Positions 1 to 64,000 of a DNA stretch of 64,000 bases are shown here, one piece after another; within the stretch, counting starts at the first letter, position 1; every line of letters starts with the position of its first letter. This stretch comes from Bilabrum cf. latius (Eukaryota). Location of the stretch: contig OZ237750.1 of assembly GCA_965178125.1 (NCBI GenBank), forward strand, positions 310,001-374,000, written 5' to 3'. Below the pieces are notes generated by a model, which had not been told where the DNA came from, did no database searches, and worked only from the letters and a program-made list of their open reading frames with translations. A program made the position numbers and the translations under genes.

Positions 1-3000
1 GCCCGACCATCTGCTGCTGCTGCTGCTGCTGCTGCACCGCCAACATCGTCGTGCACGTTGCCGGCAGCGGCCTCGATGCGGGCCGCGCGCGCCTGCGCCC
101 ACGCCGACCGTCCATCGCCTCGTCCCCCCGTTGTTCCCTGATCCTGGCCAGGAACCGCGCCATCGAAAGCACCGTAGCCCTGGCTACCCCTGTCCGTAGA
201 CCGTTCTTCCTTCTGTCCGCTGGATGCAGCCAGCCCGGCAGTAGGACCTGCCTTGCGGAGTGCCGCGTCGATCAATGGGTCATCGGACCGGGGACCCAGA
301 GCCTGCGTCGCGTCCGCCTCTCCACTCTTTGAATTGCCCCCTGATGTCGCAATCTCGGACTCATCGGCCGGGCGAGTGTACTTGTACGCGAAGAATCCCG
401 CCCCGCCCACCAGGGCCACCGCCATCACAGACCCCAGCACAATCGTGCCGATCAGTCCGTCAGACAGCCGATCATCCTTGGGGTCACCCCCGAACTGCTT
501 CTTAGGATCGTCCACGATCTCCAGGTCAGACACGGGCGCGCACTGACCCTGCACTGTGCCAGACTGGCAAGCACCCACGATGCGAGCTGCGATGGCAGAC
601 AGCTCGGTAGCCGTGCCCCCAGCCACCTCGATCCGGAAGTTCACCTTCAGCTCCTGCTGCTGCTGCTGCTGCACCTGCAGCGCACGGCCGGACACCAGCC
701 CCATCCACGCCATGGCGCCCCTCGCAGCCGACCCCAGGCCCTCTTGCACCCAGGCCCCAGATGTACCCAGTGCTCGCCTCCTCCTTCTCGTGTTGTTCCC
801 CGACACCAGCTCCACTGACGTGATGAACACCTGCGACTCGGACACCCCCGCTGCCTGGGCCACGTTCTCCCTGAAGCCGCGACGCTCCTCAGAGCCAAAG
901 TCCTCCACTGACGTCACGTTGATCGACACCGAGTACTGGATGAACGGGTCTGACTCAGCGCTGGGAGCCGCGCACTCAGCCACATTGCACGCGCGATCCT
1001 CCGATACACGAGTGCAGAAGTCCAGACCAGCCGATGGAGACGCGCCCGTGGCGTTGCGACGGCGAGTCTGCACGCCCCCGCCACACGGCACATCGCATGC
1101 GTCGTACGCCGACCACGCAGAGTACTGGCACGTCACCAGCTGGCACCGCACCGGGTCCTCGGACCAGCTGCCGCCCAGCTGGCACGACGTCACCAGTGGG
1201 TGGCCCTCTGGCTGCGGCAGGTGCTCGGCATCGCACGAGTACTGGCATGATGGCAGCCCATCCTCGTTGTAGGCGCACATGATGGAGCCGTTCACCGGCC
1301 GGGACAGGGCGGGGCATCCGGAAGCCACGGACACGAACTGCGCCCCTCTCGTGGCATACCTCACTTGCCCGTTCGGAGCCACTGACAGAGGGGGGGCGGG
1401 CTGCTTTGGATCGGGAACGGGGGTATTTGGGTGTGGCCTTCTCCACACGGGCTGCCCCGACAGCAGGTCCAGTGCGATTGCCTCCTGCTGCGTGTTCAGC
1501 AGCACCACCTGCCCGTTGCTCACCGGCGTGGACGCAGTGGACACCAAGTTGCTCTAACCGCCCTCCGTCTGGCCCACCACCTCCACCCAACGGGGCACCA
1601 AGGGGGCTTCCGAGCTGGGCCCCGACTGAAGCGCGAACTGCCGCCCGATCGAGTCGCCCACCAGGATTGTCTGCTCCATGCTGCCAGGGAACAAGGCCAG
1701 GCCGGGCGCCCCCTGCACGGACACGGACGCGCCCGTGATGTCCTCGTGCGGAACCTCGAACAGATCGCGCGGCGCCGGCGCGTGCTCCCCGAGATCGTAG
1801 CTCAGCACCAGCCCGCCGCGCTCCGCCCACGCGCTGGTTGCGACCAGCAGCCGCCCGTACAGCTCGTCCAACACCGGGCCGGCCACCACGGGAGCAGCTA
1901 CCGACGGGTGACTCGGGCTCGTGCTGCTGACCCACAGGTTGCATGACCCCACTGGCCCCTGCCCGCACTTGGGCGGCTCGCTGCCAGTGGCACCCTGCAC
2001 GCACGCGCTGCTCGCAGACTGGAACGCGCGCATCGCATACACCGCCCCTGCAGACGTGGCTGCGTACACGGCGCTACCGTCGTGCTCCACCGCCACCCGG
2101 CCCACGAATGGGGACCCGGAGTCGGATATGCACCGCCACTGCGGCTGGCCCGTGGCTGCGTCCAGCGCCACCAGGGTCGACCCGAACGAAGCGAAGATCG
2201 ACGTGCCGCTTGGCTCGGCCGCAGCCGAGGATGACGACGAGGACGGTGCAGGGGCAGACGGTGACGGGCCCGGGGTCGCAGAGGGCTGCTTCAGCTGGCC
2301 GGTCCTCATCTCCTCCTGTGCGGCGTCAAAGTCGAAGAACACCGGGCTGCCCGTGGCCCCACTGCTGCTGCGGTAGTTCCACAGAGACCCCGCAGAGGAC
2401 GGGTCCATGGCCAGCAGCAGCCGCTGGGACCCGCCCGTGGCCGCCAGCAGCACGCTGCCGTCAGGGGACAGCACGGGGGCGATGCCGCGCGGGGCCCCGG
2501 CCCCCAGGTTCCGCACCCACGCCGGCTCCACCTCAGTTGCCGTGTGTCGGAGAGCGTACATCAGCCCGCCCGCCGTCATCACGAAGCTCACCGTGCCGTT
2601 GGCAGACACCACCGTCCCGGAGTCCACGCTCCTGGACGCCCGGCTGCCCTGCTGTGCGGGGAGCAGGAACGACTGCGCTGCCGTGGCGAAGTCGGTCACG
2701 TTGCCGCGGAAGAAGCCCGTGTTCTGCGCGCCCCTGCCGCTGGGCCACCCGTTGGACGTGGACGGCGGCACTGGGGGCACGGGCGAGGGGGAGGGTGCGG
2801 GCGGGGTGGGGCTCGGCTGGGGTGTCGGGGTGGGCGCGTTGCCCACGATGTCGTAGTTCAGCACGTACGTGTCGTTCTTCAAGCTGGAGTAAGCGATGCC
2901 CACCTGCACCCAGCCCAGCTTGCCGTGGAAGTCCTTCCAGTTGCCCTCGTCCACGGCGGTGGACAGCCGCAGGTTCAGCACGGGCTTGTCGCAGTACGGC

Positions 3001-4051
3001 GTCACGGGGTTGCTGAACTGGGTGCCCCGCGGGATGTTCCGCACAGAGCTCCAGTTGAAAGCGGGGTCTTGCAGATCCTGCAGCGATGGCCCGCGAGCGA
3101 TCCCGCGCACGCCGCCTAGCCGGTTGAAGTCGTAGAAGGAGAGGCCGCTGCCGGCCGGAACAGTGCTCGGCGCGTCCTCATCTTCGGCCCGCGTGTCCCA
3201 CAGGAGCCACTCTCCTGCCTTGCCATCCACGTACTCTGCATGCCCTCTTGCATAGATGGACTCGCCATTCAGCAGCGTGTTGTACCAGGACCCCGTATCA
3301 TCGGCGCCTTCCAACGCCGTGTACACGCTGATGTACCAGTCAGGATCGCCGGAATCCAGTGGAGTGCGGCTGGTGCTGAACCGAACATACTGCAATTTTC
3401 AATTGTATTTCAAAAGGACGAGGAAAGATGCATGGTTGATCCATTCTACTTGGAGCAGCGCGAGGTGACAGCCTGGAAACCACGAGTCCCACCGCCAACC
3501 TGGATCGGATCCCATAGCCTCATGCACATGCGTTTGATTCTCACCTAGATGTCACGAACCGTTGTAGATCGACCAGTTAGACCTGTACCAAGCTTTGTCA
3601 GCCCGGGCGCCAGGTCAATGTAGGCCTGCAATGCTGGAATGCACGTTGATCGGTTCAGATTTCTAGTTCGCGCTGTCGCCATCCAGCGCGCCACGTCCCC
3701 CCTGAATGAGGCCACACATTAAGCAAAGATGCTATCGCATATTCTCACTTTCTCGGTTGCATTGTTGATAAGGGAAGTGCTTCCGGAGCTCTGCGGGGGC
3801 GCGCCATCAGCCACCTCCAGCGAGTATGGCACTGTGGACAGCCCGGGACTTCCACCCTGGTTGAAGCTTGCAACATTCAAACCAATAGTAAAATTGACGA
3901 CGTGCCCGACTTCGGCTTCAGCCACTCTCTCGGTGAAAACAGGGCTGCCAATTTGTTCATCCAACCCGAATCGTTCTGCAGCTCCCGTCTTGCAAAAGGC
4001 CGTAGCGGCAAGTCCAGCCAGAAGAGTGACTACTTGAGCCACACACTTCAT
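1..4051 (-). CDS. Type I membrane/cell-surface protein: signal peptide, PQQ-like beta-propeller repeats, Sushi/CCP, TSP1, single TM helix (3' end runs out of the window)
   Basis: ATG at 4051 gives a signal-peptide-like MKCVAQVVTLLAGLAATAFC. Introns are 3626-3748 and 3390-3544 (GTGAGA..TTGCAG). In-frame TAGs lie at 3545-3547 and 1554-1556. PQQ-like motifs include LVALDAATGQPQW and ALDLLSGQPVW. Sushi: CPALSRPVNGSIMC..CQYSC..CQLGGSWSEDPVRC (~1140-1318). TSP1: CQYSAWSAYDACDVPCGGGVQTRRR..CNVAEC (~970-1130). TM: LIGTIVLGSVMAVALVGGAGFFAY (~385-455). Confidence 0.8.
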
Positions 4052-4404
4052 TGTATGGACCAATTTCGAACTACAAGCAGGGAAATATATCCTGTGAGGG
4101 GTAGAACTTGAGCATAAATCACGGATGCTCGTACCAGTGCTTGCGGAAAGTAAACAATACAATTTCACGAAAGAAGATGGCTGTAATGGAGGTCCAGTAG
4201 TGTCGCTGAAATTAAACTTGAGGTTTATTGCAGAATCGGATCTTACAATAAGCTCAAAAGCCTTGTATACAGTGGAGAGCTGAGGCTTTGCCCGTCCTGG
4301 CAATGTTCTCGCTCGAGCATGTCTTGCGACCAACGTGGGCGCAAGCGGTCGCAACCAAAGCCACGAAACCGTTCGATTTTGCAGCTGTTGATCCTGTACT
4401 CACT

Positions 4405-7400
4405 TCATCGGCTGCCTCCCTTCAGGTATGCAATTAAGGTATTAAATAGTTCATGGCCACTGAGAGACCCGTCAACCTTTCTAAGCTGCAGACGGGTGAA
4501 CTCGGGCCGCGATTCGAGATAGCAGTGCAGCTCTACCCAGCTGTCCTTGTCGTCCTTAACCTTACCGTCTTCGCTCAGCTCCAGCAGAAGCGGGTCAACG
4601 ATGCTGTCTGTGCTTTGGAAGCGCTGGATCACTAGATGCCCGCTCTTAGACGAGAACCTGATAAGCGTAATGCCGTCCAAGTGCTATGGCGGCAAGGCTG
4701 TCGCTGTCGCGCTTTGCCTCAGCATGTGCTCAGCAGCATTCCTGCCAGCAAAGGGAAACATCGCCCCAGGTCTATGGCTGCAGTACTCCCAAAGCCGTGG
4801 AATCTGCGCTGTCCGTCTCATCGTGGGCTCAATCGTGCTCCAGTACTTTTGCCAGACCGGCAGCCGAATCGTGCAGTAGGGCTTGGGCTCACCTCGCTCG
4901 GTGAACACCTTCATATGCATTATTTGCTCCAGGGATTGCTGGCCATGTACTGCAGCCCGAAACATACATTCCATGTCGATGCGCCGGATGGCAGCGCATT
5001 CGACTGTGGCCCAGCGTCGGCGGCACGGCTCCCTCGCGATGTTGAGGCACTCTCGAATGGTGCCCTCTAGCACGTGCCTTGCCGTGACTTCGACCTTGAT
5101 CGGATCACCACTCATCCCGATCAACTAGCGGTGCGGTTTTTTCAAAATAAGGCCTGTCCGCTGACCGTGGCTTTTATTGTATGCCGCCCACTCGTTCTCA
5201 ATGGCGTACTTCCACACGCGGCCAAAGCTGGTGTGGCATCTAAGATCCAGCCGCCACAGCGCCATCAGACCCAGCGAGATGGCTTGCACGCCGCCCACAC
5301 CACCCTCCGCCCTCATCCACTGCTCCACCTCGCCTCTCCGTCGCTCTATGTCCACGTAAAACCCCGTGTCCAAGTCCCAGATCGCAGTGGCTGCCAGGCT
5401 CGGCACCTGCGGTATTCCCGCACCTGCACCTGCACCTGTACCAAAACCAGCACCGGAAGCAGCGCCAGCACCAGCACCAGCACCAGCACCAGCACCAGCA
5501 CCAGCACCAGCATCAGCACCAGCATCAGCACCAGCTCCATCGCCAGCACCAGCACCAGCGCCAGCACCAGCACAGGCACCAGTAGCTGGAATACGATCAG
5601 GGTGTGGCAGGGGTTCTGTCCGTGTCTAAGCCTCGGTTCTGCCCCGCTCCATCATGTTGCTTGCCACGTCGATTCTAGACCGGGACTGCAGCATAGACAG
5701 CGCCATTGGCGCACAGCAGCACATCCCTTGGAAACGGGCGAACTCCTTCGGGCTGCCTCTCAGGCTGTCTTGGATTCGATGCACCGCATCTGCATCTGAG
5801 CAGATGCCTTCCCCCGACTAGCCCATGTCCCAAGGATCGACTTCCTTCTCGTTCGGGGCATAGCTTGTCATGCTTGCCCCAATCATTTGCCCTCCCACCA
5901 AACGCGGGTCAATCAATCGCTTCGCCCGTGTAGTACAGACTCCAGGCATGGCATCGCCTGACTTCGTTGCCGCTTCCATCAGCATGCGCCGCGGCATGAG
6001 GCCGCATGCGACGTACCTGTAGTGATCAGGATCACCAAGACACGACGGCACGTCCCCCTCTCCGAGCACGCTGTCAACTTTCGCGGTGTATAGAACTGAC
6101 GTGCCACCAACGGAGCGGTGGCCCAGTCGTCCCTGTAGCAAGCCTAACAGCAGCTCCACTACTGGCAGAAGTGACGTATCAGCCGCTACGTCGGAAATAG
6201 GTTCAGCGAAGGGTGACCCGGACCCTTGAGGTACCGATGGAGCTGCATCAGCGACCGTAGAGTTCATTTGACTGGCCGACGTGCTCCCCGCAGGCGCCGC
6301 GCAGCTGCCACCATCAGCACCTTCATCATCTGAATCGGAGTCAGAATCGATGCCTTGGTACGCAGCAGAACGGCCGGCCCCGCAGCCTCCATCGGTAGCA
6401 GACTGCGAACCAGCAACTGCATACTTCGTGGCGAGCGTGCCGCCAAAAGCAGACAGGAACGTTGCCTGCCGGGCTTCCACACCTTGTACGGGGTTGCGCC
6501 ACGCGTCCATCCCATCGAGCACCACTAGCACGTGCTTCCACGACTAAAGCTCCTTGCCGACCTCGTCCGCAGTACGGCATGCGCGGATGCGGTGGTACCG
6601 CTGGGGCCATTGGCCTGTGGCATCTTTGAAGATTCCAACGGACTGCAGGCGATGAAGGTGCCTCAAAATGCCTGCGCATATGCATGCCTTGAGTCTCCTG
6701 AGCAGCCTGTGGCGCTGGGCCTCCCAGAAATCAGTGGGCGAATCTGCTTCAGCTGCACCCCCGCCGGCAGATGTAACCATCCCTGGGTCCGCCGCCTTGC
6801 TGGCAGACAATGGAACCTCCGTGCCAGTGAGTGCGCATGCAGGGGCCAACAGGTCGGACTAGCTGGCACTCGAGCTGTCGTGCGCGTGGGTCGTACTAGC
6901 GCCTGTACCCGCGCCCGCACCACCGCCAGCTCCAGCACCGGAACTAGCACCTGCACCTGCACCTGCACCTGCACCTGAACCAGATAATTGTGCCGTATTG
7001 GGACCGGCACCCCCAAGCCGCATATCGACAGGTGGGTCAAGCATCTCAGCAGCACACCGCCCCAGCGCATCCTGCTGCGCATCTACCTCCCACGGCTCCA
7101 AGTCCCCATCAGGGGGCAGCTCCTCCAGGCACGCCGCCACCGAGATGTCGCCCACGGGCACGAAGAACACACCGCCGGAGAAATGGTCCCGCCACCGGGC
7201 ATGCCTCGCGATCGCCATCGCGATCGATGTGGTGCCTGTGCGGGGCCAGCCGACGATGCCAACGCACCGGCCGGGAGCATCACCCCTGCTTGGCATAGCC
7301 AACTGAGAGTACGCATTAGCGATACCCTCAGCATTGGTAAGGATGACTGATCTAGCCCTGATCATCGGGTCGCCAGTGTCGAACTGCAGTGGGCTGGGGA

Positions 7401-8298
7401 CGAACCATGGCTGATGGTCCACCTGGCTGTCGACGAGCACGTCGGTGTCTCCGAACGACGCGAAACTTGCTTCTAGCCGGGCTAGGGCTAGGTCCTCTCT
7501 CGCCTACAGCTCTTCTACGGAGCAGCAGCTGCCTCCAGGGTGGCGACTCCTTCGGATAATCTCCTACACTTCAGGGGTTCTGAATGTCACCAGCTGCATG
7601 CCCTCGGGGCGCTCCCCTCCAGCCCCTACAGCGTCTCGCACTGCTTGATCAAAGCAATCCTTCACAAAATCGTGGGCTGATTTGCCTGGCGGTTGTGGCG
7701 ACAAAACGCCTTCCACAAACACTCGAGCAAACCGCCGCATGTCCCGGTCGAGCTCCGAAATCCTGCTGGCGACAACGAAAGGTATCCCAGCAGCACATAG
7801 CTAATGCGCGGCTTGCAAGGATTCACATGCCCCCAAGAAGATAATTGCGGGCGCCTTCTCCGGAACAGTGCGATGGACAATAGCGCGCATGGGGGAGTCT
7901 CCTTCGGTCGCCCCAGCGAGTTGAAGTGGCGCAATTCTCCCATGGCCGGTGCCGCTGGTCTCAAGAGCCAACCCCGATTCAAGGCCGTGAGTGCAGAGGA
8001 TCACAAGGGGCGGACCCTCAGCGAGCACTGAACCTAACGCACGCTCTGTTGCGGCTCTGAAGAGGACCCGAGCAGATCGCTTCGGCGAGTCATATCTACG
8101 GGTAGCGGTTGCGACAGCGTCCGAAATGGATTTCATTTCTGCCTCATAGTCCAGTCTATGCACAGGAAACTCAGCACCGTCGTCCATTTTGCCATAAAAT
8201 GGCTACGAGTACAGACCTGCGACAGTTAGTTTGCCCTTCTTCTTGCTCGTAGGAAACCACTCACAGAGACTTCCGCCAGCAGCCGTGTGGGCAACCAT
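4405..8298 (-). CDS. CHAT(caspase-like)-STAND/NB-ARC-like NTPase-STAT-type SH2 protein, copy A (~1297 aa with TAG=Gln)
   Basis: One frame runs from ATG 8298 to TGA 4405-4407, broken only by 10 TAGs (8203, 7801, 7564, 7504, 6859, 6544, 5818, 5626, 5125, 4684). CHAT-like dyad: ILCTHG..IFLGACES..LCAAGIPFVVA. P-loop region: CVGIVGWPRTGTTSIA..HFSGGVFFV. Walker B: VLVVLDGMD. The C-terminus YWSTIEPTMRR..RLW..PGAMFPFAGRNAAEHML..GITLIRFSSKSGHLVI resembles a STAT linker plus SH2 domain. Confidence 0.8.
5444..5580 (+). repeat. (CCAGCA)n hexamer repeat encoding a Gly-Ala tract in copy A
   Basis: The run ccagcaccagca... is directly visible. A related (GCACCT)n run lies at ~6946-6977. Confidence 0.85.
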
Positions 8299-9080
8299 AA
8301 TGAATGATAAAAATAAGGCAGCTATATGAGGACGCCAGTGCAAGCGCTCCCCTCTGTACCCGGGTGGATAGTCTACAGCAGCGATCTGCAATATTTATCA
8401 AAAGCACACGCAATAAAACAAGCCCGGATGAGCTGCGCCAGCAGGAGCAACTGACATGCAGGCAGTGGATGCGTGGTGATGCGGCGGCTGCCTTAGCCGC
8501 CACGGCCACGCAGGAGCTGATAGCGGCAACCAATGCGAACGCCCGACTACAGCGACGGATTTTCAAGCCCCACGGCTTGCTAAAGGATATAGAGAGGCAA
8601 TGGGCCAAAGGCATGAGCGCGTGCATGCTCGCCTCTCTGAAGGATCGTGAGACGCAGAGACGGTCATGGAGGAGGAAATGGTGGGTCTCGACCGGGGACC
8701 CCGATGTGGGACTGGACCGCGCCTTGTGCCGGGCACACGCTCCGCACCTGTATGCTTTCTCCTTGTGAAGGCAACAGGCTGGGGGCCTGTGGGGGACCAC
8801 ACTGATGGCGAAGAATGGGAACTCGGCGGCATAGGCTGAGAACGGGGGGCCTTTGGCCTGAAAGGGTCGAGGGTCTTGTAGTCCTTTGTTTTAGGGCTCC
8901 TCTGGATCTAGGTGATCACCCAAACCCCCTCGGGGGCGACGGTGCATCTGGGTGCTTACGGAATCTTTACCCTACAATGTATTTCTATTTCTATGAGGCT
9001 TCATCAGAACGGCCCATCGTTTATCGCTGAGTTCTTACACCCATAAACCTTGGATGAGCAAACACGGCCAAGCACGCATG

Positions 9081-12000
9081 TCAGGTGGAGCCTACCTTCC
9101 GGGCGCCATTCGATAACGCATGGATCAGCTTTTCGGCGGATTCTAGTCCCTCCCAAAGTAGCCCCGTGTTGGCCGGATCGGCACCCCTCTTCTGGCAATA
9201 AAGATCTCCACCAAAAGCGTCAGCCAACGCTACGTTTGCCTGCTTGATGTCCCCGGAGCTTGTTACCTGCACCAGCTGGCCACCCTGCTCCTGCAAGGCG
9301 ATCGGCTCGGAGCCGCCGTTGCTCTCGGCGATGATGCAGCCTTTGCTAGAGCCACCGCCACTTCCACTGCCAGAGACAGTAACAGGTATAGCTTTGGCCC
9401 CAGTGGTGCCAGTCGAGAGGCGCAGCAGCAGGCATCGGACCCCTGCTTTAGGGTGCTAGCCCAACAGTTTGGCAGCGCTGGCACTGCTCGCAAACGGGAA
9501 GAATGCTCCAGGATTCGTCAGCCGGTAGCTCCACAGCTGAGGCTACCTGCCAGACGCGCGCACAGCCGGCTCCAGACGAAACCAAAAGGTCTGCCAGTCC
9601 CACGGCATGATGCGCGGGGGGCCCAAACCGGACCTCGCGCCGTAGGGCTGCAGGATCTGCTCGACCGACGCCGAGTCCTCTGGTAGACAGGACTTGTACA
9701 GGTGTACCATGTCCACCAGTGCAGTGCGCGTGTATGTCTCTTCCTCAATAGAGCCCTCAGCAGCGTCATCAATAGAGCCCTCATCGACATCATCGCTACG
9801 ACCCTCATTCGATCGACCTGACAGTACCCAGCACTCTTTCGCTGGATCACCGACGACCCGCATGCACTCCGCGAGCGTTGCTTCGAGCACGTGTCTAGCG
9901 ACAACCGCGGGTCGGGAGCCAGGGGCAGCCTCAGCACCGCTGGCGCTGCTGCTCGCTACCAACGCAGGCGAAATGTGGCGGCTGGTTGGTTCTGCTCTGT
10001 GCTAACGAGCCACTGCATCGCGCCAGATGCGATCGAAACTTGTGTCGCCCACATCACCCTCAGCCCTCATCCACTGCTCCACCTCGCTTCTCCGTCGCTC
10101 GATGTCTACGTACGACCCGGTGTCCAGATCCCAATCCCAATCTGCAAGCTGCTGCTCATGATCACCTCTGCCACTGGTCTCCGGATGCGGAACGGGAAGG
10201 GAACGGTCCTTGCGAATCCTTGGCGTTGTCATCATTTCATCAATGCTTGATGTGCCGAGGCGCTTTTCTAATCGACGGAGGCAGACAGGGGCGCACCAGC
10301 AGTGGCCATCGGCACCGCTGACACATCCCTCCTCGGCACCTTCCCGGTCGAGGTGGCGAGACAAACACCCATCGACCAGCTCTTTGTCGATGTAACTCTA
10401 TTTCTAACTCCCGCTTGAAGATGCCTTGCTGAGCAGACCCCGCGGCATGAGACCACATGCAACGTACCAGTGCTGCCTTGCATCCGCCAAGGACTTGTCG
10501 ACCTCCTTCCTGCCGAGCAAGCTGCCCACCTTGGCCGTGTACAGCACTGAAGTGCCGCCTATTTTGCCTTTCTCTCCCGATAGAGCGATGAGAAGCTCCG
10601 CGACAGGCAAGCTATCCGTGTTGCCGGCCCAGTTGGGGGGCCACAGGTCTTGAGTTCCTGCCTCGATCTGGTGACCCGAAGCACCACTGGCTGCCTGAGA
10701 ACTTGAAGTGGTGACCGGCATTGGCTGGCCGCCGCGGCTGTGACGCGAGGCAGCCTGCTCGGCTTTCTCCCTCCTCGGGTACCTGGAACATGATGGCCGG
10801 TCTGGCGCCGTGAACCGTGCCTGTCGGGCTTCTACTGCTTCTTTCAAATCCAGCCACGCATCCATCCCATCAAGCACCACTAGCACGTGCTTCCACGACT
10901 AAAGCTCCTTGCCGACCTCGTCCGCATTACGGCAAGCGCGGATGCGGTGGTACCGCGCGGGCCATTCGCCTGTGGCATCTTTGAAGATTCCAACGGACTG
11001 CTGGCGATGCAGGTGCCTCAGAATGCCTGCGCATATGCATGCCTTGAGTCTCCTGAGCAGCCTGTGGCGCTGGGCCTCCCAGAAATCTGTGGGTGAATCT
11101 GCTTCAGCTGCACCCCCGCCGGCACAACCCGGAGTTGCTGGGCTCGGCATCGGATCACTTGCTTCAACGGTGGACCCGGGACCGCCAGACCCAGCTCCAC
11201 TGCTGGGCCCCGAAGGTGACGGGGCTGAGCTGACCTCTAGCTCCCACGGCTCCAAGTCCCCATCAGGGGGTAGCTCCTCCAGGCATGCCGCCACCGAGAT
11301 GTCGCCCACGGGCACGAAGAACACACCGCCGGAGAAATGGTCCCGCCACCGGGCATGCCTCGCGATCGCCATCGCGATCGATGTGGTGCCTGTGCGGGGC
11401 CAGCCGACGATGCCAACGCACCGGCCGGGAGCATCGTCTCTGTGAGAGAGTAGGCTATACACGGCAGCCATTCCACGCGCATTGGCTCTATAGAGCAATC
11501 TCTCGCGCTGCAGATGCTGCATGTTGTCGAGCTGCAGCGCTCCGGGGACGAACCATGGCTGATGGTCAAGTTGGCTGTCGACTTCGACCCGCGGCTCGCT
11601 GGATTCGATTAGACAAGTCTTAAGCCGATCGAAGAACTCCTTGCATGGCGGCTTGAGAACTGGCATTTGCCGCAAAGCGCACAGTTGTTTTACCGGCTCA
11701 TCTTGCCAAGATACCAGGCGCATATTCCTCTTGCGTCCAAAGCGCTCATCCACAGCGCGATTAAAGCAGCTTCGCACGAATTCTGTAGGGTCCCTCATCG
11801 AACCGGGGCTAGGCGGTGAAAACAAGCCGCGAATGAAAAGACGCTGGAATTGTCGTAAATCCACGTCGAGCTCGGAAGTTGTGCTGGCGACTACAAAGGG
11901 TACCCCCGCAGCACACAGCTCATGTGCAGCTCCCTCGGAGTAGCACGCACCTAGCACTGCGATGAGAGGTGTCTTGCCAGTGGCACTGGGGTTTCCCCGA

Positions 12001-12377
12001 ACCATGTCTCGGAAACCTGTAGGCCTAGAATCATCGCCGGCTGTTGCTGTTTGGACCAATAGTTCCTCCGTGTGGCCCCTCTTGGCATCATCCTCCAGTG
12101 CAATGAAGCCATGAGTTCCATGAGAACATAAGAGCAAGACCGGCGCCCCCGAACAAAGTGCAGTGTTTAGGGAAAACTTTGTGGCTGCTCTACACACTAT
12201 ACGAGTTCGCCGACAAGCATGTTTGCTATCATCAGGCGTCTTTGCTGCCTAGTATAGCCCTTTACGCATCTCATTGATGTCGGCTTCATAGTCAAGCTTG
12301 TCGACGCACTAAAAATCATCGCCCCAAACGAAAGGTTGAGAGTAGAGTCCAAAGATCGCAGGTGGCGCTTTTGCCAT
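9081..12377 (-). CDS. CHAT-STAND NTPase-degenerate SH2 protein, copy B (~1098 aa with TAG=Gln); tandem paralog of 4405-8298
   Basis: ATG 12377 (MAKAPPAIFGLYSQPF) to TGA 9081-9083, with 8 in-frame TAGs (12309, 12249, 10899, 10404, 10398, 10002, 9543, 9456). Motifs: LLCSHG..AVLGACYS..LCAAGVPFVVA, GWPRTGTT, VLVVLDGMD and FWFRLEPAVR..QLW..PGAFFPF. It is collinear with copy A. Confidence 0.8.
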
Positions 12378-12621
12378 GATGATTCTTCGGATGCGAACGG
12401 CTCCCTGCGATGGATAATCGCGACGCTATAATTAAACTTAAATAAATGCAAGCGCCGAGCTGGATTCAGCAAATTGTCGGTGTGTACTGCCTCCGAGGCC
12501 ACACTGTTTCGTTTGCGCACGCGAAGCCCCTACGCGGCGCCGCGCAAGGTGGAGTTCCGGAAATATGGGGCAACGCAAATCAACAACGGAGCTGCGCGCA
12601 TCAATATCATTCAGCAATGCA

Positions 12622-15600
12622 TCACTTGTCTGACAATGCACCCTGCACCTGTTGCAAGAGATTCGCGGCCGCCTTCCCAATGAGCTGCAGAGGCGCTCTC
12701 CCCCGCCTCGCTGCAGCCCTCCCGTCCGCAACAGGTGCAAGCCTATCCTCCATGTCGTGCAGCCTCGCGAACCTCCGCTTGTCCGCAGCGGCCTCCCACA
12801 GGTCAGCCAGCATGCCCAGCAGAGCCCGCAGGTACACCGGGTCGCGACCCACCTCGAGCCGAGCAAACACGGCAGCCACGAACCGCACCGACTGCGACAA
12901 GCGGGCGGCCAGCGGCACGTAAGTCCTGAGCATGCTGCGCAGCGGAGTCATCAGCTGGCTCGCATTGTCCGATTTCCCGCGCCCCGCCGAAAACCGCGGC
13001 CCGCGCTGCTGTGCATCGCGCAGCTGCGATGGCCCGGCAAAGTAGTCCTCCAGAGCCAGCACGGCCGAAGGCTTCAGAAGGGCCTTCCCGATCCGATGCA
13101 CGTCTTGTCCGAGCCACAGCGCGATGGATTGCGCAGCCTGCACCTTCCATGTGTCCTGACTCAGCAGCCCCAACAGCAGCTCGAGCAGGCCCCCCTCCCA
13201 GAGCCGATCCCTGGCCACATCGCCGCTCATCGGCAGGTCGCACAGGATCTTGGTCGCGAAGGTCCATCGGGTGCTCTGCTACAGCACGAAGCGGGAGAGC
13301 ACCTGCACCACGCCATCGCGCACAGCCAGTTGCTGCCCTGCCTGGTTCACCCGAAGCAGCGTCCACAGCGACTGCATGGAAGGGGCCCACAGCCTGCTCG
13401 AATCGAACGTGGAGCCATCGTACATGGCCGGCACAGCCCCCGTGGATGCATCGATCCTGCCTTCGGACGCTCCCCCGCCACGAGACGCCTGCAGCCCTGC
13501 GTGCTGCTGGCTCCCATCTGCAGCGCCGGTGACCCGATCGAGAGCGTGCTGGCACTGGCCCAGGGGCCCCTCCATCCCGAGCACCCGAATGAGGGCGCGG
13601 ATGGCGCCAGCGCGCCGCAGCGGCTCCAGGCACTTTGGTTCCAGGGACAGCGACCGCATGGCTGCGACCGCCCTCTCCACAGTAAACGCGTAGATCGGGT
13701 GGTGAAGCAGGGCGGCGGGAGCGGGCGTGACGGTGCTGACGAGTGCAGCAAGCAGGTCGGGGTCGTTCAGGAGCACCTTGGAGCGGGCGTCTCCGTCAGA
13801 CAAGGTGCACACGATCTCAACGGCTAGTTTTAGCTCCAGGAGGACAGAGTTGACGCGCTGCAACACAGGCAGCGGCAGCCTCTCCCACAGGAAGGAGGCC
13901 TCTTTGGCCGCCTGCTGCGGGCGCGCGCGCATTGTCGCGGCCCTGACAGCCTCGGCCGCCTTGGCCATGGACCCGCGCTTCAGCCAGACCGAGCCCTTGC
14001 GGGACTCGTGGATGGACCGATGCAAGCGGGCGGATGGCTGACGGCCAATCGATGAGCGGTCGGCTTTTGCTGTGCCGTCGGCTGATCCACCATTCTCTCC
14101 TTGGCTCTCACGGGCGCTGCTGCCGCTCCCATGGGACGAACCTTGTGAAGCCACGGCGCCTCCATACCGGCCCATGTCTGCGCTGCCGAGGCTGGCGCGG
14201 ATGTCGCGCATGGCGTCTGGCATCCACTCGTTCTCAGGCCCGTCGCTGTCGATATCCTCGCTGTCATCGGAGGTCTGGCCCCGGCCATCCGCAGCCGACT
14301 TGGTCGATTCTCCCACGTCTCCGCTCTCCTTCGCTTCGTCGAATTCCTTGTCCCAGTCGAGCTCCCGTTGCTCGGCTGCCTTCCTCCTCCGGATGTCCCG
14401 TGCCACTGCGCCAGCTGCACAGATGGCGTTCACTGCAGACACATCCACAGGGTCGGCATCGTCGTCCAAATCTCCGGGCGACGCGCCAGCCGCTCTCTCC
14501 TGCTTGCTCATCTCTGCGGGTGCGCTCTCCTGTCTCGAGTGAAGGGGTGGCACTACAACCCCGCCCGTGATGCTGCCCCGCCGGCCCCTCGGCCCCTTGG
14601 CTCGCCTGGCATAGAACTTGCGGTACTGGTCCGGGGACACGCAAAGGAACCGCAGGTGAGGCCCGGGAAGGTGCTGCTGCACCGTCGATGTGGCAGTCGC
14701 CACCGACCCTGGGCTGCGGCTGTTGCGCTCGCTGCCGGCTCTCAGCACTGCATCGCGCTGGAGCCTGCTGGGCGAGGTGGCGACCTTTCTCGCCCCGACC
14801 TTCCGCGCAACCGAGCTGGTGGGCTTGCTTTCAGCCTCTCGGTTCGCAGCAGCAGTGGCGATGGGCGGCAGCTTTGCAGGAGTACGCTTGGACGTTGCTG
14901 CTGAAGCCACCGGCTTGCCGGCGATGGCTCGCCGGGTCCTCGACGCCGCCAGCTTCTTCTTGGGCTTCCTGGACTTGAGAGCGCCTGCGGCAATTGCTGA
15001 GCTGAGCGCGTTGCACACGTAGAGGAACGAGGACCGGATTACGCTGCGGAGCACCGGCACGGCACCCGCAGCCGCGACCACGTGCCTGAGCTGATTGCCC
15101 GTGATGGCCTCCCGTTTGAGCGTAAAAACGCGCGCAAGGCCCCGGAGACCCACCTGCAGCAAGAGCTGCTCCGTCGGCTCCTGCTCGATGACTTGATCGA
15201 GGGGCAGGCCGGGAGGGGGCGGCGTGGCCTCGCCGTCCTTGAGCTCCGACACGATGGCATCCAGCGCCGCAAATTCAGAGTCGGACATCTGCGTCGCAAC
15301 GGCAGCCTTCCAAAGCGCCTTGCCCTGCCTCGCGGTCACGCCAAACCTGGTCATGTCTCGCGCCGTTGCGCTCACCACGCTCACTGCATCGCCTTGAGAC
15401 ACGACGCTCCGGCTCCCAGCACCGTCGTGGGAACCTTCGCCTCCTGACTGGGTGCTGCGGTCCTCGACCTCGCCACCCTCCCCTTGCCGTTGGTGCTCGA
15501 GCGCGGCCGGCGCATCCGGATCGATAGGGTCCTGCAGGCGCTGCTGCTCGTCCTCCTGCATGAGCGGGTCAAGGACAATGCCGGGGTGCAGCAGGCGCAC

Positions 15601-18600
15601 GAATGCCTGGACCCCGCCTGATGTGACCAGCAGCTGCAGGATTGATTTCTTGCTGTGGGCGAGGACGTGGGCGATGGCTGCGCACTCCCTTCTCACGCTG
15701 AGCGGGATCACCGGGTCCATCATGCGGCTGATTGGCTCCACTGCACCCACCACGCACGCAAGTTCCTGCACGTCTACCGAATCGCGCACCAGGTCAAACA
15801 GCACCCGCAGCAGCACCACTAGGCAGTCACAGGACAGCAGCATGGCCTCCTGCTGCTCCTCCGTCGTGGCGCTAGCAGCACCGCGCGCAGCAGCGGCCCC
15901 GCCCGGGACTCTAGCCCATGGGTGCATCAGCGCCACCAGCTTTGCCTCCTGCTGTGTGATCCTCGACAGGACCGGGAGCAGCCCAACCGTTCTGACAATC
16001 GTGCTCGCATTGACTCCGCGAGCCCGGGCTTGTGCTCGATGCACGGCTTGCTCCGACTGCCCCCGGTCTTCCGCCTCGCGAGCAGCCTCCGCCGCGGTTT
16101 CCTGCATGACGTCCTGGATATCGATCCCGATGTCGATGATCGACTCGGCGTCATCTCCGTCCACCGTGTCTAGTTCCTTGATGTAGGTCTCGCCCTGCTT
16201 CGCCAGCTTGTTCAGCCTGGCCCGCAGCCCGAGAGTGTCCAGCTCTTCCGAGTATTCCACAGTGTCCGGCGACTCGTTGCTTCCTGTCGATCCCTCCGTA
16301 ATCGTCGCCTGAATCTGCTGGGCACGGCCCTATGCCACAGAGATGGACCGCCGCCGCCTGTGATGCGTGGACCTGGACCGTGCCCCGGCATCCGTGCCGC
16401 TGGCCGCCCCGCTCTCCGCCGAACCGTCAGACGCTATCCTAGTCCCCTTTCTGACCCGTGACACGGCACGTGACCGATGACCCTGTCGGCCCGGATCACC
16501 CGCAGCAGCACCCGCGCCCGCCCCTGCAGCCCTGGCGAGGTTCCTGTGTGACCCATGCTTCTAGGCCTTCGCAGCGTCCTCCTTCGCTGCCTCCTCCAGT
16601 CCGACTGAAAGCCGCCTTGGACGAATCTCCTGGCTGCTCACTCCGCCAGGGCTTGCCTTCAGCTGCGAGCCGGTACGGGCTACCGACAGTCTGCTGCGAA
16701 GCGATGCTGCTGAAAATGCCCCGATTCCCTGGATATGCGAAATGTCATCGTTCTCTGGGCTACCCGGTGCGTCAGCGGCCGGCTTGCTCCGCTGCTTTGA
16801 ATCTGGCGTAGACTGTGCTGCGTTCGGTTTAGAGCCCGCTTTCCCGCCGTTTCTCTTGAAGCCCGCCAGCGATATCTTGGATTCCTTGGCGCCCACCAGC
16901 GGTGGCAGGCTAGGGGATAGTGCCACAGCATCGCCGGAGAATCCCCCCTTGTCCTCATCGCTGTCGCTGTCTGCCATGGCGGCCAGTGCGTCTGACGTAG
17001 CGGCGTTCGCGCCGGACGATTTCCGCCTGGCCTTTTCTTCATCGCTGTAGCTGTGTTTGTTCTCGCCATCTTCATCGCTGTCCGCCATGGCGGCCAGCGC
17101 GTCACGAGCCGCGGCATCCGACTTGCGGGATTTGCTGGCTCCACGCAGGGACACGGCGACTGTGGGGGGCTTTGGCGGGGTCTTGCCAATCTTCGAGAGC
17201 CGCCCGAGGTCACCCGCAAGCACGCTCTCTGGCAGGCGAGACACACGGCGAGCGAGCGCGATACTGCTGCGACCACCAGAGGACCTGTCCGAGACCTTGG
17301 CCGCAGCAACAGCCACGTCGCCCCAGTCCTGGTCCTCCGCATCATCGCTCGCGAACCGCAGGTCTGCCGGAGCGTCCGCGCCACCCTTGCTACCGAACAG
17401 GCCACGGTCCTCCGTCCCTGCCCTGGACCGCACCGTCACCTTCGCTTTGCTCGCATGAGACCGCAGGGCGGCCATGGCGGCCATATCCCCGTCTTCATCG
17501 GAGCTCGAACCATCCTGCCCATCGGGGTCATCCATCGACTGGAAGGGTCTGCGCGATGCTGGCGCAGCCCCGTTGCCGCTTGCAAGTGCACCGACCGCAG
17601 GGGTGGGCTCCCCTGCCTCTGCAAGTGCCGCCTCGAACTCGTCCATCGGTCGGATGCCGTGCCGCGGCGATCGCACGATCTTGCCCTGGGCCGCATCTCT
17701 CTGCAAACGAGCCAAAGGAGTGTCGGATGCATTGATCTTCAGCCTGCCCTGTCGACCGCTACTGTCTGGAAGCTTGGGTGCTGCTGCAGGAGGCAGCTTG
17801 ACACCATCGTTGGAACCGCTGCCCCCTTTGCGGGCCTTGCTGCCGGGCAGGGAGAGCTTGGCCCCCACGGCAGGAAGCTTGCCCAGGGCCGCGGCGTGGT
17901 CCAACACGCTGTCATCTTCATCTTCGTCGTCCTCCTCGGCAAATGCCCTCAGGTCAGCAATCGTAGCGGGGTCTTGCACGGTCGCAGAGCGATCGTGATT
18001 CGCCTTCTCGCCGCTTGCAGGACCGTCTTGTTCGATGTCCTTGGCATCATGGGCGCTGCTCGACCTGCCCCTCCCTCCCTTGCCACCTTGCTTGTGCGCG
18101 TCCAGCAGATGGACGAGGGCCCCGAGGTCCTGAGCCACCTTCCATTCCTTCATGTCTTTCTTCGTCAGGGTGCGGATGCCCTAGATGGCCTTCCGCTTCG
18201 TCCGGCGGATGGGCCTGCCAGCCACCTGTGTGACCGTCTCACCGGTGGGGAACTCCCCAGCGCTGTACCCGTTTCCTTCTCCGAACGCATCGAACGCATC
18301 GTCCACGCCCGTGGCCTCCTCCAAGCTCGCCTGATCCTCCTCGTCAGTACCAGACGTGCCCCCCACCGTTGATGCATCCCTCGATCCGATGGTTCCGTCA
18401 TCCAGGTCGCTGTTCGTGTCTCCCTCCTCGGCCTGATCTTCGTACATGCCCTTGAAGGTCTGCAGCAGCGCAGCTTTTGCTTGCTGTTGCAAAGCGACCG
18501 TCTGGCTCAAGCTCACGTCGTGCCTTGTTCCGTTCCCGCCTTCCAAGCCGTGATTCCTCACCGCTCGCCACACGGTGCTGGCTCCAGCCCTGTGCCCGGG

Positions 18601-21053
18601 AATCATTCCCTCAGTGTCCAGCCCACCAGCGACCAGCGGCGTCTCTCCATCGCCATCCGATGCCTAGCGAATGGCCCCGGGCGCGAAGCTGAACTTCCTG
18701 AGCCGGGAACGCAACACGTGGGCAGGCGTGGGAGCAGCAGCTGCGCCGCCCACTCCGACAGTTGCCCGCCTCACACCGCTCGAGGCCGTACCAGACGGCA
18801 GGGCGCGAGATCCGCCAGAGGAGACCCCATCTGCAGGGCCATCGTGGACAGCCAGAGGAGGAAGCCTAGGGGGCGCGATCCTCCTGGACCCCGATGGTTT
18901 ATGGGCGCCCTGGTGCTGCCCCGCGGCGGTGGTCCTACCCTTCGCAGCGACGGCCTTGGTTGCCTGCTGCAACGAGGTCAGCAGGTCACCGTCGGAGTCC
19001 TCTGACTCGCTGCTGTCCCCGTCATCCGCTGCCAGTTTTCGGAGCATGCTGTCTGTGTCGCCATTCTCCCCGGCGCCATTTCCGCTCTCGGTCAGCGAGC
19101 GTCTAGCGCCCTTCCTGCCTGTTCCCCCCCCCGCTCCCTCCCCATCGGACTCGGAATCTGAAATCTCCACGTCATCCCACATGGACGGATCCAGCGCCCT
19201 GCCCGGGGTGTACCCGGATGCGTGCTCTCCGTTGCCCCCTGCCCCCCTCGCCCCGGCAGCGCTGCCGGCCCGGCCGCCCGAGCCCGAGCCATCCCCCGCC
19301 CTTGGTAACCTGCCCGGCGAAGGCCCGTCTCCGCCATCCGTAAGCCTCCTCCTCGTACCACCAGGAGTGTTCAGTCCGTCCAGTCCGGAACCAGAACCGC
19401 GCCTCCCGCCCCTCAAAGCAGCCGCGGTGGCTGCACTCAGGTCTTGCCTGCTGCCAGGTAACAGGGAACCGCCCCTGCTGCGCCTGTCCCGAATCAGCCG
19501 CATGCTGGCGCCCCTGTCTCGTGCTAGCGACAGGCGCTGCTGGGCGGCGGTTATCCTGCGCTTCCTCGCAGCCGCGCTGTTTCCCGAGTCACCGGCGCCG
19601 GCGCCGGCTGGTCCTGACTTGGGCGTGGCCCGGCCTCCCCTGCCCTTGAGCAGTGCGGCTGCCCCAGTCCGCTTGCGAGCACCGCTGTTCCCTGTGCCCC
19701 GAGCACCCCGGCCTCGCCCTATGCCATCCGCCTGGGACTCGTCACCGGCACCGCTTTTGCCACCCTCCACGACTACAAGCGTTGATCCCGCACCGGGGGT
19801 CCCGTCGGCTGCTGCCGCCTCCGAGCTGGCACCGTCACCTGCCCGCCCGTGCCTTGCGGTTGCAACCGATTCAGCAGCGGCCCCTCCGGCCCCAGCACCG
19901 TGTCCCCCAGCCGCACTGGGTGAGTGCAGGGGCCTCGGAACAGCATCCCTCTGGTCTAAACCCTCCTTCAAGGGGTGCAGGATCCAGGGATGCTGCAGCA
20001 GCTGGGAGGCGGTGGACCTCGCGGCGGGGTCTCTCTGGAAGCACCTCGACAGGAAATCGAGGCAGAGAGGGCTCAGCTCTACGTCTGTGACCTGCTCTGC
20101 CGGCGATTTCTTGTCCTGAACGATGTGAAACATGGCGGACAGCGGGCTCAGGTGGTAGTAAGGGGGGTTGCCGGTGAGCAGCTCGATGACTGTGCAACCC
20201 AGGGACCAGATGTCGCACGCGGGCGAACTGGCTCCGCTCTTGAGCTCGATGGTTTCCGGTGGTAGCCAGTATGGGGATCCCGCCACTTCCGGGTCGTTGC
20301 TGGGCTCCTCCGGCGGCGGTTCCGCAGCGGCGCCTCGCCCGCCTCGCTTCCTGCGGCGCGCCGCCCGCTTTCTGGCGTTGGGGCCCCGAACAGCTGCCGA
20401 TGGCTGCTGCGATCGGTCCTCAGCGGCTTTGGCTGCTACCGTGGTGTCAACGCCGCTGGAGTGCGAGTGCATGGACATCGCCAGCCCGAAATCCGCAAGC
20501 TTGACGACGGCCGCTTTGGTGAGCAGCAGGTTGCCGGCCTTCACGTCGCGGTGCACAACGCCCTGAGTGTGGAGGAACTTCAGTCCGCGGAGCACCTACG
20601 CTACGTAAACCGCAGTCAGCGTTTCGGAAAGAGCGCCAAAACTCTCGACCATGCTGAGCAACGAGCCGCCCTCAACGAACTCAAGCACGATGTAGAAATT
20701 ACCTCCTTCCGTTGCAACGTCGATGTACCGGACAATATTGTCGTGATCAAGTTCCCCAAGCAGTTCCACCTCGCCTTTGATCTCTTTAAGGCCTTCTGGG
20801 GACACTTTTGCGAGCGAGATTCTCTTGATCGCAACAATATATCCCTTGACGCCATCGAATGCCTTGAATACCGTGCCGAACCCACCCTTGCCTATCTATT
20901 TTCCAAGTCTCTGCGATTATGAGCGTATCAAATCAAGCCATACGACCGCATGTACGACACACACAGGTCGAAGGGTACCATGCGAGCCGTGCAGTAACTT
21001 ACGAAACGGCCTGCAACGACCTGCACGGGGCCATTCTGAGGCACTGCAGCCAT
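12622..21053 (-). CDS. SepA/Cdc7/MAP3K-epsilon-type STE kinase with C-terminal ARM/HEAT-like region (~2779 aa with TAG=Gln)
   Basis: ATG at 21053 and intron 20911-21002 (GTAAGT..TCGCAG). Kinase motifs: IGKGGFGTVFK, VAIK, HRDVKAGNLL, DFG, GSPYWLPPE, DIWSLGCT. The C-terminal ILCDLPMSGDVARDRLWEGGLLELLLGLLSQDTW..AQSIALWL resembles the MAP3K-epsilon/SepA tail. Seven in-frame TAGs (20896, 20596, 18664, 18181, 16561, 16330, 13279); ends at TGA 12622-12624. Confidence 0.88.
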
Positions 21054-21462
21054 AATTGGATACAAACAAGTTCAGCAGCCCCCCTTTAATCGCACAGTAA
21101 AAATTAAGGCCTGTTGTGCGGCTCTTGCGCACCAACTGAACTTCGGTTGCAACCTATTTTCCCAGTCGCCGCGCAACGGAACCAACCAGCAGGTCGCAAC
21201 GGACGGGGATCCTTAGTCTTGGACGCTTGCTAGAGCGTGAGAGGGTAAGTGCCATGCGAAGTGTAACTTGCGTCTAATAGAGATTTTGATCGGTTTCAGG
21301 GTCCAGCGGCAATTGTTTAGGACCGCGTAAAGTAGCATCATTCGTGTTGCCGTTGCACCAATTGGATGTGTATGGCTCAATCCCGATTTGTTGGCAGTAT
21401 ATGTGCTCGCAATTGTGTAAGGTGCTAACAATATTTTCGTCTAGATGCACTGCAGGAGCACC

Positions 21463-24162
21463 ATGGCGAGGCATGCCGTTGTAGGTGGCATTGGCAGTCT
21501 AGCAGCGAGGGCCGGCGACGAAGACATTTATGGCGGGTTCATGGACGGCGATGCGGCAAGTGGTGGCGCCGGTGGATTTGGGGGCGGTAATCAACAGCTT
21601 GGCGCAATTAGAGGGTGAGTGTTGTCTCGGTCCATGCCGCGCAGGCAGTGCATCCAGTTCGGAGCAATTTCGCCTCAGACTAGCGATAAGCTAACGCTCG
21701 AAGCGATTAGTACCCACAGCAGTTTACACTCTAGCGTATTTCTTGATCGATCGATCCCTCGCAGGATGGGAGCAGCCCCGCCGTCGGGAATCGGCCGCAT
21801 GCCGACGGGAGCTAGGACCGGCGCGGGTGGAGCGCCAGGGGGCGGCGACGCTCGGCCGATGACGAGCGTGCAAGGGGCTGGCTTCTCCAGCAAGGGCCCT
21901 GGAGCTGGCGGCAAATTCAACCCTATGGGCGCGGCTGGCGCCGCGGGCGGCCCTCCCCCTCCTTTGGCCCAGAAGGAGGATTCCTCCCCGCAGGATAAGG
22001 CCAAGGCCATGGAGAGGCGAGTGCACGAACTGATCGAATCGGCCGCTCTCGCACAGACCAAAGGAGAGGCCGTGATGGCTCTTGAGCGCGCCAGGGAGGC
22101 CGGCCGGAAGGAGAGGCAGCTGACCCGATTCCGTGACCAGCACAAGCTCAGGGACCAGGTCAACCTGGACCTGACCTTTAGCGTGTGCTTCTGCCTCGCG
22201 CAGGCGTATGCCATGAATGACATGCACGATGAGGCCCTTCAGTCCTTTGGGCTCGTAGCGAGGAACAAGCACTACAAGATGAGCGGCAGGATGAGGGTGA
22301 ACATGGGCAACCTGCACTTCAAGCTCAAGCAGTACACACAGGCCATCAAGCAGTACAGGATCGGGCTGGACCTGGTCAAAGATGACCACAAGAAGCTGCG
22401 GGCTTCCATCTTGCGAAACATCGGCTGCGCGTTCGTCCGGATGGGCCAGTTTCAGGACGCCATCCGCAACTTTGACGAGGCTCTCCAGGCCAGCACTGCC
22501 ACCGCGGCTGTGGCAGCCGTCAACAAGTACGACGACGATTTCCAGTGCGCGTTCAACCTGATCGTGTGCTACTACGCGCTGGGCGACAGGGAGCTCATGA
22601 AGCGGTCGTTCCAGAGGCTGGTGGAGCTGCAGCCGCCGGGTCCTGCGAAGGATGACGACGAGGACGAGGATGATGGCGAGGACGAGGATGATGGCGACCA
22701 CGGCGTGACCAAGACGCCAAAGGACGATCTCTTCGAGTATGAGGGCAAGAGGAGGGACGCTGCCGTGAGGTACATCACGCGGGCGTCCATGCTGCTGGCT
22801 CCCAGGCTCTTCGAGGACTCTTGGGTGCAGGGGTACGAGTGGGTCACGCAGCAGCTCAAGGACGACTACCCGACGGTTGCCTCGGAGCTGGAGATTGCCA
22901 GGGCGCTCGCTCACCTGCGCGCCAGGCAATTCGATAGGGCCATCGAGCTGCTTCGGGCCTTCGAGAAGAGAGAGACGGCGCTTAGGGCCAAGGCAGCCAC
23001 CAACCTCGCTTTCTTGTACTATCTCGAGGCCGAGCACGAGCTGGCCCACAAGTACGCCAGCCTTGCAGTGAGGCACCAGAGGTACAACGCGAAGGCGCTG
23101 GTCAACATGGGATGCTGCCTGTGCGAGCGCAACGAGTTGATGAAGGCCAGGGAGCTCTTCCTAGAGGCGATCGGGGTGGAGGCCGACTGCGCGGAGGCCA
23201 TCTTCAACCTGGGTCTCGTGCACAAGCAAGTGGGCGCGCTGGGTGAGGCGCTGCAGGCTTTCGACAAGCTGCACACCATTGTTCCCTCATCTCCAGAGGT
23301 GCTGTACCACATCGCCAACATCTATGACATGCTGCAGCAGTACCCCAGCGCGGCCAGATACTTCTCCATGCTGCTGACCAAGGTCCCGACAGACCCGACC
23401 GCGCTGGCACGGCTGGGCCAGATCCACAGCAAGGAGGGCGATGAGGCCCAGGCCTTCCATTACCACCTGGAGTCATACAGGCATTTCCCGGTGGATCTGG
23501 ACGTCATCCGAAACCTGGGCGTGTGGTTCGTCAACACGGAGGTGTACTGGAAAGCGATCCGGTACTTCCGGCAGGCGGCGGCCGTGGCGCCGAAAGACGT
23601 CAAGTGGAGGCTCATGATCGCCTCCTGCTACCGCAGAATGGACGCGAGCGCGGAGGCCCTGGAGACGTACAAGCAGGTGCACCGAGATTTCCCCGACGAC
23701 ATCGAGTGTCTCGAGTACCTTGTGATGCTGTGCCGAGACATGGGGAGGGAGGCGGGGGAGTATGAGGACAGGCTGCTGAGGCTGCAGCAGAGGAGGGCCG
23801 CTATGGGTGAAGATGAAGATGAGGAGTCGGGGGCGTACGACGGTCACGATGGGGAGGATATGGCGGCGTCCCCTGCACGGGGGGGTGCCACCCAGGGGAT
23901 GGGCAGCCCCCAGGGGATGGGTGGGGGGGGCTATGTCCCCATGGCAGCCGACGATAGCTATGACATGAGTGGGTCCGGTGCTGGGCCGGCTTCCGGTGCA
24001 GGGGCTGGTGGTGGCTCCGCAGCTCCGTCCGAGGCAGCTTCTCCCGCCCGGTTCGCTGCTCCCGGCGAAGGATCAGCCAAGGTGCAGCAGCAGAGGTCTC
24101 CTGGCGGCGGCAGAGACGATGACTTTGGCGACGAGGACTTGAGTGGCTTGCTTGATGACTGA
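21463..24162 (+). CDS. IFT88: Intraflagellar transport protein 88 (TPR repeats)
   Basis: N-terminal GDEDIYGGF, intron 21615-21764 (GTGAGT..TCGCAG), then RPMTSVQGAGFSS, NLDLTFSVCFCLA, GRMRVNMGN, AATNLAFLYYLE, RYNAKALVN, EAIFNLGL and VKWRLMIASCYRR. Ends in TGA. The exact start is uncertain (a small upstream exon is possible). Confidence 0.95.
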
Positions 24163-24560
24163 TTGTTCTAACGAGACCGCAGGCTTTCCGCTGGGTTCGC
24201 CACTTTGAAACTGGCTCGAAGCGCGTCACCCGCGACCATGCACTGCAGCTGCCTCACCGGCTTTTTGTCTCTCTGTCAGCAGTAGGACTATCTGCAATGA
24301 CAGGTCCGAAAAATACCATATCACCCCTACTTGGATAGACGATACGTTATTGATTTGAGATGCCGTAAGCTTTGCTGAAAAGTGGAACATTGACTGCTGC
24401 TTTCACGCTACCTCTGACCAATGCATCCCAAGGCAGTCTTCATGCTTGCGCAGCCTTACCGCCAATTCACATGGACTACCAAGTGGTAACCAGTGGAGCA
24501 TGTTAGTAATATGACTGATTATGTCTTTCCCAGCTCTCGAAATGCTTCACATAGGCCTCT

Positions 24561-27500
24561 ATGTTGCCCTGCATGTCTAGCAACTCGCAGGTGGCACAGA
24601 GCCTCAGTTCACGAGGACACCAAGGTGGGTTACTGGGGCCGTCTGCCAATATAGTTAGATTGTCGTATGAAAAACATGATTGTCCAGATCGAACCAAACT
24701 TTTTGCAAAGCGACAACCATCGCAGCAGGACACGGGCTCGGGTCGCAACAAGTCAGTGGTCGCAAGCATTGATGGGTTCGAGGCGCACCCATTCGAGCAC
24801 CCGTGGTTTCCGGCCGCGCTAGCCGGTAGACGCCATGGGATTGGCAGTGATAGTATTGCTTCCATCGAAGGCTGGGCCATTCTGTCCATGCAAGTGGCCC
24901 TGAAGCCGTCCGCAACTCTCGCACAGATCCAGCAGCTCAAGGCGCACTTCCAGCGGGCAGACCCGAGCATGGCTATCCTTGCCTTGGTAGGGGCATGCGG
25001 CGCATTCAGCGGGGGGCATGAGACGAGCAAAGTTGTGCGATCATCGTCGTGCCAGGGTGTCCTCGCCCGCATGCGGGTGGCTCTGCAGACAGGGCGCGGT
25101 CACAAGCACGCTGTGCTCGTTGAAGTGGACGGCACGGCGGCATACATATACTCGTTTGTCAGACCCAGCCTAGTTGTCAGCACCATACCCAATAATCTAG
25201 CTGGAAAGTTCGGGAGCGACGATGGAATAAAGGGTGACACCGAGGGTACTGAGTTGCCGACCGGGTACTGCAGCAGAAGCCCCGAGATGCAGCCGACAGG
25301 CTCGCACCAGGCAGACCCATACCAGACAGCAGGCGAGGTAAATTTAGAGGGTGGACGCGCTCGAGGCATTACTGCTGAAGATCGTAAAGCTGGTGTCGTG
25401 CTGTCGAAACCTGGCAAGCCTGCGGGGTACGGCAACCCTGCACTCAGCGCAGAAGGCATGCTGGCTCTGTTGCCTGCAGTAGCAAAACATGTGCGGTCTA
25501 CAACAGTGGTAGTAGACGTTGCGCAGACATATATATCAAAACCAGGGGCTGTGGCAATGGGGAAATGTTCTACTTCTGATGAAGGCTTTGACGAGACCCC
25601 CAAGTCAGTGGTTGCTGTCACATCTAGCGCTGCGTGCATCGACGTCAGTGACGATCGTGGCGTGTTTGCGCGCGAATGGGGCAGAGATCCGGAGTTATAC
25701 AATCCCATCGCACATGGTTTCAACCCACGGGACTAGGCGCGGGCCCGTGGGGTTGGAAGCTCATGCGCTAGCGCACCAGGGATTGCTGGCGCCGATGCAC
25801 CGCTGGCAGGCAGTCTCCGTGGTGCCACCAACACGCTAGATCCAGATCCACCCAAACTGGCACCTTACCAAGGGCTGGAAAAGGCCGAAGATACGCGCTT
25901 GGGTCTGCACGCAGGGACTGCAATCGACATCCAGATGCTGTGCAAGCCAGCAGAGCTGATTGCCAGCACGGTCTCCGCGACGTGCCACTCGAGTGGTCCG
26001 TCCAGCGCAGAAGATAGTGCATCAACCTCGACCTCGGCATCGTCCTGCAGGGCCAGCACCGTTGTTCATCAGCGCGATAATGTATCGCCACCAGCGGAGC
26101 GCAGCGCCAGGAAGAAAAAGGGATGCGAGAGGAGGTAGACCACTGGCAAGCGGAAGGACTCTTGGCTCTCGGTACAGTCCGAGTCGTTCTAGAGACACGG
26201 GCATGCCATGCACACCGTGCCGTCGCATCGCATGGTGGTTGTACCGGCTGGTTGTGTGCCTGATGGCACAACCGGCGGCCCAGAGCGATCAAGAATCCTG
26301 CTGCCCGTTGCGAGCTGGATGCACGGCTTGGAAGTCCACGCAGAAGGCCTGTTCACTGCAGATGAGAAAGTCGCAATTGCCATTCAGGATAAAAATGTCC
26401 CTGAGGATGCAAACAGCTCGAGCACGCGTTGGACGGCAAGTCGTTCGTGCATGCATGGCATGGATGGCGGGATGGAACCGCCCCAGCTGCCGTTCCTTCC
26501 GGACATCCGGATCCCAGAGCTGCCGGGCCCCAGCTCAGCGCTGGAAGCGCCAGACCCACAGCGCTGTCTTCTGCAAGGTACCACCGTGCGGCTATCAACG
26601 GAGTATTTGTTCTTCCGGGCGGTGTGCTCGATGAGCTCGGAGGTGCGCGACGTGGTTGCGCTCGGCATGGCATCACCCCACAGGGACCTCAGGGGCCATG
26701 ATGCAAGACATGCGCGGTACCATGCAGATAAGGAAAATCGATACAGCGAAGGGTACCAAACAGATGCATCTGGACTGCTGTATCGTGGTCCGCGTGCACA
26801 GGCTCAACCAAGTGGACCCGTGGGCAGGCGACGTCATTTACGCGAAGGCGATGACTCCCTGCAAGAGTCCGAAGTGGACGCACGGGGGCGGGGACCCGAT
26901 GGAAAAGCCGCCTCGGGGCAGCGATCGCGGCACGTGCCCGACCTCCCGCGATTGCGCCTGCAATCAGACGATGGATCGGTGGCACGCTCTACGTCCCGGG
27001 CTGTGGACGATCATCAAGGTTGCCCCGCCAGTCCTCCTCCTAGGGTGCTGGGCAGCCCGGCGTCACGAACGGAAGGAGAGGATGAGCAGGATGGCTGCTA
27101 GTAGGATGATAGGCGCAGAATCGATAAAGCTCATCGAATCGATGGTGATAGTGACGACCAAACACATGCCGACGATGGACCACGGTCGAACCACAATGAT
27201 CGGGATGGTGGCAGAGGTCACGTGACTCCACCACTCAAAGCTAGTTCTGTACCCAAGGCCAGTGCACGCAAGGAGGACATTCCGCGGGGTGCTGCTGCTG
27301 GTGATGCGGGCGTTGCTGCGGGAGCACCGCCATTGCCTGGCCAAAGGGGTGGTCTCTCGAGTCCAAGGCTATCAAGGGGTTCGGGTGTTGTGTCACCGCC
27401 ATCGTCTGGCCAAAGGGGTGGTCTCTCGAGTCCAAAGCTATCAAGGGGGTCGGGTGTGGTGTCTGCATTCGATCGGTTCGGGCTGCTGTCTGAGGAATCC

Positions 27501-28154
27501 AGGCTCGTGGGCGGGCGGGTGCAGCGTGTGGTAGCGGAGGGATTGGCCTCAGCCGTGGGAGGGTCCATCGCCAGCGCGGTCGGGGCGATGAGCAGCCCAG
27601 CTGGCTTTGTCGCCATGGTTGGGATGGGACCTGGGATGCAGACGGTGGGGGCGGGGACGGGCAGTGGCAGTGGCGGCGACGCGGCACACGGTCTTGCGGG
27701 GCTGCATGACCTCGTCCAGGCGTGCGTGGTGGGCGTGGAAGGCGTCAGCGTTTCTCTGCCGCCGCGGGATCATGCATCTTCAAGTTGTGGCCGTGGCTCT
27801 CAGGGCCTCCCGCATGCTGGCGCTTCGGGTGCATCTCACGGGCGAAATTCCGCCGGCGATCAGTCGGTTCGGGCTGGAATTCACGCGAGGTTCGTGGGTC
27901 TGAAGCTGAGATCAACCGCTGAGGAGGAGGAAGGGAACGAAATCCAGCCGGTTCCTTCCAGAGGCGACACTGGGGCTGAGGACACTGCTGAAAGCAGCAG
28001 TGAAGCTGATGTATATCGGGCCGCTCCGCGCAATCCATAGGTGGCCGCACTTGATGAAGGTCCAGGTAGCTGTGCTGGCCTGTCAGATATATTCACGGGG
28101 ATGTGGCCGTGCGGGGCTTGCAGCCAGCGACAGGGAAAGAGGGTGCCGCAGTGA
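24561..28154 (+). CDS. Hypothetical low-complexity protein (~1200 aa with TAG=Gln; start uncertain)
   Basis: ORF-track pieces 24561, 25899, 26208 and 27222 share one frame and are joined only by TAGs (25734, 26136, 26190, 27099+27102, 28038). Ends at TGA 28152-28154. No domain recognised. Confidence 0.65.
27339..27465 (+). repeat. 69-bp tandem duplication (about 1.8 copies) encoding GQRGGLSSP(R/K)LSRGSGVVS
   Basis: ggccaaaggggtggtctctcgagtccaa starts at both 27339 and 27408. Confidence 0.85.
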
Positions 28155-28233
28155 CACCTTGATCTCGACAATGATTCCCTTCAGACGTTTGGTCCAATAG
28201 TTTCAAATATATTGTATTGAGTTGCATTGCAAG

Positions 28234-28584
28234 TCATCGCTTTATGCTACTGCGGCCTGCTGGCACCTGGCTCCCGATCAACCCAAAAATGTACAAATAT
28301 ATACCTCCAACCGCCATGACGCCAAGCATTTGTAGCATGCTGTGAGGAACAATTAGTAGGTACCCATAAATTCCACCTCCCAAGCTAACAATGGAAATGA
28401 CTGTCATGAGCACTAGCTTCACAGTAAACTTGATACGCATGCTTTCGCGTGCCCTTCGGTTGGTCCATCCAGCACCGTTCACGAACAGTCCAATGGAGAT
28501 ACCGACAGCAAGAAACAATACTACAACTGCACCCACGAATCGACCGATTGTACTCATCATTGCCTGTCTATACGTAGTGAACAT
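28234..28584 (-). CDS. Small membrane protein with about 3 TM helices
   Basis: Three hydrophobic stretches (FVGAVVVLFLAVGISIGLF; LVLMTVISIVSLGGGIYGYLLIV; MLGVMAVGGIYLYIFGLIG) and a TGA end. The true start may be ATG 28625 followed by a short intron (28564-28622). Confidence 0.6.
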   Translation of the reverse strand: MFTTYRQAMMSTIGRFVGAVVVLFLAVGISIGLFVNGAGWTNRRARESMRIKFTVKLVLMTVISIVSLGGGIYGYLLIVPHSMLQMLGVMAVGGIYLYIFGLIGSQVPAGRSSIKR

Positions 28585-28887
28585 GAACGGCTACTAACCG
28601 GTCAATGTTAAGTGCACCTTACCATGTTGTCGACCACGTGGAATTTGGAATTCAGGTCCGGGTGTTAGAGCATGGAGTGCATTTTGCATCGAATTGAGCT
28701 ACGGAGTAGGGCGTCGATGGCGGTAAGAGCTCATTCGAAGTACGCACCACTGGCCTGGTATGCAAGCGGGCGACACAGGCGCCGCGTAGCACAACCAACA
28801 CCTGCAGCGTGTCGGATACAAATTAGATTACGGTGTACGTAAAGACGACGGTTCGCGTCTGGGCGACCATCCAACAAGCGCCATCCA

Positions 28888-29862
28888 TCACCACTCCTCC
28901 CTAGCCACTGCCTCGAGCCACGGCACCTGCCCCACGGTGATCTCGGTGCAGTGCGGGCACAGCTCGTTGGGCTCGTTCTGCATGATCCTGTACCCGTTCT
29001 TGTCGAGCCTCTCGAGAAGAGCCGCCATAGCATGCATGGACTGCGATTGCCCGTGCTGGCCGTCCTCTGTTGCCGACCCCGGCCACATTTCTTTGAACAT
29101 GGTCTTGTAGTGCATCTCGAACGACACCTAGTTCGGGACACGGCCGCCACCGCTCTCCGCCTCTGACAAAATGCTGTCCCATAGAATGTACTCTGCGCCC
29201 TCGATGTCGGCTTTGAGCAAATCCACCTGCTGCACGCCCATGAGCTTCAAGGCGTCCCCCCACGGGATGAACCCGCTCTTCCCATCGCTCGACGGCTCGT
29301 ATCGATTCGAAATACAGAAGCGGTGCATGCGCACAAATGAGGGTACTGCATCGCTGCTTGCATCAGCTGCAGACACAGTGCAATCGAACGAATGGATGAC
29401 GGCCTGCGGGATGAGCTTCTGCAATCCAATCTCGAATGAGAAGTCCATGTTACTTCCTACGGACGCGACAACGAAGCGCTTGTTGTGGTTTCGTTCGTAC
29501 TACAATCCTGCGAGCCACTTGCCACCATCACCGGACTGCACACCGACTCTTTGCATCTTCGTGCGAGGCCAATCTACAGTCGGCCGAATCATGCTGAACC
29601 TAGCATGCCCTTCCGGGCCCTCAGCACGTTCCACTACTATCTTTCGCCACTCCTGTCGAATGGCTTCACGATTTGATTCGGTTGTAATGCGAGGTCCGGG
29701 TGGCATGCGCAGTGGTGCGGATGATGTAACCCCCTACAGATTCTAGGAATTGGTGGAGCTGCCCGTGTACCTTCCCAACATGAAGCTAAGCGGAATTGCA
29801 GCCAGGAGCACCCCGATGAGAATTCGGCTATTGTTGCTCTGCTCCTTGTTTATACCAACCAT
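28888..29862 (-). CDS. METTL24-like/FkbM-like SAM-dependent methyltransferase with N-terminal membrane anchor (~324 aa)
   Basis: Motifs: RVGVQSGDGGKW, VASVGSNMDFSFE, IHSFDCT, VDLLKADIEGAEY, PN[TAG]VSFEMHY, EPNELCPHCTEIT. TAGs at 29743, 29734, 29500 and 29128; ends in TGA. Confidence 0.85.
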
Positions 29863-29976
29863 TGCGCTCACCACAATGATCCAAAGGGAAGCTCCTGGAC
29901 TTCCCGGCGGGCCGGAACCTTCGCCGGCGGACAGTTGCCGTTGCTACTTGCTTTAGTTTAAAGCAGTGCTGCGGTG

Positions 29977-32583
29977 ATGCAGCCTTTTTCAGTAGTATTG
30001 CTAGGAATATGCGGTACATCAGCCGTGATGTTTGCGCTTGCAGACCCTCTGCAAGAGTTCGTATAGCCCGAAGCAGATACTATTGTTGCGAATGCTACGC
30101 TGCTTGCAACAATAGCTAAATCCGCCCCGGACTGTGCTGCCAAATGCACCGCATTCAATAGTACGATGTGTAATGCATTTTCGTTCGAGGCTGCAGACCA
30201 GCAGTGCGTCATGTCGACGTACAGTCCACACTTTGCGACTGCACCAGCACAAGGCTGGCAGTACTACAGGCGGATCCAAGTGCTCGATTAGACGCCAGTG
30301 TCGTTCGTGGCGCCACCAAAGCTGGAATCACCTGTTCGAAACGTGACGCTTGGCTCTGGCCGACTCCGTGACGCGTTCAATGCAAACATTGACTTTTTGC
30401 TCGGTCACGAGGCAGACGATATTTTGTATTTTTTCCGGGAGCGCGCCGGAGACTAGAACCCCCCAGGCCAGTGCTTCGGGTGGGACGGCGGACTGCGCGG
30501 CTCTGTGAGCGGACTGTTCATGATGGGAAGCGGCGGCGTGCTCCGCTGGGAAGAGCACGACGAGCTGCGAGCACGGCTGGAGGCTGTAGTCAAGGGCATC
30601 GCGCAGGCGCAGGAGCCAAGCGGCTACGCCATGGCCTTCCACTACAACGTCTCATGGATGCACGAGAATCCCGATTACGTCACCTCCTGGGTGACCCACG
30701 GCCTCCTGCAGGCGGCCCGCGCCGGCGTGGACGGCGGGGTCGATGTGCTGCGGAGACACTTTGATTTTTTTGAGAACTGCAGCTCGGTGCCGAGGTACTT
30801 GCCCCCTAACACGGGCCCCACGGCGGCGCCACCTCCGCGCGGCTGGACCACCAATTTCACCACGGGCTTTGGGGCGGCGCAGGGGCACGAGATTTATCTG
30901 ATATACCAGGGGCAGGTTGCGTTCACTTCCATGGCCAAGTCGGTTGTGGGTCGGCAGTCAGACTGGAAATACGTGCGCGATCTGATGCAGGAGACGTGGT
31001 GGCTGGAGAGCCTGAAGAACAAGGAGCTGAGCGCCATTTGGCAGAGGCATTGGTTCTCTCACAACTACGAGACGACTGCCTTCATCTCCTACATGGACCT
31101 CTACTACATCACCGGCGATTCCCTCTACCTTGACGCGATGCTGGGAGCCTGGAGCATGCTCAGGGAACACTGGGTCCACGTGGGGGGCAGTGTTGCCATC
31201 AACGAAGCGTATTACTACCCACCGGACAGCTACTACCTCGACTACACAGAGACGAGTCACAACTCTCTGCCGGCGTGGGCCAGCTCCCACCACCACCACC
31301 ACCACCCCCGGGACGATGCTTGGGAGCAGCACGCTGCCTGCAAGGGACCCGCCCTGGATCGAGACCACCCGTCACACCACGATCACTCGTCACACCAGCA
31401 CGGCATCGCATTCCCCGGCGGCTCCCTGCCAAGCGTGGAGGACGTGTCCGACTTTCAGGGCCACCCTACCGGGGAGCTCTGCGGCTCGAGCTTCTGGATC
31501 ATCTTCAACCAGCAGCTCCACGCCCTCTTCCCCGAGAACGAGACGTTCGCCACGGAAATCGAACGTTCGATCCTGAATGTGGGGCTGGCAAACCCAGCCC
31601 GCAACGGCAGCGAGGGCATCCGGTACTTTGCACTGCTCCACAAGAACAAGCAGACGCCCACCAACCACGCCACGTGCTGCGAGGGCCAGGGAACAAGGCT
31701 GCTCGGCTCCGTACCGGAGCACCTGCTCTCGTACGGGCCCAAGGGCGTCTACTGGGACCTGTATTTCAGCTCCGAGTCATCGTGGGACCTGGGCACGCAC
31801 GGTGGCCCCGGCCCCGACGGGTACTTGCTGAAGGTCAATGTGAGCTCTGGGTTCCCCTACAGCGGCCGGGTGGTCATGAAGGTCTGGGTGGAGCCGCCCG
31901 CCCGCGAGGCAGACCATGCGGGTGTGACGAGCGGGTCGCTGCCGACGTCCATCGACGTCGATTTTGCGCTCCGGATCCCAAGCTGGTCCCAGGGAACAGT
32001 GGACGTATCCGTGAACGGGGCCGCGGTGCGGCACCACGGGACCCGGAGCGGCGCCGGAGGTTTTGTCGCCGGCAGGGCCAGGCATGAAGGCCTGGACTCC
32101 CCAGGGAACAACGATGCAGGGAACACCAACGGCACCGTGGGCGGTTCCCTCAGTTCGCACGCCGGCACGCCGGGAACGTACCTCCATCTGGAGGGCTCGT
32201 GGCCCGTGGGGCGGGGGCCGTCCGGAGCCGCCACCGTGACGTTCGACCTCAACATGGGCTGGCGGGTCACCAAGTACGCCGGCCTGACGTCAGTTCCGGG
32301 CCACGATCGCTGGGCATACGAGTACGGCCCAGTGCTGATGGCCATGACGGGTGCCTGGGACAAGTCGCTCGGCAAAGAAGGGGTGGAGCACGTGCAGGGC
32401 CCCGGGCTTGACCCCGAGAGGCCGGGGGACTGGGCTGAGCTCGACCCCACCCTGGGGGGCCCCCTGCAGTTCCGCGTCAAGGGAGCCAAGCCCAGGGACG
32501 GCAAGCTAGTGACGCTGATGCCCTACATGGACGTCAAGGAGGAGATTTTCGACGTCTACAGCGTGGTCGAGGCCTCTGGTTGA
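29977..32583 (+). CDS. Secreted glycoside hydrolase GH127/GH146-like (beta-L-arabinofuranosidase family) with N-terminal PAN/Apple-like domain (~868 aa)
   Basis: ATG 29977 gives signal peptide MQPFSVVLLGICGTSAVMFALA. PAN-like: DCAAKC..CNAFSF..CVM..GWQYY. GH127-like: AQEPSGY, HVGGSVAINE, GELCGSSFW, IERSILN, TCCEGQGTR, GFPYSGRV, FALRIPSW, YEYGPVLM. TAGs at 30064, 30289 and 30454; ends in TGA. Confidence 0.85.
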
Positions 32584-32595
32584 CGTGTCCCGGGG

Positions 32596-33051
32596 TCAGC
32601 CCTCGGCATCCCCGTCCCCCTCGCCTCCCATCATCTTCGGGACAGCGTAGAAGCCTCCCATTGTATGCTTTGCAAGAGACATAAGCTTTGCTTGCTCCAG
32701 GGCAGTTGCATCTTTCGCGTCTCCTTCTGTCGACAGGGCCCGAAGCTCGGCCAGCCTCTGGTGGGCGTCGGCAGACGGCACTCCGTATCCGCTTGCCAAT
32801 GCGTGGCTTCTGCCCACTTCGGCCACGAGCTTCTGGGAAGCATCCTTGGTACTCTGCAGAATCTGAAGCATATCTTTCATCTTGTTCAAGTCGGCCTTTG
32901 TCCGCTGGAAGTGCTCGGATTGGCGCCGGAGCGGGATTCGCGACAGCTTGGCTAAGTGCTCAATCTTGGCATCAGATAGTTCGGATTTCGCTCTACGCAG
33001 TGTAGAAGAGCAGAATGCTCGAATCAGCTGCCTAGATGATGCTCTGCGCAT
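32596..33051 (-). CDS. GATC: Mitochondrial Glu-tRNA(Gln) amidotransferase subunit C-like
   Basis: An Arg/Ser-rich presequence is followed by IEHLAKLSRIPL, DLNKMKDMLQIL and the C-terminal LMSLAKHTMGGFYAVPK, typical of GatC. Ends in TGA. Confidence 0.72.
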   Translation of the reverse strand: MRRASSRQLIRAFCSSTLRRAKSELSDAKIEHLAKLSRIPLRRQSEHFQRTKADLNKMKDMLQILQSTKDASQKLVAEVGRSHALASGYGVPSADAHQRLAELRALSTEGDAKDATALEQAKLMSLAKHTMGGFYAVPKMMGGEGDGDAEG

Positions 33052-33181
33052 TGGACAACAGCTCTACTGTGGAATACTAATGGAATTTGTGGGTGGTTCG
33101 TTCGTACCGTAATCGAACGTTCGGTTGCGCGTGATTGACATTAAAAATGGCTTTGGGAGTCTCTAGCACGCTCAAAAGGCT

Positions 33182-35460
33182 ATGTGCGATGTCATCATTA
33201 GTCCTGAAAGCACGATTGGACGATATAAGCTGATGACGTTGCCACCTGCCCTAGTCAAAGAGCTTGAAGGTGGATCCTCGTGAGTGATATTTTTTGAACG
33301 AAGTCCAAGAACTGCAACCCAGCCACATCGAAGCGATATGATGGGCGACTTCGTAGTTCTCTGCGCAGGTTAGAAATTAAATCTGCAGGTAACGAGTCTG
33401 CTGTCATCTGTAGCGATGATAAGACGTACAACTTGCAACTGGTCGAGATCTCGAACAGCATGATGCTGCTTCCCGAAGTTGGAGAGACCGCCAGGGCTCT
33501 GGCAGCGGCAAAGGGTCAGGAACTCCGGAGCAGCCTGGATGCAACACCAAGCGCGGCTACATCGCGTGACGATAGATTGGAAGTTGTTGATCTGTGCCAC
33601 GAGGTGCTCGAGCTCCGGCAGCAGCCCCCAGACATCGGCCGCCTCGCCGAGCTGCTCAAGCGATCCACGCTCAATGCAGCCAGTGAGCATGCCGCCGACA
33701 GCACCGACAAAATTGCTGACGATGACGCGGTCTGGCTCCCTGGATTCCAGACAGACGTGCGAAAGCACGGCCCCACCGAGCCATCTGCATCACAGGGGCA
33801 GGGGCCGGGCGCCGGGGAGACCGACGGCCTCGACGCTTCTTCCCAGGCGATGATGCCCCCGGCAACGCCTGATGCGCCCACCGCATCACAGCAAGCCTAG
33901 GGAGCCTCGTCAGGAGCCTCCTCCGCCTCGTCGGCTGCAGGCGCACCAGCACCAGCCCGGCCCAGGCCTCTGCACGAGCAGTCAGCCGATTGGGAAGAGA
34001 GGCTGCTCCAGGGCAGGCGGCTGTTCACCCGCGGGGAGCTAGAAAATCTGTGCAGAGCCAGCGGTGGCGAGATCGACTCCGAGCTGTGGCGACTCGGAGC
34101 GATGGAAGTCAACGGATACGTCAGGATACCCTCGTTCTAGATGCTGGCTCTGGCCATGGACCGCGTGTGCGCGGCCGTCGTGGAAAACAGCTGGTCGCTG
34201 CTTGCCGTCCCTGCCGCTGATCTGTGCGAGTACCTTGAGTCTGAACTTGATCCTGCCATGGTCGTGTACGTGCTGGGTCGGCTCGGCCTGCCACTGGTGC
34301 CTGTGAAGCAGCAGTCCTCCTCCTCCTCCTCCTCCTCCTCGTCGTCAGCTGCGTCCTCGCAAGAGGCAGCGGCAGCCGGCGAGGATGCCGATGATGGCGA
34401 CCCGGAGCCGACCCATTTTGCCCTGTCGTGCATGGCCGTCGCCCGTATCAGGTGCGAAGAGCTGATACGGCTGGTGCGGGACACGGGGGGCAGGTTGCCT
34501 GGGGACTCAAGGGGAGTGGATGGTAAAGGGGGTGATGGTGACGAGGGGGGGCACGCGCCCACCATCGGATAGCAGATGTCCAGCTTTCCGGTGAGTGAAG
34601 TTTGTGCAGCTGCGACTGAGGGTGGCAGCAGCAGCTGGTCCAGCGTAATTGCCTCATGCTGTGCTCCCGTATACCCTTCCCTTCCCAAGTCAAGCCAAGT
34701 ACCCGCTACCATTTTCGTTTGGCCTATCACCGCAGTGCTACGACGCGGGCAAGTTCATGCTCGTGGTGGCCGACATGGTCGCACCGCTGGCCGCGTTGCC
34801 GGCGCCGCGCAATCTTGCGGAACTAGACGAGGAGGGAATCCTCGGCAAGGACGGCAAGCAGGTGCGGTTCCGCAGAGGCAGGGCGGGAGGCGCCGCGCTC
34901 GCTGATAGTCCTGGAGAACACCCCGAGTGGTATGACACACGGTCCCTTTTGCGGTTGCAACCGGGTGCAGCGGCAGCGGCGGCAGCAGCAGGAACGAGCG
35001 GCGAGGCAGGTGCTTCGTCTTCCGCGGTCGAAGGCGAGCACGCGCGGGCGGCCCTGGCCGGCATCGCGCTTGAGCAGGTGCTCAACGGCGAGCACTTGCT
35101 CGAGTGCTTCTTGGAGCAGGACCTCCACACCGTCCCTGCGGACAGGTTTAGGGCGCTGTTTCGTCGCAAGGAAAGCTGGACGGTCGAGGAGCTCAAGCCC
35201 TACATCGAGTGAGTACAGTGCAGTGCACCCTACCTTGACCCGGAGTCCGGATCGTGACGTGCGGATGCTTCGGATGCGTTTCCTTCGCCCCGCATGTGCT
35301 GTCGCCTTCCGTCACGAGTACCGACCTCCGCCCACTTTGCTTTCCGCGCTACTCCCGCAGGCCGCTGGTGGGTCCCGGCCGCTCGATGGCCGACATGCTG
35401 CTGCAGTACACGCGCGGGACTAGCTTGCCGGATGGCTCGAAGCAGTACTCCGCACGGTGA
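33182..35460 (+). CDS. DCC1: Sister chromatid cohesion protein DCC1 (Ctf18-RFC subunit)
   Basis: ATG at 33182. Introns 33280-33368, 34591-34735 and 35209-35360 (GTGAGT..GCAG). Motifs: YKLMTLPPAL, SAVICSDDKTYNLQLVEISNSMML, RASGGEIDSELWRLGAMEVNGYVR, PADRFRALFRRKESWTVEELKPYIE, LLQYTR..YSAR. TAGs at 33898, 34138 and 34570; ends in TGA. Confidence 0.88.
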
Positions 35461-35716
35461 CATGGTTGGGGTCAGATCGTTGCTGCTGATAGTTGTGGTG
35501 GTGGCTGTCCTACTACTCTACAGGAATGCATCTTGTTACGGACCCCCCAGCATCAGATACAGGTGTCCTGTGCTACGCCCTGCCGCCGCCGGCCTCCGCT
35601 GGCGACGATGCGGTTGTAACCTTCTTCGCACGATCATATCCAGGTCGGTACTGTGTTATCCCTCTCGCAACCGCTTCGTTTTCTTGTCATTTCCATTCAA
35701 TAAACACATTGGAGGT

Positions 35717-37606
35717 ATGGGTCAACGGGCTTCAAAGACTGCGTCAAAATTAGGCAAAGCTGCGGAAAAGTTTAGGGAAGGCGGAAAGCAGCTGAAATCC
35801 AAGAAGCCTGTCGACTTGTAGGAAGCGTAGTTGTCACTGCAAGAAATTAAATATGTTGAGATGATGCGTTCTGCTGATATTGATGATGCGAATCCGCGAC
35901 ATATTCGAAGTAAGTGCCGCTGCAAGTACTTGACGTGGTTGCAGCCACATGTGTTTTAGGTGCCAGACTGCTCACCGCCTCCGTGATTACCTCTCGCAGG
36001 GCAATCTAGTGAAGAGTTCCATGCAAAAGATGATGCATTGGTGCAACGCTTCGAAGAGATCTCGGAGCAAGCCGCAATCCAATCGCAGCGTTTAGCTATC
36101 CACGATTCGTTCTATCGGACGTATGAGTTGCTAAACAACGTGAGCCTTCACCACTCGCCCTGAAACATGCGCGCCTTTAAGCCATCAGCGAAGTTTCACC
36201 CCGGCCACGAGGCTGCCCGCGACCACATTCTCCCGTGCTCGCAGAACCCCGACCTGTTGGACAAGCCAGAGTACCGCAAGTACTCTGCAAAAGCTCAAAT
36301 TGTCGCAGACTATGCCCGAATGCTGCCCCCATCATCGCATGGTTTCGAAGGCTAGCCGGTAGGGATGCTAACTCCCCTGCCAAGGGGAGCGCAGGCGAGA
36401 TACGAGACACCTGGCCTCACCCTGCCTACCCTCGAGCAGGTGATCGAGGAGCAGAAATTCGAGAAGGAACAGGCACTCACTCGGCTCAAGCAGCTCAAGT
36501 ACGAGGAGCGGAAGCGGCTGGCGGCGCCGAGCAGCCCTACTGCCCCTGCCTCCAGTGCTGCAACGGGAGACGGTATCAGCCGTGCTGCTGGTTCAGGTGC
36601 AGGTGCGGACGATGGGCAGTCAGAGCTGAGCAATTCCGAATCGGATGGCCCTGGCACGAGCGATGGAGAAGGTGCGAGTGCCCCGCCTGCCACTCCTGCA
36701 GGCGATTCATCTAGCTCCACACTCGCACAAGACGCCGGTGGTGACCCTCCACGCCTCGATGCCGAAGATGCTGATGCCACAGAGCCCAAAGCGATCACCG
36801 AGTACGAGCGAGCCCTTGCCATCAAGGAGCTAGAGGCTCAGGACGAGAAGGAGATCACAGTCAGCAACAGATATGTCAGCCAGCACCTGCGGCCTGCCAC
36901 CGTCAAAGGCACCCTCAAGATTCCGTTCGGGGAGGCCGACCAGCTGGACATTTACTACGAAGAGAAACTCGGGATTGAGCTGCCCGCGATCCGGTTTGGA
37001 AGGGACGTGGCAGAGCGCGGCGGCGCCCCTCCCCCCGTACCCAAGGAGTACGGCGCTTTGGATCACCTCCCAGAGCCTTTCGGCATCACGGAGAGCCCGA
37101 ACGAGTTCTTTCCCATGAGACCACCGGATGTGGGTCCCGGTGACTAGCTGCTGTACGGAGGCATCAATGAGGAGCTTCTTCTGGAGCAGGGCCAGCTCTT
37201 TGAGGTCTTCAGGAAGCACCGGAGCGATCCAGAGCACTACACTGCGGACAGGCTGGCACTCGAGTATGACGCCCCCAAGGAGTGGATCAGGCTGCTGCTA
37301 GAGTACACCACTGCTCCCGTCTTCGTGAGGCACGAAGACGATCAGACGTACGGAGTGTGGGAGGTGGTGGACGGGGCGATGACTGAGAGGGAGAGGCAAC
37401 AAGTGGTGCTGGAGAGGAGGCAGGTGCGGGCGGCCGCTGATGCCGAGGAAGAGCAGCTCAGGCTCGAAGCAGCCGCGGGTAGGGACACGTTTGCCCTGCT
37501 AGAGGACGCCAGGAGCGGCGCAGCCGGCCAGGCAGGAGGAAGCGGGGACGATTCTGGTGCTGGTGCGAAGGGACCTAGGATTGGCCAGGACCGTCGGGGC
37601 CACTGA
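35717..37606 (+). CDS. NDUFAF4-like (complex I assembly factor) protein with insertions
   Basis: Starts MGQRASK (a myristoylation-like N-terminus) and contains EEFHAKDDALVQRF. C-terminal HRSDPEHYTADRLALEYDAPKEWIRLLLEY resembles NDUFAF4. Introns 35910-35999 and 36140-36244. TAGs at 35819, 35828, 36353 and 37145; ends in TGA. Confidence 0.55.
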
Positions 37607-37705
37607 GGGAGATCTTGAATGCACAGAAGCACGCATGGCATAGCAGTTATGGCTATTATATTGGTTCAAGTCGCGCAAGGGCCTGCCTATCTCATTTGTC
37701 TTGCA

Positions 37706-38183
37706 TCAGCTTCGGCCATTTTCCGGCGGCAGGGGCACCAATAGCTTGTCTTCCATCTTCGAGGCGGGTGTCAGTATTGGTCTATGTCTAGCCGATACAT
37801 CTTCTGCGTATATATACATAAAGAACAATTGGGGGGTCACCTTGCTTCCAGCGCGCGACTCAGCCAACCATCGCCGGAATACTGTCCTCACCGGGATCGC
37901 GTGTGTATGAAATCTTGGTGTAGAACACCCAAAACAAAAAACCGAGACCAAAAACAGTAATAAATGACCCAATATGCTCGCTCATTAGAGCCCAGCGCTC
38001 CATGTCGCTTGCCTTCTCGTGAATCGGGGGCAGGTGAGCACCGGGCACCTTCGGCAACTCTCTCTGGAAGTCGAGCTCCCCAGAAGGCTTCGATGGTACC
38101 ATATCACCCTTGCTTGACAAACGTCTACATAGCTTATTACATTTGCGTGCAAGCCTGGACTAACTTCGTATTCTAGCCAGCAT
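37706..38183 (-). CDS. Small single-TM protein with mitochondrial-type presequence
   Basis: ATG 38183 gives MLARIRS[TAG]SRLARKCNKLCRRLSS. TM: IGSFITVFGLGFLFWVFY. Intron 37804-37891; TGA at 37706-37708. Confidence 0.6.
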
Positions 38184-38295
38184 TTTTTGGCCAAAGTAAC
38201 CACGTCGATGTCTGCACCGCGTTTTCCGGTTTGCTGTCGTGCAGCACTGCAGCCACGTGGAACTCAACACCAAATCACGTGGCTGCTGCACGATA

Positions 38296-39854
38296 ATGGC
38301 GTCCATCGAATCAGATAAAGAATCTAAAGCTCTAAGCCAGGATCGGGCAGGATCGGATGATGATGAAAGCATCAAGGTGATCGGCAAAGACGGCCAGCCG
38401 GACGAAACTCTACACAACGGCATGGTCGTCCTTTTCAGAGACAGGGACAGGGATGAAAGCAGGCCATATCCGAATTCAGGCGATTGGGTTGGTCTGGCTC
38501 TTAAAATTCGCGTCACCAAATCTAAGGTTGGGCTTCGCGCGACCAAGGCAGGCATCGACGACAAAAATGTTATCGCTGCTTCGGCAGCAATCGATGGCGG
38601 ACCTATCCCAAATCTGCACTGGATCAAGACTGGACAAAAAGGTGCGGATCTAGCATCTCTCGCATCGGCTGCGTGCAAGATGAAGCTCGGGGAAGTTGCC
38701 ATCGTTGGATCCCGAGCTCTTTACCTTAGCCCGCTTGTAGATGCTAGTGGCAAGCACAAAGGCAAGTGTAGCATCGACGATGACGTGACGGTTGTTGTTC
38801 GTCTTGTAGCAATTCGTCGCAAGCTACCGCCAACTTCGAACGTGCCTGCAGCTAGACGAGTGAGTACCAGTGGCAGTGGTACAGGTAATACCTCGCGGGA
38901 TGCCGAGATAATTCTGTAGCGATGCTGCGTTCATTTTGCGCCTCCTTTGTTTGCTGCAATGTTACCCTTGCAACGCAGCTTGAGATAGCAAATGATGCTC
39001 GAAAGGATGGAAACGGTTACTTCAAAGCAGGTGACTGGGTGCGGGCGGGGCAGCTGTACCACGAAGCACTTGCTTACGCGGAAAGTGCTCGCCTGCGCGC
39101 CAAGGGATTGACACAGGACGCGCAGAGCGCCAAACAATCAAATGAAGCAAACCCCTCTGGTTCTATTGGAAAGGACAATGAAGCCGAGCACGATTCGGAT
39201 GACAGTGATAGCGATACCGCGCGTGGAGACACCAAGGGGAGCGAGGAAGCCGCCGGTGGTGGTGCCGCCGGTTCGGCTGCAGCAGCTGCAGATACACCCA
39301 CATCAGCTCCACACGCTGATAGTCATAGAATCGACGAGGATTTTCTCAGAAAGTGCACGGAGCAGACGGGTGCGCTGTGGAGCAACCTCAGCCTGGTGTG
39401 CCTGAAGAGGGGCAAGCCCATGCAAGCGGAGTCCAACGCCAGCCGAGCGATCAACTACAGCGGCCCGCATCGTCCCAAGGCGTACTACCGCAGGGCACTC
39501 GCGAGGCGCGAGGTAGGTAAAGAGGAAGCTGCCCTGGATGATGTGAGGGGCGGGCTTGCCATCACCCAGGACCAGGTCCAGAGGGCCGCGCTCCATGCCG
39601 TCATGAAAGACATCCTCGACCGGAGAACCAGCGAGCGAAGAAACAGGAAAAACATGGCAAAGAGAATGTTCGGGCTGGACGAAGAAAGCAAGCAGGCAGC
39701 GAAGGAGGGCAAGCGAAGGAGGGGGCTGTACGAGGACTAGTACGGGCCACCGGCAGCGCCGTGGTCTTTGGACTGGTGCATGGAGAAGCTGGATCAAGCG
39801 GGTGCCAAGTGCTGGAGGTCTATTGAATATGTCTGTTGCTGTCGATGCTTGTAA
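38296..39854 (+). CDS. Degenerate FKBP-like domain plus TPR protein with Cys-rich C-terminus
   Basis: FKBP-like ACKMKLGEVAIV..VTVVVRLVAI; intron 38860-38978. TPRs: RKDGNGYFKAGDW..YHEAL, LWSNLSLVCLK, PKAYYRRALAR. TAG 39738-39740 reads through to ...YVCCCRCL followed by TAA 39852-39854. Confidence 0.8.
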
Positions 39855-39987
39855 TGACGCACAGACCACTGATTTTTGGGCGGGGTTCGGCCCTGAAGGT
39901 CCTTCTGCTGCTCGTGCAGTTCAGTGCTCCGAATCCATCCGTTGGGGCTCACGATAAAACCAAAATACACTCGATCCTCTTTAAACT

Positions 39988-42900
39988 ATGGAGCAACACC
40001 GTAGTGCCAGGGGTCGCTTGGCCCCAAAAGTTCGTCAGTCACAAAAATCGCATGATAAAAATGTCTTTTCCACCGTGCTGCGCGGCGCTGTGGGCACCAC
40101 GGGAATCCTGAGTCCGAAACCTCCAACCGCGACAAGCAGGGTTATTGGGTAGTCGCCAAGGCTGCAAAGTCGCTTAGAATAGCATGTTCGAACGCAGCAC
40201 GCCAGCACGCAAGATTCAAAGAATGATCTGATCGGCCTACGTCAAACGCTTCATAGCGCTGCAACAAGGGCAGGTTCTACTGAATCGGATCGCGGCCTCG
40301 GTTCGAAATCTTGTATGGCACCATCTATTCGACTTTTGGTTCATTCTGCATCAATGCGTGCGGATGCAGACGAAGCAGTGCTGCATCGAGCTGCGGGCGT
40401 GGAGCAAAGGCTCGCAGCCGCGAGGTCGAGCATCCTCGCATCACCAGTGATCGCGACTCAAACAGTGCTTCGAGAGGCAGAACGAATACTTTAGCACGAT
40501 GTCAATCCACCTAGCGCCCCTCGACGATCCACAACGTCGCCAGCTCGCCATCGAACCGAGCTTCCATCGGTCGCAAGGCAAGCAGTTGCAGCGTCGCCCA
40601 CTCCACTGCAGGCGGTCGCAGCCTTGCACATTTTGTACCGGATCGTTACGGGAGAAGGCAGCTCCGAGCTGCTTGGTAGACCTGAAATCGCTCCCCAATC
40701 TGCAAGAAGGTTCCATTCAGGTGCAGCAGGTGAGGAGAAGACATGGCTGCCAGAGAGCCATCGGGGTCCACTGCCTCGCCTGCACCCGAGCAGAAGAGTA
40801 GGCAGAGTGGAAGAGCCTTTCAGCACAGGAGGTGTGTCTCATGGTGTGGGTTCGACCCAAAGCCGCGACAATCTCCCCGGCACTGCCAGTGGTCTGCAAC
40901 GGCAACACCTTGCTCACGAAGGTTCGTCGCTGGGGGGTATCGTTGACGTCCGATCCTCTGCTGGTCTTGATGATGAGCTGCGAAGCGACGACGGCGGTAC
41001 CAGGCTGGGTGACGACTCCATCGACGAAGATCTGACGTCAGTTTCCTTCGGCAGCACAGCGAAGATGTTGAGAGGCCACGGGGCTGGGGCCGGCGCCCAC
41101 CAGCAGCAAGGCGTGGAGACAGCTGGCAGAGCCTCTCAGCGCAGCCGGCCGTTCGGGGCTGCACCATCGCGGGCCGCGGCAGTGCGATGCCTACGCGTGC
41201 TAGAGCGGTGCATGTTTATGCCACCGTCCATAGCAAGGCCGAGCGATCCTCTTGGACACATGTTTGGTGCCACCGAAGGGGTTCAAGTTGCAAGCGACAC
41301 AGGGCATAGAGGAGGGCGAGCAGCCGATCATGAGGACCCAACCGAGTGGCAATCGGCGTGCCATGACGCTCTGGAACTGTATCGCAAGCGAAGAACATTC
41401 ATGGAGGGCTGGGCAGGTGCAACCAAGTCGCGCGCCGCCATGCGTGAGAGGGTCGCCCAGCTGGAGCAAGAGCTCGCCAATGTGAAGAAGGAGTACAAGG
41501 TCAAGCTGGGCAGGAGGAGCCGGCAGCTGTTTCGGGTATCTGCGCAGCACGCCCTACTGTAGAAACGCCGCCAGGACACCATGACGAGGGCGATGCTCGC
41601 GCCCAAGTCAAAGCTGCAGAAGCAGTTCGCCGGCATGGGTGTGATGCAGCAGCAGCAGACCCTCGGCGCGCTCATGCGGTCCCTCCGTGGGGGTTGCAGG
41701 GCTGTCCCTATCATGAAGCTCATGCTGGCGCTGCCTCGCTCCTAGAGACTTGTCCTTTTCCATGGGATTGGCTGCTGGCTGCGCGTGGGTGACAAGGCCT
41801 TCAAGGCGGCCCTGCGCGCTGACTTCGACTCGAGCAGGGAGATGAAAGCCAGGAGCAGGCTGCTGACAGAGTCCAAAACCAGGTCCTTGAGCGAAGCCAA
41901 CGATCATTCCAGTGCCGCTGTAGCTCGCATAGCCGGCGACAGCGTTCAGAGCACGGGAGATGCGCACGTCCGTGATGAGAAGCAAGCAGACGATGCTGTG
42001 CCCGTTGACAGCAGTGGGGAGGCAGCACTGCGTGAGAAGGAAGAGATCGCCGTGATGAACATCGAGTACCTGATGCAGCTGGCGCAGGGAACAGGCACCG
42101 GTCGGCTAGATCGGATCAAACAGGAGGCATCGACGGGCGCGTCCGGAATGGAGGACGCGGCCACGGGACTGAGGCAGCTGGTGGCATCTCGGTTCAAGCC
42201 GGCGGCCAGGGAAGTGGAGCCAACGCACGGTGGAAACCTTCGACAGTATACCAAAGGTGCGCGCAACTTTGCGGCTGAAAGTACGCCGGGCTCCACGGAA
42301 GTTGGCGAGATGCAATCAACGAAGCAAACGGCCAGGGCCAATCCCATGTCGGCGCAAGGCGTGCACAACCCCACCCCAGAAGCAGCCAAGGAGGCCTTTG
42401 ACCTCGTGAGTGGATCCCGTAATGCTCATACCCCGAGTGACCGCGGCATGGGCAGCGGGGTCCTCGTCAAGCGCAAGGCAGCAGCAGGGCCGTACGCGAA
42501 GCAGGGCAGGCGGGGAAGCCTTGACGTGCTGGGTATACTGAGAGCGGGTACCTCAGCGGGCGAAAAGATCCGGCAGTCGTCCTCTTCCACCATGCCATTT
42601 GTTCTCCGGGGGCTGATGCTGCTAGATGCAGCCAGCCCGCTGGTAGACGAGGCAAGGGCAGTGTCGGGCGAGATGGCCCTTCGGATCAAGCTGGCGGATG
42701 TGCTCGAGGATGACGACAACAGCCGGTTGGCATGGGCTCACCGGCAACTGTCAGAGCATAGGGACTATCTTAAAGCAATGGAGCTCTCCAGGATGGCAGG
42801 CCAGTACGACCGGTCATAGGCTAGGGGCGCGCTCCGGCTGCGACCACCTGCCAGCACTAAGGAGGAAATCGCGCGGGTGCTGGCGATGGCAGGGGAGGCG

Positions 42901-45900
42901 GACGCGGCTCATGACCTGAGGAGGACCCCACAGCGCGGCAAAGGCAGGACTCGAGAGGCCCGGTCACAGGTAGAGATGGACACGGTGGATGAGAGTCTTT
43001 CCGGGCAGCAGAGTGCAAGGGCAAGGGCGCTCCTCCAGGTGAAGCAAAGGCTACGCGGGCTAGAGAAGCAGCTGCAAGAGTCTGACTAGCGGAAGCAGAA
43101 GCGGCGACTTGGGGCGGCATCGCTGGAAGAGGACGAAATGGCCGTCGTTGAGAGGCGCGAGTATCTCTCCGATGATTCCATCGTCCGCGATGTTTTAAAG
43201 GTTTGCGCAGATGCGGGTGCGCTGCGGAACGATCTGCAGGACGAGAGAGAGAAGCGAAGGGGTCTCGAACGACGCGTGCTGGCGCTGGGGATGCGATTGG
43301 CCGCAGTCCAGTCCACGCTTGAGACGTAGACGAAGGTTGCGCGGGAGCAGGGTCTCATCGACATGTGGAGCCTTCGTCGAGGCAGACAGCTCCTGCTCGG
43401 GCGGCACCCAGGCAGCCCTGGATTCAGGGATGGCCCGGGGACTGTGGGACTCATGCTGGCGCTGCTGCAGCGAGCCGAGAATTGGGGCATGGCCGGGGGT
43501 CGCCTGGGCTACGCGGCTGCTGGGATCCGCACCCCAAGTACTGCCAGACAGCGCGAGCTAGACGACTTGTACAGCTCCCCCGAGCAGATCCAGAGGCGGA
43601 CGCAGGCAGTCTCCAGGGCTTGGCTTCGGTCGTTTCGCCTGGGACTATCTATGGTAGGCGGGGGCAGCGCAGGGGCCAATGGAGGCCGGGCCCTCAGCAG
43701 CTGTATTCGTAGCTTGGTTGGCGCAACAGTCGCTGGCATGCGTGCCGAGTCCTTGCAGCGCCTTCCCATTTTCGGTGCAAGCGGGTTTGCGGCTCGGCTG
43801 CTGTGGCTGAAGGCATGCTCCCTCCCGCTTGCAGACATCGCACGGAACTATCCAATGTCTACCAGAGGCCGCACTCCCTCGAGATCTGCAGCGAGAAACA
43901 GAGGCTTCTCATTTGCTGCAGATGCAGACTCGAGCATTGGAATTAACACGCCGGTTGCATCTGCCCAGGTAGCAGCCGGACAGCAGCCCAGCGGCAATGC
44001 GCTCGAAATCATCACGATGGGCGGCACGGCAGCCGGGTCCATTGCATGGTCCAATCACTTCGAGGGCGAGCGCGTGCAGAGACACGAGAGTGTCCGAGGG
44101 GCACACGCCGCTATGCTGCAGCTCGTGGCACCCACGCAGCAGCTGGTGCAGAGAGCAGCGCTCGAGGAGGCGGGTCTGGTGCAACCCAGTGTGTTGGTAA
44201 ACAATGGCACTGCAACACCCTCCAGCGCTCGATTCAATTCCAGCAAGGTGGTTTGGAAAGATCAGGGCGGTGGAAACTAGGATTCCGAAGCTGCAACCGG
44301 CATTGAGCGAAGGCGTGCGCGACCAGACCAGGCAAGTCCACTGCTGCAGCGGCTGCGGGCAAAGAGGCAGCACTTGACCGGACAGCGGATGCTTGCCGAT
44401 GCTTAGGAGCAGTAGGAGCAAAATTCAGCAGCGAGGGGTTCCTTGTCTGCCCGATCCTCCAGTCGGGGCAGGAAGGGTGGCCTTGCTCGTCTTGCCATCA
44501 AGCACGGTGCCTCGGAGGAACCGACTGGGGCCAAGAAGCTCTCTGGCCTAAAGATTGCGGCTGCCAACGATCAGGAAGCTTACGCCGCGGAGACTATGCC
44601 CTCTCTGCTTCAATGGGCATCGCGGGCACAGGGATAGGCCGGCTGGTACCAGGCGGGCTTGCCGCCCGCTCTGGGACTCTCAGGTGAAATGCCCTCCAAT
44701 GCAAGCGGGTCGAGCGCAGCTCAGTCAAGTGCAGCACTTGCAGGTGCGTCAGCTGCTGACAATCCTATTGTGGATCCGTTCAGGGGAGCCTTAGTCCGAG
44801 CCATGAGCAACCCCGGATCGTACGCTCCACCTCATGACGCGTTCGAGAGTATCTAGCCCGGATGGCTGTCTCTCTCCACCGTCACCGTGTTGCTGAACCC
44901 TTCCATGCTGCTAGACAGCGTGAGGAAAGGGGCTGTCTAGCGCGCTGTGGACAAGGGTCGTCTAGACAAGGCCCACGCACGCAGCATGCACTAGCCCGGG
45001 AGCGTGACGGAGCGAATCTCTGGCGTTCGAGACCATAGCGGTGGGAGGGATGCAGATGGAATTGACGTGACTGCTAGACCAAGCAGAGAAAGAGGGCAAG
45101 TACCAGCACCGTCGACAGCCAACCGGCGTGGCAGTATCGTGCGCAGCATCCTCAAGCACCACGAGGCCCAGGCCCAAAGAAACGCGCAGAAGAAAGGCAG
45201 AAGGGGCAGCGTCGCAGAGGGCGGTCAGGCCGCGGTTGCGGCACAGATTGGGCGCCGCGGCTCGCTGTCGCTGCTTCCTGAGATCGATCGCGTTGCAGGG
45301 ACCGCGCTGGAGGAGCTCCTGGCTGTGGTTCCCAAGCTGACTTCAGATGAGGCAGCCGTGTATCGGAGGAGCGCGACGGCTGCCGCATTGCGTCGGATGG
45401 ACAGGACGATCGCGTGGCAGGCCGCAAGGCGCAAGCTCGCAAGGACAAGACTGGACGCGCTGGGCGGGGAGGGCCTAGTGCCCGCACAAGTGGCGGAGTG
45501 TATCGGCGATATCCTGAGGCGGGGTGCCTTCCAGGGGTATCAAGACGGAACAGACGCGCTCACTGCACTTGATGCTTTCAAACAGGCTCAGGGGCGCGAG
45601 ACTGCAGAGCAAGAAGCAGCAGCGCTTCTGAAGCAGCAGGCAGGATAGAAGGGCGCCAGCCGCACTGCTGAGGCCTTGGGAGCTAGGCCAGCCGCACACA
45701 GGACAGCCGGCGATGACCTGGCCGAGCGCGCAAGGGCGCGATCTCTCAAGCTTCTGAGCAAGGTGGAAGAGGCAAGGGCAAGGATACACCCCTTGTCCAT
45801 TGCCATGGGCATGGCCAGAGTCGTCCTGCAGGCATATCTAGAAATGCCGCACGATGCAGTCTTCGCGAAGCAGCTTCACCAGGCTACCGTACCAACATCC

Positions 45901-48900
45901 GAGTCCGATCAGTTCAGGGGCGTTGTCAATGCAATTCAGGCCGTTGATGACGGGAGCACCAGTCCTGCTGCTGCTGGTGCTGGTGCTACTCTTGCAGGCG
46001 TCTGGCGAGCAGATGCTATCCCTAGTGAGCTGGCTGATGCGTCGCCTGATGCTCCCCAGCCCAAGTCGCCGCCTAGGAGGGGCCGTAGCCCCAAGCGAGC
46101 AAGCAGTGCAGCTGATGCACACGAGCACGACTCGCACGATCGCCTCCAAGACATCGAAACGGAAGTGCTGCAGCACTGTCTCCCAGACATGCAGATAGGA
46201 GAAGGGAAGGGAGGTGCAGCACAGCCGGCCTCATCCAAGAAGAAGCGCAAGAGATCTGGCGCCAAAACAGGGTTAGTTCAAGCAGCGTTTGCATCTTTCT
46301 TTGGTATTCGATCGCTGCAGCTGCACCAAGCCCTAGCCATTGCGAGCTGCTTTCAGATCGGCTCGCCTGCTGAGACGATGCGAGCTTTGCGGTGGTGTGG
46401 TCTGGCGCCAAGCATCCGAAAGGCAGACAGATACGTGTTGGCACCTATGCTTCCGCAGCCGAATGCGTTGGCCTGGGGTATTCGGGCGCACAGTGTGCCG
46501 CTGAAGACTATCGAATCGGCCTCACTGTTGCCGTCTGATGCCTCGGCACGTGGCAGTGGCTCGTCGCTCTCATACTATGGCTCGCATGCTGGCACCCGCA
46601 GCGTAGCGCCGATCGATCCGGTTGAGTACACAACAGCGACAGACGTAGGGCTGCCCAGCGGTGCAATTGGGCCCACATATGGGAGTTCAGGTAGCTCACC
46701 TTCGCGATCGACAGCCGGTGCTTTGAACCAGCGAGGCGTCTATTAGCTAGCCGCAGGCCGCACTTCTACTTGTAGCCCCGACACAGCTACGCCCGCCGAT
46801 TAGCCGCGCACGACGGGACCCAGCGCCCATGGTGCGAGCCACTGCTTCACCTTGCTTGAGACGAATCACCTCGCGCTGGAAGTCGTGAACTGGATGCTCG
46901 ACAATGGGGGTGTCGAGCAGGTGGTGCACCGGACCAGCGCGAAGCTCTACGCAGCAGGGTGCCGCAACGAGAAGGTCGCGCACGTCGGGCTCAGCCGCCC
47001 CGGAACTATGGGTGCGGCCCATGGCCAGGAGGACTGGATTCCGACTTATCACGCCTCGGTCGGTCGGTTTCTCTTGCGCGTGTTTCTTGCGGAGCAGCTT
47101 GCTCACAGGCAAGAGGCTGAGGCATTGGCTCGATCCAGGGAAGGTGGGCGTGCAGGGGTTCGGAAAGGTGGTAGCAAGAGCAAGAAGGCGGGGAACAGTG
47201 GTGCAGAAGGATCTACGGTCCAGTCCAACGAAAGTCAAGACAAGGCAGACGCAAAGAAGAAGCTCAAGGCAGTCACATCGGCGGCTCGTCGGTCTTCGGC
47301 GGGAGCCGTAAGCCAAGCCCACGGAGGTTCATCAGCTGCTTCAGTCTCTGATGAGCCTGCTGTGCCTGATGCGCGGAGCCCGGCCGGGCGAGCTTACATG
47401 GTACGCATGACGATGGGAATTGACGACTCCGTGGAGCGCCAGGCAGCTGCATTCGAGACAGCGGTTACGATTCACTCGTCCTTGTCCAGCCGGTGCCGAT
47501 GCTTTGGTGTTCTCCTCGGCCTTACCGACACGCCTTCAATTGGGGTGGACCCGGCTTCTAGGGCCTACTGTAGGCTAAGGCGGCTCGAAGTGGCCCACGA
47601 GTCTGCAAAGCGCGGCCTCCTCATTGCCTCCCAGTCGCTCGCGTGGCCCTGCCCACTAGACCACAGCCCTGCAGCCTTTGCTCAACCAGGTAGTGCTGGA
47701 GACGGGCACGAGGACCGCACCATCGACGAAGAGGTTCAGCAGGAGGCCAGTATCATGTCCATGGATGTGCTGCGGGCCACATCTGATTGGCGGCAGATGT
47801 TTTTGGAAGAAGGAGGGGAGGAAACGGAGCAAGACTCTCCACCGTCAGGTAGAGCCAGCAGCCAATCGCCCACACGCGGTGGGGCAGGGCGTTCCAAGTA
47901 GCAGGTAGACACTGCTCGTTTCCATGCTTGTGATTGCGCGTAGCAGCTAGCTTTGTGGGAGCGGTACTGCTGCCTGCTGGCCCTGGCTGTCGATACGGCG
48001 CTAGACGGCGAGAAGGGTGCGATTTCGAGCGAGGTTATCGCCTCGTCTGCAGCTCGATTCTACCTCTTGAGGCGGGTGGGTCTCGAGTGCAAGGACCAGT
48101 TCGAGATGGGAAGCGGGGACATCAAGCTACTCGGGGCAGGGAGGCGATCTGGAAGCCGCAAGACAGACGGCCAAATGCAACCACCAAGCAACTGCGAGCA
48201 CGAGTTGGTGACCTGCGTCGGGGCTCCGGCCGGGGAGCTCGTGCCGCTTCCAGAGAGCGTGAATGCTCGAGGCGCTGCAATTCTTCGGCCCGGGGTCAAG
48301 ACGCTGTGGGCGCAGGAGCAGCAGGGGAACTCGTCCACCGTGAGGTTGGGGAACAGCCAGGCGGTGGCCTGTCATGACTTGCTAGAGGCGCGACTCTTCG
48401 AGGGCCTCGTGCAGCCGAACGGGCCTGTTGGTGGGGCGGGTGCATCGCATGGTGGTGGCACGAGCAGCTCGGAGGGCGGACCACCGCCTGCGGTTGCTCG
48501 GTCTGTCAGCATGACGGAAGCAGCCACGGATACGCTGACGAGTTTCGGGCCAGTCATTGACGGCTTCGTGCGCCTGTACAGGCACTAGGAGTAGGAGGTT
48601 CTTGGACCTGGCCATGGCTTGATTGGCGACCTGCCGATCGACGCCAAGAAATCGATCGCTCCGCTGCTGCCCGGCAGTCCCATCGGGAGCGGGCTGGTGC
48701 AGCTGCAGGGCGGCTGGACGATGCTGACCGTGGATCGAGTGAGGTCAATGTGCTACCGCTGCCTGTCGCAAGGCCTTGATGCCCGTGAATCGGACCGCAT
48801 GCAGGCGCAGCTGCTTTCTTCCGTGCTCGCTGAGACAATGCAGCAGAGGGGCCGGGAGCAGGACCTCCTGAAGCGAGCAGCCGAGCGGAGCACCGACATC

Positions 48901-49179
48901 CGGTCCAAGGATATCAAGGCCGGAGAGGACGACCCGCAGGGCTCCAGCCAGGCTGGCGTCCCTCTGGTCGAGCTAGACCGGGCGATATGCGGCCAGACGG
49001 AGAGGCTCGCGGCGATCGACCATGTTGTGAGCAGGCTCGAGTCGCACCTGCAGGTGGGGCACCCTGGGTTGTTCGCGGTGGATGATGTGGTTGAGCTGGC
49101 GATGGACGTTTCGCTGCTCTACTGGGTGCTCTACCCGGTGGGAAGTGGGGCCGGGCAGGCAATGGAAGACGGAGAATGA
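39988..49179 (+). CDS. Very large hypothetical protein (~3063 aa with TAG=Gln), with coiled-coil and low-complexity segments
   Basis: A 9192-nt single frame runs from ATG 39988 (preceded by an in-frame TAA at 39982) to TGA 49177-49179. It contains 22 TAGs and no TAA or TGA, and unites 12 separate ORF-track fragments. Confidence 0.8.
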
Positions 49180-49372
49180 TTCATTTCAGCCGTGCATCCG
49201 TAACTCAAAATCGTTTGGCGACACTACAGTGCAAAGTCCTGCCCTGCCATAGACCAAGCCACAGGCTGGCCCATACGACTAGCTTTGTTTGCAAGAGCTT
49301 GAGCCCGCAAAACTATGAACTCTATCTCGAAATGACATATCCTCAAATGGCAGTTTGCATGGATTCAATAGC

Positions 49373-51511
49373 ATGTCGTCGCCGCTTCCTCCGAGTCGGC
49401 TTGCGACCACCGGGATCGGATCAGTTCAGGAGGCGAGCACAACATGCAATATTCCACAATTAGGCACTATGCACGGTGCCAAATACGGTCAAAGGCCTCG
49501 CAGAAAGGGTATATCGAGGAAAAAGCTAAGCTACGCCCGTCTGTTGGATGATAGCGTCGCAAGCAGTTCTGTTCGGAGCAGCCGAACTGGCAACTCTGAG
49601 AACATGATTGGTTCACCAGAAGAGCACGCAGCATCCAAACACGCAGGGCCCAAGAGGGGGAAATATAGAGAAGTACTCGACAAGTTTGCAGCAGCTGCAG
49701 ATATCGCCTCTCCCTCGCTGAGCAAGAGCGTGCAGTCGCCGGACAAGGTTGGCGCCATCGGTGACAGGCGGATTTCTGCCGGCGGCGCAAGCTCCTTCTC
49801 CGATATCGAAAGCGCATTGCTAAAGAAGCTTGGACCAAGCCCTGGAATACGCAAACCACTCTCTCCGCTCCCTTCAAACTCTGCGTCTCGTGCTGGCCGG
49901 AGCTCAAGGCGCGATTCACAACTGTCTGAGATTCCTGAGAAGCGACGGGTTCGTTTTGCTGCTGGGGACGACATAGAGCAGACGTCTCATTTCCGCAAAA
50001 CGAGTCCAGCTACTCATGCAGTTGACAATGCTCAGAAGCGCCTGATGCGCAAGGTTCTTCGTGCCAGCAAACCGTCTGCCAGAGCGAGGCGCAGCGCATT
50101 GGCCTCGTTCACTCAGCCCAACGATGCTGATGGCGAAAATGCTTCGCAAGAGCAGCCTTTAGAGGACAACCAACCTATCGCAAGGCCTAGTCCGGATCAT
50201 CACACAAGCGATGAGGCCGTTCGTGAGGTACGCAAGACTTCATCAAGGTCAGATGCGAGAGTGGTCTGGCCAGCGAGCAATTCGAGTGAGCAAGCTGCCG
50301 AGCAGTAGCAGGAAGCCGCTCGTGAGTAGGCACCCGTGACCCAATTGAGCTCTCCACGTGAAATTTCTGGTGCTATCCGGTCTCCAGTTGGCGTGGATGC
50401 AGAGTGCGATCCTGCCTTTGCGGGGGAGGTGGACGAGTCGAACGGTGCGGCGCATGATATCGGTGGCGCGAGGCAGACCATCGGAGCGGATTCAAACGTG
50501 GTAGACAAAGCACCTGAGCTGGATATCTCAACGAGCATCAAATATGTCACTGAGACAGCAGCGCACGAGATTCCAGCGGAAGAGGCAGCAACAAGAACGC
50601 AAGGAGGTGGTGCCGATCGCCGGCAACAGAGCAAGGTACTCCAGCCAACTTCAAGCAAATTGCTGGCACCCGAAGGTCCGTCGTCGCCAGAGATCATTAT
50701 GCTTGACGCTTAGAAGGCTATGCCGCAAGTTATCGAAGCGGAGCGCGAGGATCAGCCAGTTGCACAGGCGGCGAGTCCAGAGGCCGAGGCCGCCTCTTCC
50801 CCCTCCTCCTCCTCGTCCTCCTCCTCCTCGTCTTCCTGGTCGTCATACACGACCGTGGGTGGGCAAGAGCTGCAGCCGAAGCCAGGACCATGGCAATCCT
50901 TTGCAGACACGGATGAAATTGTGCCCGGCGTGACGATGGCCGACATAGAGCGCGCCGCGCTTGCCAACAAGCACGGCAAGCTTGGCCGGCGCTCGGCCGG
51001 GGTGTCCCTGGCACCAGGCAGGTGAGCATCAATTATGCCATGAATAGCACGCCTCGGCAGCTACACTGTCCCATCTATAGTATTTCACTGGACTGCCCTC
51101 CATGCCTAGACTTTCCTTCCCCCTCTCCATTCACGCAGCCTGCTGATGCTGGACACGTCCCGCGTGCAAGCGAGACCTCTGCCTGTCGGCGCCATGCCCC
51201 GCGAGATCAGAGAGATACTGTCGCAGCAGCTCAAGTTCCAGAACAAAATCGACCGATTGCCCCTCGTAGGGCACAGCAAGCAGCTCACGAGATCCCTCAA
51301 AAGGCGCCGCAGGGTCAGGGACAAGGTGCTCGCCAAGGTCATCGAGAAGGTACCGATGCCCGAGTGGGACGAGAAGCACGGCGAAGGCACCAAAGCGGAC
51401 AAAATTGCTGCGGTTAAGGAGATACTGCGCAGGAGGGAGGTGTGCAAAGCTCGCTAGGAGCTTCTGGCGAAGGACTTGAAGGTCGTGCTCGGTAGGAAGC
51501 GTCGGCGGTGA
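49373..51511 (+). CDS. Hypothetical Ser/Arg/Lys-rich protein
   Basis: ORFs 49355, 50336 and 50720 are joined by TAGs (50306, 50327, 50711). After intron 51022-51138 there is a further TAG at 51455 and TGA at 51509-51511. It contains KRRVRF (an RVxF-like PP1 motif) and a basic C-terminus. Confidence 0.65.
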
Positions 51512-52130
51512 TGGATCCTTGACGACAAGGACGAGAAGTGCGATTTGCCCTGAGAAGGACCATTCCAGTGATAATTTTGAGCATATCGTAACGTACAGCT
51601 TTGCAATTCCATATTTTGTGGTATACAAAGCCCATTCTGCATCTCAATCCGATCGGATCCGGAAGAATACTTTACTCTTCGAATAAATTCGACACTGAAA
51701 GAGACAAAAACCTAATGTATGCGGCATTTGCTATGTTTGGCTTGACATATTCTGCGTTTGGTGCTACTGATCCCGTTTTAGAGCTTCCAATCATGGATTC
51801 AGAAGCAATTGCACTTGCTTCTGACTGCATCACACAGCCAGATGCTAGCTGTAGACTGCAGATCTGAGCCGAAACTTGACTGTTGGTTGCACCTAATCTC
51901 CTGGCAGATTGCAGGTACTGTGGGTACCTCCCTCCAACCAGACGTTCCAGTTCGCAGAGCGGGGCATCATGGGCATAGTTCACGTGCCTGTCAACCCCCC
52001 GGCCTCGGGACCGGACGACAACTGCATCAATGCTTGGGACCCCCTACCAGTCCTACCAAGCAAAAATGAAGGCCAACGGCAACGCGGCGGGGTGCCCCGC
52101 GCTGAGGGGACCGACGCGCAGCCCGTGACA

Positions 52131-52412
52131 CGGTGAACTAATCGCACCCACTAAGGCGCGTGGGGCTGGGCAGTAAGCGGTGAACTAATTGCACCCACTA
52201 AGGCGCGTGGGGCTGGGCAGTAAGCGGTGAACTAATCGCACCCACTAAGGCGCGTGGGGCTGGGCAGTAAGCGGTTGACTAATGGCACCCACTAAGGCGC
52301 GTGGGGCTGGGCAGTAAGCGGTTGACTAATGGCACCCACTATGGCGCGTGGGGCTGGGCAGTAAGCGGTTGACTAATGGCACCCACTATGGCGCGTGGGG
52401 CTGGGCAGTAAG
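52131..52412. repeat. Minisatellite: 6 x 47-bp head-to-tail tandem repeat
   Basis: The unit cggtgaactaatcgcacccactaaggcgcgtggggctgggcagtaag starts at 52131, 52178, 52225, 52272, 52319 and 52366, with no spacers. Confidence 0.97.
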
Positions 52413-52765
52413 GCAGGGTCGCGCGATAGCTCACCCCCATGCGCGACGAGAGGTGATGTGCGAGTGGCACATGGTGCTGGAAAATTCATGTGTACGTGGG
52501 GGGGGGGGGGGGAAGAGCGGCTGGCCAGTACTTGCGTGGGATCATTGTAGACATGCAAATCTCAAGTATGTAGTTCAAGAAAAAACAGACGCCGCAAAAC
52601 TGGACGCTGCTCCCAAGGCCAGACACTGCCATTGCATTGCGCCAAGGGCAACGAGTCCGACTAGAGGGAAGCAGCAGCTGCAGTCGCGGGGGCACGTGCC
52701 CTGTGGCACGCCATTGATGCCGTTCATTTCCATGGCTTCTCCTTTGCTTCTCCTTTTGCGACGAA

Positions 52766-53404
52766 TCAAGCGCTATCTGAAGTATCCTCTCGCCCAGCCG
52801 GCCCATCCGCCTCCCCGTCAAGCAGGACACCAGCAGCCACCTCCGGGTGAGTTGCGTGCGGGTGCTCGTTTGCATGAGCAATGTACGACAGTGCACCGTT
52901 CCAAAGAACAGAGACGCAGTTCGTAAACAGAATCTAGCTCTGCAGCGGGACGACCTTGAAATTAACGAACTGTGCCGCGGGCCATATCGCCCAATTGACG
53001 AGCATCGTGTGCCAAAATTTCGATCGAATCATCTCCACTGGAGACTTCCCCTCAATGACAGCTTTAACGCCATAAAATCCAACCACAAATGTCGGAGCCC
53101 ACAAAAGCTGGTCGGCCGCAACACGAGCCAACACTGCCCGCATGTGGCCCCCTGGGAACTTCCTAGCTAAGAATGGGTACCAATACACCAGTACAGGTGC
53201 CACAAATACTGTCCGGATTCCTCCAATCTTGCAGGTACGCTTCCAGTCCCAATTGCGACTAGCAGATTTGTCAATAAAACGTTCCAGCTACTAGCAAGCA
53301 ATATCTCCGCCGCACCCGATTCCAAACGCAAGGCACATATTACCTACAAGAGGATATCTCTACAGTGAACTGCTATACAGGTATCTCAGGCGATGCCATG
53401 GCAT
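52766..53404 (-). CDS. Mpv17/PMP22 family membrane protein (~212 aa)
   Basis: Translates as MPWHRLRYLYSSSL[TAG]RYPL..GDIAC[TAG][TAG]LE..WDWKRT..VAPVLVYWYPFL..DQLLWAP..NWAIWPAAQFVNFKVVPLQS[TAG]ILFTNCVSVLWNGALS. Ends at TGA 52766-52768. Confidence 0.92.
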
Positions 53405-53547
53405 CACCAGTGTTGAAAACCACACAGTTTTCGTCGTCCACTGAAGCTGGCGCCGCGCACGATGCGACCAGGTGGTTCCGCAAGTACTTGCTCGGTGCGA
53501 GCATTGCGCAAATTATAGGGTATTCCATCGGAAATCGTGCGCCAAAC

Positions 53548-55110
53548 ATGTCAGTTCCATTATTTCAGCTTCACACACGACGAGATCTTGGGCCAATGCT
53601 TGGATGTGGCTATGAGTGGAAGGTTTATCTTCCGTCTTAGCTAGTACTATCTGCGTCGTGCGGGCGATCGTGCGTTTGGAAGGTGGCAAACAGAGAGTAG
53701 TCACTTCAATCACTAGATTTATTGTACCGCATCCCGTTTACGCCCTTTCTTACCGGGTATGGCGAAGTTCCTGTCGAGGACATCAAGGTTCGCTCCGCAA
53801 GTATTATTGGTGCTCGGACAATGTCAGCATACCTGACTGAAAGAGCGGACTGCGATTTGCTTGGTCGTGTAGCATAGTACAATGGAGAGCTGAATGAGAA
53901 GTACGGTTTTGAAGCAGCTGGTGCCATTATCGCGGCGTCTCTATGGCTGAAACATACTGTGGGAATCTGCGTGGGGGACATCAAGCTGGAGAACTACCTC
54001 GCACTGGACAAGGGGCGCCGCATTGCTCTTTGTGACATTGGCATGGGTGTTCGCTGCGGTATTCCCTGCAGGCTGGCCCCCAATAGGAACTCACAGTACT
54101 TCGCCCCGGAAGCACTTGCCTCGATTCGCAACGGGACTTCCTTCGACCCCGAGCTGGCCGACGTCTTCTCCATCGGATGCTGCATCGTTGGGCTGCTCAC
54201 AGGACGACGAGTCGTCTTCACCGAGAGCGGCAGAGCAGTATACCCCGCCACCATTGGCAGATTCGGCCCGGGAGTCCTCTAGCTGATCGGCATGACCCTG
54301 GATACGAACCCCGCCAAGCGAGCCGGGCTTGAGGAGCTGGGCGACCATCCCATCATCCGAAACACCCAGAGCATGCAGACGCTGCGCCTCATGATGTACG
54401 GACGTAAGCCTTGGCTTGCGAGCATGGCCCATCCTCGGGGCGCGGGTGTCGTGGCTTGGTGTGCGCTGGGGGAGCCCGCATCGAAGCACCACATGCCACG
54501 TGAGCAGCAAAATGTTCAGAGCACCAGGGGGCCGGAGGAAGCCGCCTCACAGGCCTCCACCAGCACCGTGTCGCTGTAGACTGCACGGTTGCATAGCAGG
54601 GGTGTCAAAGAGGGGGGCTCTACATCCTCCTCACACGCCGGACGCGGCAACTCGCGCGATTCAGGTCAAAGCGGCGAGGCCGGGACGACTGGCACCCGGA
54701 CACGAGGTGCGCGGGGAGACCATGTCCAGTGCTCGCCCGCGGATGCTACGGTCGGTACGGGCTAGATGAGAATGGAATCGGTCTCCTCGCCCGACGCCAC
54801 GAGTCCCGCGGTTCCCGATTTTTCGTGGAGCCCCGCCTCCACAGCCTCCTCGAAATCTCTGGGAGGAGGAGGGGCGCGTGCACGCCGAGGGCTGATGCGG
54901 CGAGGGCGCGCCGGGTCTGCGAGGTGCACTCCCAAGGCATCGCCTCGGGAGCGTGGCAAGGGGGGCCGTTCGTGCGAGGCCGCCGGGCCATCTCCTGAGT
55001 ATCTGGACATGCGTGAGCTGTACGCTGCGGCACGGGGATGCCTGCTGCCCTCGTGCTCCGAGGTGCTGCTATGGGGGTGTGCCGTGGCAGGGAGCCGTGG
55101 CAGTGTGTGA
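53548..55110 (+). CDS. Divergent Ser/Thr protein kinase (~520 aa)
   Basis: Motifs: GICVGDIKLENYL, ALCDIG, QYFAPE, ADVFSIGC, LDTNPAKR..HPII. Six in-frame TAGs (53638, 53698, 53875, 54280, 54577, 54763); ends in TGA. Confidence 0.75.
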
Positions 55111-55511
55111 TGCCCGTGTGGATGATGAAGAGGTGGCTATTTTGCTGGTGAATTGTAGTTGCATACTACATGCCGTACGTGCACCTCACGTCAGTTTTTT
55201 GGTCGCTGGAACAACTGGTTGCAACCAGTCCGCGGTCAGTCGCCAATCGAGTCATCGCATTCTTCGCAGCTCTTGGGCCTTACTCGATTCTACAGGTCTC
55301 GCGAATAAGTTTTTACAGGCATGTCTGATGCGTTTATCGTGCCCGGGCGGTGAGCGAAGCTTCCTTTTCACACAATTGGACGTGCGCACTCGCAGAATCC
55401 TCGCTTAGTCTTCTTTGACGTTTCCAAAAACAAGCTCTCGCATGCAGCTCCCGAGGCAGAAAGCGGCAGTCCCATCCTTCTCCGGCACAGTTCAGTCCGA
55501 ACGAGCCGCCA

Positions 55512-58500
55512 ATGCAAGTTCGAGCGGCTTCAATCAAGAAGTCAGCGACCGTGGCTCCACCCTCGCTGCCTGGAGCGTCCACCACAGGTGATAGACCGGT
55601 CGCCACGATCCGAACGACTGGAGAAATATCGCGATCCCAGCAGTCCTCTGCCTCAATGGTATCTGCCGGCGTCGCTTCGAGGCCACGAAGGCTGCGGCGG
55701 CGGCCTCGAGGAAAGGACGATGATAGCAGCTGCGCCGGTCCGGAAGCACGGAATGGCCGAGCTGCCGGTCATGTGTAGTCAAGCACACATGTAGGACAAT
55801 CGCTAGGCACCGGAGCTTGGGAAGGAGGGCTGCAAGAGCGATCAGAGGTTTCGATCCTGAGATCATCTGGGGCGGGCACTGGAGCTGGCGGCCCACCCTT
55901 TGCGCATTCCGGCCCGCCCCCTCCAGCCGCAACCAAGCGAAGATCTGGGGCTTGGAATGAGGATGACAGCAACGAGCTGCGCAGGGCGGTGGCTCGCGTA
56001 GGTACGGACAATTGGGAGCTTGTGAGAACACCAACGAACTTGGTCGCAAGCAAGGCGCCTTCTATTCCATTGAGTACCCGTGCAGGCATCGATTGCACCC
56101 GTACGCTTTCATTTCATTTTACGTGTTTGCAGGTGCAAAGCCTTATGAGCCGCCCTTGGACCGCCAAGGTCCTGCGAGCTCGCTGGAACAAGGTAATCAA
56201 GCAAGCCAGAGTTAAGGGTGGCTGGATCGCCGCCGAGGACTTGCAGCTGAAAGAACTCGTCGTGTCCATGGGCGGCCCCGAGGGCATCCAATGGAGCGCA
56301 GTCGCCATGAAGATGGACACCAACAGGGATGGGAAGCAGTGCAGGGACCGCTGGCACAACCACGTCGACCCTAGCATACGAAGGGGAAAGTGGACGCCCG
56401 AAGAGGACGACAGACTTTTCTTGTTGCAGAAACGGATCGGAAATAGATGGGCAGACATCGCCAAGCTGCTTAACGGCCGCACTGAAAACATGTGCAAGAA
56501 TCGTTACAACTCCAAGGCGAAGTCCGTGTGGGCCTCGGACCGATGGCCCAGGTTCGACGGCAAGCCGCAGTCGTACATCGACGAGTACCTGGGGATGGGC
56601 AACTCCAAGCCGGCGGACGCCGTAAAGGAAGCCAAGGCAGCTGCTGTGGAGCGCACTGCGACTGCCCTCCGCATGCAAGAGGTCACTAGGATGCGTGGGC
56701 ACAGCGTTGACATGGACGGGAGCGACGAGGACGAGGACGAGGACGGTCATGCAGGCAAGAGAGCCGGCAGGGGCAGGGGCAGGGCAGGCGCGCGGGGCTC
56801 GAGGCGGAGTGGTCCCCAGGGAACAATGGGAAGAGGCAGCGGTCCATCCAGCGGGGCCTCGGCCTCGTCGGCAGGAATGCGGGGCCCCGGCACCAGTAGC
56901 AGGGGAGTGGTGCACGGCGTTGCTGGCTGGGGGCAATTCACGCTGCACGGTTAGGAGGACCTCGCCCGTGCTGTGCGGGATGCGGGGGACAGCTTCCTTA
57001 TCGCTGGGGGTAGCACCCGCGGGATCGATGCGTCGCTGTATAGGGGTCGAGGCGGCGCGCGCAGCGACGCCGAGGCTGTAGGGCGCATGCGCAGGCGGCA
57101 GGTCACTGCCTCCCCGCCTCCGCCTGGTAACGACCAGGATGTGCTGAGGGATTGGGCCCTCAGGACAGCCTCCACGTTTGCCTACGCGCAGAGAGACAAA
57201 TTGATTCCGGATCCGTTCGCGGGCGTGGATCCGGAGCTGGTGTTGAGGATCGCCGCAGCAGCTGGTGAGATGCCACCGCAGTCCGACCAGGAGAAGAGAC
57301 AGACGGTCGCCTTGGTGGCCCAGCTGCTGGCACAAGCACACTTCCAGCTGCAGCGGATGAGTGAGAGCGGAGATGGGGCCACAGAGGAGTAGACAGCCGG
57401 CTCTAGCGTGCCTGAACCAATGTCTGCGGAGGAATTTAACATGGAGAGAGGGCGCGGCGCCGGCAGGTCCGTTGCCGAGGGCGAGGGCGAGGGCGAGGCC
57501 ATGGAAGGCGACATGGATGAACTTGGGTCGGAAAGCGGAAGCAAGACGCGCTCCTCCGCGTCCAATTCGGTGGCTGGGTACAGCGGCAGCACGGGGATCA
57601 CGGGGATAAGCCCGTCTGGCGAATCCACCCCCTCGCCCGCCGTGCTTCAAACGGGAAGGGCGCGAGGGATGGGAGGGAATGGAGGCAGCCAGACTTCCTA
57701 TTACCCGTCGACTTCGCAGCTCGACCAATCCAATTCCGATTTCTTTTTGGGGACCCGCATCGCCAGGCCGGCGCCTGTCTCTGCCGACCGTCCCGCGCAT
57801 GAAGTGGAGCAGTACGTCGGTGCGATGGCCAGGGCACTCATCAGGGTCGTGGGATACATGCAAGACAGGATGGTCATTCCCAGGCACTTCACGCCGCGCG
57901 AGGCCGAAGATGGGGACGACAACAAAGACGAAGAGCCTGAGGCGGAAAGTGGAGAAATGATGGCTGCGGCTGCTAGCTCTGGTGCAGCTGCGGACACGAC
58001 AGCGTTCCCCATGTCTCACAGCTCTGTTGCAAGGCACTGGGACTCTAGCGTGCGAGGAAGCGGCGACGGGCTCGGTTTAGGCGCGGTTCCAATGACGGCA
58101 GATTCTCCCGGTGCACTCCCGCAACGCTCGCCGACATCTCTGGCTGCGTCTGGCCAGGAAAACGGATACTTTGCACAGGCAAGTTCCAGCGCGCGGGCTG
58201 GAGCAACCGCCAGCGATGCTGGACTGACACGCGAGCCAGCTGCGCTCCCGTCAGCCGCCCCGGCAGCAGCCTCTCCCATGCGGGCGGGGGAAGGCGGATC
58301 CCCGTCAGCATCCAGCGCGCACGGGAGGTCCTCCGTCGCTCTCACGGTCAGCACGGAGTCCTCGGCTGCAGCCATGGCGCAGCCCAGGAGCGGCAGCGGC
58401 AGTCACGCAGGTGATGGCGGCGGCAGCTCGTACCATTCGAAGCAGCAGCCAGGTCAGAAAGGATCGTCCGGGATGGAAAGCGTGCCGAGGTCTCCAATCG

Positions 58501-61256
58501 TGTCTCCCACATCAATGACCGAGCGAGTGCCGCAATGGTCCCCTGGGCCCTCGGCAGCGGTAGCGGATGGTTCGGCGCACAGCGTCGGGCGCTTCGTGAG
58601 CTACGGAAGCGGAAGCGCCGCTGATGATGATGACGAGAACAACATGCGGTCTCCGCAACTGGATGCCATGCAGTCTCCCGGCCTCGGCCCTGACGTGCCC
58701 CAAGACCCGAATCCGCACGACATGTCCGGCGTATCCTCCGGCGGACTACAGCGCGGCAGATCAGTCGACGTGCAGCAGCTCTGGAGGCTGTAGTAGCAGG
58801 GAAGCAGTGCAAGTACTGGAATAACCTCTCAATCGCAGGGCCGCCAGGGCAAGCAGGCAGCTCCGACGGGACCTCTGTTCGCGATGGATGCAGTCAATAC
58901 AATCGCAGAGGGTCGCGAGCGGGACCAGGATGAGGGCTTGCGGCTTGAAACTGGCGAGCAGCAGCCGAGTCGCTCAAGCAGATTGAGAAGAGCACCTGCT
59001 AATGGCAGGGGTATTTCTCGAGGTGGGAGGGCGGCCCAGGTCTCCTTATCGCTCGGACGAGGCGGTGCGCAGCGGTTGATGGGGCCGGGCAGCAGCAGCG
59101 GGTCTGGAAGCAGCAGTGCAAGAGGCGACGAGATCGACATGTCGCCACGCTCTGGTTCATTTGGCGGTCGGTCTGGCATGTGGGGCCGAGGCAGCCTCGC
59201 GGGAGGCAGGTCTCCTCTCCGTGATGACGGTGACGGTGACTCTGGCATTGATTTTCGGGGCGGCGGGGCCGATGGTGGAGTGGGAGGGAGGGTGGGGCAG
59301 CGGCGCGGCATCTTGTCAATGCCGCCGAGGGAGGGTTCCTAGCGGGACGATGCAAGTGGTCACGCCGGCCGTGGCGGCACGGTTGGGATTGCTGTGCAAG
59401 GACAAGGACAAGGGCAAGGCACAGGCGGCATGCAAGGCGCCATGCTCATGAGCAACACGAGCGAGGCCCCCTCATACATCGGGCTGACCCCCTCTTCCCC
59501 CAGGTTGCCCAGGGGGGCAAGCGCCACGGCAGGAGGGGCCATCGACTTTTTTGGGCCCAGCGCGCTCGCGGCCGTGTCAGGTGCATCGCATGGCGGTACA
59601 AGGCGGCGCGATCGGATCGGTGATTTGGCCAGGCACTCTTCCCGTGGCTCCGATCTTGAGACGCCCCTGAGCTCTCCGCGGCTGCCTTCATCTAGTGCAT
59701 GGGGAGCACCTGGCCAGCTGCGTGACTCGTAGTAGTCGGATACGGCGCGCAGTAGTGCGTCAGATTTGCCTCGAGGAGTGTAGCCCATGCCCGGCAGCGG
59801 CGCCAGCTCACCCACCACCGAGGTGGCCATGCAGGTGGCCCGCATGAGCCTTCAGGGCGAGGACGAAAAGGAAAAGGATTATGGTGTTGGGAATGGAGCT
59901 GAAGATAGCAACAATGGACAGAAGGCATACAACCGCAGCAGTACTTCTGGTGCTGGTGCCGGGGCAGAGCAGACCAGCGATAGAGGCACCCAGCAAGACA
60001 TGCAGTCCAGCGCGCCATCGATGGGAAGCGGCGGCTTCATCGTGCCACGGATTGAAGTCGCGCGGCTGTCCGTCGGCTCCGAATCGGTGAACAGCGGCGT
60101 CCACGGCAACGAAGGCGGGGTCCACGGCTCCCATGCGGAAACGGAAGCCACGGCCACGCCGACCAGCGGCAGGGGATCCGCCAGTGACGACAGCCATGGT
60201 CATCGTCGTGAGGGCAGGCCTCTGATATGGGGTAGTGCCAGTGCCGGTGCCAGTGCCAGTGCCAGTGCAGGGGCAGCGGTAGGAGGACAGCTGGGTCGCA
60301 CACACAGCAGCGGGCTGTCTTCGTTTCACGGTGGCAGTCCTCCGCGGCCCGCGATGAGGGGGCTAAAGTCCTCCCCTGGGATGGATAGAAGCGGTGGTAG
60401 TCGAGGTGGGGCACAGGGAGATGCCAGGCGCAGTGGTGGCCATGGGAATGGCAGTGGCACTGGCAGTGGCAGGGGCAGGGGATCTAGGTCGAGAGAGCAG
60501 AAGTTCCCCTCAAGCAACGTGCAGGGCACGCCCACTGGCGGCATCGCACTGATGGGGACGCCCGTGGATGGTATGCTGTCTCCTGCTGATGCGTGGGGCG
60601 GCTCTTTTGGTGGTGGTGGTTCAGGTGCGGATGCGGGCGGTGCGGATGGCGGCATCGCGGGAATCTTGGGGTCTGGGACCGTGCTGGGCTCGGGCATGGG
60701 TGTGACGAGTGGGGGTGGCAGGCGCGCCCGGGCCCGGTTACCCGTTCGAGGGAATGCGGGTGAAAGCAGGTCACGCTCCAGCCAGGAGCACTTGTACCGC
60801 AGCTCGGGCAAGCGGGCTGGGTCGGGGCCTGCTTCCATGCTCGGTAGCGGCAGCAGCACGGGAAGGGGCAGGGGCGGGGGGCAGTTTTTTGTCGCCGGTG
60901 GGCAGGAAGGGATGATGGGTCCGTCTCAAGACTCAGCCTCGGTGGGCAGCCGGAGCGATTCTGGCTCCGGATCCGGATCGGATGACCACTTGCTTCGCGC
61001 GTCGATTGGGTCTCTGGGCAGCTTGACTCCCGCTGGTGGTTCCGAGCGGTTTTGGGGGCAGCGACAGCAGCGTGATGGGTCTGTCGGTGGCAATAGGGGC
61101 GTGGTTTCCTCGAGTCGGCCTCCGGAAGATGAAGGGGGGACACGATTGTCGGCCTCTGGTGTTTCGCAGGTGCAGGTGCTGGACAGTCTGCTGCAGGCAG
61201 GCCCCGACTCGATGCGGTCGGACGGGGCCACTGGCAGGGGAGATATTCGAGATTAA
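55512..61256 (+). CDS. R1R2R3-type Myb transcription factor with long Gly/Ser-rich tail (~1877 aa)
   Basis: Three Myb repeats: GAWNEDDSNELRRAVARVGTDNWEL|VQSL..RARWNKV, KGGWIAAEDLQL..WSAVA..RDGKQCRDRWHNHVDP, and RGKWTPEED..GNRWADIAKLLNGRTENMCKNRY. Intron 56022-56132; nine in-frame TAGs; ends at TAA 61254-61256. Confidence 0.85.
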
Positions 61257-61366
61257 TGGATCGTGGGGTTTCCAGGCTGTTGCTCGTTTCGTTGTTCTCA
61301 GAATGCTTCGTTTGCTTCGATTCAACTCACTCTCAGTTGCAACCGGCTGCCGACATCAACCGATGG

Positions 61367-64000
61367 ATGGACAACGGGAACACTCGCCGAAAGCAGAGGC
61401 GTGCAATGGCTGCCCGTCAGTCTGACCAGTCTGATGGTGAAAATGTAGCGGCTGCTCCAACATAGGTGGAGGTGTTCGATAATCTCATCGTAGACGAGAC
61501 TGGACAGGGTGAAGACTATGGAGCGTCCGGCATGGAATCGACAACACCTCCTCTCAGTGGAACAGCAGACACAATGCCAACGCGCTCATCTTTAACTGAT
61601 GAAGAACTGAGGAAAGCCTTCGGATCTATTGTACTTCAGGTCCATCGGAGCGAGTTTGAATCGTTCTCCAAGCGGTATCTGCCGTTGATCCTTGCTGCCG
61701 GCCTGCGAACGAGAATCTACGCATCATGCGATCCGGAAGGAACCGGTGCAAGTCAAAAGACTGTATTTGTAGAGTGTTTTTTTGGGTCCGAGGTGAGGAA
61801 TGCGGTGCTTGGGTGTGCCGCTGTTGACTCAGCCGACATGCGTTTGTATCGAGTGTCCGTTTACATCCCGTTCCCTGTGCTTCCCAAATGATGCCACGCG
61901 ATGCCAATAAATTGCTGTGCTTTCATGAGTGTTCGCAGGAAAGGTTGATCTACTCCGCTTGGCGGCTTGGGTACTTGGTAGAGCTGGATCACCGAAGGCT
62001 GCGCCAGCTAGATGTGCAGCGCAATGCTCGCCTGGAGGAGCAGGCCCGGGCCCTCGGCCACTCGATCTTCGCTCCGGGGGGCGACGCGGCGGCTAAGGAT
62101 GGAGAGCTGCCGACGCTGGAGGACAAGGCCTTCGGGATCCCAGCACCGGCAGACCACCCCGTGCTCGGTTGCCTCCGCTGCGCGCTGTGCACCAGCAACC
62201 TGCCGCTCGAAGACGTCAAGGAGCGCGACCCGTACCACTACCTCAGGGCGCCTATTGATCCGTGCCCGCCCACCAGGTCAGCTGGCTGGAAGCTCTACAA
62301 GGTGGACAGCGGGACAGGCACTGTGCTCACGAGAATCCAGTGCCTCCGAGCTCTTCAGAACGTCCTGACTGCCCCTGAAAAAGAAGGTGGTGCTGCGCTG
62401 CCCCTCGACGCCGGTCAGAAATGGCTGGTGAAGATCTTCGCCCACCCGGATGAGGAGGAGAGGGAGCGCCTTGAGAACTACTGGTTGATGTGCTTCTCCT
62501 GCCCTTGGAACCAGCCAATCGACGCAATCAGAGAGTACGCAGGAGAGAAAGTGGCTTTCCTGAACTTCTTCACGGCGTATCTGACCTACAGCCTCGCGTT
62601 CCCTACCGTGATCGGCCTGGCGCTGTTCGTCAACCAGGTGCTGTTCGAGGCCCCCGGTGTCATCTGGGCCCCCATCTACGCTGCGGTTGTGTCGCTCTGG
62701 GCTGCGCTCATGTACGAGTTCTACAAACGCGCTGAGAACAACACCTCGCAGAAATGGGGCATGACAGGTTTCAAGCAGCGCGCCGCCATGCGGCGTGAAT
62801 ACTTGGATGCGGACTGGGTAGAGAACACGAGGTCACCGGTGACCGGGCTCCCTGGGCACGTGGTCGCGAACCAGTGCTGGAAGGGCATCCGCAGCTGCTT
62901 CTCGTCGAGCGTGTTTTCCCTGCTGCTCGGCATCGTGATCGTGACCTTCATCTCGACTTTCTTGGCGAGGATTTACCTGGTCAGGGCCGAAGAGGATGGC
63001 GACATCGAGGAGAACTGGGGCGGGTACGCCGCGAGCATCATCAACGCAGTGGTGATCGCCTTGCTGTCCTTCGTCTACAACCAGCTTGCCCAGCTGCTGA
63101 CCAGCTTCGAGGTGCAGCCCACCGACCTCGCGCACGAGGAATCACTCATTGTGAAAGGGTGCTCCTTCCAACTCATCAACAGCTTCTTCCCGCTCATCTA
63201 CGTGGCGTTCATCAAGCCAAGTGTTAGGAGCCTCTATGGTGTGGAGTCCGAGGGCTGCCAGCTCAACGAGAACGGGGAGCCAGATTGCCTCGCTGAGCTG
63301 CAGTCCCAGCTCGCGATCCTCGTCATCACGCGGCTCATCGTCAACAACATCATGGCACTTGCCAATCCGTACATCTTCCCCACTGTGATGTGGTTGCTAC
63401 GCCGACTGTTTTGCCTGCAGTGCGGGTGTATCCTCGGCGAGGATCTGGGTGCGGCTCACCCGCGGGAGAGTCCAGCAGACAGGGAGGCCAGGAGGGTGCA
63501 ATTCAGCACGTACGACCAGACCATGGAGCAGCTGATCCTGTTTGGATACGCTTCGCTGTTCGTCTCGGCCTTTCCTCTAGCGCCACTGATCTGCCTGCTG
63601 TCCAACTACATCGAGCTCCGCGTGGATGCGATCACCTTCCTGCACTACAGCGCTCGCCCGCTGCCCGCTGGCGCCTCCGGCATCGGGGCTTGGGGTCGGT
63701 TCGTCGGCCTCGTGTCGTTCGCGTCCTGTGCGACGAACCTCGGTGTGACGATTTTCACGAACCCGGAGCCGCTCTTCGGCGAATCTGACCTCGGCACTCG
63801 CACCGCGGTGTTTATCGTCGCGGAGCACGTGCTGCTGCTGTCCGTCTTTGTCATCGCCGGTTGGATCGGGGACGTGCCGCAGCTCACGCTGAATCGCGCT
63901 GCCAGGAACGAGTACCTGCAGGCAAAGCACCTCAAAGGCGACATCGACAGCCTCGACGACGTCCTCGTCGCGTCTGGTGTGGTGCCCACGCTGGCCGACG
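61367..64000 (+). CDS. Anoctamin/TMEM16 family channel or scramblase (3' end beyond window)
   Basis: Motifs: NQPIDAIREYAGEKVAFLNFF, LWAALMYEFYKR..KWG, EESLIVK..FQLINSFFPLIYVAF, LILFGYASLFVSAFPLAPLICLLSNYIELRVDA, ASGIGAW. TAG at 61463-61465; intron 61793-61938. Start approximate. Confidence 0.93.

What the first reader, a model, noticed from the sequence alone, without database searches (positions are those of the whole stretch)
1..64000. Non-standard nuclear genetic code: UAG is read as glutamine throughout the window
Seen in sequence: about 90 in-frame TAG codons (manual count) interrupt 17 gene models that are otherwise intact, with no frameshifts, and the conserved domains continue directly past them. 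None of the 18 complete gene models ends in TAG. TAG sits where homologs have Gln, and often in Q-rich contexts (EQ[TAG]QE at 50306; A[TAG]EQ[TAG]EQ at ~44404-44415; L[TAG][TAG]QG at 58791). Established knowledge: UAR=Gln (table 6) is recurrent in eukaryotes, while reassignment of UAG alone is rare (reported in the fornicate Iotanema and a few ciliates; UAG=Leu in one rhizarian). Inference: the gene content and high GC do not look ciliate or fornicate, so this may be an independent, undescribed reassignment.
Basis: partly seen in the sequence, partly recalled or inferred. Interest (0 to 1): 0.97.

Follow-up and report, generated by a model that had tools for sequence, protein, structure and literature searches.

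The report
Nuclear code reads TAG as glutamine
This GC-rich protist chromosome piece uses the stop codon TAG as an ordinary codon, most likely for glutamine, a rare change of the nuclear genetic code that seems not to have been reported for this kind of organism.

Summary
If TAG is read as a sense codon, 16 non-overlapping frames cover 84% of the window. They contain 88 in-frame TAGs and end in TGA (12) or TAA (2). The longest frame grows from 3,048 to 9,192 nt; reading TAA as sense gives no such gain.

- **Not an artefact.** Transcript-like contigs with two GT..AG introns removed carry the TAGs unchanged.
- **Shared with a relative.** An independent metagenome contig from a relative (L001; IFT88 716 of 804 aligned residues identical) also needs TAG read as sense, at other positions.
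- **The amino acid is glutamine.** In conserved context, TAG pairs with CAA or CAG in the relative in 3 of 4 cases. One TAG sits on a kinase column that is Q in 67 of 120 homologues. Likelihoods over 17 TAG codons put Q first.
- **Not shown.** No tRNA-Gln(CUA), eRF1 or peptide evidence is available. Occasional termination at TAG is not excluded. The claimed Q-rich context is not supported.
- **Lineage.** A SAR-type protist, nearest a dinoflagellate-labelled IFT88 group. It does not resemble the known UAG=Gln ciliates or Iotanema.

Verdict: probably a new lineage with a known, rare code variant.

The parts
1..64000 (.). Window-wide signal: TAG read as a sense codon; TGA and TAA terminate
   Evidence: 88 in-frame TAG in 16 ORFs covering 53,808 nt. 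Longest frame 9,192 nt, against 3,048 nt under the standard code and at most 1,962 nt in 50 shuffles.
3..3395 (-). TSP1 + PQQ-like beta-propeller membrane protein (runs off the window); 1 TAG at 1556
4405..8298 (-). CHAT-like paralogue a; 10 TAGs (8205, 7803, 7566, 7506, 6861, 6546, 5820, 5628, 5127, 4686)
   Evidence: Standard-code fragments from relatives end exactly before the TAGs at aa 166 and aa 1058. The TAG at aa 32 aligns with Q in 3 of 5 homologues.
9081..12377 (-). CHAT-like paralogue b; 8 TAGs. It shares the TAG at 10901 with paralogue a (6546), inside a 96%-identical converted block.
12622..20916 (-). STE11/CDC15-like protein kinase with a long tail; 7 TAGs, including 20898 and 20598 inside the kinase domain
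   Evidence: 20598 lies on a column that is Q in 67 of 120 homologues and is CAG in relative L001. 20898 is CAA in L001.
21766..24162 (+). IFT88; no TAG here. The relative's orthologue has 2 TAGs.
   Evidence: Window CAA pairs with L001 TAG in a 15/15 identical context. The conserved C-terminal tail lies downstream of L001's second TAG, and both genes end in TGA.
24561..28154 (+). Unknown protein, 6 TAGs; fast-evolving orthologue in L001
28234..28569 (-). Small conserved membrane-protein gene. It ends in TGA here and in TAA in L001, within about 6 codons of the same place.
29977..32583 (+). PAN + GH127-like protein; 3 TAGs (30064, 30289, 30454)
33460..34905 (+). Dcc1-like protein; 3 TAGs (33898, 34138, 34570). 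34138 lies inside the Pfam match.
36167..37606 (+). Unknown protein; 2 TAGs
38922..39854 (+). TPR protein; 1 TAG; ends in TAA
39988..49179 (+). Giant 3,063-aa protein with no Pfam match; 22 TAGs
   Evidence: Contigs of run X6 covering 12 of its TAGs show no differences.
49373..51025 (+). Unknown protein; 3 TAGs
53398..55110 (+). Divergent protein-kinase-like protein; 6 TAGs, 2 of them inside the Pfam kinase match
55512..61256 (+). Myb-domain protein; 9 TAGs; ends in TAA
56022..56132 (+). 111-nt GT..AG intron of the Myb gene, absent from a 3,844-nt contig of run X6 that keeps 5 TAGs unchanged
61888..63999 (+). Anoctamin (runs off the window); no TAG

Best explanation
The window is nuclear DNA of a GC-rich, intron-poor protist in which UAG is no longer a terminator but a minor glutamine codon, about 11% of Gln codons. 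UGA is the main stop and UAA a rare one. The trait is shared with at least one environmental relative, so it belongs to a lineage and not to one assembly.

Shown here: TAG is in-frame in transcribed, conserved genes. It interchanges with CAA/CAG between relatives. TGA and TAA mark conserved gene ends.

Inferred from established knowledge of other UAG/UAR=Gln lineages (Tetrahymena tRNA-Gln(CUA); Iotanema; passages of PMC5304391 and PMC11687900): a tRNA-Gln with anticodon CUA, one anticodon change away from tRNA-Gln(CUG), reads UAG but not UAA, and eRF1 has lost or weakened recognition of UAG.
For: (1) Frames. Reading TAG as sense raises the longest frames from 3,048 to 9,192 / 8,292 / 5,835 nt. 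TAA as sense gives nothing and TGA as sense gives at most 3,126 nt. Shuffles reach at most 1,962 nt.

(2) Domains. Kinase, GH127, Dcc1 and Pkinase matches run across TAGs.

(3) RNA. A 3,844-nt contig of run X6 lacks the 111-nt GT..AG intron, and a second joint skips 98 nt. It covers TAGs 55776, 56952, 57390, 58791 and 58794 with 0 differences. A 151-nt record of run X7, from another study, stops aligning exactly at exon start 56133. No 'other letters' were listed in 4 of 4 runs laid.

(4) Relative L001. Standard-code ORFs reach at most 2,085 nt; with TAG as sense they reach 2,691 / 2,457 / 2,013 nt. Its IFT88 has a TAG upstream of the conserved tail ...DDDFGDEDLSGLLDD, and both genes end in TGA.

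(5) Meaning, near relative. Among 961 columns with at least 10 of 14 flanking residues identical, TAG pairs with CAA twice, CAG once and CAC once. An empirical near-relative likelihood over 6 TAG pairs gives log10 L of -8.76 for Q, -11.06 for K, -11.49 for R and -14.36 for E.

(6) Meaning, distant homologues. The kinase column at 20598 is Q 67, K 31, H 7, E 6 of 120. BLOSUM log-odds over 17 distinct TAG codons give Q 13.7, E 7.6, R 4.4, K 3.3. In the control, subsamples of 11 observations decoded 56 of 58 sense codons correctly in at least 97.5% of draws.

(7) Codon behaviour. TAG density per gene tracks the share of CAA among Gln codons (Spearman 0.79, p 5e-4) and falls with GC3.

(8) Inherited TAGs. 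Standard-code fragments from relatives (78% and 85% identical) end exactly before two window TAGs.
Against: - Most TAGs lie at variable positions. In 5 of 8 near-relative comparisons the partner is not Q (H, R, N, L, S).
- The TAG at 20898 aligns with C/L/V in distant kinases; Q is only 3 of 117.
- Distant homologues alone separate Q from E only weakly (8.2 against 6.7 log2 units).
- The Q-rich context is not significant.
- No tRNA gene was found in the window or in L001. No genome is held, so tRNA-Gln(CUA) and eRF1 are untested.
- ORF ends were defined by TAA/TGA, so termination at some TAGs cannot be excluded.
- The RNA nature of runs X6-X8 is the tool's guess. After laying it marked X6 'probably DNA', and X6 holds a 51-kb record. 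My reading rests on the intron-less contigs.
Confidence: 0.85

Rival explanations
1. Ambiguous code: UAG is read as glutamine inside genes but still terminates some genes, depending on context. This is the situation in Condylostoma, karyorelict ciliates and Amoebophrya sp. ex K. veneficum.
For: ORF ends were defined by TAA/TGA, so a terminating TAG would be read through in my models. Two models have their last TAG only 37 codons before the end (TPR protein, aa 273 of 310; unknown protein at 24.5 kb, aa 1160 of 1197). The nearest lineage with a known code change, Amoebophrya sp. Kv, is ambiguous (passages of PMC12005148).
Against: The orthologous gene ends that can be compared coincide at TGA/TGA (IFT88) and TGA/TAA (small membrane gene), not at TAG. 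TAGs are spread along the genes and not clustered at 3' ends. Only TAG is in-frame, not all three stops as in the known ambiguous codes.
Confidence: 0.1
2. UAG is a sense codon for another amino acid, such as Glu, Lys or Leu, as in some ciliates, Blastocrithidia or the rhizarian exLh.
For: Distant homologues often show E, K or R at TAG columns. E is the runner-up in BLOSUM log-odds (7.6 against 13.7). One relative that is 79% identical has L at a TAG site and another has S.
Against: Near-relative pairs in conserved context are CAA/CAG in 3 of 4 cases and never GAR, AAR or a Leu codon. The empirical likelihood favours Q over K about 200-fold and over E by more than 10^5. The conserved kinase column is Q in 67 of 120.
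Confidence: 0.04
3. Artefact or decay: assembly or sequencing errors, RNA editing of UAG to CAG, pseudogenes, or TAGs hidden in unrecognised introns.
For: None found. This is only the general prior that in-frame stops usually signal errors or pseudogenes.
Against: Only one of the three stop codons is in-frame. The same letters stand in contigs of 4 of 4 runs laid, from 3 studies. Intron-less contigs keep the TAGs. An independent metagenome contig of a relative shows the same property at different sites. Frames stay open for up to 9.2 kb.
Confidence: 0.01

Closest known systems
Iotanema spirale (fornicate) nuclear code: UAG=Gln, UAA/UGA stop (Panek et al. 2017, PMC5304391; passages read)
   Same: Only UAG is reassigned, to glutamine, and UAA and UGA terminate. 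The expected mechanism is a tRNA-Gln(CUA) plus an altered eRF1.
   Different: An unrelated lineage. The Iotanema evidence came from transcripts, and its eRF1 carries T32G in the GTS motif. Here no eRF1 or tRNA could be examined, and the genome is 61% GC with TGA as the main stop.
Ciliates with UAG-only=Gln: Protocruzia tuzeti and two phyllopharyngean lineages (McGowan et al. 2024, PMC11687900; passages read); NCBI table 15
   Same: The same codon table.
   Different: The paper gives 27.4-53.6% GC for Phyllopharyngea, tRNA-bearing contigs of 12-13 kb capped by telomeres, and UAA as the preferred stop. The window is a 64-kb contig at 61% GC, with 12 of 14 ORF ends at TGA. Its IFT88 groups with a dinoflagellate-labelled clade. 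No ciliate row was available for that tree.
Amoebophrya sp. ex Karlodinium veneficum (syndinean; PMC12005148; passages read)
   Same: Possibly the phylogenetically nearest organism with a changed code, if the myzozoan placement holds. UAG is thought to be read as Gln by a cognate tRNA, and splicing is GT/AG.
   Different: There all three stops are in-frame and ambiguous, and the genome is AT-rich. Here only TAG is in-frame and the DNA is GC-rich.
Rhizarian exLh (UAG=Leu) and Scotinosphaera (UAG=Ser)
   Same: UAG is uncoupled from UAA.
   Different: A different amino acid. Leu and Ser score far below Q here.
UAR=Gln codes (NCBI table 6: many ciliates, hexamitin diplomonads, ulvophyte algae, oxymonads)
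   Same: A stop codon reassigned to glutamine.
   Different: TAA is not a sense codon here. Reading TAA as sense does not lengthen frames, and TAA ends two window ORFs and two L001 genes.

Membership tests
UAG-only = Gln nuclear code (table-15 type; Iotanema, Protocruzia, some Phyllopharyngea) | In-frame UAG in conserved, expressed nuclear genes | tested here: met
   88 in-frame TAG in 16 ORFs. Domains span TAGs. Intron-less contigs keep the TAGs.
UAG-only = Gln nuclear code (table-15 type; Iotanema, Protocruzia, some Phyllopharyngea) | UAG columns correspond to glutamine in homologues | tested here: met
   3 of 4 near-relative pairs in conserved context are CAA/CAG. Kinase column is Q in 67 of 120. 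Q ranks first over 17 codons and in the empirical likelihood. The number of informative columns is small.
UAG-only = Gln nuclear code (table-15 type; Iotanema, Protocruzia, some Phyllopharyngea) | UAA and UGA remain terminators | tested here: met
   Reading TAA or TGA as sense gives no long frames. IFT88 ends at TGA in both the window and L001, after a conserved tail. The small membrane gene ends at TGA here and TAA in L001.
UAG-only = Gln nuclear code (table-15 type; Iotanema, Protocruzia, some Phyllopharyngea) | UAG is not used as a terminator | tested here: inconclusive
   0 of 14 complete ORFs end in TAG, but ORFs were delimited by TAA/TGA. Only two orthologous ends could be compared.
UAG-only = Gln nuclear code (table-15 type; Iotanema, Protocruzia, some Phyllopharyngea) | tRNA-Gln with CUA anticodon | not testable with these tools
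   No tRNA in the window or L001. No whole genome is held.
UAG-only = Gln nuclear code (table-15 type; Iotanema, Protocruzia, some Phyllopharyngea) | eRF1 N-domain changes that weaken UAG recognition | not testable with these tools
UAR = Gln code (table 6) | UAA also in-frame as a sense codon | tested here: not met
   Reading TAA as sense leaves the longest frame at 3,048 nt. TAA ends 2 window ORFs.
Ambiguous 'no dedicated stop' codes (Condylostoma, karyorelicts, Amoebophrya sp. Kv) | All three stop codons occur in-frame | tested here: not met
   Only TAG is needed to open the frames.
Pyrrolysine-type UAG recoding | Rare UAG in a few specific genes, with pyl machinery | tested here: not met
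   TAG makes up 0.49% of codons, in 13 of 15 unrelated gene models, and it interchanges with CAA/CAG. Pyl genes were not searched for.

The most novel reading that the evidence does not exclude
This is an independent, so far unreported origin of the UAG-only=Gln nuclear code, in a GC-rich, intron-poor SAR protist clade. The clade is provisionally on the myzozoan alveolate side, is otherwise known only from environmental sequences, and has TGA as its main terminator. It would be the first case of this code outside ciliates and a fornicate, and it arose in a genome whose GC bias should favour, not deplete, TAG. That makes it a test case against simple codon-capture scenarios.
Probability: 0.5. 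Interest if true: 0.8.

Novelty: new member of a known kind. Interest (0 to 1): 0.72.

Why it matters
Nuclear code changes are rare. Uncoupling of UAG from UAA is rarer still: the passages I read name Iotanema, Protocruzia, some phyllopharyngean ciliates, one rhizarian and Scotinosphaera.

- **A new kind of case.** A further case in a GC-rich, non-ciliate lineage, shared by at least two related organisms, gives an independent replicate for asking how eRF1 loses UAG while keeping UAA and UGA. It also lets one ask whether GC-rich genomes can reassign UAG without first losing it.
- **A practical consequence.** Standard-code gene calls for this organism and its relatives are fragmented. Database proteins from relatives stop or start at TAGs. 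Annotation, orthology and phylogenomics of this clade will be wrong until table 15 is used.

Tried and rejected
- **Whole genome and earlier notes:** not available.
- **tRNA scans:** none found in the window or L001.
- **Rfam on the window:** no match.
- **RNA holders:** no listed holder is on record as RNA. The RNA labels are guesses.
- **Q-rich context:** tested and not supported.
- **Paralogue comparison (CHAT a/b):** one TAG-Q pair, one TAG-TAG pair and one TAG-E pair in good context; the rest is poorly aligned. Weak on its own.
- **PDB kinases:** PAK2 has E and MST3 has I at the 20598 column. They are too distant to decide.
- **Giant ORF:** no Pfam match. A search of a region of it found only 3 fragments from relatives, giving S, E, A and Q at four TAG sites.
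- **ESM Atlas on IFT88:** only animal-dominated clusters, no use for placement.
- **Stramenopile placement:** my first reading, from the best named hits. It was rejected after a cluster member of the sister group turned out to be labelled Symbiodinium and an AU test rejected window + stramenopiles (p 0.003). That group was named after seeing the tree, it is a single gene, and the branches are long.
- **Giant-virus or phage origin (code 15 occurs in phages):** rejected, because the window has spliceosomal introns and eukaryotic cilium, kinase and Myb genes.
- **Papers read but not relevant:** Carbon-A preprint and PMC6733595.

Full report
**What is in the window.** The 64-kb window is 57-66% GC. 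Under the standard code its longest stop-to-stop frame is 3,048 nt.

- With TAG read as sense, the longest frames are 9,192, 8,292 and 5,835 nt, and frames of at least 1,500 nt sum to 55,245 nt.
- With TAA read as sense nothing changes (longest 3,048 nt).
- With TGA read as sense there are many frames but none longer than 3,126 nt, which is what GC-rich DNA gives.
- In 50 shuffles of the window the longest TAA/TGA-free frame was at most 1,962 nt (mean 1,304).

A greedy non-overlapping set of 16 ORFs covers 53,808 nt (84% of the window). It holds 88 in-frame TAG among 17,935 codons, beside 556 CAG and 180 CAA. Twelve ORFs end in TGA, two in TAA and two run off the window. In the two off-frames of these ORFs all three stop triplets are common (TAA 30 and 49, TAG 129 and 114, TGA 289 and 373; sums). 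The absence of in-frame TAA and TGA over 54 kb is therefore the signature of coding sequence, and TAG is exempt from it.

**Genes.** Pfam identifies eukaryotic nuclear genes:
- a TSP1/PQQ membrane protein
- two CHAT-like paralogues
- a STE11/CDC15-like kinase
- IFT88
- a PAN + GH127 protein
- Dcc1
- a TPR protein
- a divergent kinase
- an R2R3-type Myb protein
- an anoctamin

ATG-started models carry 80 TAGs in 13 of 15 models. The two most codon-biased conserved genes, IFT88 and anoctamin, have none. Domain matches run across TAGs. PDB kinases align continuously over residues 6-148 of the kinase, which holds TAGs at residues 7 and 107. The Pfam matches for GH127 (122-247), Dcc1 (181-277) and Pkinase (146-318) each contain TAGs.

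**Not an artefact, not edited.**
- Eight runs from four studies hold the stretch 20000-29000.
- I laid four runs (X5-X8, Logan contigs) on 39950-59900. No differing letters or indels were listed.
- One 3,844-nt contig of X6 aligns to 55447-56021 and 56133-59323. It skips exactly 111 nt bounded by GT..AG. A second joint skips 98 nt, also GT..AG.
- A 151-nt record of X7, from another study, stops aligning exactly at 56133.
- Removing the 111 nt keeps the frame and restores a regular Myb repeat. These contigs therefore derive from spliced transcripts.
- They carry the TAGs at 55776, 56952, 57390, 58791 and 58794 unchanged. Other X6 contigs cover 12 TAGs of the giant ORF without a difference.
- Caveat: the RNA label of these runs is the tool's guess. 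After laying it marked X6 'probably DNA', and X6 also holds a 51-kb record.

**A relative shares the trait.** An IFT88 search found two unnamed proteins 88-89% identical. All further hits listed were 54% identical or less.
- The metagenome contig behind one of them (L001; 11,185 nt; 57% GC) is syntenic with window 18.9-28.8 kb.
- L001's longest standard-code ORF is 2,085 nt. With TAG as sense its ORFs reach 2,691, 2,457 and 2,013 nt. TAA as sense gives no gain.
- Its IFT88 (716 of 804 aligned residues identical to the window's) has two TAGs. The second lies upstream of a conserved C-terminal tail, and both orthologues end at TGA at the same position.
- Standard-code protein fragments of further relatives in the databases end exactly before window TAGs. 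P0242 (78% identical) ends before aa 166 of CHAT-a, and P0243 (85%) before aa 1058. The next fragment starts at the first Met after aa 1058.

TAG as sense is thus a lineage trait, with some TAG sites inherited and others turning over.

**Which amino acid.**
- *Near relative.* Among 961 window/L001 columns with at least 10 of 14 flanking residues identical, TAG pairs with CAA twice, CAG once and CAC once. In detail: window 20898 TAG with CAA, window 20598 TAG with CAG, and window CAA with L001 TAG in a 15/15 identical context. Looser contexts add R and N. With substitution frequencies estimated from the same alignments (2,188 observations), the six partners give log10 likelihoods of -8.76 for Q, -11.06 for K, -11.49 for R and -14.36 for E.
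- *Distant homologues.* The TAG at 20598 sits on a kinase column that is Q 67, K 31, H 7, E 6 of 120 STE11/CDC15-type homologues. The TAG at aa 32 of CHAT-a aligns with Q in 3 of 5 homologues.
- *Combined.* A Codetta-like BLOSUM62 sum over 17 distinct TAG codons gives Q 13.7, E 7.6, R 4.4 and K 3.3 log2 units. With the same procedure, 56 of 58 sense codons are decoded correctly in at least 97.5% of subsamples of 11 observations. The worst case is 83.5%.

*Against.* Many TAGs lie at variable positions:
- Partners in relatives are H, R, N, L and S in 5 of 8 close comparisons.
- The 20898 column is C/L/V in distant kinases (Q 3 of 117).
- Distant data alone separate Q from E only weakly (8.2 against 6.7).

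TAG density per gene rises with the CAA share of Gln codons (Spearman 0.79, p 5e-4) and falls with GC3 (-0.76, p 0.001). That is how a non-preferred synonymous codon behaves.

**TAA and TGA.** Both act as stops. Reading TAA as sense does not extend frames. IFT88 ends at TGA in both organisms. A small conserved minus-strand membrane gene ends at TGA in the window and at TAA in L001, within a few codons of the same place. Whether some genes still terminate at TAG cannot be settled from one window, because my ORFs were delimited by TAA/TGA. I keep an ambiguous code as the main rival, at about 0.1.

**Mechanism (inferred).** No tRNA gene lies in the window or in L001, and the genome is not held. 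By analogy with documented cases, a CUA-anticodon tRNA-Gln reads UAG but not UAA, as shown experimentally in Tetrahymena and predicted for Iotanema, and eRF1 is altered. In Iotanema the eRF1 change is T32G in the GTS motif (passages of PMC5304391; passages of PMC11687900). None of this is shown here.

**Who is it.**
- The best named IFT88 hits are stramenopiles at 42-54% identity.
- In quick ML trees the window clade (window, L001, P0122; support 100; stem about 1.0) falls in a 7-row set (SH-aLRT 98). That set includes a group whose 90%-identity cluster holds a record labelled Ift88 of Symbiodinium sp. KB8.
- An AU test rejects holding the window clade with the stramenopile rows (p 0.003, delta lnL 40).
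- Caveats: this is one gene with long branches. No ciliate, apicomplexan or perkinsid rows were available. The tested group was named after the tree was seen. The careful searches did not finish.
- Co-oriented gene blocks with a divergent switch near 21 kb, and a TSP1 membrane protein, fit a myzozoan alveolate, but that is recalled knowledge, not a test.
- The window does not resemble the known UAG=Gln ciliates, for which the paper gives 27.4-53.6% GC, 12-13 kb telomere-capped contigs and UAA as the preferred stop (PMC11687900 passages). Nor does it resemble AT-rich Amoebophrya sp. Kv, where all three stops are ambiguous (PMC12005148 passages).

**Novelty.** Seven full-text searches found no report of a nuclear UAG reassignment in a stramenopile. 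In alveolates they found none beyond the ciliates and Amoebophrya. The code itself is known (table 15 type), so I file this as a new member of a known kind, with about even odds that the lineage is truly unreported.

Noticed in passing
window 1-64000 (switch at about 20916-21619): All long ORFs left of about 20.9 kb are on the minus strand and all to the right are on the plus strand. This gives co-oriented gene blocks with a divergent switch region. The one exception is a small minus-strand gene at 28234-28569.
   Followed up: partly
window 6498-6769 / 10853-11124 and 7082-7288 / 11236-11442: The two neighbouring CHAT-like paralogues are 47% identical overall (481 of 1,024 aligned residues). 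They share two DNA blocks that are 96-97% identical, which suggests recent gene conversion. One shared TAG (6546 / 10901) lies inside the first block.
   Followed up: partly
window 28234-28569 (-); L001 8725-9039: A small (about 110 aa) membrane protein gene is conserved between the window and the relative. The relative has a TAG where the window has Asn. The stop codon differs: TGA in the window, TAA in L001.
   Followed up: partly
window 55349-55446 and 56022-56132: Two short GT..AG introns (98 and 111 nt) in or before the Myb gene are seen as joints in run contigs. The 111-nt intron is in-frame and free of TAA/TGA, so a plain ORF scan reads through it.
   Followed up: yes
window 38239-39111 and 38922-39854: An ORF whose sequence looked FKBP-like to me by eye (Pfam found no family; 2 TAGs) and the TPR ORF overlap in different frames. 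This is probably one gene with an unrecognised intron.
   Followed up: no
window 28727-29977 (+): An ORF with 5 TAGs has no counterpart in the syntenic relative, and its composition does not look protein-like. It is doubtful as a gene, so the count of real in-frame TAGs may be nearer 83.
   Followed up: partly
window 20000-29000 (runs X1-X8): The stretch is held by runs filed under four coded organism labels in four studies. The owner of this DNA may be an associate or contaminant of some of the labelled organisms.
   Followed up: no
window 5200-5400 and 6900-7000 (CHAT-a); 31270-31400 (GH127): Long Gly-Ala dipeptide runs are encoded by GCAGGA-type microsatellites in CHAT-a. The GH127-like enzyme carries a His-rich insert (HHHHHH...HPSHHDHSSHQH).
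   Followed up: no

Follow-up and report, generated by a model that had tools for sequence, protein, structure and literature searches.

Many genes in the 64-kb stretch of DNA analysed here (the window; GC content 60.6%) carry TAG codons inside their reading frames, which raises the question of whether UAG has changed its meaning alone or together with UAA. We examined the window along with L001, a syntenic 11-kb metagenome contig from a relative that is about 89% identical and lower in GC; both are genomic DNA. We consider it highly probable that the window comes from the nuclear genome of an intron-poor stramenopile protist of about 60% GC and that its genes use a code of the NCBI table 15 type, in which UAG encodes glutamine while UAA and UGA are stops. 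A first-pass annotation had proposed such a code rather than table 6, and the proposal fits every test made on the window and L001: TAG occurs at conserved glutamines, TAA is absent in frame and some genes end in TAA. Coordinates are given in Table 1.

Table 1. Positions of genes, introns and informative codons in the window
Feature	Position	Strand	Remarks
CHAT1	4405-8394	-	tandem paralog of CHAT2; 10 TAG
CHAT2	9081-12431	-	tandem paralog of CHAT1; 9 TAG
Kin1	12622-20916 plus exon 1	-	CDC15 / MAP3K-epsilon-type kinase
Kin1 TAG codon 107	20596-20598	-	
Kin1 intron	20911-21002	-	92 nt, GTAAGT..CAG; holds TAA 20917-20919
Kin1 exon 1	21003-21053	-	MAAVPQNGPVQVVAGRF
IFT88	21619-24162	+	0 TAG; GC3 0.80; TGA stop; used for placement and to find the relative's contig
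Small conserved membrane-protein (TM) gene	28234-28560	-	TGA end; L001 ortholog ends in TAA
Methyltransf_22 gene	28888-29952	-	5 TAG; TGA stop
Upstream in-frame TAA	29959-29961	+	six codons upstream of the PAN/GH127 start, ATG 29977 (gene with 3 TAG, TGA stop)
TPR-repeat gene, exons	about 38296-38859, 38979-39851	+	
TPR-repeat gene, intron	38860-38978	+	GTGAGT..CAG
TPR-repeat gene, end	39852-39857	+	tandem TAA-TGA after ...CCCRCL tail
Upstream in-frame TAA	39982-39984	+	two codons before ATG 39988 of a 3,064-codon gene (22 in-frame TAG, TGA stop 49177-49179)
Myb-domain gene, stop TAA	61254-61256	+	ORF 55419-61256; 9 in-frame TAG
Myb-domain gene, intron	56022-56132	+	GTGAGA..CAG, 111 nt; in an X5 contig record 56021 is followed directly by 56133, no letters between
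Anoctamin exon 1	61367-61790	+	start ATG 61367; exon 2 from 61939
Anoctamin intron	61791-61938	+	GTGAGG..CAG

The main census was performed on 15 stop-to-stop gene models of the window, comprising 17,519 codons. TAG was found in frame 83 times (about 4.7 per 1,000 codons), TAA and TGA not once, and 13 of the 15 models contained at least one in-frame TAG. Three further models, the methyltransferase gene, g32596 on the minus strand and anoctamin exon 1, contributed 8 additional TAG, so that the earlier count of about 90 in-frame TAG against no TAA was reproduced. The related species represented by L001 agrees: its 2,911 codons include 19 TAG and no TAA. Together the two organisms provided about 20,400 codons, a number at which a very rare sense TAA would escape.

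Several gene models required introns to be taken into account, all of them of the ordinary GT-AG type. The TAA at 20917-20919 apparently cuts the kinase domain of Kin1, but it is intronic: if the 92-nt intron is not assumed, the kinase domain is left without a start codon. The best named matches of Kin1 are oomycete CDC15 kinases, and the identity of IFT88 was confirmed by Protein Atlas, which yielded no taxonomic information. Anoctamin was recognized by a Pfam match at 3.5e-86, and a homolog search returned a single relative, at 97%, from Logan. A plus-strand ORF at 28727-29977 was discarded as antisense noise over the Methyltransf_22 gene. Contigs from four independent sequencing runs (X1, X5, X6 and X7) were compared with positions 44001-64000 and reproduced the window sequence; at the anoctamin gene the X5 contig match begins at 61937 and is preceded by 185 unplaced letters. 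Low-complexity repeats produced many contig "joints" near 56.7, 57.5 and 60.2 kb, which were disregarded.

We then considered which codons terminate genes. The stop is in view for 14 window genes, 12 of which end in TGA and 2 in TAA, with one more TGA if the small TM gene is added; the first pass had counted 16 against 2. The first stop other than TAG is a TAA in the Myb and TPR genes of the window and in three of the five L001 genes (the g24519 ortholog, a JmjC-like gene and the small TM gene). None of these five TAA-ended C-termini is conserved in distant homologs, and the assignment of TAA as a stop is therefore drawn from context and not from alignment. The Myb gene is the sole case whose context truly separates a TAA stop from a sense TAA, and we find it convincing because the anoctamin gene starts some 110 nt further on in a different frame. 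In-frame read-through past this TAA would run for 117 codons, rich in C, W and F and abruptly different in composition, and would overlap anoctamin exon 1 (ATG 61367) out of frame, as had been claimed for this gene end; the next in-frame stop is 113 codons away. The second TAA end noted in the first pass, that of a gene labelled FKBP-TPR, does follow a ...CCCRCL tail but cannot tell stop from sense, because the next codon (39855-39857) is TGA. The TPR repeats of this gene match Pfam; an FKBP domain was not confirmed there. The two in-frame TAAs described just upstream of start codons were located at 39982 and 29959.

Downstream of stops, TAA is not avoided. Beyond 14 TGA stops, the first in-frame TAA or TGA to be met was TAA 7 times, at distances of 3 to 124 codons, showing that in-frame TAA is common once coding ends. 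In four of the five TAA-ended genes a TGA follows in frame within 1 to 13 codons, where short read-through tails would be possible. We had considered that TAA stops might be specially backed by a nearby TGA, an idea that was dropped since TGA stops show similar next-stop distances.

These distances bear on the possibility that TAA is neither a sense codon nor an efficient stop, TGA being the only working terminator, so that TAA ends would be read through or would stall until a nearby TGA. The prevalence of TGA ends in the window and the TGA found shortly after most TAA ends, the TPR gene with its TAA-TGA tandem among them, are what such a situation would produce. However, TGA-ended genes lie equally close to their next in-frame stop (3, 4, 5, 5, 6, 8 codons and so on), the Myb TAA is followed by no in-frame TGA for 118 codons, a stretch within which the next gene begins, and the majority of the L001 genes end in TAA at a lower GC content. 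We know of no eukaryote with an eRF1 blind to UAA while UAA is unreassigned. This explanation is improbable, although it is the least improbable of the alternatives.

If UAA and UGA are both stops, one may still ask whether TAG also terminates some genes. A dual, context-dependent TAG of the Condylostoma type would be read as glutamine internally and as a stop near mRNA 3' ends, leaving UAG and UAA only partly decoupled. In 64 kb of sequence in which TAG is taken as sense, a TAG that ended a gene just ahead of a TGA or TAA would indeed escape notice. Conserved C-termini speak against it. In the L001 IFT88 a TAG stands 66 codons before the stop; it is followed by a C-terminal motif that the window protein conserves, and hence is read through. 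Moreover, TGA closes the C-terminus of IFT88, conserved between window and L001, and likewise that of the L001 2-hydroxyacid dehydrogenase, which is conserved in human GRHPR. A dual TAG appears improbable too, marginally more so than the preceding explanation.

A third possibility is that TAA has been reassigned along with TAG, as in NCBI table 6 (ciliate, dasycladacean, hexamitid), where UAA and UAG both encode glutamine, and that it is rare merely through high GC. TAA is the rarest stop triplet overall in the window (199 and 170 occurrences on the two strands), and coupled reassignment of UAR is described in PMC5304391 as by far the commonest eukaryotic pattern. Table 6 shares TAG=Gln with the code proposed here but needs sense TAA, of which none was seen in either census. 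A-ending partner codons are not that rare, with a CAA/CAG ratio of 0.32 and a GAA/GAG ratio of 0.37. If TAA stood to TAG as CAA to CAG, about 26 in-frame TAA would be expected in the window, and the absence of any has P ~4e-12; with the A/G ratios of CAR, AAR, GAR and TTR the expectation ranges from 16 to 31 (P 1e-7 to 4e-14), and for L001 it is 8.2 (P 2.8e-4). Out of frame, TAA is plentiful: the gene-model spans contain 27 and 47 in the other two sense frames and 33, 42 and 51 in the antisense frames, and L001 has 40 off-frame TAA. The shortage of in-frame TAA therefore far exceeds the effect of GC content, and TAA is kept out of reading frames as strictly as TGA.

We repeated the analysis in a non-circular way, with TGA as the sole stop, and listed the 22 resulting frames of at least 450 codons. 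In those holding real genes TAA was found solely at the 5' or 3' edges or in introns, never among the TAGs, and in no TGA-only frame of the window did a TAA have coding sequence on both sides. We also scored the sequence flanking each TAA, TAG and TGA by codon log-odds. This scoring has too little power to be used: of the 866 TAG triplets counted over all frames, 83 of them in-frame sense codons, only 7 passed on both flanks. At 0.25 not a single TAA passed, the best being 20159 (+), antisense to Kin1. Joint reassignment of TAA and TAG is strongly disfavoured, and clearly less probable than a dual TAG.

The meaning of TAG was assessed at conserved positions. The column of Kin1 TAG codon 107 is Q in 64 of the 65 aligned CDC15-type kinase homologs, and the L001 ortholog has CAG at this codon. 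In the conserved regions of IFT88 and of the Kin1 kinase, all three TAG sites in window or L001 orthologs are paired with a glutamine codon (CAA, CAA and CAG). A TAG of the L001 2-hydroxyacid dehydrogenase aligns with a Q of human GRHPR, in the part of the protein that was searched. Between the CHAT paralogs TAG stands opposite CAA twice, as in the conserved GLYSQPF block, and also opposite GAG, and TAG faces TAG in an identical block. Elsewhere the picture is looser: the column of Kin1 TAG7 is variable, with 2 of the 65 homologs having Q, one conserved-block TAG of L001 is opposite Asn in the window, and several TAG in fast-evolving regions are opposite K, E, G or other residues. An alignment with PDB entries, in which PAK kinases carry E and not Q at column 107 of Kin1, was superseded by the closer CDC15-type set. 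Finally, a contig of run X5 that lacks the 111-nt Myb intron retains 5 in-frame TAG with 0 differences. TAG is present unedited in this putative spliced transcript contig, from a run labelled "RNA? (probably DNA)"; no listed run is on record as RNA. The weakest alternative, that the in-frame TAGs are not translated as glutamine at all but stem from pseudogenes or assembly error, are edited to CAG in the RNA or stand for a different amino acid, could draw on the non-glutamine partners in poorly conserved regions and on the E of PAK kinases, but is barely credible given that the in-frame counts are incompatible with decay or error, that four runs agree on the sequence, that the spliced contig keeps its TAG, and that glutamine prevails both in the closer kinase homologs and at the conserved ortholog sites.

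In order to place the organism we built a tree of IFT88, in which the window protein falls within a 22-row clade with Hondaea, oomycetes and ochrophytes (SH-aLRT 99), inside an environmental subclade on a long stem. This single protein tree, with its long stem, and the names of the best hits suggest that the organism is a stramenopile. Scans of genome contigs and viral contigs yielded no further IFT88 relative, and the window methyltransferase had no tblastn match in L001.

A code in which UAG and UAA are decoupled is not new in type; it is rare but already documented in a few other protists. UAG=Gln with UAA and UGA as stops has been published for Iotanema spirale (Fornicata; Panek et al. 2017, PMC5304391), and McGowan et al. 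(2024, PMC11687900) describe reassignment of UAG only, to glutamine, in Protocruzia tuzeti and in two lineages of phyllopharyngean ciliates. Iotanema resembles the present case in that UAG alone changed, to glutamine, with UAA kept as terminator; in having no convincing in-frame UAA or UGA, its apparent cases lying in retained introns as does the Kin1 TAA; and in the predicted mechanism, a tRNA-Gln with anticodon CUA. It differs in being a metamonad and not a stramenopile, in using UAA as its main stop where TGA prevails here (12 of 14 genes), and in being documented by a transcriptome of hundreds of genes, where the present data are genomic sequences of 64 kb and 11 kb. Protocruzia tuzeti and the phyllopharyngeans are ciliates, whereas the present organism groups with stramenopiles in the IFT88 tree and has ordinary GT-AG introns. 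Other decoupled nuclear codes, those of the rhizarian exLh (UAG=Leu), Scotinosphaera (UAG=Ser) and the ciliate PL0344 (UAA=Lys, UAG=Glu), likewise give UAG and UAA different meanings but differ in the amino acid (PMC5304391, PMC11687900, PMC10553269). We found no report of a nuclear code variant in stramenopiles in the literature searched, including the Vipsania preprint, PMC12574857 and PMC12152300.

Whether this is the first nuclear code change in Stramenopiles, with a clade sampled from the environment, to which at least the window organism and its L001 relative belong, having independently arrived at UAG=Gln with a UAA stop in a GC-rich, TGA-dominated genome, seems to us evenly balanced. 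The loss and capture of UAG are usually attributed to AT pressure, and a GC-rich, TGA-dominated setting is the opposite; UAG=Gln in such a genome would bear on the codon-capture and ambiguous-intermediate models. UAG and UAA nearly always change meaning together, so that each lineage splitting them is a natural experiment showing how eRF1 can ignore UAG yet read UAA and how a CUA tRNA-Gln becomes established. A stramenopile case, if true, would add a new supergroup and a new independent lineage for testing the tRNA-Gln(CUA) and eRF1 changes behind UAG/UAA discrimination.

By analogy with published work on other lineages, UAG would be read by a tRNA-Gln with anticodon CUA, which would differ from tRNA-Gln(CUG) by one change and whose C34 would be unable to pair with the A of UAA. 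A tRNA with a UUA anticodon would be lacking, and eRF1 would not recognize UAG while keeping its recognition of UAA and UGA. tRNA scans of both the window and L001 returned no gene, Rfam gave no match at the gathering score, and eRF1 is encoded in neither of the two sequences.

The proposed code has a practical consequence, as gene callers applying the standard code cut genes at every TAG. A database IFT88 protein of the relative (P0002, 680 aa) appears to be just the stretch between the two TAG codons of its gene, at positions 58 and 754. Public proteomes of this clade are therefore probably fragmented.

With TAG taken as sense, the window (60.6% GC over 64 kb) consists of large genes, mostly of one exon each. 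Their gene content and short GT-AG introns (see table) therefore identify it as eukaryotic nuclear DNA. Neither a tRNA gene (tRNA scan) nor an Rfam match was found within the 64 kb.

The first-pass annotation had reported about 90 in-frame TAG and no in-frame TAA, and our counts agree. Fifteen window gene models (17,519 codons) contained 83 TAG, no TAA and no TGA in frame, and three additional models contributed 8 further TAG. The spans of these genes do contain TAA: it was counted 27 and 47 times in the two remaining sense frames and 33, 42 and 51 times in those of the antisense strand. Scaling the TAG count by the CAA/CAG (0.32), AAA/AAG, GAA/GAG or TTA/TTG ratio predicted 16 to 31 in-frame TAA against 0 observed (P between 1e-7 and 4e-14), and therefore GC content does not account for the missing codon. 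The 15 models are TAA-free by construction, and frames with TGA as sole stop provided the non-circular check. In those holding real genes, TAA was confined to the frame edges; for example, a 3,190-codon frame had TAA at codons 116 and 125, followed by 3,064 TAA-free codons with all 22 TAG, and the Myb frame had TAA at codon 1,945. The single TAA that seemingly cuts a domain, 20917-20919 in the CDC15 / MAP3K-epsilon-type kinase (Kin1), sits within a 92-nt GTAAGT..CAG intron; once this is spliced out, the 17-codon exon 1 continues in frame into the glycine-rich loop of the kinase. The in-frame TAA noted earlier just 5' of ATG 39988 and ATG 29977 are indeed present.

TAG density fell as GC3 rose, with 0 or 1 TAG in IFT88, the anoctamin body and TSP1 (GC3 about 0.80) and 3 to 8 per 1,000 codons in genes with GC3 of 0.56-0.66; IFT88 and the anoctamin body (GC3 0.80) had none, compared to 22 in the 3,064-codon gene (GC3 0.65). 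Judging from this trend, TAG may have arisen from CAG by C-to-T change in weakly constrained genes.

TAG stands for glutamine. At the column of Kin1 codon 107, in the kinase helix ahead of the HRD motif, 64 of 65 aligned CDC15 / MAP3K-epsilon-type homologs have Q and one has D, while the more distant PAK kinases have E; the column of TAG codon 7 is variable (Q in 2/65). Between the tandem paralogs CHAT1 and CHAT2, TAG faces CAA in a conserved GLYSQPF block; its other partners are GAG, CAA and, where one block is the same in both copies, TAG, and in poorly aligned regions K, G, A and others. The two proteins share 487 identical residues over 1,043 aligned columns, and CHAT1 carries long Gly-Ala dipeptide runs. 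As the protein-identical block includes the same TAG codon (CHAT1 aa 617 / CHAT2 aa 511), recent gene conversion between them is suggested. A contig of sequencing run X5 lacking the 111-nt Myb intron matched 55447-59323 with 0 differences and carried 5 in-frame TAG (our own count from the window TAG positions); these TAG therefore persist unedited in a spliced transcript. The run itself carries the label 'RNA? (probably DNA)'. Contig depth in run X1 reached 549, against about 16 nearby, at 56674-57500 and 60009-60675, with many false joints; these peaks are low-complexity GA/GGA-rich coding repeats of the Myb gene, which draw contigs from elsewhere.

TAA was found at gene ends. Past TAA 61254-61256 the G/S/A-rich tail of the Myb frame gives way to a C/W/F-rich string, and another frame opens at ATG 61367, reading as a putative anoctamin exon 1; splice sites GTGAGG 61791 and CAG 61938 connect it with the anoctamin body, which Pfam supports. 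An X5 contig match starting at 61937, with 185 unplaced letters ahead, is compatible with this splice. The change of composition and the new exon bear out the proposal that TAA stops Myb and that read-through would enter the out-of-frame anoctamin gene. Only about 110 nt (61257-61366) separate the Myb stop from the anoctamin start on the same strand, and therefore the Myb 3' UTR and terminator and the next promoter/5' UTR must be extremely compact or overlapping. The gene labelled FKBP-TPR does end in TAA after a CaaX-like tail (...CCCRCL-TAA), but TGA is the very next codon, the two readings of TAA differ by one residue, and we discarded this end as evidence; only the tail, of putative function, would favour TAA as its stop. 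Pfam detected TPR repeats and no FKBP domain in it. TGA predominates as announced, although with 12 TGA and 2 TAA among 14 window genes, plus one TGA for a small membrane-protein gene, rather than 16 versus 2. After 14 TGA stops (window and relative contig), the next in-frame TAA/TGA stop was TAA in 7, 3 to 124 codons downstream; in-frame TAA thus becomes commonplace once coding ends, against 0 in 17,519 coding codons. Several TGA stops had a second in-frame stop 3 to 8 codons on (24169-24171 TAA, 49201-49203 TAA, 37616-37618 TGA), too small a sample for judging tandem-stop enrichment.

An IFT88 search retrieved two close relatives at 88-89% identity, one of them encoded on an 11,185-bp JGI metagenome contig (L001, 56.8% GC). 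L001 is syntenic with the window for Kin1, IFT88, the g24519 ortholog and the small membrane-protein gene. The window Methyltransf_22 gene has no counterpart in L001, which has a 2-hydroxyacid dehydrogenase gene and a JmjC-like gene in its place, so synteny breaks there. The five L001 gene models (2,911 codons) contained 19 TAG; in-frame TAA numbered 0 against an expectation of 8.2 (P 2.8e-4), and off-frame TAA numbered 40. The conserved regions of IFT88 and the Kin1 kinase hold three TAG sites in all, at which the other species has CAA, CAA and CAG. The counterpart of an L001 TAG in the small membrane protein is Asn, and the searched part of the dehydrogenase has a TAG that matches Q in human GRHPR and T in two archaeal enzymes. 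One TAG of the L001 IFT88 lies 66 codons ahead of the stop and precedes a C-terminal motif that the window protein also has, so this TAG is read through. Beyond the stops of the three TAA-ended L001 genes an in-frame TGA follows 5 to 13 codons on, no shorter than past many TGA stops. The small membrane protein (about 100 residues; 65% identity between window and L001 over 105 aligned residues) has no Pfam family; its gene, between g24519 and the methyltransferase gene, had been overlooked in a long-ORF listing.

Window features and ends of the L001 genes
Feature	Position	Strand	Start or end
TSP1/PQQ-repeat protein gene	window		
CHAT1 + CHAT2, tandem CHAT-domain paralogs	4405-12431	-	
Kin1, CDC15 / MAP3K-epsilon-type kinase gene	window	-	
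Kin1 intron, short GT-AG	20911-21002	-	
IFT88 gene	window		
Small membrane-protein gene	28234-28560	-	ends TGA
PAN/GH127 protein gene	window		ATG 29977
Dcc1 gene	33298-35489	+	
TPR protein gene	window		TAA end
TPR gene intron, short GT-AG	38860-38978		
3,064-codon gene, no known family	window		ATG 39988
Second kinase gene	window		
Myb protein gene	window		TAA 61254-61256
Myb intron, short GT-AG	56022-56132		
Anoctamin gene	window		ATG 61367
Anoctamin intron, short GT-AG	61791-61938		
g24519 ortholog	L001		ends TAA; window copy ends TGA few residues past common WPC motif
Small membrane-protein gene	L001, about 8722-9030	-	ends TAA
JmjC-like gene	L001		ends TAA
IFT88 gene	L001		ends TGA
2-hydroxyacid dehydrogenase gene	L001		ends TGA, two residues from human GRHPR end

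Among the matches listed, the best named ones were brown algae, oomycetes and the labyrinthulomycete Hondaea for IFT88, and oomycete STE11/CDC15 kinases for Kin1. In a maximum-likelihood IFT88 tree of 29 rows (28 of the 120 listed matches, named and top environmental ones favoured), the window sequence and both close relatives fell inside a stramenopile clade (SH-aLRT 99), in a long-stemmed subclade of environmental sequences apart from Hondaea, oomycetes and ochrophytes. This single-gene evidence suggests that the organism is a stramenopile.

The codon counts, the identity of TAG, the TAA gene ends and L001 support the proposed decoupling of UAG from UAA, and the organism very probably reads UAG as glutamine with UAA and UGA as stops. 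Its code shares with the table 15 type the frequent in-frame TAG, their alignment with glutamine and coding sequence free of TAA and TGA, and lacks the defining feature of table 6, TAA as sense. Reassignment of UAG alone to glutamine is published for Iotanema spirale (Panek et al. 2017, PMC5304391) and, among ciliates, for Protocruzia tuzeti and for two lineages of phyllopharyngeans (PMC11687900); the latter paper also gives UAG = Leu in the rhizarian exLh and UAG = Ser in Scotinosphaera as decoupled codes. The code type is already published, and the novelty is one more lineage with it; its value lies mainly in that lineage, a putative stramenopile, and in the GC-rich, TGA-dominated setting. 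Full-text literature, with most subscription journals and supplements outside its coverage, yielded no stramenopile nuclear variant, only mitochondrial ones in Labyrinthulea. By analogy with the mechanism outlined in PMC5304391, a tRNA-Gln with anticodon CUA, one change from the common CUG isoacceptor, would decode UAG and not UAA because of a C:A mismatch, and eRF1 would have lost UAG recognition while keeping that of UAA and UGA.

The Dcc1 frame decays to an Arg/Gly-rich tail beyond about residue 440 and is overlapped by a second ORF (34649-35212); the gene probably holds an intron outside its model, so its stop stays provisional. A 416-codon ORF at 28727-29977 (+) is antisense noise over the minus-strand Methyltransf_22 gene at 28888-29952 (E 2e-11), which has 5 TAG.
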